Source of the DNA: Myxococcota bacterium
GTDB lineage: Bacteria > Myxococcota_A > UBA796 > GCA-2862545
Assembly (NCBI GenBank): GCA_039208735.1
Contig: JBCCQY010000120.1
Span: 1 to 27,749, forward strand
Length of the DNA stretch: 27,749 nucleotides
Reading direction: 5' to 3'
The position numbers were made by a program, and so were the translations under genes. Below, in pieces: positions 1 through 27,749 of this stretch. The first letter of the stretch is position 1; every line of letters starts with the position of its first letter. The notes under the pieces are model-generated. The model was not told the origin of the DNA. It searched no databases and worked only from the letters and a program-made list of their open reading frames with translations.

Positions 1-348
1 ACGCGGCAGTCTGCCGCGAATCCCACCGGAACGCGATCGTCACGTAGTGGCGCGGATCTTCATGGGTCGGAGTGGGCAGAGCTAGACCGGAACGAACCAC
101 TGAACACCGGTCTTGGTGTGTCCCTGGTGTGTCCCGATTCGCTGCACTCCAACACCCGACAATCGAGTCGTACGTTCGAAATGCGACTGCGATCCGTCAG
201 GCCCTGGAGGCGCTCGACGGTGACGTGCGCCAAGACCTCAACGACGAACTGCCGACGTGGGATGACGCCGATCGGCCGTAAGCTGGTTGTGAACTGGCCT
301 GGCTGTTCTTGATGGTGGTTCCGAGCGAGGATGTTCGCCGGGGGTGCC

Positions 349-1719
349 ATGGCCGAGCTGCCAAAGCCGCATGACGGGATGACGCCGGAGGAGAAGGGCG
401 AGCTGCTCAAACGGTACGTCGCGACTGGGGAAAGGTTTTTTTGGGGCCTCGACTTCAACTACGCGGACCTCACAGGGGCCCACCTCAGTAGGGCCGACCT
501 CAGTAGGGCCGACCTCAGGGGGGCCAACCTCATAGGGGCCGACCTCGGAGGGGCCAACCTCGTAGAAGCCAACCTCAAAGGGGCCGGCTTCTTCGGAGCG
601 AAACTGGCAGGAGCCATAGTTCGGGCCGTCGATCTCGGCACAACGAACCTCCTAAGCGGGGCAGACCTCAGTCGTTTGAACCTCGAAGGCATCACACTTG
701 CTGGAGTCGACCTCACCTCCACACAATTCCGAGGAACGAATCTAAGGAAGGCTGACCTCAGCAATTCAATACTCCGTGACACGAACATGGTAGGGGCTGA
801 CCTTCGTGGGACCAACCTGAGCCAAGCGAAGCTTGATCGTGCCAACTTCCGAACTGCTGACCTAAGAGGTGCCAACCTAAGATGGGCCTCCATAAGCGAC
901 GTTCGCTGGAATGGGGCGAGGATCGATAGCGCCACACAAGTGAGCAGCGGATGGACCCAAGAATTCATCACGGACTTGCACGATCAAGGCGTGCTTCTTG
1001 ACAGTCTTCTGCTTGCTCATGTCCTTAGACCAGGCCTCACTCTCTACTTCCGCACTCAGCTTGATGAGCTTGACGAGGCAGCCATTCTGGTCGTCCTGCG
1101 CGATTTCAAAGCCAAGTTCCCAGGCTCGGATGTCCGCAAAACTCTATTCGAGAACACAGGTGAACGGGCAAAACTCCGCATTGAATCCAGCAACGAGGAC
1201 CACCTTGCCATCCTCGCAGAGCTTTTGCAGAACCGAGCGTGGGAACAGTCTTCAGAACCAGCAGATTCTGCTGTGCCCCTTTCGCTGGAGGGACGTGCCT
1301 ACGCCTGGGCAGGCGACCAACTCTCCGTCATCATGGATCGAACAGGTCGGATGGAGATTTGGCGACAGCAAGACGACAAAGTGGTCCTGGTCCGCACCCT
1401 CGAACCCACCACCAGTCCTGCCCGCGAACATGCCAACTTCCTGATCGAGACCTTCGAGAAAGACGAACTCAAGCGCTTCGTGAAGTCCGTGAACGTCCAG
1501 CTCGCCGCCAAGGTCAACTGGGATTCGACGATGGAGTCCGTGGCACACGATGTCGTCGAGGCACTTCGACGGACCGGGCTCGACCAAAGGTCGTGGTTCC
1601 CGTCACTGCTGCGCGAGCGACCGTTGCTCACAGAGCGTGTTGGGGTTGTCGCCGCACATTACCAGCTGGGGGATGGTCGGTTGGTGTTGCCGGACCATGA
1701 TGACGACGAGCGCGAATGA
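349..1719 (+). CDS. Pentapeptide-repeat protein with C-terminal EAD-like (effector-associated, Death-like helical) domain
   Basis: Long A(D/N)Lxx repeat run (ADLTG AHLSR ADLSR ADLRG ANLIG...). The C-terminus FLIETFEKDELKRFV..VNW..VAHDVVEALRRTG..WFPSLLRERP matches the pattern of three other helical domains in the window. The start at ATG 349 is chosen because the paralog at 26308 begins at the same position (MAELPKPH); the track starts at 331. Confidence 0.9.
   Translation: MAELPKPHDGMTPEEKGELLKRYVATGERFFWGLDFNYADLTGAHLSRADLSRADLRGANLIGADLGGANLVEANLKGAGFFGAKLAGAIVRAVDLGTTNLLSGADLSRLNLEGITLAGVDLTSTQFRGTNLRKADLSNSILRDTNMVGADLRGTNLSQAKLDRANFRTADLRGANLRWASISDVRWNGARIDSATQVSSGWTQEFITDLHDQGVLLDSLLLAHVLRPGLTLYFRTQLDELDEAAILVVLRDFKAKFPGSDVRKTLFENTGERAKLRIESSNEDHLAILAELLQNRAWEQSSEPADSAVPLSLEGRAYAWAGDQLSVIMDRTGRMEIWRQQDDKVVLVRTLEPTTSPAREHANFLIETFEKDELKRFVKSVNVQLAAKVNWDSTMESVAHDVVEALRRTGLDQRSWFPSLLRERPLLTERVGVVAAHYQLGDGRLVLPDHDDDERE
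463..597 (+). repeat. 15-nt tandem repeat (GCC-NAC-CTC-NNN-NGG) encoding the first pentapeptide block
   Basis: Units at 463, 478, 493, 508, 523, 538, 553, 568 and 583, e.g. gcccacctcagtagg, gccgacctcagtagg, gccaacctcaaaggg. Confidence 0.9.
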
Positions 1720-1876
1720 ACGAACCGCGTTTACATCGGGCGGTGTGAACGGTGGTGTGCCACAATCAACAAGCAAACCTTCGCTCTCCGCCTAGATCTT
1801 ACTATCACGTGCTAGTCCTCGTTGTCTCGAAATGGCATGATCTAGCTCCCTTTAGCAACACCTCGGCTGGGCTTTC

Positions 1877-3343
1877 ATGAACGAGAAGGGCAAGCGCGCA
1901 CTCCAACACTTGGACGCAACACACGAGCTCGACCATCAGCGCCAAACGTTATCGGCGAAGCTGCTCTTGGTCCTCTTCCGGCCACGTGAACTCCTGCGGG
2001 TGGTGAAAGGGAACCTGTCAGAGATCGTGACGGAGCTTCCATCCGCAGAAGTCGGCATGCCAGATGCCGATTGGATGGATCGGACGGCCGAGATCGTGGT
2101 CAGGCATGGCTACTTCGAGGAGATGTGCGCGCTACTCCTGACAATTCGGCCGCGGCGCGAGCACGACATTCGTCAGGTCATCGATGCATGCGTTCCGGAG
2201 GATGTGCCCATCGAGCCAATGGAGGATGCGCTTGATGCGCTAGAAGTTACTTCGCGCGCGAAGTATGAACATATGCCACCGACAGCCACAGTTGCGGCAG
2301 AAGCACAACGATTGGCAGAGGACGCTGCAGTCCAGCTCATCCAATCGTCGAAGGGGTCCGTGGTTCTTGTCTTCGAAGGTCCACATCGTGCTGTGGAGCG
2401 GCTACGACTTGCACTTCTGCACCGCGGAGCCGTTGCTGGAATGCCAATTGAGAAGGTCGGCATACAGGCCATCGAAGCGAAGGGAATGCGAAACATCAAG
2501 GCTGCTGGGCTTCATGACCGACTTCACAAGGTTGAACGGGCACTGACCCATAGGCTGTCCGAATATCCGACGTTACGAGACGTACTGGCAAAGGAATTGG
2601 ATTCTCCAGACCTCGATGCGAGTGCCTTGGCCAAGCAGCTGCTGAAGGCGCATGCCCACGACCTGGTTCGAGCGCTCCGTCGCGCCCAGTCCTACCTCAG
2701 TGAAGAAGCTCGCAGCCCTCTCTACGGCTTACTGACCGAGTTGTTGCCCTATCTGGTGGACTGGCGGGAGGCGCAGCTACGGATGCGCGAGTATGCCGTT
2801 GACGAAAACCTGATCGAAACCGAGGCGCTCGAGTGGGAGCTTCCGCTTTGGAAGGAAGCATCCGTGGAGCTGCTGCTGGCCGGTGCAGATGAACGGCCCC
2901 CCACGTTCGAGATTGATGGTGGCGTTCGGGTTCGTGGCAAGGCCTGCCTGTTGTTGCCCACCCTCGACCACCTGGCCGACATCAGGAGGCTGTCTTCCGA
3001 AGAGATGATGCTCATGGTGGTGGACGCACTGCAGTTGGCCCACGACGAGTGGCGAATTGCCGAACACCCTCGAGAGGAGGACCGGATTGCCATTGCCCGA
3101 GATCTGCTTGACGACGCTCGACAAGGCCCACGCCAGGAATGGCCCTATCTGGTGATTGTCGACAGCCTCCTTGGCGCAATGGCGGAAGAGGTGTGGGGTT
3201 TGATCGGTAAAGGCCTCGATGATGCCGGGTTGCGAATGCGGCGGATGCGACTCACGGGGCGACCGGCGCGGTATGAGAGAAACCTTGAGATGCTCATCCG
3301 AGATCTGAAGCGCAGCCAGACAGGCGAATTAGGGGTTCGATAA
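1877..3343 (+). CDS. VMAP-like (vWA-MoxR-associated) protein, paralog 1: EAD-like N-terminus, SEA-like middle, C-terminal domain shared with 3805..5448
   Basis: 488-aa ORF. The C-terminal half aligns with the next gene (LLPYLVDWREAQLRMREY..EALEWELPLWKEASVELLLAGADER vs LLPYVVDWRAAQVRMREH..DALTWELPLIKEASAELLLAGVDER; MRRMRLTGRPARYER vs IRRMRLTGRPQPYER). The VMAP label is inferred from position next to MoxR/vWA. Confidence 0.75.
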   Translation: MNEKGKRALQHLDATHELDHQRQTLSAKLLLVLFRPRELLRVVKGNLSEIVTELPSAEVGMPDADWMDRTAEIVVRHGYFEEMCALLLTIRPRREHDIRQVIDACVPEDVPIEPMEDALDALEVTSRAKYEHMPPTATVAAEAQRLAEDAAVQLIQSSKGSVVLVFEGPHRAVERLRLALLHRGAVAGMPIEKVGIQAIEAKGMRNIKAAGLHDRLHKVERALTHRLSEYPTLRDVLAKELDSPDLDASALAKQLLKAHAHDLVRALRRAQSYLSEEARSPLYGLLTELLPYLVDWREAQLRMREYAVDENLIETEALEWELPLWKEASVELLLAGADERPPTFEIDGGVRVRGKACLLLPTLDHLADIRRLSSEEMMLMVVDALQLAHDEWRIAEHPREEDRIAIARDLLDDARQGPRQEWPYLVIVDSLLGAMAEEVWGLIGKGLDDAGLRMRRMRLTGRPARYERNLEMLIRDLKRSQTGELGVR

Positions 3344-3804
3344 GTCTCCACCTGGAGGACCCATCGATCACAACAGTCACAGTTTTGCTCTTCGGCGACT
3401 GCCTAACTGCCATCTCAACCCAGCGAAAGACAACCCTTGCATCCTGCGTCTTGATGGGAACACAGTAGAGCGTTTCGTCAGGGACACAAGCTCGGGGTGC
3501 TGCTCCAGTCTCCGATCAAGCGGCTTCCCAGACCGCTCCTCCGCAGAGGTGCCAGGTCTCGGGAGACGACCGGCACGGGACAGGCCTTTGAGCTGTGGTC
3601 GGAGCGTTTGGGGCTGATGGCACGTCCCATTGGCGGGGAGATGCCGTGGTTGAACTCCACGAGCCGCAGGTGACGATCCCACCGAGCAAGTCGAATTGAT
3701 CTAGGCATCGCCTCGCTCTTTGGCCGGTGTGAATTCTGTGAACGCTCCATGTTTGCCAAGCGATGCATTTGCGTTTGAGCATGGAGGCAGAGCGGGAGGC
3801 GACG

Positions 3805-5448
3805 ATGGCATCACGGGCGTTGGCGCTCTCTGAGCTACTCGGCAAACTCTTCGACGATTCCAAGAGTGCTGACTTGCTGCGGTGGACCACAATTCTCGAG
3901 GATCGGACTCAACCTGACCTCCGAGGCCTTGTCAAGGCTGTGCGGTGGTCGGCCCCGATGGCCCAGGTGACGTTTGAGCTAAGCCACAGGCTCGAAGAGC
4001 GAGGGACACTGGAACTCCCCCACATTGAAACGGTGCACAGGCTGCTCGTCGAAGCCTTCCCGCTGAGAAAGGACGAAATCGCAACCACTCTCGGTTTTCA
4101 TCCAGAGGCGTCATCGACGGGCGCTCGAGATGCGAACGCACCCGAGCCAAAGCGTCAGCAAACCGTGCCCTCGCCTCCCTCGGTCGCGGTTGGCGCCAGG
4201 AGCGAGCAGGGTGAGGTCATCGAGATCGGCGCTGCGACAGCCATCGCGAAGCACTGGTTGCTTACATGTCGACTTCCTCAAGATGCGAATGCCGTCGTCG
4301 TGCGCATCGAGGAAGAATGGTGGCCGATGGCCGAGAGGGTCGACCATCCCGACCCCACGTTCGATGTCGCCTTGTTGCGCTCGGAGTCGCCGCTACCGGG
4401 GCCCGTCGTCGACATGGCGGCGGTGGGCAAGTCGGTGTCGTTGTCGGTGCCCAAAGGAGCCAAGCCGGGCCAAGGCCTGTTTGCCGACGGTCGCCTGGTG
4501 GGCGTGTGCACGGGTGAGGACCCACCCGTGGCCCTCCCGCTCGCCCAGGTGGAAGCTTGGGTATTGCAGAAGGCCGCTGGGTTCTGTGACCGGTTGAAAG
4601 TGGTGCAGCGGACGCTGGAGCAGGCGCTCGGTGCGCATCCGGGTGTTCGGGAACGCTTAGCCAAATCCCTCGGCGTTCCTGCGGATGCTCCGAAACTGGC
4701 CGAACGACTGCCGCAGCATCATGCCGACGTATTGGCGGAAGCGCTGTTGCAGGAGGTCCTCCGCACCTCTGAGAGCGACGTACCGCTGCGAACGGCGCTG
4801 TGGACCGTGCTGCGTGCACTGTTGCCCTATGTGGTCGATTGGCGGGCGGCGCAGGTGCGAATGCGCGAGCACGAACTGGATGCTGAGGTCGTGGACGCCG
4901 ATGCGCTCACGTGGGAGCTTCCGCTCATCAAGGAGGCGTCGGCGGAGCTCCTTCTTGCGGGCGTCGACGAGCGCGATCCGCAGTTCGAGGTCGACCGAGG
5001 CCGGCCTCGAGGCGCGACGTCCTTGCCGCTTTCGACACTCGAGCACGTGAGTGGCATCGTCAACGTGGAGAACCAGGACCACATCACGGACATCGTGCTC
5101 GAGGACCTCGGCAATGCCATGGTCGAAGACCTCAACCTGACGATGGGCTTGAACCTCGACGACCTCTCTGACGTGAAAGACCAGCGCGAGGAAGCGGCAG
5201 GACTCCTTGCCGACATTCGGCGGTTCCGGCGGGACCGCCTGCCCTACATCGTGATGGTGGACCGGCACCTGCGAAGGGACGAAGAGCCTGACCAGCTGTG
5301 GGAGCTGTTGAACCAGGCCTTGGACCGAGCGAACCTCGGTATTCGGCGCATGCGGCTTACCGGCAGGCCGCAGCCCTACGAGCGGCGCTTCGAGCAAATG
5401 GTGTCCGAGTTGAAGCCCTGGGAAGACCCCGACGGAGGTGACGCATGA
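3805..5448 (+). CDS. VMAP-like protein, paralog 2: EAD-like N-terminus, degenerate trypsin-like domain, conserved C-terminal domain
   Basis: GGGAGG RBS at 3794-3799 precedes ATG 3805 (track starts at 3763). Trypsin-like traces: GAATAIAKHWLLTC, HPDPTFDVALLR, PGQGLFADGRLVGV. The stop overlaps the MoxR start (ATGA 5445-5448). Confidence 0.8.
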   Translation: MASRALALSELLGKLFDDSKSADLLRWTTILEDRTQPDLRGLVKAVRWSAPMAQVTFELSHRLEERGTLELPHIETVHRLLVEAFPLRKDEIATTLGFHPEASSTGARDANAPEPKRQQTVPSPPSVAVGARSEQGEVIEIGAATAIAKHWLLTCRLPQDANAVVVRIEEEWWPMAERVDHPDPTFDVALLRSESPLPGPVVDMAAVGKSVSLSVPKGAKPGQGLFADGRLVGVCTGEDPPVALPLAQVEAWVLQKAAGFCDRLKVVQRTLEQALGAHPGVRERLAKSLGVPADAPKLAERLPQHHADVLAEALLQEVLRTSESDVPLRTALWTVLRALLPYVVDWRAAQVRMREHELDAEVVDADALTWELPLIKEASAELLLAGVDERDPQFEVDRGRPRGATSLPLSTLEHVSGIVNVENQDHITDIVLEDLGNAMVEDLNLTMGLNLDDLSDVKDQREEAAGLLADIRRFRRDRLPYIVMVDRHLRRDEEPDQLWELLNQALDRANLGIRRMRLTGRPQPYERRFEQMVSELKPWEDPDGGDA

Positions 5449-6467
5449 CGGCAACCCAGACAACCGGCCTGCTCCAACGGGCGGCCGGTGACCGTGACGT
5501 GCTGTCGAGCGTTCGGGTGGTTCCGGGAGAGACCCCGACCCACATCTGGGAAGCGAACCACATCTTGGCGGTCGAGATGGGGCTGGCCACGGGCCGAGCC
5601 TTGTTGGTGAGAGGCGCGCCTGGGACCGGCAAGACGCAACTCGCCAAAGCGGCTGCGCACGCCTTGGGCGCTGCGTTGGTGCCGTATACGGTCGATGCCC
5701 ACACCGAGCCGCGCGACCTGAAATACCACGTGGACCACGTCGCCCGGTTGGCCCGGGCCCAGGCGATGGCGGCAATGGCGCCACAATCGGTATCGAGAGA
5801 AGGTGCGCCCGCAAGTTCGTCTGGTCGCGACCCGCTCGAGCCTTCGCAGTTTGTCCACCCAGGTCCATTGTGGTGGGGCTTCAACCCCGTCTCGGCTCGC
5901 GAGCAGGCCCAGAATACGGGCCTGGACCCCAAAGGATGCGCGGTGCCTCCAGGGGCCGAGGCCGGGGGGCGGGTGTTGCTCCTCGACGAAATCGACAAGG
6001 CCGACCCCACTGTCCCGAATAGTCTCCTCGATGCGCTTGGCTACGACGTGTTCGATGTGCCTATTCCTGGGTGTCCTCCGCGCGTCGAGCGAGCTGAGGG
6101 CCGACTGTTGGTGGTGATTACGACCAACGAGGAGCGCTCGCTGCCCGATGCGTTCCTCCGCCGTTGCCTGGTCCTCGAACTCGAACCTCCTTCGAGCGTC
6201 GACGAGCTGGTGGAACGTGGCGCCGCACATTTCGCCGCGTTGGCGCTGCCGATTCTCGAGGAAGCCGCCCATCAGCTGATGGCAGACCAGGCGGAGGCTC
6301 GCAGGCAGGGCAGCTACGTTCCCGGGCTTGCCGAATACCTGGACTTGTTGCGGGCCTTGGTCTCGATGTGTGGCGAGGACGACACCCGACAGCGAGCGCT
6401 GCTCGAGCAGGCCGCGCGTTTCGTGTTCCGCAAGGAGCGTCGAGGGGCTCGCGGAGCAACCCGATGA
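5445..6467 (+). CDS. MoxR-family AAA+ ATPase
   Basis: Walker A GAPGTGKT, Walker B VLLLDEIDKAD, and sensor/arginine-finger segment VVITTNEERSLPDAFLRRC. GGAGG RBS upstream. Confidence 0.95.
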   Translation: MTATQTTGLLQRAAGDRDVLSSVRVVPGETPTHIWEANHILAVEMGLATGRALLVRGAPGTGKTQLAKAAAHALGAALVPYTVDAHTEPRDLKYHVDHVARLARAQAMAAMAPQSVSREGAPASSSGRDPLEPSQFVHPGPLWWGFNPVSAREQAQNTGLDPKGCAVPPGAEAGGRVLLLDEIDKADPTVPNSLLDALGYDVFDVPIPGCPPRVERAEGRLLVVITTNEERSLPDAFLRRCLVLELEPPSSVDELVERGAAHFAALALPILEEAAHQLMADQAEARRQGSYVPGLAEYLDLLRALVSMCGEDDTRQRALLEQAARFVFRKERRGARGATR

Positions 6468-9400
6468 GGGGGCAGCGTGCCGATCTGCTTCGTTTGCTTG
6501 GGACCTGGAAAGACCGTCCCTGGTCGGACCGAGTCGGTGCGGCGACACGGCTTGGATTCGAAGCATCCGACGAAGGGGGGCTCGAGTCGGACGAGTCTCC
6601 ACCGGAGTCGCTCGCTGACGTCGGGCCGCCGGAGCCTTCGCCAGAACCCGAACCGGCCCTCGTCCCCCCGGAACTCGAACCCGTTCCGCTGTGGCGCATC
6701 GAGACGGCGGAGCCCATCGCCCCCGCTCCCACCCTTCCGCCTTGCGAGAGTGGACTTCGAGCTGAGGACCTCTCCCCAGGCCGCTCGCTGAGGGACCTTC
6801 CCGATACGCCCGAGGTCACTCCTTGGTCGCGGCTCGAACCTCGACTCGCAGCCATCGTTCGAAGCGATGCCCCATCGCATACGGTGGACCTGCGGAAGGT
6901 GGTGGCGCGGTTGGCAAAGGGTGAGGTGCTGGATCGACTTCCGCGGGCCACTCGGCACCGGTGGCCGCATCGGCTTCATGTCGTACTCGACCGCCGAAGC
7001 CCCTTTGTCACGCTGTATGCCGACCAAATTCGGGTCTTGCGGCAGCTGGCCAAGCGGTGCAGCCAGGTGACCGTGGGACGTGGCTTCCCTCCGCCGCTGC
7101 CACCCCACGCAACCTTGTTGGTCGTCGGTGATGCGAATGCGCTGCGGTCACGACCGTACTGGCGCCGACGTGCGGCCCAGCTTGGCCGCGTCGGGGTCCG
7201 CCTAGCCGCATTGGTGGCCGACGCTCGACCCCTGAGGGACACCTTTTGGCACGCGACGACTTGGGAGCGGCGTCCCGCGGTCACCGAGCCCGAGGTGCAG
7301 CGGTCTCGAGTCCGACGGTTACTGCGTCTTGGTTCGGTAACCCCCTTGCTGCAGCCGGGTCTGCTGCGCGCCCTTCGTCTGCTCCTGCCCGCCGACGAGG
7401 CCGACTTGCAAACTGAGCTGCAAGCTCTTGCCGACCCTACGCTGGTGCGTGAGGTCGACCACCAAGCGGTGGTCATCGAGCCCGCCCTGGTTGAGGAACT
7501 CCGAGAAGAGTTCGAGAAGCAAGTCCCTGCCGACCTCCAACATCGGGTTTGGCAGACCATTGCTGCGTGGCACGAGGCGCTCCCGGTCGAAGTCGGCGTG
7601 TTCGACCACCTTGTGCGCCGGGGACTTGAGGGGCCGACCGAGGGAGCGGCATCGGCGTCGGCACTGGACTTCGTGCGGCGGCTCCAGCGGACGATTGGCT
7701 CTGGGCAAGGGGGCGCAGGATGGCGGCGGGTGGCCCGAGGCTTCCTCCGACATCTGCCTGTTCCACCGAACCGCGTGGACCCGCAGCTCGAACAGGTGTT
7801 GGGGGGACTTTCCGATGTGCTCGGCGGTGAGGCGAATGCAACCCCAGTCGCGCACCCCGTCGTCCAGGTCGGTTCCGAACTGCGGGTGGGGCAGACTTCA
7901 GGCAGCATTGTGGGGACGTTGTACAGCGCATCAATGGTTGTCGTGGAACGCCCCGGGTCGAGGGCACGACAACGCGTGACACCCGGACTTCGCATTCCCT
8001 TGCCCTCAACTGTTGAGCAACGACCCGAATGGGCGGTTGCAAGCGGTCGAGATCGGTTCGGGCGCTGGGCTGAGGCTGAAGTCGAGGGCGTACGGTTCCG
8101 TATGCGGTGGGTCCCACCAGGCAGGTTCCTCATGGGCTCTCCGCCGTCTGAACCCGATCGGTTCAACGATGAGAGGCTACACGAGGTCGAAATCACGCGA
8201 GGCTATTGGCTGGCCGCAATGCCCGTGACGCAAGCTTTGTGGCGCGCCGTCATGCAGACGAACCCAAGCAAGTTCGAGGGCGACGAGCGGCCAGTCGAGC
8301 AAGTGTCTTGGCACGAAGCTCGGGAATTCTGCCAACGGTTGACAGCGAAGTTGCCGGGGCTGGGGTCCCGGTTGCCGACCGAAGCGGAGTGGGAAAAGGC
8401 GGCGCGGTCAGGTCGCACCGACCGGGGTTGGGCGACCGAAGAAGAACTGCGGGAGATTGCTTGGTTCGAAGACAACAGCGATATGCAGACGCATCCGGTA
8501 GCGCAGAAACAGCCGAATGCCGGTGGGTTCCACGACATGCTCGGCAATGTGTATGAGTGGTGCCTGGATGCCGTACACAGCTTTGCTGAGCCTTTGCCTG
8601 ACGCGTACGCATCCGATCCGCTTGGCACGAGCGGCTCGCGCCGAGTGTTTCGTGGCGGGTCGTGGAACGCCCGCGCGAGGCGCGTCCGCGCGGCCTACCG
8701 CTACGCGAACGAGCCTGGCAATCGCTACGCCTACCTTGGGTTTCGTGTGGCCGGAGGTCCTGCGCCAGGGGGCGGAGCCCCAGGACCGGGGCGGGACGCA
8801 CCGGGACCCGAGCGCGAGGGGACCGAGCCCAGTCCCGATGCTGACGTTGTTCCCGAGGTTGAGCGTCCCCAACCGCCAACGCGAACTCGCATCACCCTTC
8901 GGAGCCGATTCCAGCGACTCACGGTAGCTCCCTGGTTTCGTGAGCCTTGGGTGACCGCTGCAGGGCGCGATCGATTCGGCTTGTGGTCCGAAGTCGACGT
9001 ACAGGGCGTGCGGTTCCGAATGCGGTGGATTCCACCAGGTCGGTTCATGATGGGCTCGCCGCCGAGTGAAGCCGGCCGGTACGACGACGAGACCCTGCAC
9101 CCGGTCCACCTCACGCGCGGTTACTGGCTGGGCGAGACCCCGGTGACCCAGGACCTCTGGCAGGCCCTTATGGGAACCAACCCGAGCCGGTTTGTGAGCC
9201 CGGGTCGGCCCGTCGAACAAGTGAGCTGGGAAGAGGCGATGGCGTTCTGCAAGGCGCTGGGCGAAGCGGCTCCAGGCTTGTCACCACGGCTACCCACCGA
9301 AGCGGAATGGGAACATGCCTGTCGAGCAGGCACCGAGACGACGACGTGGGTAGGGGACCTCGAGTTGTTGGGCAGGCGGAACGCACCGTTGCTCGACGCC

Positions 9401-9886
9401 ATCGCTTGGTACAGCGGGAACAGCGGTGTGGAGTTCGACCTGGACGATGGGTACCACACTTCGATGTGGTTCGAAGCGCAGTACGACCACACGCGAGCAG
9501 GTACGCATCCGGTGCGTACACGCCAGGCGAATCCGTGGGGGCTATACGACATGTTGGGCAATGTGTACGAGTGGTGCTTGGACCAGGTCGAAAGCAGCAG
9601 AAGCCCACTTCCTGCAGAAACCCAAACAGACCCGTTGAGTCTAAGCGGCTCGAGCCGGGTGATTCGTGGCGGGTCGTGGCGCGCCCTCGCGAGGAGCGTA
9701 CGCGCTGCGGCACGCCGGGCGTACGCTCCTGGCGTTCGCTATGATCGCCTCGGGTTTCGTGTGGCCGGAGGTCCTGCGCCAAGTGGCGGAGCCCAAGTTG
9801 CGGGCCGGGACGGCGCAGTGCAGTTCCGAGCGGAGCGAGGTGGCCCGGAGGGCAGGCCGAAACCCAATTTCGAGGACCCCCAATGA
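6464..9886 (+). CDS. vWA-like domain protein fused to two FGE-sulfatase (SUMF1/CLec-fold) domains
   Basis: True start is probably ATG 6464 (ATGA overlap with MoxR, GGAG at 6453). vWA-like segment VDLRKVVARLAKG..LHVVLDRRSP..LLVVGD. Two copies of the FGE motif set (PPGRFxMGSP, PVEQVSW, RLPTEAEWE, DMLGNVYEWC, RGGSW..LGFRVA). Confidence 0.92.
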   Translation: MRGQRADLLRLLGTWKDRPWSDRVGAATRLGFEASDEGGLESDESPPESLADVGPPEPSPEPEPALVPPELEPVPLWRIETAEPIAPAPTLPPCESGLRAEDLSPGRSLRDLPDTPEVTPWSRLEPRLAAIVRSDAPSHTVDLRKVVARLAKGEVLDRLPRATRHRWPHRLHVVLDRRSPFVTLYADQIRVLRQLAKRCSQVTVGRGFPPPLPPHATLLVVGDANALRSRPYWRRRAAQLGRVGVRLAALVADARPLRDTFWHATTWERRPAVTEPEVQRSRVRRLLRLGSVTPLLQPGLLRALRLLLPADEADLQTELQALADPTLVREVDHQAVVIEPALVEELREEFEKQVPADLQHRVWQTIAAWHEALPVEVGVFDHLVRRGLEGPTEGAASASALDFVRRLQRTIGSGQGGAGWRRVARGFLRHLPVPPNRVDPQLEQVLGGLSDVLGGEANATPVAHPVVQVGSELRVGQTSGSIVGTLYSASMVVVERPGSRARQRVTPGLRIPLPSTVEQRPEWAVASGRDRFGRWAEAEVEGVRFRMRWVPPGRFLMGSPPSEPDRFNDERLHEVEITRGYWLAAMPVTQALWRAVMQTNPSKFEGDERPVEQVSWHEAREFCQRLTAKLPGLGSRLPTEAEWEKAARSGRTDRGWATEEELREIAWFEDNSDMQTHPVAQKQPNAGGFHDMLGNVYEWCLDAVHSFAEPLPDAYASDPLGTSGSRRVFRGGSWNARARRVRAAYRYANEPGNRYAYLGFRVAGGPAPGGGAPGPGRDAPGPEREGTEPSPDADVVPEVERPQPPTRTRITLRSRFQRLTVAPWFREPWVTAAGRDRFGLWSEVDVQGVRFRMRWIPPGRFMMGSPPSEAGRYDDETLHPVHLTRGYWLGETPVTQDLWQALMGTNPSRFVSPGRPVEQVSWEEAMAFCKALGEAAPGLSPRLPTEAEWEHACRAGTETTTWVGDLELLGRRNAPLLDAIAWYSGNSGVEFDLDDGYHTSMWFEAQYDHTRAGTHPVRTRQANPWGLYDMLGNVYEWCLDQVESSRSPLPAETQTDPLSLSGSSRVIRGGSWRALARSVRAAARRAYAPGVRYDRLGFRVAGGPAPSGGAQVAGRDGAVQFRAERGGPEGRPKPNFEDPQ
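8633..8780 (+). repeat. DGR variable-region-like repeat VR1 with conserved 3' (IMH-like) tail
   Basis: Aligns without gaps to 9647-9794 and 10767-10914. Differences concentrate in codon positions 1-2 of NNY codons. 8738-8767 is identical over 30 nt to 9752-9781. Confidence 0.75.
9647..9794 (+). repeat. DGR variable-region-like repeat VR2
   Basis: GSSRVIRGGSWRALARSVRAAARRAYAPGVRYDRLGFRVAGGPAP; same nucleotide scaffold as VR1 and VR3. Confidence 0.72.
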
Positions 9887-10035
9887 GGCTCCACTTCATT
9901 TGCGTCCCCGTATTTGACGATGGTAAGGCGCAGGCCGAACTCAACCGGTTCCTGGCAACCCATCGCGTCGTGGCGGTCGACCGCCAGCTCCTTGCGTTCC
10001 GGGCCGTTTGTGCGTCATACGCCGACCAGCCATGA
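9883..10035 (+). pseudogene. 50-aa ORF resembling the N-terminal part of DGR-associated HRDC accessory proteins; HRDC domain missing
   Basis: Not in the ORF track. Translates as MRLHFICVPVFDDGKAQAELNRFLATHRVVAVDRQLLAFRAVCASYADQP*. It has a GAGGA RBS at 9872-9876 and ATGA overlaps at both ends (9883-9886, 10032-10035). The family match is recalled from the F.IPv......ELNrFL..HRV..VDRq pattern, not searched. Confidence 0.7.
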
Positions 10036-10961
10036 CCCATCCGCTTGCGCGAGGTGCGCCACCGCTTTGGGCGTCCGAATGGGGAGAAGACGGCTTCGGA
10101 CCCTTTGTCGCCTTTGAGGTCGAAGGCGTGGTCCAGCGGATGCGGTGGATTCGCAAGGGCACGTTCTGGATGGGTTCCCCCGACGAGGAGAGCGGCCGTC
10201 GAGATGACGAAGCGCGTCATCTCGTCACCCTCCCTCGTGGATTCTGGCTCGCCGACACGCCAGTCACTCAGGCGCTTTGGGAGACGGTTATGGGCGATAA
10301 TCCGAGCCGGTTTCGCTTGCCATTGCGACCGGTAGAGCAGGTGAACTGTGAAGAGGCTCAAGCCTTTTGTAAGGCTCTGGATACCCGTGTTCCGGGACTG
10401 AACCCACGGCTGCCGACCGAGGCGGAATGGGAACGCGCGTGTCGAGCGGGCACTGAAACGGCGACGTGGATCGGAGACCTTGAGCTTCTCGGCGAGCGAA
10501 ACGCCCCTTTGCTCGATTCCATTGCTTGGTACGGCGGGAATAGTGGTGTGAACTTCGACCTCGAGGAGGGGCACGACAGTGCGAGGTGGGACGAAACGCA
10601 GTACGCGCACAAGAAAGCAGGCACGCGCAAGGTAGCCCTGAAGGACGCGAACCCGTGGGGGCTGTACGACATGCTTGGCAACGTCTACGAGTGGTGTGCG
10701 GACGTCTACGAACGACAACTACACACTGGACGTAGACGATTCTCCGTGTACACGGACAATATCGAAGGCTCGCTCCGAGTGATTCGTGGTGGGTCGTGGC
10801 TCAGCCTCGCGGGGAGCGTGCGTGCAGCGTACCGCGACGCGTTCGAGACTGGATTTCGACGCACTAACCTTGGATTTCGTGTTGCTGGAGGTCCTGCGCC
10901 AATTGGCGGAGCCCAGGAGGCGGAGCCGACGAAGAGGTCGGGGGACCCGACCAAGGGGTGA
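10032..10961 (+). CDS. Stand-alone FGE-sulfatase (CLec-fold) domain protein
   Basis: Start ATG 10032 (MTHPLARG) in an ATGA overlap. Motifs RLPTEAEWERAC, NPWGLYDMLGNVYEWC and RVIRGGSW..LGFRVA. Closest to the second FGE domain of the upstream gene (shared GDLELLGxRNAPLLDxIAWYxGNSGV insert). Confidence 0.92.
   Translation: MTHPLARGAPPLWASEWGEDGFGPFVAFEVEGVVQRMRWIRKGTFWMGSPDEESGRRDDEARHLVTLPRGFWLADTPVTQALWETVMGDNPSRFRLPLRPVEQVNCEEAQAFCKALDTRVPGLNPRLPTEAEWERACRAGTETATWIGDLELLGERNAPLLDSIAWYGGNSGVNFDLEEGHDSARWDETQYAHKKAGTRKVALKDANPWGLYDMLGNVYEWCADVYERQLHTGRRRFSVYTDNIEGSLRVIRGGSWLSLAGSVRAAYRDAFETGFRRTNLGFRVAGGPAPIGGAQEAEPTKRSGDPTKG
10767..10914 (+). repeat. DGR variable-region-like repeat VR3
   Basis: GSLRVIRGGSWLSLAGSVRAAYRDAFETGFRRTNLGFRVAGGPAP; same scaffold, with more synonymous drift than VR1. 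Confidence 0.68.
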
Positions 10962-11249
10962 CGCGACGTCGGAGACGGCGAGGAGCCTGCGCTGAGGCCG
11001 TGCTCGCACACCGAGGTCCAGCCGCAACAACGGACTCATGGCGGCGCGAATAACGGAGATGTCGACCTGCTTCGGGGTCTTGTCGGCATGAGGATCGGTG
11101 ATGCTCGTGAGCGTTGGCGATCGTCCCGCACGACTCACTTTGTCGGAACTGCTTTCGTTCACACCCCCGTGAATTCGTACGACCTCGCGCTGTGGGCTTC
11201 GTCGCTCGACTACACGCCAGGTTTGTGAACTGGTTCACGGAAATGGGAA

Positions 11250-12149
11250 GTGGCAAGCTCTGGGCGTACCGGGGTTGGCATGTTCGTAGCTCTGTTCTTG
11301 TCGATGGGCGTTGGAAGTGACGCCGCAGCGCACCCTGGTGGTCTCGATCGCTATGGCTGCCATAACAACCGTCGTACCGGAGGCTACCACTGCCACAGGG
11401 CGCAACCGAGCCGTGCCCCTGTGGCTCGCCCGAGGCCACGTCCAAAGCAGCAACCCTTGCTTCAGCCTGACCCGGTGCCGAAACCCATCCTCGCGGGCCA
11501 AAGAGACGGCTGCAAGTACCGCGTGGGGAAAGGAGATACCTTCGCCGTGATCGCGAAGGAACATCAGCTCTCGGTGAACGAGCTTGAGGGATTGAATACC
11601 GATATCAAGGATATCAACTCACTCGAAGTCGGTGACTGGCTGGTCACAGACGAGCGGTGCATCAGCAAGGCAAACCCCCCACCGAGCCAATCCTCCACGT
11701 CAGGTCCCAAGACGTCGTCAGGGCGAACAGATGGCAGTGGGCTTCTCGGGTGCTCCTGCTGTGGCCTGATGACCTTTGGCTTCCTGGGCGTCCCGCTTCT
11801 CTTCTCGTTGGCGTTGGTAGGACGAAGGAAGAGGCGCCGGTTGGCCAAAGAAGAGCTTGAAAAGCTGGCACTTCAACTCCAGAACCTCGTCGGCCGACAA
11901 GACCCGGATTTGGCGAAGGATGGAACCAAACGCCCGTTGAACATATGCCTCTCTTGCCACGAAACGTGGTTCCCGAGAGGACAGGATCGATCCGAGAGTT
12001 GCGGCTCGTGCGGTTCGCAGATGGTGGTCTACGCAACCCCGACGGTGAAGCAGAACCTACCGGAAATTCAACGCATTTGGCGCGAGATGCGACAACTCGC
12101 GGATCGGAATTCCGGTCTTCGAGCATCGGTGCAGCTTGACGAAGTTTAA
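11250..12149 (+). CDS. Signal peptide - YHYH-type His/Cys domain - LysM - transmembrane helix - Zn-ribbon protein
   Basis: Signal-like FVALFLSMGVGSDAAA; AHPGGLDRYGCHNNRRTGGYHCH; LysM YRVGKGDTFAVIAKEHQLSVNELEGLN..SLEVGDWL; hydrophobic LMTFGFLGVPLLFSLALVG followed by RRKRRR; CLSC..CGSC. The start may be ATG 11280. Confidence 0.85.
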   Translation: MASSGRTGVGMFVALFLSMGVGSDAAAHPGGLDRYGCHNNRRTGGYHCHRAQPSRAPVARPRPRPKQQPLLQPDPVPKPILAGQRDGCKYRVGKGDTFAVIAKEHQLSVNELEGLNTDIKDINSLEVGDWLVTDERCISKANPPPSQSSTSGPKTSSGRTDGSGLLGCSCCGLMTFGFLGVPLLFSLALVGRRKRRRLAKEELEKLALQLQNLVGRQDPDLAKDGTKRPLNICLSCHETWFPRGQDRSESCGSCGSQMVVYATPTVKQNLPEIQRIWREMRQLADRNSGLRASVQLDEV

Positions 12150-12191
12150 ACCTTCTCATTCCGAATATGCCTTCACAAGGAAGACCCCACG

Positions 12192-12647
12192 ATGCGCATT
12201 CTGAGTGTTTCCCTTCCTGCAGGTTTGATGCTGTCGAACTCATCGCTTGCTCAAGAACCCAGCTTTGTTGGCACATGGAACATCGTGGTCCAAGTTGAGC
12301 AGTCCTCATGCAAGAATCTTGTAGGTACCGAAGTCCCCTTCCAATGGAACATTGGCCGGGCGGCAGACGGCACCTACTTCGTGGGCAAGAAGGAGGTCGC
12401 CGACAAGAGAACGCAATTGCCGTACACCGGTCGTGCGAAGGACGGCGTGCTGACCCTTCGTGGTGGACAAGTGGAGCTTGTCTACAGCCAGCACCTGGTG
12501 TCCCTTCCAATGGTGTTCGAACTTGAGAAGAAGGGTGAACGGCTATCGGGTCGAGTCATCGGATCGATGAAGCCTGATTCTCGGAAGGTCAATGGTGCAA
12601 CCTTGCATCCGGTTTGCGCCATCACCGGTCGTGTCACGTCGCGCTGA
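12192..12647 (+). CDS. Hypothetical secreted beta-rich protein
   Basis: Signal-like MRILSVSLPAGLMLSNSSLA|QEP; FVGTW motif; two Cys; GGAAG upstream. Confidence 0.65.
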   Translation: MRILSVSLPAGLMLSNSSLAQEPSFVGTWNIVVQVEQSSCKNLVGTEVPFQWNIGRAADGTYFVGKKEVADKRTQLPYTGRAKDGVLTLRGGQVELVYSQHLVSLPMVFELEKKGERLSGRVIGSMKPDSRKVNGATLHPVCAITGRVTSR

Positions 12648-12830
12648 CGTGTGTACGCACAGCCAACCAGGCCAACAGCGCACCAGCGAAAGCGTGAGGA
12701 TCTTTACCGGTTCACAGGCCTGTGAATCATCCGGAGTAAGCGTAATCGATGTGTTCACAACCTGACGGTTGCCGAGCCCGAACCCGACCAAGCGCTCAGG
12801 TGTAGGCTCTCGCCTGCACAAGGCTTGGGA

Positions 12831-13115
12831 GTGGCGGTGGCTGAAATCGCCGAAAAAGTGAAGTTCTGGGAGGAGCAGCAGCAGATCAACGACCTGCTCA
12901 TCCCGCGCGTCGTGCAGGCCACCAAGACGGTCGAGACCGTTGCAGGCCAGGTGACCGCGTTGACGGAACGCGTCGTTGCGCAACAAGCAGAGCTGGCAGA
13001 GGCGACGAAGCGAGTTCGGCGGCTTGAGCGGTGGTGCCTGGCGGCATCGGTTGTCGCCGTCGTGGCCTGCGTGGCGGCGGTCGGGGCATCGCTTTTAGCG
13101 ACAGGAGTGCTGTGA
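12831..13115 (+). CDS. Small coiled-coil protein with C-terminal membrane helix
   Basis: Heptad-like segment followed by hydrophobic WCLAASVVAVVACVAAVGASLLA. TGATG overlap with the next gene. Start uncertain (12825-12837). Confidence 0.65.
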   Translation: MAVAEIAEKVKFWEEQQQINDLLIPRVVQATKTVETVAGQVTALTERVVAQQAELAEATKRVRRLERWCLAASVVAVVACVAAVGASLLATGVL

Positions 13116-14239
13116 TGGGTTCGTTCGACGAGCAGATCCACGCCCTGCAAGTGCTTGGCCCCGTAGCGCCAATACCGCGCGACGAAATTCGTCAGCGGCT
13201 CGCGGAGACCATGGCATCGCACGTCGCTGTGGGTACCGCCGTCGCCATCGAGGCTGCGCTCCTGTCCGTGACGAGGAGCACGGGTCCGACAGCCGATGTG
13301 CTCGCCGCGTTCAAAGACGCCTACCCCAAGCTGGCTGAACGCGTAACGGCATCGGAGCATTTCACCACCCTTTTCCGCAAAGGTCCTTCCCATGTGAACG
13401 GCTTCGTGCACGGCCTGCGCGGCAAGCTGTTCGAGGAGAAGCTCCCCGACGTTCTTGAGGATGCCATTCCGGGTTCGCACTCCTGGGAGTTGGCGGAAGA
13501 CCCCACTCAGCCGTTCTGGGACCTGAAGGGGATCGGGGCGGATGGGAAGGAAATCTTCGTCCAAGCGAAGGCGCGCGTGGCCGCCTCTGCTGGCGACGTG
13601 ATCGAGTCGATGGAGGCGGATGGTGCAGTCGAGCTGTTCGCGGTCACCAAGGAGCTTGGCGAAGCGATCACGGCCCTGCGGCCGGATCTCGCCGGCCGTA
13701 TCGTGGACGGCGAGTTCACGAATGCCGAGCTGGACGACGAGACCTTCGACTCGCTCGAGTCGCTCACCCAGCACCTGAATGTCGATGTGCCCGACGCCGT
13801 CACGGACATGCTGCCCTACATCGGCGACGTGGTGTTGGGCCTACGGCTCCTACTCGATGTGGCGCAGAACGAGCGGGCGTTGGCCACAATGAAGCGTGGC
13901 GACAAGGTTCGGCTTCACGGTGTACGTGCTGCGGCGCTTCTTGCAAGGTTCGGTGTGACTACCGTTTGCACCACGGTTGGTGGTGCGGTCGGGGCGGGTG
14001 CGGGAACCGTGATTCCAGGTCCAGGCAACGCGATCGGGGCACTGGGTGGCGTGGTCGCCGGTGCGCTGGGGGCGGGTCAGCTGAACAAGCATGTGCAGCC
14101 ACGTCTGCTTGAGCTTGGGATGAAGCTCGCGAATGTCTCGGCGGATGAGATGTTCTACCACCGGAACAAGAACTCGATCGACGGGATTGGGGAGCGGCTC
14201 CGGGAGCAACGCGATGAGGCGAGCCGCAGAGTGGCATGA
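13115..14239 (+). CDS. Hypothetical protein with PD-(D/E)xK-like motif and C-terminal glycine-zipper membrane segment
   Basis: AGGAG RBS and TGATG overlap put the start at 13115. GKLFE...QPFWDL...IFVQAK pattern; GGAVGAGAGTVIPGPGNAIGALGGVVAGALG zipper. Confidence 0.75.
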   Translation: MGSFDEQIHALQVLGPVAPIPRDEIRQRLAETMASHVAVGTAVAIEAALLSVTRSTGPTADVLAAFKDAYPKLAERVTASEHFTTLFRKGPSHVNGFVHGLRGKLFEEKLPDVLEDAIPGSHSWELAEDPTQPFWDLKGIGADGKEIFVQAKARVAASAGDVIESMEADGAVELFAVTKELGEAITALRPDLAGRIVDGEFTNAELDDETFDSLESLTQHLNVDVPDAVTDMLPYIGDVVLGLRLLLDVAQNERALATMKRGDKVRLHGVRAAALLARFGVTTVCTTVGGAVGAGAGTVIPGPGNAIGALGGVVAGALGAGQLNKHVQPRLLELGMKLANVSADEMFYHRNKNSIDGIGERLREQRDEASRRVA

Positions 14240-14385
14240 GCTTGAAGCCCACCACTGCCGTTCCGGCAGATACAGAACCTGTGGTGTCTTGGAGGACGAT
14301 GCGTAGACCCGACCCTTACTCGGGGCCGTGGCTTCGCCAAACACACGTCCAGTCTTATCGTAAGACGATTGTTTCGGAGGTTTTC

Positions 14386-15579
14386 ATGGGAAATGCTGAC
14401 AAGGAACACTTCGACTCATACCGGGACCAAACACGTATAAAGCACACAATTCTCGAGAGGTATCTGAGGGCCTACTTCACTATCATGAACAAGCGAGCAG
14501 ACCGGCTGGTCTACATCGACGGATTTGCTGGTCGTGGGAGCTACGCAAGCCAAACAGGCCCCGTAGATGGCTCCCCCTTGCGGGCATTGGGGGCTATTGC
14601 GTCAATCGAACGGCTTCGTGGTAAGGTCGAGACCTTGTTCATTGAACGTGACCGCAGATACCTCAAGAGCCTGCAGGAGGCCGTTGAACTCTTCTGCATC
14701 GAAGAACCTGATCTCCTCCGCCCAGAACTTGGAGAAGGCCGCTTTGCCCGTGTCCTAACGGACAAGCTTGATGCGGCGGAGCGAGCCGGCAGCAGGCTTC
14801 CCCCGACCTTTCTGTTCGTCGATCCGTGTGGGGTACAGGGGACCTCGTTTGAAGTGATTTCGAGAGTGCTGGAACGGCCGTTATGCGAGGCCTTTATCTT
14901 CTTCAACCTCGATGGAATAAGTAGGATTATTGGTCAGGATAACAGTGACTCCGAGACGTTGGCCGAGGTACTGGGCAGCGAGGCTCGGGTAAAAGATTTT
15001 CTGGACGCCCTACGTCCTCTCCGCAATCCACAAGCGCGGGAGGACCACATAATCCATACCTATCGCAACCTGCTGTCGAACGAGACCCCTGCAACCTACA
15101 TTGCGCCATTCCGGGTCGAGTTTGAAGAGCGAAGGCGCACGAGCCACTATCTCATCCATGCTACGAAACATAAGCTTGGATTCAAAATCATGAAGGACAT
15201 CATGTGGCAGAATGGGCGGCGGCAAGATGGTCCTGGAGGCTTGGAGTACCAACAAGCAAGCATGGAGAAGCAGTTCTCAATGTTTGACTATCAGCAGGCG
15301 ACCGTTGTCAAGACGATTACGCGAGAACTTGAAACTTGCACAAGGTGCAGGGTAGAGCACTTTACTGATCAACTGGCCGGTCGGGCCGAGGACCTGGTGG
15401 CACCAAGAGGCTATCGTGATGCGCTCCAACACATGGAAAGACAAGGGACAATCATCGTCGAGGCGAAAGATGGAAGCGGAGAAAGAGCCAAGCGGCAACC
15501 GGGCACGCTCGGTGATGAGTACTTTGTGACACTTAGTCGCAATCATGCACCACCGCAAACCAGCATGTTCCGTCCATAG
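14386..15579 (+). CDS. tcmP: Three-Cys-motif partner protein TcmP (methyltransferase-fold)
   Basis: TRIKHTILERYLRAY, VYIDGFAGRG, LFIE, FLFVDPCG, YLIHATKHKLG; adjacent to a DUF5131 gene. GGAGG RBS at 14376-14380 supports ATG 14386. The alternative start at 14236 overlaps the upstream stop (ATGA). Confidence 0.85.
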   Translation: MGNADKEHFDSYRDQTRIKHTILERYLRAYFTIMNKRADRLVYIDGFAGRGSYASQTGPVDGSPLRALGAIASIERLRGKVETLFIERDRRYLKSLQEAVELFCIEEPDLLRPELGEGRFARVLTDKLDAAERAGSRLPPTFLFVDPCGVQGTSFEVISRVLERPLCEAFIFFNLDGISRIIGQDNSDSETLAEVLGSEARVKDFLDALRPLRNPQAREDHIIHTYRNLLSNETPATYIAPFRVEFEERRRTSHYLIHATKHKLGFKIMKDIMWQNGRRQDGPGGLEYQQASMEKQFSMFDYQQATVVKTITRELETCTRCRVEHFTDQLAGRAEDLVAPRGYRDALQHMERQGTIIVEAKDGSGERAKRQPGTLGDEYFVTLSRNHAPPQTSMFRP

Positions 15580-15754
15580 CTCCAAAAAGGTAAGACTCTT
15601 GCGAGCAGCACCCGCCGGCATTTCGTTTGCCAATATGCTGTACGATGAGTCAACTCGAGTTGTCGTATCTCGAACCGATGCTTGGTCGATCTGCAGTCGT
15701 GAACCAAAGGAGAATCCAGACACACGAGATCCTGACCGAAATCCACCGATGTGC

Positions 15755-16543
15755 TTACGACGCGTAGCACTCAATCCCGTTCCTTCGTTGTCCCTCCGAA
15801 TCTGAAGATGCCGCCGGCCAGTCCTCCCAGGTACGACCATCGAGTTCTCGCCCGCCTGCTTTCGACGTTCTTCCGCCCCATTGCTTGAAGAAGAACGGTA
15901 CGTCTTCCGCAATACACAGGTCTCGTACCTCGCGTATCCAATCCAGGAGCACAGGGCGGTGATTCGGTCCTGACTCACCACCTACGATGACCCAATCGAT
16001 TCGGTCGAGTCGTAATTGGTTGATGGAGCCCAATAGAGGTTCGCAGGATAGGAATCGGACCTTGGCGGGCGTTTGTCGGAGGTGATCTACACGGGCCAGC
16101 ACCGAATCATCTTCTACGCTCGTGCCAAGCCACAAGTTGTCGGGCCACGGAAGGCGGTGTGCCAGCCTCAGTGCTCGTAGCGGACGCTTCGTTAGCAGTT
16201 GGTACTGGTGTTGGGGCGTTTCTTGGATGACACTAAACACGCTTTCAACAAAGGATACCGGAACTTTTGCGTGGAACAAGTCGCTCATACTATTGACGAA
16301 GATTCGTCTGGGCTTCCGCCACCGACGAGGGATGTCGAGTGCGCTTTCATGCACTGTCAAACCGAACCCGGGACCCGAGGTCTTCGGGTTGCCATCTCGT
16401 TGGTACTTTCCCACGCCCATCGCCTTGAGACGCGCAGCCAGCGCAAGAGCGTAGCAGTTATCGCAGCCTCGGCTGATCCTGTCGCACCCAGTGGTGGGAT
16501 TCCATGTGGCGTCCGTCCATTCGATATTGCTGCCATGAGACAT
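15755..16543 (-). CDS. DUF5131 family (phage Gp37/Gp68-like, radical-SAM-like three-Cys) protein
   Basis: SNIEWTDATWNPTTGCDRISRGCDNCYA, IFVNSMSDLFH, LLTKRP, FLSCEPLLG, WVIVGGESG, FFFKQWGG. Start ATG 16543 with GGAG upstream. Confidence 0.95.
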   Translation of the reverse strand: MSHGSNIEWTDATWNPTTGCDRISRGCDNCYALALAARLKAMGVGKYQRDGNPKTSGPGFGLTVHESALDIPRRWRKPRRIFVNSMSDLFHAKVPVSFVESVFSVIQETPQHQYQLLTKRPLRALRLAHRLPWPDNLWLGTSVEDDSVLARVDHLRQTPAKVRFLSCEPLLGSINQLRLDRIDWVIVGGESGPNHRPVLLDWIREVRDLCIAEDVPFFFKQWGGRTSKAGGRELDGRTWEDWPAASSDSEGQRRNGIECYAS

Positions 16544-16832
16544 TCGTACTCCAGCGATCTCGGCGCAGTATCTGGATTCCAGTTTCGGTGTCAATGGGCT
16601 GGCCCGAAACCCTCCGCAACTTCCGGTATGTCAGAGGACTAAGCTCTTGATTTGCGAGCCTAGGTTTAGGGAGTTCCCGGATCTGCACGCCTCGAACGTA
16701 TGTTCAGTTGGCACATAAGAGCTTGGGGTCGTGGACGCGACGAACAAGTGCCTTGGCTGCCAGTGAGCACTCCGCGAAGCTGGTAACAACTTGCAATGCG
16801 CCCTCGAGGCCCAGATTACCGCACCGCGGAAT

Positions 16833-17147
16833 TCAGGTGGCGACACTGGCGTCGCGAGTCTTCAGGGGCGGGTGACCAAGCCGTCTACGAATGCGGAGGC
16901 CGTCGAGTCCTGACGTAGCACTCTCGCCTGAGGGCTCTTGGTGGATGTAGATGTCGAAGGTGTCGAGTCGCTCGCCTGGGGTGGCACCATAGGCATGCAT
17001 CAGTAGTCCAAGCTTCCGAGGGATCGGAAGCGCCTCCTCTGACTCATAAGAGTAGATTGTGCGGCGTGGGATGCCGGTCAACATCACCACCTCGCGCACT
17101 GATAGTCCTTTGTTCTTCCTCATACGTCTGAGGTGAGCACCAAGCAT
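16833..17147 (-). CDS. XRE-family helix-turn-helix regulator
   Basis: MLGAHLRRMRKNKGLSVREVVMLTGIPRRTIYSYESEEALP. AGGAG lies 7 nt upstream of ATG 17147; the longer track ORF overlaps the divergent gene. Confidence 0.82.
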   Translation of the reverse strand: MLGAHLRRMRKNKGLSVREVVMLTGIPRRTIYSYESEEALPIPRKLGLLMHAYGATPGERLDTFDIYIHQEPSGESATSGLDGLRIRRRLGHPPLKTRDASVAT

Positions 17148-17240
17148 CACTCGGCTCCTGTGCGATATCATCGCTCTATCATCATGCGGGAGATTCGAGC
17201 AACTCCACCGCTCGTCTCGGGTCGGCCTACGCTGTGAGCG

Positions 17241-17612
17241 ATGAATGCAATGGATACGATAGGCGCCGCGCTTCGACGCCGCCGAGAAGAGCGCGGACTC
17301 ACGGTGCGTGACGTCTCCGAGGCCACCGGTGTGGCCTACAGCACAGTAGCGGGCATAGAACGTGGCCAGAACACGACGATGGAGCGGCTGGAACAGCTCT
17401 TTGAGTTCTACAACCTTCGTTTCACACCGGTGATTGAGTCCGCTGATCAAGAGCCGGAGAGCCTGCCCCTCTTCAAGGTTCCGCTCGACCGAAGGGTTGT
17501 GGCGCACCGGATCGTCGAATCACTGCCAACGCTGGCGGACGCCCAACTCGCGACGCTCAACAGCCTCATCAGCCTGTTCGAAGAGACCGCGAGTGAGAAG
17601 GAAGCAAGGTAG
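17241..17612 (+). CDS. XRE-family helix-turn-helix regulator
   Basis: IGAALRRRREERGLTVRDVSEATGVAYSTVAGIERGQNTTMERLEQL; divergent from the other XRE gene. Confidence 0.9.
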   Translation: MNAMDTIGAALRRRREERGLTVRDVSEATGVAYSTVAGIERGQNTTMERLEQLFEFYNLRFTPVIESADQEPESLPLFKVPLDRRVVAHRIVESLPTLADAQLATLNSLISLFEETASEKEAR

Positions 17613-17877
17613 CTGCAGGCTTAGGGGTTGGAGGCGATTCGCCCGAGTCAGGTAAGCAGAGATGTCGTGTTTTGTCATCGCATCGGCGCATTTTGTGCGA
17701 CAGTGTCGCTCAACCAATAGTGTGATGGTGCCGCACAGAAGAGCCGCGATGCTTTCGGGGTTCCCTTCTCTGCGCTCGCTGCATCCAGCCCAGGGCCCCG
17801 GATGCGCGAACCCCCGAGGTGCGTTCGCCGGCAAGCACGCACACCCTGGGGGTCCACCGGCCCGATTGGGAACAACC

Positions 17878-18432
17878 ATGAGCCAAGACTCCAGTAACGA
17901 CCCCACCATCACGCGGCATACCGACGACGAGGCGCCGTCTGCAGATACCGCGCCCACGTCGACGCAGCGCGAAGCCCTGCTGAGTGCGATCGAGTCCCAG
18001 CTGGCGACACTGCGGGCGTCGAACGACGAGGGCGATCTGGCCTGCCTCGCGGGGGTCTACGGCGGCCTGCGCGCGTTGACCGAGCCGCCTGCGCCAACCG
18101 AGTCCCTCGAGGTTCAGCTGCTGAGGCTGCACCAAGGCCTCGTGGAGGACGCAGGACGAGCCCAGCGGCTCCTCGATCAGGTCCAGATCATGAAACGCGT
18201 CACGGAGCGACTGCTGCAGCGGGTGCAGGGTCGCCCGGTGACCGACGAGCCAGCTTGGCTCGACGTCGCGCATCTGCACTTCGGTGCGGACGACCTCCGA
18301 CTGAATCTGTCGTGCCTCAGCGGCTGCCCCGAAGACATCGACCAAGTGGCCTCGCTCTTCGGCGGCGACGATTGGACCGTGGAGTTCGGTGACCCGTCGC
18401 CGTCGACGCCTGCCCCCGCCTCCCTGCACTAA
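17878..18432 (+). CDS. Hypothetical protein
   Basis: GC-rich third codon positions and helical composition from ATG 17878 (MSQDSS); co-oriented with the primase cluster. Confidence 0.6.
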   Translation: MSQDSSNDPTITRHTDDEAPSADTAPTSTQREALLSAIESQLATLRASNDEGDLACLAGVYGGLRALTEPPAPTESLEVQLLRLHQGLVEDAGRAQRLLDQVQIMKRVTERLLQRVQGRPVTDEPAWLDVAHLHFGADDLRLNLSCLSGCPEDIDQVASLFGGDDWTVEFGDPSPSTPAPASLH

Positions 18433-18501
18433 GCCCCGCCTCCCCGCCCCATCTCGTGCCTGCCAGCTCGGCGGGACTGCGGAGCTGTGCCTGGAGCAAC
18501 C

Positions 18502-19221
18502 ATGACCCTCCACTCCTCCCCCAAGCCCGTCACCGCCTGCGGATGGCGACGGGTTCTCGCTCGCGGCGACTCGGGTCGCTGGCTGTTCGGCCCCGCGCAC
18601 TGCACCGCCGACGCCGCGTTGGTCGTGCTCGACCGCGAAGCCATCGGCCACGTCTGGCTCTACCACGCCTACGGGCGCCCCAACGGCGTGACGCTCGAGC
18701 TGCTTCCGTTGCCCGGTGACCTGGGTGACCAAGCGCCGCTCAAGGCGCTGCAACGACACCTTGAGGCGCTGGTGATGTCGCCTTCCCCTGCGCCGCCCCC
18801 GGTGGCCCCAAGGCCGGCCATGGTGCCAACCCCATCACGACGACCCCGCCGTTCGCCCGTGCCGACCCCGACACGCCCCCGATGGAAGCGCACCCACCGT
18901 CGAGGCGCTGCGGGTCGGTGGCTCTACGGCCCCGACGGCTGTCATGAGCCCACGGCCCTTGTCATCATCGATCGCGTGTACGCGACCGAGCCCGGAGCGC
19001 ACGGCCGGCCCCGTGAGAACCGTGGCGTGTGGCAACACACGGTGCGGGTCCGCAACCCACGGACTGGCGAGCTGACCGAGCACCGTCTGTGGGGCGAACT
19101 CGGGCAGATGCTAAGACCGCCCATCCGAAGCATCCAGGCGTGGGCGGTCAAGCGGCTGAACGGTCGCCATCCGAGCCGCATGACGGTCTCGACCGAGGCC
19201 CCTGCGGTGGTGTCGCCGTGA
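18502..19221 (+). CDS. Hypothetical protein with internal duplicated domain
   Basis: GGAG RBS; two copies of W(R/K)R...RG..GRWL(F/Y)GP..C....ALV..DR; TGATG overlap with the primase gene. Confidence 0.7.
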   Translation: MTLHSSPKPVTACGWRRVLARGDSGRWLFGPAHCTADAALVVLDREAIGHVWLYHAYGRPNGVTLELLPLPGDLGDQAPLKALQRHLEALVMSPSPAPPPVAPRPAMVPTPSRRPRRSPVPTPTRPRWKRTHRRGAAGRWLYGPDGCHEPTALVIIDRVYATEPGAHGRPRENRGVWQHTVRVRNPRTGELTEHRLWGELGQMLRPPIRSIQAWAVKRLNGRHPSRMTVSTEAPAVVSP

Positions 19222-21626
19222 TGGGCTGGATGACGCAGGCCAAGAGCCATCCCGTCGCTCACATCGCCGCTGCCTTGAAGCTTCAGGTCACGCGCAACAC
19301 GATTGGGCCCTGCCCTTCGTGCGGAGCGTCCCACCGCGAGCACAGCGGGCGCCGGGGTCCCATCGGAACCACGACCGACGGCGCAGGTTGGCGGTGTCAC
19401 CGCTGCCAACGCACGGGCTCGACGGTGGACCTCGTCGGCCTGGCCCTCGGGGTCGAGCCCACGTCACCCGAAACCCGGGCGTGGTTCGCGGCGCGGGGCT
19501 GGTGTGATCCGTCCAAGGAGAGCCCACCACCACCGCATGTGAAGCCGCCACCCCTGCCCCCGCGAGAACCAGAGCGAGCACCACCCCCGCACTCGGACGT
19601 CGAGCGGCTGTGGGCCGACGCGCCACCCATCACGGACGACGAGTTGTCGATGACGTGGGTGTGGAGCCGAGGTCTGGACTCTGCGACACTCGCCGACCGG
19701 GACCTCGCACGCGTCATCCCGAACCAGGCCCCCAGCTGGGCTCGGCGATGGCGCAGCCACTACCGTGTCCTGCTGCCGCTGTACGACGCCACCGGGACGT
19801 TGCGGTCCGTCCGGGCTCGCAAGGTAGCCGACGTGCGCGGACAGAAGAGCCTGAATCCCAAGGGCTACACCGTGGGAGGCCTTGTGTTCGCGAACGCATC
19901 GGGCCAAACCCTGCTTCGGGACGGGGCACTCGGGGAAGGTGCCCGCGTCTACCTCACCGAAGGCGGCCCGGACTTCCTCACGGTGGCCGCGTGGTTGTCC
20001 GAGACCAGTCCCGATGTCGTGTTCGGGATCGGAGCCGGTCAATGGACGCCCGAACTCGCGGCGCGCATTCCGGACGGTACGCAGGTCTTCGTCTGCACCG
20101 ACCCGAACGCAACGGGACGGGCCTACGCGAAGGCAGTAGCCGAATCCCTCGAGGGACGGTGCCCGGTGTGGGTTCCGGACCCCGACGCGACGGACCCACG
20201 CGACCTCAACGACCGGTGGCGGGAGGGCCCCCAGGCCTTCGACCCGACCGCGGGGCTCGTCCGCTACGCAGTGGCGTCGGTGCCTCCGAACGGCGGAACG
20301 TGTTGCAGCGAAACACCGGATGGCAGGCCGTACCTGGCTGCGGCGAAGGGGGCACAAGGCTTCTATGTGGCCACCGCCACAGGCTACGTCTTCGTCGCCT
20401 CGAAGCTCGTGCGGGTCGAGCTTCAGCGGTTGTGGCCTCATCTGCAGACCCGCAACGAAGAGGGCGAGCCGCTCGGGGCGGCCACGCTCTACGAGCGGTT
20501 CGGACGTCGCGTCGACGACGTCATCTTCAGCTACACAAGCCGCACCCGCTTCGAGAAAGGCCCGAACCACGGCGGGAAGCTGTTCCTGCAGGTCTTGCAA
20601 GAACCCCCACCGCCTGCCGTCTTCCACGCCGACGTTGATGAGTGGCTAAGGCTCGCCTTCAACGAGCGGACCCTCGATTGGCTCGCCACCATGCCGGAAC
20701 TCGGTCAGCCCACGAGCGCGCTGTGGCTCTACGGTGCGAAGGGCATCGGCAAGTCGATGATTGCGGAAGCCTGCAGCGCCTACTTCGGCAGTGCGGTCAC
20801 CGACTACGACGACGTCTTCAAGGGCCGCCTCAACGATGCGTTGTTGCGGTGTCCCATCATGCACCTCGACGAACAGGCCGAGGTGAAGGCGAGCACCGGC
20901 GTCATGCGAAAGCGCATCGCCAACTCCCGGCACGCCATCGAGGCAAAGGGCGAACCGTCTGGCACGCTTCACGGCTGTCCTCGGCTCATCATCTGCTCGA
21001 ACAACCCCGACCCGATGGGGTGGGGTCGCGAAGCCCTGACGCGCATGGACAACGACGCGATTGGCGACCGCATGCTCATTGTCGACTGCAACCCGGCCGC
21101 CGAGCGGTGGCTCAAGGAGCGCGGAGGTCGGCAAGGGGTCACGTCGGACTGGCTCGAACGGTCCGATGGCTCACGCGGACGGTTGGTCGAGCACATCGCG
21201 TGGCTCGTGCAGAACCGTACCGTCGAGCGTGACCCTCGCTTCTTGGTGCCCGGAGACGCCGCCGAGTGGTCGGCTCGGGTGGGAACGCGTGAAGGCTTGC
21301 CACGAACCATCCTCGATGCGTTGGCCTGCTACCTCGAGATGAGCCCCGCCGAACGGAACTGGGTCGACGACAAATATCCGCCGTTCCTTTGGCACCCCAA
21401 CTACGCCGACACGGTTCTCATCAGCGTTCCGGGCCTCATCCGAAATTGGCGACCGCTCGTCGGAGCAGGTGAACCCGTGCCCTCACCCGTCAAGACGGGC
21501 AAGGCGCTCCAAATCCTCACCAACGCGGATGGCCCGACGCGGATTCGCTTGCGCGCAGGCGACGACAAACGCGTGCGCCTGTACCTGCTTCCCGAGAGCG
21601 TCGTCGCTCGTCACGTGGGGGCGTAG
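19221..21626 (+). CDS. Primase-helicase: Zn finger + Toprim + SF3 (DUF5906-like) NTPase
   Basis: GPCPSCG...WRCHRC Zn finger; VYLTEGGPDFL, VCTDPNATG and DLND Toprim motifs; Walker A LYGAKGIGKS, Walker B MHLDE, motif C LIICSN. Start at the TGATG overlap, 19221. Confidence 0.88.
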   Translation: MGWMTQAKSHPVAHIAAALKLQVTRNTIGPCPSCGASHREHSGRRGPIGTTTDGAGWRCHRCQRTGSTVDLVGLALGVEPTSPETRAWFAARGWCDPSKESPPPPHVKPPPLPPREPERAPPPHSDVERLWADAPPITDDELSMTWVWSRGLDSATLADRDLARVIPNQAPSWARRWRSHYRVLLPLYDATGTLRSVRARKVADVRGQKSLNPKGYTVGGLVFANASGQTLLRDGALGEGARVYLTEGGPDFLTVAAWLSETSPDVVFGIGAGQWTPELAARIPDGTQVFVCTDPNATGRAYAKAVAESLEGRCPVWVPDPDATDPRDLNDRWREGPQAFDPTAGLVRYAVASVPPNGGTCCSETPDGRPYLAAAKGAQGFYVATATGYVFVASKLVRVELQRLWPHLQTRNEEGEPLGAATLYERFGRRVDDVIFSYTSRTRFEKGPNHGGKLFLQVLQEPPPPAVFHADVDEWLRLAFNERTLDWLATMPELGQPTSALWLYGAKGIGKSMIAEACSAYFGSAVTDYDDVFKGRLNDALLRCPIMHLDEQAEVKASTGVMRKRIANSRHAIEAKGEPSGTLHGCPRLIICSNNPDPMGWGREALTRMDNDAIGDRMLIVDCNPAAERWLKERGGRQGVTSDWLERSDGSRGRLVEHIAWLVQNRTVERDPRFLVPGDAAEWSARVGTREGLPRTILDALACYLEMSPAERNWVDDKYPPFLWHPNYADTVLISVPGLIRNWRPLVGAGEPVPSPVKTGKALQILTNADGPTRIRLRAGDDKRVRLYLLPESVVARHVGA

Positions 21627-21651
21627 CCGATGGTGCCGTTCTCCTCGAACA

Positions 21652-21941
21652 GGTCCGGGGTCGCACCCTGCGCGATGCCGATAAACAGGGCATCGTCACT
21701 GACGGTCCGACATCGCAGACGCGCGGTCCGAACACTGGGCCGGGCAAGAACGCAGACGACACCACGCTGGTCCGGAGGGGCAGGGGTCTGCGTGCATTCC
21801 CGCGTACTTCCCGAACGGTGCGCCACCCTCTCTACACCCCAAGGAAGTGCCCAGCGATTCCAACCTCGGACCCTCCGGACCACACCGTTGTCATCGGTCT
21901 CCAACGTCGGACCGTACCCCGGACCCTGTCTGGACCGGACC
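21652..21941. repeat. Inverted array of GGTCCG/CGGACC hexamers, candidate replication-origin iterons
   Basis: GGTCCG at 21652, 21704, 21725, 21769; CGGACC at 21867, 21876, 21908, 21920, 21936 (plus TGGACC at 21931), immediately downstream of the primase. Confidence 0.65.
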
Positions 21942-22194
21942 AGGGTTGGAGGAGAGGAAGAGAAGAGGGAAGAAGAAGGGTGTTGCTTCAGAAGCCACGT
22001 TCTCCTTCCTCTTCCGCTGTTCTCACGCCCGTTGCACCCATCGATGAACGACGGACGAGACGTTCGAGCGCCTGACGGGCGCCTGTGGGCTCCGTCCTGC
22101 ATCCAGCCTGTGCTCCCTTCCCGCCGCACTCCCTTCCCCCTTCCCGCCGACGCTGAACCGCAGTGTTGGACCTGCCTGAGCTGTGGAGTCCCCC

Positions 22195-23052
22195 ATGCTT
22201 GAATTCACCTTCGAGTTCGAGGGCCAACCCCTCGAGGTCCTTCAAGTCGACAATGAACCCATGATCGACGCGAGCCACCTGTCTGACGTGCTCGGCTACA
22301 AGTCTCGCGGTGCCATCACTGATCAGATCCGCCGCGATTGGTCCAGCGAGTTTGAGGAGGGTCGAGACTACAGGATGGTCGCCGGTTCTTCTATTCCGGG
22401 TGTTTCCGGGAATAGAGGAAGCAACCGTCCGAAGCTGCTTCTCACCGAGTCGGGCTGGAACCTCGTGTTCATCAAGACCCGCAAGCCCATCGGCGTCGCC
22501 TTGCGCCGGTTCCTCGCCGATGAGGTCCTGCCCCAGTTGTCGCGAACCGGGCAGTACACGCTGGGCGGTCCCACCCACGATGACGCGTTGGCGGCCCGGG
22601 TCTCTCGGCTCGAGCAGGGCCAGGAGAAGCTGACGGAGGTGGTGACGGGGCTCACGCATGTGGTGTCGGGCCTCGCGAAGCAGATCGCCACGCTTCCGCA
22701 CACTCGCATGCCCGCTCTTGGTGACGGCGCTGCGCCAGCGAGGCAGCTCCTGGTCCACGGGGTGCCGGTTCCGCCGCTGAGCATCCCCGAGCGGTTTTCG
22801 ATCCGAAGCCTGGGCCAGCTGGCACGTCCCGAGGGCTGCAGCGCGCAGACGATGAAGAAGCGGCTGCAGAGCGTTGGGCTACTCGACGACGACGTGTGGA
22901 GCTGGGTTGGCGAAGAGACCGTGATGACGTCATCGGGATCGGAACGGCAGCAGACGGTCTATGCGTTCCGCAAGGGCATCATGGCCGAACTTCGTAGACG
23001 GGAAAGGCGGGGCTCGCAGGGGCCACTGTTCGTCTGGCAGGGGGAGGAGTGA
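22195..23052 (+). CDS. Bro-N domain protein (phage antirepressor-like)
   Basis: FEFEGQPLEVLQVDNEPMIDASHLSDVLGY...LLLTESGWNLVFIKTRKPIGVALRRFLADEVLPQLSRTGQY; GGAG RBS before ATG 22195. Confidence 0.88.
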   Translation: MLEFTFEFEGQPLEVLQVDNEPMIDASHLSDVLGYKSRGAITDQIRRDWSSEFEEGRDYRMVAGSSIPGVSGNRGSNRPKLLLTESGWNLVFIKTRKPIGVALRRFLADEVLPQLSRTGQYTLGGPTHDDALAARVSRLEQGQEKLTEVVTGLTHVVSGLAKQIATLPHTRMPALGDGAAPARQLLVHGVPVPPLSIPERFSIRSLGQLARPEGCSAQTMKKRLQSVGLLDDDVWSWVGEETVMTSSGSERQQTVYAFRKGIMAELRRRERRGSQGPLFVWQGEE

Positions 23053-23142
23053 TGGTGGATCAAGGTATACCGAGCAGTTGAGGCCTCGCCTATGGGTGTG
23101 AATTAAGACCACATCGATACCAAGGCCACGAAGTTCGGGCTC

Positions 23143-25035
23143 TCACTTATCGGTTCGGCAGAGTGACAACTTCAGGTATGCTCGATCATCGAACGAGCTG
23201 CCTTCAGCTACGGTTTGGCGCCCCTTCGTTCTTGGGTATTTGCCGACCATCTGTGGGTCTTTGTGGAGAATATTGAACAACTGTCTTTCAGAATCCTCCA
23301 AAGTTTCACAGAGAACTGGATACCCGTCAGTCGCTAGAATAACCGCGGTCGCGTCATCCCTTACGTCGACTCTCTCCCAGTTGTTGGGTTGGTGCACCCT
23401 GAATCCGTCTATAGCACCGAAGCAGAAGCGATTGCCTTCCTTGGCATTACGGAACCGGTGCTGTAGCTTCGAAATCTGTCTGATTCCCTCGTCCCAACGG
23501 CGTGCTCCCTTCTCCTCCGAGGATAGGAGTAGAATGGAACGAGCATCCGCATATACCCTGTCCAACTTCCGAATTCTACTACGCCACTCGGAAACACCTG
23601 CGGGGTACATGATGAGACATTGGCAGTTTCCCAACAGCCAGACCTGCCTCTTCTTCGGAGAGTACAGAGCGACGCCACAACTGGGCCGAGCAGATGCGTC
23701 TGTGCTCAATTGGGTATAGCGTCCTTTACGATTATACTCTTCCCTAAGTGCATCAGTAAGCCGTTCCAGTGCGTCTTCTTTTCCGACATCTGGCGGCAGC
23801 CCTCTTACGGCATTTGCAACCGTCTCCGCAGCGAATCGCCCGGCCGTCACTGACCCCCATTCTAATTCGCTTTCTAATGGAGTCATGCCTTCGATGACCC
23901 CTCCGATGCCGTCCTCACGCAGAGGTGGCACAACCAAGTCGTCGCCCTGGTTGTCGACCCCCTTGGCGGAACAGGCTTTCTCTTCGACGACCACCACCCG
24001 GCCGTTCAGCCTCTTGTGAAGTTTTGGCGTTATTGAGCCAATGTCGAAGGGCCCGGGCAAATCGGTATCTTTTGCAATATTCCAAGTTTTCTGGCCCTCA
24101 AGTACATCACACTTGAAGACGGCAGCAAAATATTGGGGTTGCTTTAGTGCCTGATCGACATACCATTTCGCCGCCGAATTTGTTGCAAACTCATGGCATC
24201 CACACAAAAGCACAATCGTAGTACTATTGGTTTGGTTGGACCAAGGATTCGGCATTCTCACTACGAGGCCATAGTCGCTAATGATCTCCGGAGACTTTTC
24301 GTCGGTTCGGTCTGGTTTTAGTTGTGTACCGTCGCCAGGCCCCACAATGATGGAGGACGTAAAACTGCCACCCCATGGATAAAGTTGGATATCCAGACGA
24401 GATAGTGAAGGGTCTGCTGGGTCGGCCATATCTAGGCCATGGTTCAAAGCATCGAGGGATTTCGCGGCGAGGATATTCGTCTTACGTCCACCGATAATGA
24501 TGAGATTCTTCTTCTGTAGATCGGTAGAAACGTCTTCTGCCAGCAGTACCTGCTCGGTATCGAACTTCGGGCCGTCTGGATACTGGAGCATTGACTTAAG
24601 ACACGTGGCAAGCGCCTTTACCTGGGCGGTCCCAGTTGCCTTTCTCGTGTACTTGTTCTGGATCGTCGTTCCCGAGGTGGCGAGACAAAACACTGGGGCC
24701 TCGTCAGTACCAAGATGGCGCCATGGGTTTGAGGTGGAGTCCAATGATGCATCCATCTTGTCTAGTAAACGGTTAACGTCGTCCTCGAAACGAGATTTCT
24801 CATCCTTCAGATTCTCAAGGAGGGTGCGGAAATCGCGATGGTCGTGGCTAGGGCTTCGGTCATTGAGCATCTGGACGAGGTTCGTGGCGTAGTTCCTCGG
24901 CGTGCGCGACTGCTCGAGCTCTGGGAGCAACTTCCGGAAGTGTTCGCTCACGAAGTGTTTCAGTTTCTCCATCTCTGGGAAGGCATCGCTCAGGAGCTTT
25001 GCGATTTCCTTGAGGGGTCGTTCTTTACTAGACAT
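23143..25035 (-). CDS. EAD-like N-terminal domain + uncharacterised middle domain + PP2C-like phosphatase-fold domain
   Basis: N-terminus IAKLLSDAFPEMEKLKHFVSEHF..YATNLVQML..FRTLLENL. Middle NLIIIGGRKTN..DYGLVVRMPNPW. C-terminus GDDLVV, GVIEGMT, LLGNCQ, ILATDGYP, DDRAYL in PP2C motif order. Confidence 0.75.
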   Translation of the reverse strand: MSSKERPLKEIAKLLSDAFPEMEKLKHFVSEHFRKLLPELEQSRTPRNYATNLVQMLNDRSPSHDHRDFRTLLENLKDEKSRFEDDVNRLLDKMDASLDSTSNPWRHLGTDEAPVFCLATSGTTIQNKYTRKATGTAQVKALATCLKSMLQYPDGPKFDTEQVLLAEDVSTDLQKKNLIIIGGRKTNILAAKSLDALNHGLDMADPADPSLSRLDIQLYPWGGSFTSSIIVGPGDGTQLKPDRTDEKSPEIISDYGLVVRMPNPWSNQTNSTTIVLLCGCHEFATNSAAKWYVDQALKQPQYFAAVFKCDVLEGQKTWNIAKDTDLPGPFDIGSITPKLHKRLNGRVVVVEEKACSAKGVDNQGDDLVVPPLREDGIGGVIEGMTPLESELEWGSVTAGRFAAETVANAVRGLPPDVGKEDALERLTDALREEYNRKGRYTQLSTDASARPSCGVALYSPKKRQVWLLGNCQCLIMYPAGVSEWRSRIRKLDRVYADARSILLLSSEEKGARRWDEGIRQISKLQHRFRNAKEGNRFCFGAIDGFRVHQPNNWERVDVRDDATAVILATDGYPVLCETLEDSERQLFNILHKDPQMVGKYPRTKGRQTVAEGSSFDDRAYLKLSLCRTDK

Positions 25036-25117
25036 CGCATCGACACTCTTGCGACGAGAGCATGTGACACTGGGAGCAGCTAGAGTGCCTCCGAGTCAGG
25101 CTCAACGTGGAGTGAAA

Positions 25118-26050
25118 GTGACCGATCCTCAACTCATATGTCAAGTCGGTCTCGGCACCACCGGAAGCGCCCTGCTCTGGGCGTTGCATCGCCACTGGCA
25201 AATCATCGGCGTCGACAAGGATGTGAACCGGGTTGCTGATGCACGGGCGAAGGACATGTGGGCGTGCACGCGTGAGGACGTCCAATGGCAGGCCGCGAAT
25301 TTCTTCATCGTTTCTGTTCCAACTCCATTATCGGATGATGACAGTTCGTGCTACAACCTGGACTACTTGCGTGACGCACTGACCTGTTTGGGGCGAGCGA
25401 TTTCACGGTCTCGGAACTCCAGCCACCCTGTGGTCGCGATCCGATCGACGGTAAGCGTTGGAACTACAACAACTCACCTCATTCCCTTGCTCGAAACCGT
25501 CACCGGCAGGCAGGTCGGTAGCGACATTGGGATAGTCTACAGCCCCGAGTTCTTGAGGGCCGAACACGCTCGATACGACATCTCCAACGCACCGGAGGTC
25601 GTCTACTGGGCTTCGGACTGCGAAGCGGAACGCCAATTCGTGCATGTGATGTCCGTGCTTGGTGCCCCTTTCCGACGCCATAGCTGTGCTAGCGCGGCTG
25701 AAGCCCAAAAGGTGGTCAGCAGTTCGCTCAATGCGACCATGATCTCCGCTTTCAATGAGTGGAGGATGTTTCTTTCCAAAGCCTGCCCTGAACTCAGCTC
25801 TAGCGAAATCCAGGAGATCTTCTTCGGTGTTTGCAAAACGTCTTTCGCGAAGCGTGATCGATACGGGGCCTATGAGCTGGGCCCATACGGCGGTGCGTGT
25901 TTGCCTAAGGATGTCAAGGCAGCGCAGCTACTGGCAAGCCAGCTTCGCCACCGCTTACCCATACTGGATGCCGTCGCTGTTGTGAATGAGGCGCCAATGC
26001 TGCGCGAGTGCCAGCATGAAGGCCGGCTGTCGACTGACTCCAAGGAGTAA
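25118..26050 (+). CDS. UDP-glucose/GDP-mannose dehydrogenase-family protein lacking the C-terminal UDP-binding domain
   Basis: VGLGTTG Rossmann motif, IGVD, IVSVPTP, IRSTVSVGTT, YSPEFLR, ISAFNE and GPYGGACLPKD catalytic Cys motif. Start GTG 25118 after GGAG. Confidence 0.85.
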   Translation: MTDPQLICQVGLGTTGSALLWALHRHWQIIGVDKDVNRVADARAKDMWACTREDVQWQAANFFIVSVPTPLSDDDSSCYNLDYLRDALTCLGRAISRSRNSSHPVVAIRSTVSVGTTTTHLIPLLETVTGRQVGSDIGIVYSPEFLRAEHARYDISNAPEVVYWASDCEAERQFVHVMSVLGAPFRRHSCASAAEAQKVVSSSLNATMISAFNEWRMFLSKACPELSSSEIQEIFFGVCKTSFAKRDRYGAYELGPYGGACLPKDVKAAQLLASQLRHRLPILDAVAVVNEAPMLRECQHEGRLSTDSKE

Positions 26051-26296
26051 TCGGCATTATGTGACTCGATCCGTGCAAGTTTGCTCCACCTAGGACTTGT
26101 GGAGATGATTTGCTCCGGAGTCGAAGCGCGAGATGTGAGCCGCGACCGCGTCGATGCAAAGGTGCAACTGTTCATTTGGTGGAAGGAGCGCGCGCAGACG
26201 GGCGGTACCGATGCGGTCAACAGCGCCCTCGAGCGGCTACTCGGGTTGTGACGTCACGCGGTGTGAACGGCGGTGAATGGTGCCGTGGCACAATCC

Positions 26297-26382
26297 CCGG
26301 GGGTGCCGTGGCCGAGCTACCGAAGCCGCATGGGGGGATGACGCCGGAGGAGAAGGGCGAGCTGTTGTTGCGGTATGTGGCG
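26297..26382 (+). repeat. Dispersed direct repeat of 338-423 (RBS + leader of both pentapeptide genes)
   Basis: ccgggggtgccRtggccgagctRccRaagccgcatg..gggatgacgccggaggagaagggcgagctg is shared by both loci. Confidence 0.9.
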
Positions 26383-27423
26383 GAGGGGCAGTTGGTTCGA
26401 GATCTTGATTTCCGACGGTCAAAAATCGAAGATGCTGATCTCTCAGCCGCCAACCTCAAAGGGGCCAACCTCGAATTGGCCAACCTCGCTGGGGCCAGCC
26501 TCGAAAAGGCCAACCTCGAAAAGGCCAACCTCGAATTGGCCAACCTCGAATTGGCCAACCTCGCTGGGGCCAACCTCCGGAGTGCCCAACTCGGAAGGGC
26601 TCACCTCTTTGGGGCCAACCTCAAAGGGGCCTACCTCAAAGAGGCCAACCTCTTTGGGGCCTACCTCGCTGGGGCCTACCTCGCTGGGGCCAAACTCGAA
26701 GGGACCAACCTTAAGGGGGCCGACCTCGAATTGGCCCACCTCATCAACCTTCCAGTGGTCCCCATTTCCATCCTCGGTGCCCAATCGTTGGATGGCACTA
26801 CCGTGGACTGGCGCACAGTCGCCCGTATGCTCACCCTCCCCGATCCCGTCCACCTCCTCTGCCGCACCGGCATGCCCCACGTCACCGCCACCTACATGGT
26901 GGACTCCCTCCGCTCCATCGACGCCACGGACTTGTTCACCATGCTCCAAACCGTCTTCCTGTCCTACGGCCGCCCCGATGCCGAGTTCGCCGAACGCCTC
27001 CGCAACGAACTTACCGAGAACGGTGTCAAAACGTGGTACTTCCCACGCGACGCGGTGCCTGGTGAGCGCATCCACCGCAGCATCGAGCGCGAGGTTGGGC
27101 GATTCGAGCGCATGGTGCTCTGCTGCTCGAAGGCCTCTTTGGTTCGCCCTGGCGTTCTGCACGAGGTGGAAACGGTCATCGAGCGCGAGCGCGACGAGAG
27201 CATGTCCGATGTGCTCATCCCCGTGCTCCTCGAGGACATCTTCGAATCGGGCCGCACGCCGCCTGACTGGTGGCCCGAGAACAAGGTCGACGTCTACAAC
27301 ACGCTGCGCCGTCGAGTATGCGCCGATTTTCGGGAAGCCGTGTACGATGTGGTGAAGTGGAACGAGGAGCTTGGCAAGCTGCTCAAGGCGCTACGGAAAC
27401 GCCCCGAAGGCGATGCATCGTAG
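26308..27423 (+). CDS. Pentapeptide-repeat protein with C-terminal TIR domain
   Basis: About 20 ANLxx repeats. TIR motifs VFLSYGRPDAEFAERLRNEL..GVKTW, PGE, MVLCCSKASL..GVLHEV (catalytic-position Glu). Start GTG 26308 by homology to 349. Confidence 0.92.
   Translation: MAELPKPHGGMTPEEKGELLLRYVAEGQLVRDLDFRRSKIEDADLSAANLKGANLELANLAGASLEKANLEKANLELANLELANLAGANLRSAQLGRAHLFGANLKGAYLKEANLFGAYLAGAYLAGAKLEGTNLKGADLELAHLINLPVVPISILGAQSLDGTTVDWRTVARMLTLPDPVHLLCRTGMPHVTATYMVDSLRSIDATDLFTMLQTVFLSYGRPDAEFAERLRNELTENGVKTWYFPRDAVPGERIHRSIEREVGRFERMVLCCSKASLVRPGVLHEVETVIERERDESMSDVLIPVLLEDIFESGRTPPDWWPENKVDVYNTLRRRVCADFREAVYDVVKWNEELGKLLKALRKRPEGDAS
26449..26742 (+). repeat. 15-nt tandem array (20 units, consensus GCC AAC CTC NNN NNG)
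   Basis: Exact unit recurrences: GCCAACCTCGAATTG x3, GCCAACCTCGCTGGG x2, GCCTACCTCGCTGGG x2, GCCAACCTCAAAGGG x2. Confidence 0.92.
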
Positions 27424-27749
27424 GCCATTCCCAAGGACGCAGGTCGATGACCGCGAGTTGTCGTTCACGTTCGGCTGATCTACAATCCCCTCGCTCCTCG
27501 GACGCTCCGGGACACCTCAGGGAGTCCTGGAAACAACGGTTGGCCCGTGAGGTCCTCCGGCTCTTTGACAGCGTTGGTTGATGGTTGAAAATCCCGAAGC
27601 GGCGAACGCCATTGGCGGTCGTTGCAAGGGGGGTAGGGCAGTGAACAGAGGTGAGGTTTGCAATTCCGCCCTTGAAAGAAGGCGGTGAAGCTGCAATCTC
27701 AAGGGCCGCAGTTGCAGACCCCTGCGCGTGATGGAGCGCATTGAAACCG

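Follow-up and report, generated by a model that had tools for sequence, protein, structure and literature searches.

A predicted death-like adaptor domain in four proteins of a Myxococcota contig, three of them at a MoxR ternary locus

Four proteins encoded on one Myxococcota contig carry a similar short segment at one of their ends. Do these segments tie the proteins into one signalling system, and which of the proteins belong to it? The window, i.e., the whole stretch of DNA that we analysed, is 27,749 nucleotides long and holds a MoxR locus and, further along, a prophage. A first-pass annotation had described a common pattern at the C-terminus of a pentapeptide-repeat protein (P0001; segment A) and at the N-termini of P0002, P0003 and P0004 (segments B, C and D). 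It had read the pattern as an EAD-like helical domain that recruits P0001 and P0004 to the MoxR system. The pattern is real and lies where it had been placed, as judged from a family HMM and the MAFFT register, and the EAD-like domain holds up in all four proteins as one predicted death-like family (HMM, hhalign, AF2 and structural matches).

A domain family that needs a profile for its detection

The all-vs-all alignment that had been suggested for the four segments did not by itself relate them. Pairwise BLASTP gave best E-values without significance (A-B 0.33, A-C 1.0, B-D 5.6, C-D 2.7), the A-D match (E 0.001) was out of register, and BLASTP returned no N-terminal alignment of B with C. 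Detection required a profile. Segment A has six paralogues elsewhere in the genome, and a starting profile was made from A and five of these, leaving out a truncated copy on contig C135. In a search of 1.84 billion proteins this profile matched 1315 representatives at E<=1e-3. With the first small profile, the two best ORFs of the genome outside the family itself were P0004 and P0002, both at their N-termini. A deep family HMM was then built from 177 domains of 149 of the 150 listed matches, leaving out the window's own protein; P0002, P0003 and P0004 were absent from the matches used, which are unrelated database members.

When searched against the genome's 77,372 six-frame ORFs (>=70 aa), the deep HMM found 13 ORFs at E<=0.03, of which 12 have E<0.01; the best E-values on the same ORFs reversed or shuffled were 0.082 and 0.5. 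All four proteins of the window are among the 13. Domain A (1426..1662, plus strand; residues 372-450 of the ORF) has an E-value of 1.5e-17, B (1958..2179, plus) 1.4e-8, and C (3823..4086, plus), the weakest of the four, 5.7e-3. Domain D, which is EAD1-like (24772..25017, minus), matches at 24820-25008 with an E-value of 1.7e-3. Comparison of the family alignment with single segments by hhalign gave 96.0% (P 4.8e-9) for B, 90.5% (P 1.4e-6) for C and 89.4% (P 2e-6) for D. A MAFFT alignment of 36 sequences puts the four segments in register with the family consensus over the whole domain, L..LL...F...EL.RF......V.W......VA..VV..L.R.G..D..F..AL...RP.R...I. The other ORFs found include a TIR protein, a second pentapeptide protein, a membrane protein and a STAND NTPase. 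By our own arithmetic, this single contig of 27.7 kb, in a genome of 9.4 Mb, holds 4 of the 13 domain ORFs.

The domain is related to known effector-associated domains, although it escapes their Pfam models. EAD1, EAD7 and EAD8 (PF19955, PF19960 and PF19961) were described by Kaur, Burroughs, Iyer and Aravind (eLife 2020, PMC7159879), and it is to these three that the weak Pfam matches of the family go. None of the four segments reaches any Pfam EAD cut-off. EAD1 scores 23.5 bits on D as a segment (E 7.8e-5; the cut-off is 24.2), 21.4 bits within the whole of P0004 and 22.8 bits genome-wide, where this is its sole match. Segment A scores 14.1 bits (E 0.06), and for B and C Pfam gives no match even at E<=10. 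Likewise, none of 16 short representatives that consist mostly of this domain reaches a Pfam cut-off, and half of them (8/16) lack any EAD match. The domain is almost always terminal, most of the 150 listed matches having it no more than about 100 residues from one end. Fused Pfam domains were counted in 127 of the 150 (those of <=600 aa; 22 longer proteins and the window's own were left out) and comprise TIR_2 (26), TIR (14), Trypsin_2 (6), CHAT (5), pentapeptide, PNP_UDP_1 and SEFIR (2 each), and SIR2, SAVED, TRADD-like_N, Metallophos and FGE-sulfatase (1 each). Pfam EAD matches among the same 127 are to EAD1 (11), EAD5 (6) and EAD7 (5). Judged by sequence, then, this is an effector-associated domain of EAD1/7/8-like type, although it falls under every Pfam cut-off. 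It shares with these families its small size, predicted all-helical and non-enzymatic nature, terminal position, and a partner repertoire of TIR, trypsin, CHAT, pentapeptide, PNP, SIR2 and TRADD-N.

Structure prediction points to a six-helix death-like bundle of about 80 residues. The AF2 model of A, the sole copy modelled with confidence (pLDDT 83.1), has six helices; that of C also has six, but at pLDDT <50. Nearly all of the best 50 of 48,161 chains matched by the A model are CARD, DED, DD or PYD domains (Z 5.5-7.4, 73-94 residues aligned, 4-19% sequence identity), and the solved bacterial death-like domain 8ss1 is among them (Z 5.7); such Z-scores, being below 8, are middling and, by the tool's own warning, may reflect a common helical arrangement. 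Foldseek found no match to the model at E<=1e-3 (best E 1.5). The predicted bundle is of the same size and helix number as the death-fold adaptors, viral FLIP and 8ss1. It differs from them in its modest Z-scores and identity, and homotypic assembly is putative here.

Could the four resemblances be those of generic short amphipathic helical segments, with no common origin or function? The insignificant pairwise BLAST results, the weak matches of C and D (E of about 1e-3 to 6e-3) and the middling Z of the fold matches all speak for this. However, reversed and shuffled ORFs reach only 0.08 and 0.5 at best, P0004 and P0002 were already the best ORFs outside the family with the first small profile, and the matches span the whole domain in register. 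Furthermore, all four copies are terminal and three are in neighbouring genes. We consider an origin as generic helices very improbable, and prefer a single domain family.

The MoxR locus and its third components

Three of the four copies are at the head of a gene series that runs pentapeptide-EAD, EAD-third component, EAD-trypsin-like-third component, MoxR and large FGS protein. P0001 (349..1719, plus strand; its start is that of the database version of 456 aa) has pentapeptide repeats (Pfam Pentapeptide E 1.3e-52), an unnamed middle domain and the EAD-like C-terminus. P0002 (1877..3343, plus) consists of the EAD-like domain, a linker and a third-component module (2498-3340, plus). Its C-terminal 290 residues are 43% identical to P0003 (BLASTP E 6e-53), which contains the paralogous module (4570..5445, plus), made up of a helical part and an alpha/beta part. 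P0003 itself (3805..5448, plus; its start follows the database version of 547 aa) has the EAD-like domain and a trypsin-like middle region ahead of this module. The intergenic gaps are 157 nt (P0001-P0002) and 461 nt (P0002-P0003), so that co-transcription with the core is putative, and the last three genes of the series overlap by ATGA, as read in the sequence at 5445-5448 for P0003 and MoxR and found again between the MoxR stop and the start of the large FGS protein. A scan for promoters and terminators gave no useful result.

The MoxR-type AAA+ ATPase (5445..6467, plus) matches Pfam AAA_5 (E 1.1e-12) and, under the cut-off, bpMoxR (E 1.9e-5), and so belongs to the ATPase clade that marks MoxR-vWA ternary systems. 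The large protein (6464..9886, plus) occupies the vWA position. It has an N-terminal region of about 510 aa and two FGE-sulfatase (FGS) domains (about 8080-8755 and 9020-9766; E 5e-86 in 2 stretches). Position, ATGA coupling and C-terminal FGS domains fit the vWA component; neither Pfam, which was also run on three homologues, nor a PDB profile search gave a vWA match. A stand-alone FGS protein follows (10008..10961, plus; Pfam E 3.7e-42).

The beta-rich middle of P0003 (4156..4539, plus) is predicted to be an inactive trypsin-like region. It matches the Trypsin_2 region of the homologue in genome G171 (BLASTP E 0.004), with LLTCRL opposite ILTARHV, which places a Leu at the position of the catalytic His; the His is not conserved. 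It has no Pfam match, and trypsin folds appear only weakly among its structural matches (Foldseek E>=0.06; VIA Z 3.7-4.2).

The arrangement recurs in relatives. Homologues of the third component occur in 12 of 401 Myxococcota genomes at E<=0.01, the own genome included, and MoxR is directly downstream in 7 of the 12 loci, the 5 without it being the 5 weakest matches. In five of the six best homologues the N-terminus is TIR_2, CHAT, Trypsin_2, PNP_UDP_1 or DUF4062, so that these relatives have enzyme domains where the window has the adaptor. Thus, a third component with an N-terminal signalling enzyme or EAD lies 5' of MoxR, as in the known ternary systems. All three relatives' loci that were extended encode a homologous FGS protein with a conserved N-terminal region (3/3), and keep the order third component, MoxR, FGS protein.

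What is the third component? The core had been taken to be VMAP, and the searches did not bear this out. P0002 and P0003 match no Pfam family at E<=1, and six homologues searched at E<=0.1 gave only their N-terminal enzyme domains, or nothing, and no VMAP match. VMAP-M0 is present in Pfam, and VMAP-C is presumably a Pfam model as well. The P0003 third component was modelled with pLDDT 83-92 over model residues 261-350. As to an inactive STAND (P-loop NTPase) fold like that of iSTAND2, the nearest Atlas structure is an AAA_22/AAA_16 cluster (TM 0.42), VIA matches include ORC/Cdc6, BrxC, TnsC and RFC (Z 3.6-4.0), and the third-component alignment shows no GK[ST] P-loop.

The two paralogous third components look TERNS3- or iSTAND2-like instead. 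These MoxR-vWA ternary systems were described by Kaur, Iyer, Burroughs and Aravind (eLife 2021, PMC8195603), whose supplement file 1 includes a myxobacterial 'TIR+TERNS3-N+TERNS3 -> MoxR' arrangement, a Sorangium 'trypsin+TERNS3-N+TERNS3' protein of 503 aa and 'EAD1+Trypsin -> EAD1+iSTAND2 -> MoxR' operons; FGS is among the effector domains that the paper names for them. The window and its relatives are like these in that the third component is 5', directly before MoxR, with an N-terminal EAD, TIR or trypsin, and in the window it is modelled as helical first and alpha/beta after. In the case of TERNS3 the likeness is one of architecture and host group, and membership of either family is putative. 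The window differs in having two paralogous third components in tandem, and one large gene after MoxR in place of separate vWA and vWA-L genes. VMAP systems with FGS effectors and diversity-generating retroelements, as PMC7159879 presents them, resemble the window in having MoxR followed by a large FGS-ending protein, but the third components of the window lack a Pfam VMAP match. In two relatives (G135 and G171) the large FGS protein is followed by a reverse transcriptase and a stand-alone FGS gene. A Pfam scan found no reverse transcriptase in the main ORFs of the window, and its three FGS ends, which share 72-80% identity, are ordinary paralogues with no evident template/variable-repeat pair.

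The placement of the three adaptor copies at a MoxR ternary locus, as the first-pass annotation had it, stands, and it is the arrangement of the 'EAD principle' set out in PMC7159879: one copy on a core component and others on effector or signalling proteins, frequently the products of a neighbouring gene, with partners whose genes may also lie at other places in the genome. Here, small non-enzymatic terminal domains are found on the third components P0002 and P0003 and on the adjacent P0001, next to several paralogues elsewhere, which is also how EAD1, EAD7 and EAD8 are distributed. According to the same paper, adjacent EADs tend to be each other's closest relatives, and in this the window differs. 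Segment A is 21% identical to B and 19% to C (B-C, 24%), vs 37%, 33% and 33% to its dispersed paralogues on contigs C71, C1 and C20, although identities on the profile columns of such short, divergent domains make for a rough comparison.

P0004 and the prophage

P0004 (23143..25035, minus strand) has an EAD1-like N-terminus, an unnamed middle region and a predicted PP2C-like C-terminal fold. The latter (residues 345-630; 23146..24003, minus) is a lead from predicted structures, the neighbours of its Atlas model being PP2C_2/PPM clusters (TM by target 0.78-0.91). It has no Pfam match and no PDB sequence match; its NQGDD, DGIGG, TDGY and DDRA may correspond to PP2C motifs. P0004 had been placed beyond a mobile-element core, but it is within a prophage, where it occupies a variable cargo slot. 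The replication/Bro-N module of this prophage (19224..23060, plus) has a second copy on contig C104, with about 90-91% DNA identity by blastn (protein identity 93% for the primase and 83% for Bro-N). The C104 copy carries portal and Mu-F genes, and in place of P0004 its slot holds Schlafen AlbA_2, TIR+pentapeptide and pentapeptide genes. The slot in the window also contains a pentapeptide-TIR protein (26110..27423, plus; Pfam Pentapeptide and TIR_2), the N-terminal half of which is paralogous to P0001 (48% identity, E 2e-33); at the DNA level, 335-423 is repeated at 26294-26382 with 85% identity.

The idea that P0004 belongs to this particular MoxR system fared less well, as we found no specific link between the two. 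P0004 might nonetheless be a dedicated effector or regulator, recruited through its adaptor as in the full network first proposed. Its domain is of the same superfamily as A, B and C, the core is within 25 kb, the chance of one of the 10 other domain genes falling on the rest of the contig is about 0.02-0.05 by our own arithmetic, and the published model permits EAD partners elsewhere in the genome (PMC7159879). Against this, the sister prophage has other genes in the slot, searches of 400 other genomes of the phylum and of an index of 5.8 billion proteins found no homologue of the body of P0004, and the P0004 gene is the lowest of the window in G+C (0.51-0.55 vs 0.65 for the core). D is also the only copy that comes close to Pfam EAD1 proper, and its identity to A, B and C is 19-27%. 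We regard a dedicated role as unlikely. Most likely, P0004 was acquired horizontally and is an independent member of a genome-wide adaptor network rather than a dedicated component of the operon.

A further alternative is that P0004 serves the phage. The prophage may have taken a death-like docking domain from its host and fused it to a PP2C-like phosphatase, so that docking on EAD-coupled host machines would damp, switch off or retarget suicide or immunity machinery. The targets could be the third components with EADs in the MoxR system next to the prophage, or EAD-STAND proteins. Viral DED-only and CARD-only proteins damp or redirect host machines in animals. The position of P0004 among prophage cargo, its EAD1-like N-terminus and a predicted fold typical of reversing enzymes all suit this scenario, but the TIR/pentapeptide and Schlafen-type genes in the sister slot look like defence rather than counter-defence, and the phosphatase is putative, with no PP2C match at the sequence level. 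We think a counter-defence role for P0004 improbable, and keep to its reading as independent cargo.

A model for the locus

Based on our results, we propose, with a probability of about 0.6, that the four proteins share an EAD-like adaptor, that the three copies at the operon head couple the pentapeptide protein to the third components, and that P0004 is prophage cargo. We postulate that these three copies dock the pentapeptide protein and other EAD-tagged proteins onto the third components by homotypic contacts. According to the published model, the lectin-like FGS protein and the third component would sense an invader, and MoxR would remodel the complex. Since no signalling enzyme within the core itself is recognisably active, output would pass through adaptor-docked proteins. 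The adjacent pentapeptide protein is the first candidate. The proposal that it is a recruited effector is partly supported, in that its adjacency and shared domain fit the 'EAD principle'; its binding is putative. Dispersed proteins, such as a TIR-EAD protein encoded on contig C47, would be the next candidates.

The locus adds a new case to a design known from computational work; in the descriptions of these systems in PMC7159879 and PMC8195603 we found no experimental test of the class. If the phage does use P0004 against host machines, then this protein would be to bacteria what viral FLIP and CARD-only proteins are to animals.

The adaptor domain shared by four proteins

The window is one complete contig (27,749 bases) of a 9.4-Mb, 288-contig genome, a fragmented assembly with an estimated contamination of 6%, and the contig terminates in repeats that also occur on C104, C111, C223 and C140. 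Positions 1-128, an assembly-graph repeat, are 100% identical to the ends of C223 and C140. Because of this repeat, the incomplete gene at the left edge (1-312) has no assignable position. P0001, a pentapeptide-repeat protein (349-1719, +), is followed after 157 nt by P0002 (1877-3343, +) and, 461 nt further on, by P0003 (3805-5448, +); P0004 (23143-25035, -) lies far to the right. A promoter and terminator scan of 1-6600 was uninformative, and a tRNA search of the window found none.

The first-pass annotation had described a helical pattern common to the C-terminus of P0001 (segment A) and the N-termini of P0002, P0003 and P0004 (segments B, C and D). The four segments do not align directly with one another (pairwise BLASTP, nothing significant), and a word-index homologue search with the P0001 C-terminus returned the query itself only. 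However, the shared pattern is borne out by profile methods. Segment A has six paralogues at other places in the genome, and among all 77,372 genome ORFs a small profile of these placed P0004 (E = 0.13) and P0002 (E = 0.28) next, both matched at their N-termini. A six-copy profile (A plus five paralogues, with a truncated copy left out) retrieved 1315 proteins at E<=1e-3, 111 of them at E<=1e-10, from 1.84 billion representatives. The family HMM was built on 177 domains, which came from 149 of the 150 matches listed, P0002, P0003 and P0004 not being among them. Run against all ORFs of the genome, it found 13 at E<=0.03, and these include A (1426-1662, E = 1.5e-17), B (1958-2179, E = 1.4e-8), D (24820-25008 on the minus strand, E = 1.7e-3) and C (3823-4086, E = 5.7e-3). 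The best E values on reversed and shuffled ORFs were 0.082 and 0.5. Comparison of the family with single segments by hhalign gave 96.0% for B, 90.5% for C and 89.4% for D, and in a 36-sequence alignment all four segments are in register with the consensus first proposed, whose coordinates were right to a few codons.

In Pfam, the matches fall near the models for effector-associated domains (EADs), but all four segments score below the cut-off. D reaches 23.5 bits on EAD1 (cut-off 24.2) and A 14 bits, and B and C have no Pfam match; EAD1 run across the whole genome found D alone. Among the six members of the A profile, two touch EAD1 and one EAD7, all weakly. None of 16 short representatives, which consist mostly of the domain, reached a Pfam cut-off (EAD7 was touched by four, EAD8 by two and EAD1 by one), and eight had no EAD match in Pfam. 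In P0004 and a further protein, P0061, the Pfam EAD1 match and the family profile fall on identical residues. The fused partners of the family are the same company that EADs keep. Among 127 representatives of <=600 aa (after 22 longer sequences and the protein from the window itself had been set aside), these are TIR_2 (26), TIR (14), Trypsin_2 (6), CHAT (5), pentapeptide, PNP_UDP_1 and SEFIR (2 each), and SIR2, SAVED, TRADD-like_N, Metallophos and FGE-sulfatase (once each). These sequence comparisons indicate that the domain is an EAD1/7/8-like subfamily overlooked by Pfam.

A confident structural model was obtained for domain A only. AlphaFold2, given 36 aligned sequences, predicted six helices (pLDDT 83.1, pTM 0.71). 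Foldseek against the PDB gave no match at E<=1e-3, with CARD and DED domains among the weak top rows. In an exhaustive structural search of 48,161 chains, nearly all of the top 50 were CARD, DED, DD or PYD domains (Z 5.5-7.4, 73-94 residues aligned), and the solved bacterial death-like domain 8ss1 was also matched (Z 5.7). Because these Z values are middling, we consider a death-like fold of the predicted domain likely rather than proven.

The third component and the MoxR/FGS core

P0003 is followed by a MoxR-type AAA+ ATPase (5445-6467, +), a large protein with two FGE-sulfatase (FGS) domains (6464-9886, +) and a stand-alone FGS protein (10008-10961, +). The DNA itself reads ATGA overlaps at the P0003/MoxR and MoxR/FGS-protein junctions. 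P0002 and P0003 have in common a C-terminal module of ~290 residues (43% identity, E = 6e-53) that matched no Pfam or NCBIfam family. This third component, the core protein encoded 5' of MoxR, is rare: a pattern scan of genome contigs found one locus, in a same-genus relative, the same scan of metagenomes found none, and a word-index search with the P0003 region returned only the query. Across the phylum, the module was found at E<=0.01 in 12 of the 401 genomes searched, the present genome counted. In 7 of the 12 loci searched the next gene downstream is a MoxR homologue, and the five loci lacking this neighbour are the five weakest matches (E 0.003-0.009; L018-L022), all on short loci. In five of the six best distant homologues the adaptor is replaced by an N-terminal DUF4062, PNP_UDP_1, TIR_2, CHAT or Trypsin_2 domain; the sixth has no recognised domain. 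All three loci that were extended have as their next gene a homologue of the window's large protein (the N-terminal 400 residues plus FGS domains), and two of the three additionally encode a stand-alone FGS protein and a reverse transcriptase.

In those two loci the order is like that of a diversity-generating retroelement, with the MoxR/FGS system followed by the stand-alone FGS gene and RVT_1 (L024 of genome G135, 7391-9896; L025 of G171, 6262-8399). The window shares the stand-alone FGS gene with them but has no reverse transcriptase match among its main ORFs scanned. Its three FGS ends are 72-80% alike with no evident template/variable-repeat pair, and a retroelement of this kind was set aside for the window.

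In architecture, the core fits the MoxR-vWA "ternary" conflict systems that Kaur et al. describe (PMC7159879 and PMC8195603). Myxobacterial examples in the latter include 'TIR+TERNS3-N+TERNS3 -> MoxR' and 'trypsin+TERNS3-N+TERNS3'. The third component matched none of the Pfam VMAP models, a PDB sequence search with its profile gave nothing significant, and a vWA domain was not detected in the protein after MoxR by Pfam or by a PDB search with the profile of the FGS protein's N-terminus. The mean pLDDT of the P0003 model is 56.9; its helical part is confidently predicted (pLDDT 83-92 over residues 261-350), its alpha/beta part moderately so. The model gave only weak structural rows to AAA+/ORC-type ATPases (nearest in the Atlas, an AAA_22 cluster, TM 0.42) and no Foldseek match in the PDB at E<=1e-3; an Atlas feature search gave no usable match for P0003 or P0004. 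The middle region of P0003 matches the trypsin domain of the G171 homologue (E = 0.004), carries Leu opposite the His of 'TARHV' in that protein, and has weak structural rows to trypsin-fold proteases. It is likely an inactive trypsin-like domain.

P0004 as prophage cargo

To the right of the FGS genes are a LysM protein, a TcmP/DUF5131 pair, an HTH protein, a primase/DUF5906 gene and a Bro-N gene, and then P0004, a UDP-glucose-dehydrogenase-like gene and a pentapeptide-TIR gene. P0004 had been thought to lie beyond a mobile element, but comparison with two other contigs, C104 and C111, places it inside a prophage. Portal and Mu-F head genes are present on C104, along with a primase (93% protein identity to the window's) and a Bro-N gene (83%). 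This contig matches the window at 19224-23060 (90-91% DNA identity) and 27343-27747 (88%), and these two segments enclose a stretch of the window that is not shared. Between Bro-N and the shared end ORF, C104 has instead a Schlafen AlbA_2 gene, a TIR+pentapeptide gene and a pentapeptide gene. In a third related prophage, on C111, the terminal pentapeptide-TIR gene is 65% identical to the window's. P0004, the dehydrogenase-like gene and the pentapeptide-TIR gene therefore lie in a variable cargo slot of a prophage.

Each of the three prophages (window; C104, L030; C111, L031) has a variable pentapeptide and/or TIR slot, that of C111 holding IrrE/HTH and pentapeptide-TIR genes and that of the window EAD-PP2C-like, dehydrogenase-like and pentapeptide-TIR genes. 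The slots look like a hotspot for defence cargo. TcmP (three-Cys-motif partner) and the convergent DUF5131 gene, a known pair (14236-16594), adjoin the HTH repressor-like gene, and this stretch may be the left part of the prophage. The UDP-glucose/GDP-mannose dehydrogenase-like gene (25064-26047) starts back to back with P0004. It may be truncated, because its first ~70 residues lie outside the NAD-binding-domain profile and the C-terminal domain is unmatched.

The P0004 gene has the lowest G+C in the window. The body of the protein lacks a homologue in the 400 other genomes of the phylum, and a word-index search returned only the query. Pfam and PDB sequence searches gave no PP2C match, and residues 345-630 in the Atlas's own model match PP2C_2/PPM clusters (TM by target 0.78-0.91), a predicted structure that suggests a PP2C-like C-terminal region.

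Dispersed partners and a possible output

The pentapeptide half of P0001 is paralogous to the prophage pentapeptide-TIR protein (48% identity), and one module is thus found fused either to TIR or to the adaptor. The first 70-89 bases of the P0001 gene are 85-92% identical to prophage pentapeptide-TIR genes. At the domain level only, these alternative fusions fit the EAD principle. A stricter 'Rosetta-stone' reading, in which pentapeptide-TIR equals pentapeptide-EAD plus the TIR-EAD protein of C47, was set aside, since BLASTP shows no close relation between the two TIR domains and the likeness holds only at the domain-family level. Repeats within the contig (335-423 with 26294-26382, and 1733-1757 with 26251-26275; 84-92% DNA identity) cover the start of the pentapeptide-EAD gene (~30 codons) and a few bases past its stop, with copies at and just upstream of the prophage pentapeptide-TIR gene. 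They suggest that the two contig ends have recently recombined.

In P0001 and the paralogues on C1 and C20 (L005:9045-10268(-) and L006:8993-10915(+)), the adaptor always follows an unnamed domain of ~150 residues (GLTLYFR...LD.AA...FENTG...; 931-1395, P0001 aa ~200-355) that has no Pfam match. The truncated adaptor copy, the first two-thirds of that of P0001, lies among metabolic genes (G000:C135:4374-4533, L009; 92% DNA identity over 160 bases) and is likely a pseudogene fragment or an assembly variant. On C71, a Metallophos + nSTAND_NTPase4 protein (L004:12200-15346(-)), ~2 kb from a small EAD-only gene and beside a Tn3 transposase fragment, could represent a further EAD-coupled core.

The shared adaptor family, the tandem order, the translational coupling of the core, and a conserved core with enzymes replacing the adaptor in relatives were observed directly. 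Following the published model, we postulate that an invader would be sensed by the FGS protein and the third component, that MoxR would remodel the complex, and that an output would follow. This output would depend on docked partners, because both third components bear an adaptor and no recognisably active enzyme. The first candidate would be the adjacent P0001. Dispersed EAD proteins could come next: the TIR-EAD protein on C47, a second pentapeptide-EAD protein on C20, a membrane protein on C18, and small EAD-only and uncharacterised proteins on C71, C1 and C19. A STAND protein on C57 likewise carries an EAD. Homotypic docking of adaptor copies is putative. A complex prediction of B and C with A as partner scored 0.00 in both runs, which were without controls, and speaks neither for nor against binding. 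A is 33-37% identical to dispersed paralogues vs 19-21% to its neighbours B and C, which by sequence argues against a simple cognate-pair picture. The proposal that the pentapeptide protein and P0004 are recruited to the MoxR system holds in part: the adaptor is shared at a MoxR locus of the EAD-principle type, but P0004 belongs to prophage cargo and VMAP is unmatched.

The locus belongs to a known, computationally defined kind. Its particulars are the Pfam-missed EAD1/7/8-like subfamily, a pair of third components in tandem, a trypsin domain that is likely dead, and adaptor-tagged PP2C-like prophage cargo. Comparative genomics is the basis of both the MoxR ternary systems and the "EAD principle", and we saw no experimental test of them in PMC7159879 or PMC8195603. 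With three adaptor-tagged genes in a row before a coupled third-component/MoxR/FGS core, this locus is a compact test case; the core seemingly has no active signalling enzyme of its own, and docking would be essential if the model is true. The family profile, which recovers more than 1300 representative proteins mostly missed by current Pfam EAD models, would improve annotation of such networks. Lastly, finding an adaptor-tagged prophage-cargo protein beside the system prompts the question whether such networks are tapped by mobile elements.

Follow-up and report, generated by a model that had tools for sequence, protein, structure and literature searches.

In the main text of the survey by Wu et al., HRDC genes accompany 14 of 372 DGRs and are assigned to architecture C (PMC5758913). 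The DGR of Treponema denticola, in the part of its description consulted here, has an HRDC gene that overlaps the RT, and isolates that carry targets without RT and TR are described there as leftovers (PMC4891356). The main text of Dore et al. covers MoxR-linked DGRs in which a long CLec target is paired with a short one, as well as degenerate loci, and reports degenerate loci of Thiohalocapsa as diversified in trans (PMC10907252). Kaur et al., again as far as the main text goes, connect MoxR-vWA systems that have FGS domains with DGRs (PMC7159879). Here, we analyse a stretch of 27,749 nucleotides from a Myxococcota bacterium (the window), in which a 50-codon ORF lies between two CLec targets behind a MoxR gene. 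The locus is a well-resolved case of an HRDC-type DGR in a degenerate state, with a MoxR ATPase beside it; DGR decay is already known.

The operon and its 50-codon ORF

The relevant features of the operon are the following.

5445 to 6467, forward strand: MoxR-like AAA+ ATPase gene (Pfam AAA_5, E 1e-12; bpMoxR below cut-off)
6464 to 9886, forward strand: long target gene, 1140 aa from the ATG at 6464, with tandem CLec/FGE domains (PF03781 twice)
9872 to 9876, forward strand: Shine-Dalgarno-like GAGGA of the stump, seen in the sequence within the last codons of the upstream gene, 6 nt before the ATG
9883 to 10035, forward strand: stump of an HRDC accessory gene, 50 codons, identified by homology; N-terminal domain only, HRDC domain absent
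9994 to 10002, forward strand: internal five-codon deletion and Trp to Arg change in the stump (comparison of 149 homologues, codon view; place uncertain by about one codon)
10032 to 10961, forward strand: short CLec/FGE-only target, 309 aa, intact (PF03781, E 3e-42), with no Shine-Dalgarno signal upstream

The MoxR gene is 41–51% identical to the gene in the equivalent position of intact cassettes, and its stop overlaps the start of the long target (ATGA at 6464). The long target's N-terminal region had no Pfam match, and Pfam vWA was absent in 12 of 12 members. Its structural model (pLDDT 86) is of alpha/beta type, and NorD vWA chains appear at ranks 5, 7, 9 and 10 as weak matches (E 3e-3 to 7e-3, query TM 0.15–0.25) mixed with sugar-isomerase folds; the modelled region is possibly vWA-like. 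The short target is 59% identical to the second target of the intact cassette L001. A search for sigma-70-like promoters in 9300–11300 found 0, with 0.3 expected.

Upstream of MoxR stand two paralogues (1877–3343 and 3763–5448), 43% identical over about 290 C-terminal residues and without a Pfam match at E<=1; the position matching them holds a TIR protein in L001 and a CHAT protein in L002. Further out, the pentapeptide-repeat genes at 331–1719 and 26110–27423 have a 5' region of 89 nt that is 85% identical, and the latter also bears a TIR domain. A phage- or mobile-element-like block with DUF5131, HTH regulators, a DUF5906/Toprim protein and Bro-N occupies 15755–25035; the gene after it matches EAD1 weakly, below cut-off.

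The gap between the two targets had been predicted to hold an unlisted ORF with its own ribosome-binding site, read as the N-terminal end of a DGR HRDC accessory gene. The ORF (9883–10035, forward strand, 50 aa) has exactly the translation originally given. Its ATG lies inside the ATGA at 9883–9886 that it shares with the TGA of the upstream ORF, and its own TGA lies in the ATGA at 10032–10035, shared with the ATG of the next CLec/FGE gene of 309 codons. The GAGGA taken for its ribosome-binding site is present, and its pairing energy of −5.9 kcal/mol is the same as the genome-wide median for 429 ATGA-overlap starts. A score at least as good occurs at 21% of 896 random positions, so the site is plausible and not striking. 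Codon bias is uninformative, GC3 being 0.74 in the stump and 0.65–0.75 in its neighbours.

The HRDC assignment held: six longer proteins, out of 26 candidates, match the ORF at E 5e-10 to 1e-7, and the ORF is therefore no chance frame. It aligns with the first 55 residues of these homologues at 60–66% identity with a 5-residue gap and stops before the HRDC domain, which four of the six carry as PF00570 at about residues 85–155. The stump alone found no family in Pfam or NCBIfam, a complete HRDC gene bearing PF00570 being absent. A profile of the N-terminal region matches 2177 cluster representatives. Among the 149 homologues listed from it, 148 have a near-invariant Trp where the stump has Arg, and none has the internal deletion of five residues, which preserves the frame. 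In the AlphaFold model of an intact homologue, a strand-helix-strand-strand domain (residues 2–52) is followed by a linker and an HRDC domain that matches RecQ HRDC structures; for the N-terminal domain, the search for a solved sequence relative reached E 0.67 at best, and structural comparison gave only matches of Z 4.4–5.2. Since the homology ends before the HRDC domain, the Trp has become Arg and the gap is unique, the stump can be identified by sequence comparison as the N-terminal domain, now damaged, of a DGR HRDC accessory protein. The same substitution and the five missing residues make the peptide itself look dead, and it is probably non-functional.

The 55-residue N-terminal domain is widespread, with near-invariant Pro, Asn, Phe, Trp and Cys, and has no Pfam model. 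Only 25 of the 149 listed representatives have the full HRDC part, and of 136 tails, 17 gave a match to RT, TR or FGE sequence. Two representatives are apparent fusions, P0048 of two FGE domains and HRDC (913 aa) and P0078 of HRDC and RT (502 aa), either of which may be a read-through or an assembly error.

The lost cassette and the probable end of homing

The comparison with relatives rests on these further features of the window.

8651 to 8746, forward strand: VR1, internal, in the first CLec domain (adenine-position test; repeat family D3)
9665 to 9760, forward strand: VR2, in the second CLec domain (adenine-position test; repeat family)
10785 to 10880, forward strand: VR3, in the short target (adenine-position test; comparison of VR scaffolds)
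10018 to 10035, forward strand: inferred junction of a deletion of about 1.6–1.75 kb, ending in the new ATGA overlap (comparison with L001, L002 and L051)

We examined 28 distinct places with the N-terminal domain, leaving out matches mainly to the HRDC part and counting identical pairs once (L057 with L056, L075 with L002, L040 with L001). Matches to the stump had been expected beside RT and FGE genes, and an intact TR and RT at the syntenic place in relatives, and both turned up. An intact HRDC gene followed by RT is found in 19 of the 28 places (L004 being classed as intact from its ORF list and its TR), a stump in six, and three lie at a contig edge (L055, L062, L064). The full order of MoxR, long CLec target, HRDC, RT, TR and short CLec target is present in L001, L002, L051, L052, L060 and L077–L080; L001 is the same DNA as G001:C118, which belongs to the same genus as the window genome. 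The TR-VR pairs of the relatives mostly differ at at least half of the adenines and at 0–3 other sites, as in L002, where 12 of the 19 adenines and none of the 77 other sites differ between TR and VR1. Exceptions, counted as non-adenine differences, are L001 (4 and 6 of 81), L056 (7 of 75), L081 (13 of 77) and one VR of L003 (14 of 69). Since most pairs follow the adenine pattern, the cassettes of the relatives are, to judge by their repeats, real DGRs.

The cassette of L001 (8001–9630) may itself be decaying: it has ATC where the HRDC gene should start, and AAC codons are fewer in its TR, which also shows 4–6 non-adenine mismatches to its own VRs. Among orthologues that combine the same upstream gene with MoxR and a tandem two-CLec target, the nearest is G002:C72 (L109), where the contig breaks at the second VR; contigs C211 and C209 of the same genome hold arrays of short FGE genes with related VRs.

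Between HRDC codon 55 and the start of the second target, L001, L002 and L051 have a block of 1.6–1.75 kb that is absent in the window. What was lost would have been the remaining HRDC sequence, the RT and TR, and the short target's 5' leader. As HRDC-like codons of the stump reach about 10018–10031, with the stop directly afterwards, the junction is placed at about 10018–10032, within some 15 nt of the ATG of the short target, and this agrees with the original prediction of a DGR deleted behind the upstream CLec gene with its end near 10030. A deletion of this extent means that the short target lost its Shine-Dalgarno site. The search of four other genomes of the genus found no close relative with the same junction. 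The locus is almost certainly the remnant of a deleted DGR.

The prediction had also mentioned a VR reading, and the adenine positions bear it out. Each of the three domains ends in a 96-nt repeat, starting at 8651, 9665 and 10785. For the test we took the 22 positions at which most of 14 TRs from relatives carry A, these TRs being borrowed, akin and non-independent. At these positions the window VRs differ pairwise in 14–15 of 22 cases and elsewhere in 10–15 of 74 (Fisher p 4e-6 to 5e-5), and the third base is alike in 7 of 9 AAY-type codons. At the 61 positions that are never A, the window VRs show 7–9 differences, 6–8 of them at third codon positions; VR pairs of eight intact two-target cassettes have 0–3 differences at 66–81 non-A sites. 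The drift at never-A positions amounts to about 0.3 in pairwise synonymous distance, and the VR3 branch has five synonymous and two non-synonymous changes (one at an adenine) outside mutagenic codons. Since the VRs have drifted mostly synonymously at non-A sites, homing likely ceased long ago, and the CLec domains appear from these substitutions to have stayed under purifying selection after it ended. The synonymous bias of VR3 is no proof that the short target is still needed, because the end of homing may predate the deletion.

Could the missing block be an artefact, or the machinery sit elsewhere in the genome? It is hardly credible that the assembler collapsed an HRDC-RT-TR block. DGR loci do often break assemblies, and the contig G002:C72 ends at its VR, but the junction has no repeat, the stump bears separate lesions and the VRs have drifted. 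Moreover, one Logan contig of run X1, which may equal the source sample and would then give no independent support, spans 7284–11380 and crosses the junction with 0 differences, which counts against a local join error; next to nothing of the stretch was found in runs X2 and X3. By genome-wide comparison it is also very improbable that an RT and a TR elsewhere still diversify the targets in trans. The assembly is 92.7% complete in 288 contigs, and repeats often remain unassembled, which leaves some room for a hidden cassette. Against this, the RTs of relatives found no DGR-type match in this genome, and of its three RVT_1 matches, those on C42 and C145 score best as retron-like and that on C283 as a group II intron. 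Nor did the search turn up a TR-like segment: elsewhere the VR scaffold is matched at best at 44 of its 59 positions, and Asn-rich segments are absent among the 16 that are VR-like. In addition, active homing would erase non-adenine differences such as those among the window VRs. In this genome the N-terminal domain has no copy other than the stump, and the locus is not an active DGR. Further decayed FGE/VR pieces occur on C22 at about 67000–68200 (L049) and on C107 at 28357–28500 (L050); the C22 VR is 85% identical to the TR of L001, with differences enriched at adenines (10 of 17 versus 8 of 82).

The six other stumps are the second copy of L003, L041, L053, L056, L058 and the second copy of L059. 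Those of L003, L056 and L058 have HRDC joined to the RT end with the TR wholly or partly kept, that of L041 is frameshifted, and that of L053 is followed by an unrelated two-gene insert. An ATGA overlap at the stump end occurs in one of the six (L059), with an unrelated gene. At L053:1562–3733 the stump is followed, in place of RT and TR, by an ORF of 378 aa, P-loop ATPase-like by eye, and a second ORF whose stop overlaps the ATG of a short CLec target. The HRDC N-terminus is joined to RT sequence, often in the RT frame, at L056:2575–2760, L058:6001–6144 and L003:11563–11850 and likewise in the proteins P0007, P0013, P0081, P0105 and P0134. L056 is about 90% identical to the intact L054, and internal RT pieces totalling about 45 nt are apparently kept at its junction. 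These pieces had prompted the idea of an RT-driven or programmed deletion, which was rejected as the endpoints differ among stumps. An estimate of stump frequency from protein representatives was also given up, since representatives at 50% identity are enriched for fragments and aberrant forms.

What the stump may do now

An ATGA stop-start overlap is an established geometry of translational coupling, and the overlaps at 9883 and 10032 have the same geometry as those at 5445 and 6464 of the same operon. Ordinary ATGA coupling differs in that here the upstream frame is the remnant of a broken gene and the 3' overlap would have been made by the deletion. The Shine-Dalgarno energy of the short target is +0.4, equally weak in just 5.6% of the 429 ATGA-overlap starts, and the best start, chosen by eye, is stronger in each of the 13 relatives (of 15) that could be scored, at −2.7 to −10.7. 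The stump and the short target thus combine a stop-start overlap with the lack of an independent downstream Shine-Dalgarno signal, as would be expected of a coupled pair. The 5' overlap is present in 7 of 20 assessable relatives and, going by this distribution, is ancestral.

Homology and synteny show that the ancestral genes stood in the order of MoxR, long CLec target, HRDC, RT, TR and short CLec target. Mutagenic homing would have stopped long ago with the CLec domains remaining under purifying selection, as the drift of the VRs indicates, and comparison with the relatives shows that the missing block reaches to within some 15 nt of the ATG of the short target and includes its Shine-Dalgarno site. 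In the sequence as it stands, the stop of the stump overlaps this ATG as ATGA. Ribosomes may re-initiate at 9883, read 50 codons, terminate at 10033–10035 and re-initiate at 10032. The HRDC remnant left by the deletion of about 1.6 kb would now likely be only translated RNA that passes ribosomes to the CLec gene. A de facto coupling of stump and short target is, from the arrangement of the two frames, reasonably probable, and such a bridge would be the likeliest present role of the stump. Selection for coupling may have kept the stump, a possibility that we regard as somewhat doubtful. The broader proposition, that HRDC-RT-TR deletion is a recurrent freezing of the CLec sensors of MoxR-linked DGRs and that the stump was co-opted as a sequence-independent bridge for a short sensor without a Shine-Dalgarno site, is tentative and on the unlikely side.

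The stump could also be a neutral scar, left as the deletion could not cut into the overlapping upstream gene, with the 3' overlap a matter of luck and the short CLec gene silent or starting unaided. At a neutral drift of 0.05–0.2 substitutions per site, 50 codons would remain stop-free with p 0.53–0.84 and the ATG would survive with p 0.56–0.86, so survival of the frame is likely without selection; multiplied by two one-in-three frame chances, this comes to about 3–8%, for features picked post hoc. Conserved residues are retained with p 0.01–0.95 according to the threshold and age assumed, which does not clearly exceed the neutral expectation. Stumps with varied endpoints recur, five of the other six are uncoupled to the next gene, the 5' overlap is inherited from the ancestor, and the same genome holds other decayed FGE/VR pieces on C22 and C107. 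Nevertheless, out of some 1.6 kb the junction fell at most about 15 nt from the ATG and in the sole frame that gives a stop-start overlap, the second, internal deletion preserves the frame, and the short target without its Shine-Dalgarno site is intact over 309 codons. We consider the neutral scar unlikely. Far more improbable is a working mini-protein, a whole predicted N-terminal domain that could still bind partners. The stump does end where the domain is predicted to end, the internal deletion takes the tip of a hairpin in the model, and all residues conserved at >=80% are kept in the first 36, but the Trp that 148 of the 149 homologues carry has been lost, the gap is shared with none of them and the presumed partners RT and TR were not found in the genome. 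The ribosome bridge, if true, would make this a clean case in which a broken gene is retained for being translated and not for its product. The locus is no new kind of system.

Relation to described systems

The literature covered here, mostly open papers in their main texts, yielded neither an HRDC stump nor coupling through a DGR remnant; such cases may figure in the supplementary material of the Wu et al. and Dore et al. papers. The word HRDC is absent from the main text of the latter (PMC10907252). A profile of the N-terminal domain, which is absent from Pfam, can reveal former DGRs that are invisible to RT-based searches. The locus illustrates the aftermath of the loss of a hypermutation cassette, in which the sensors are apparently constrained and a stump of 150 nt marks the breakpoint.

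As far as the consulted parts of the descriptions go, HRDC-type DGRs (PMC5758913, PMC4891356) have, like the relatives studied here, an HRDC accessory gene beside the RT and FGE/CLec targets. The relatives differ from them by the order of target, HRDC, RT, TR and target behind MoxR, and the window differs by having a 50-codon HRDC stump that lies between two targets and overlaps both. In gene layout the window resembles clade 5A in the main text of Dore et al. (PMC10907252), with MoxR directly upstream of a long CLec target that has an unannotated N-terminal extension, and with a short CLec-only target. In that text transposons and MITEs are linked with decay, and machinery acting in trans serves some loci, whereas no machinery was found in the window genome. 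In the MoxR-vWA ternary conflict systems, as outlined in the main text of Kaur et al. (PMC7159879), a vWA domain belongs to the gene after MoxR and a third component, VMAP or iSTAND, stands upstream; in the window, these places show the possibly vWA-like region and the two paralogues with no Pfam match described above. The window and its relatives resemble these systems in having MoxR and a following gene fused to FGS/CLec domains, and share with them a variable upstream gene (TIR in L001, CHAT in L002) and the association with DGRs.
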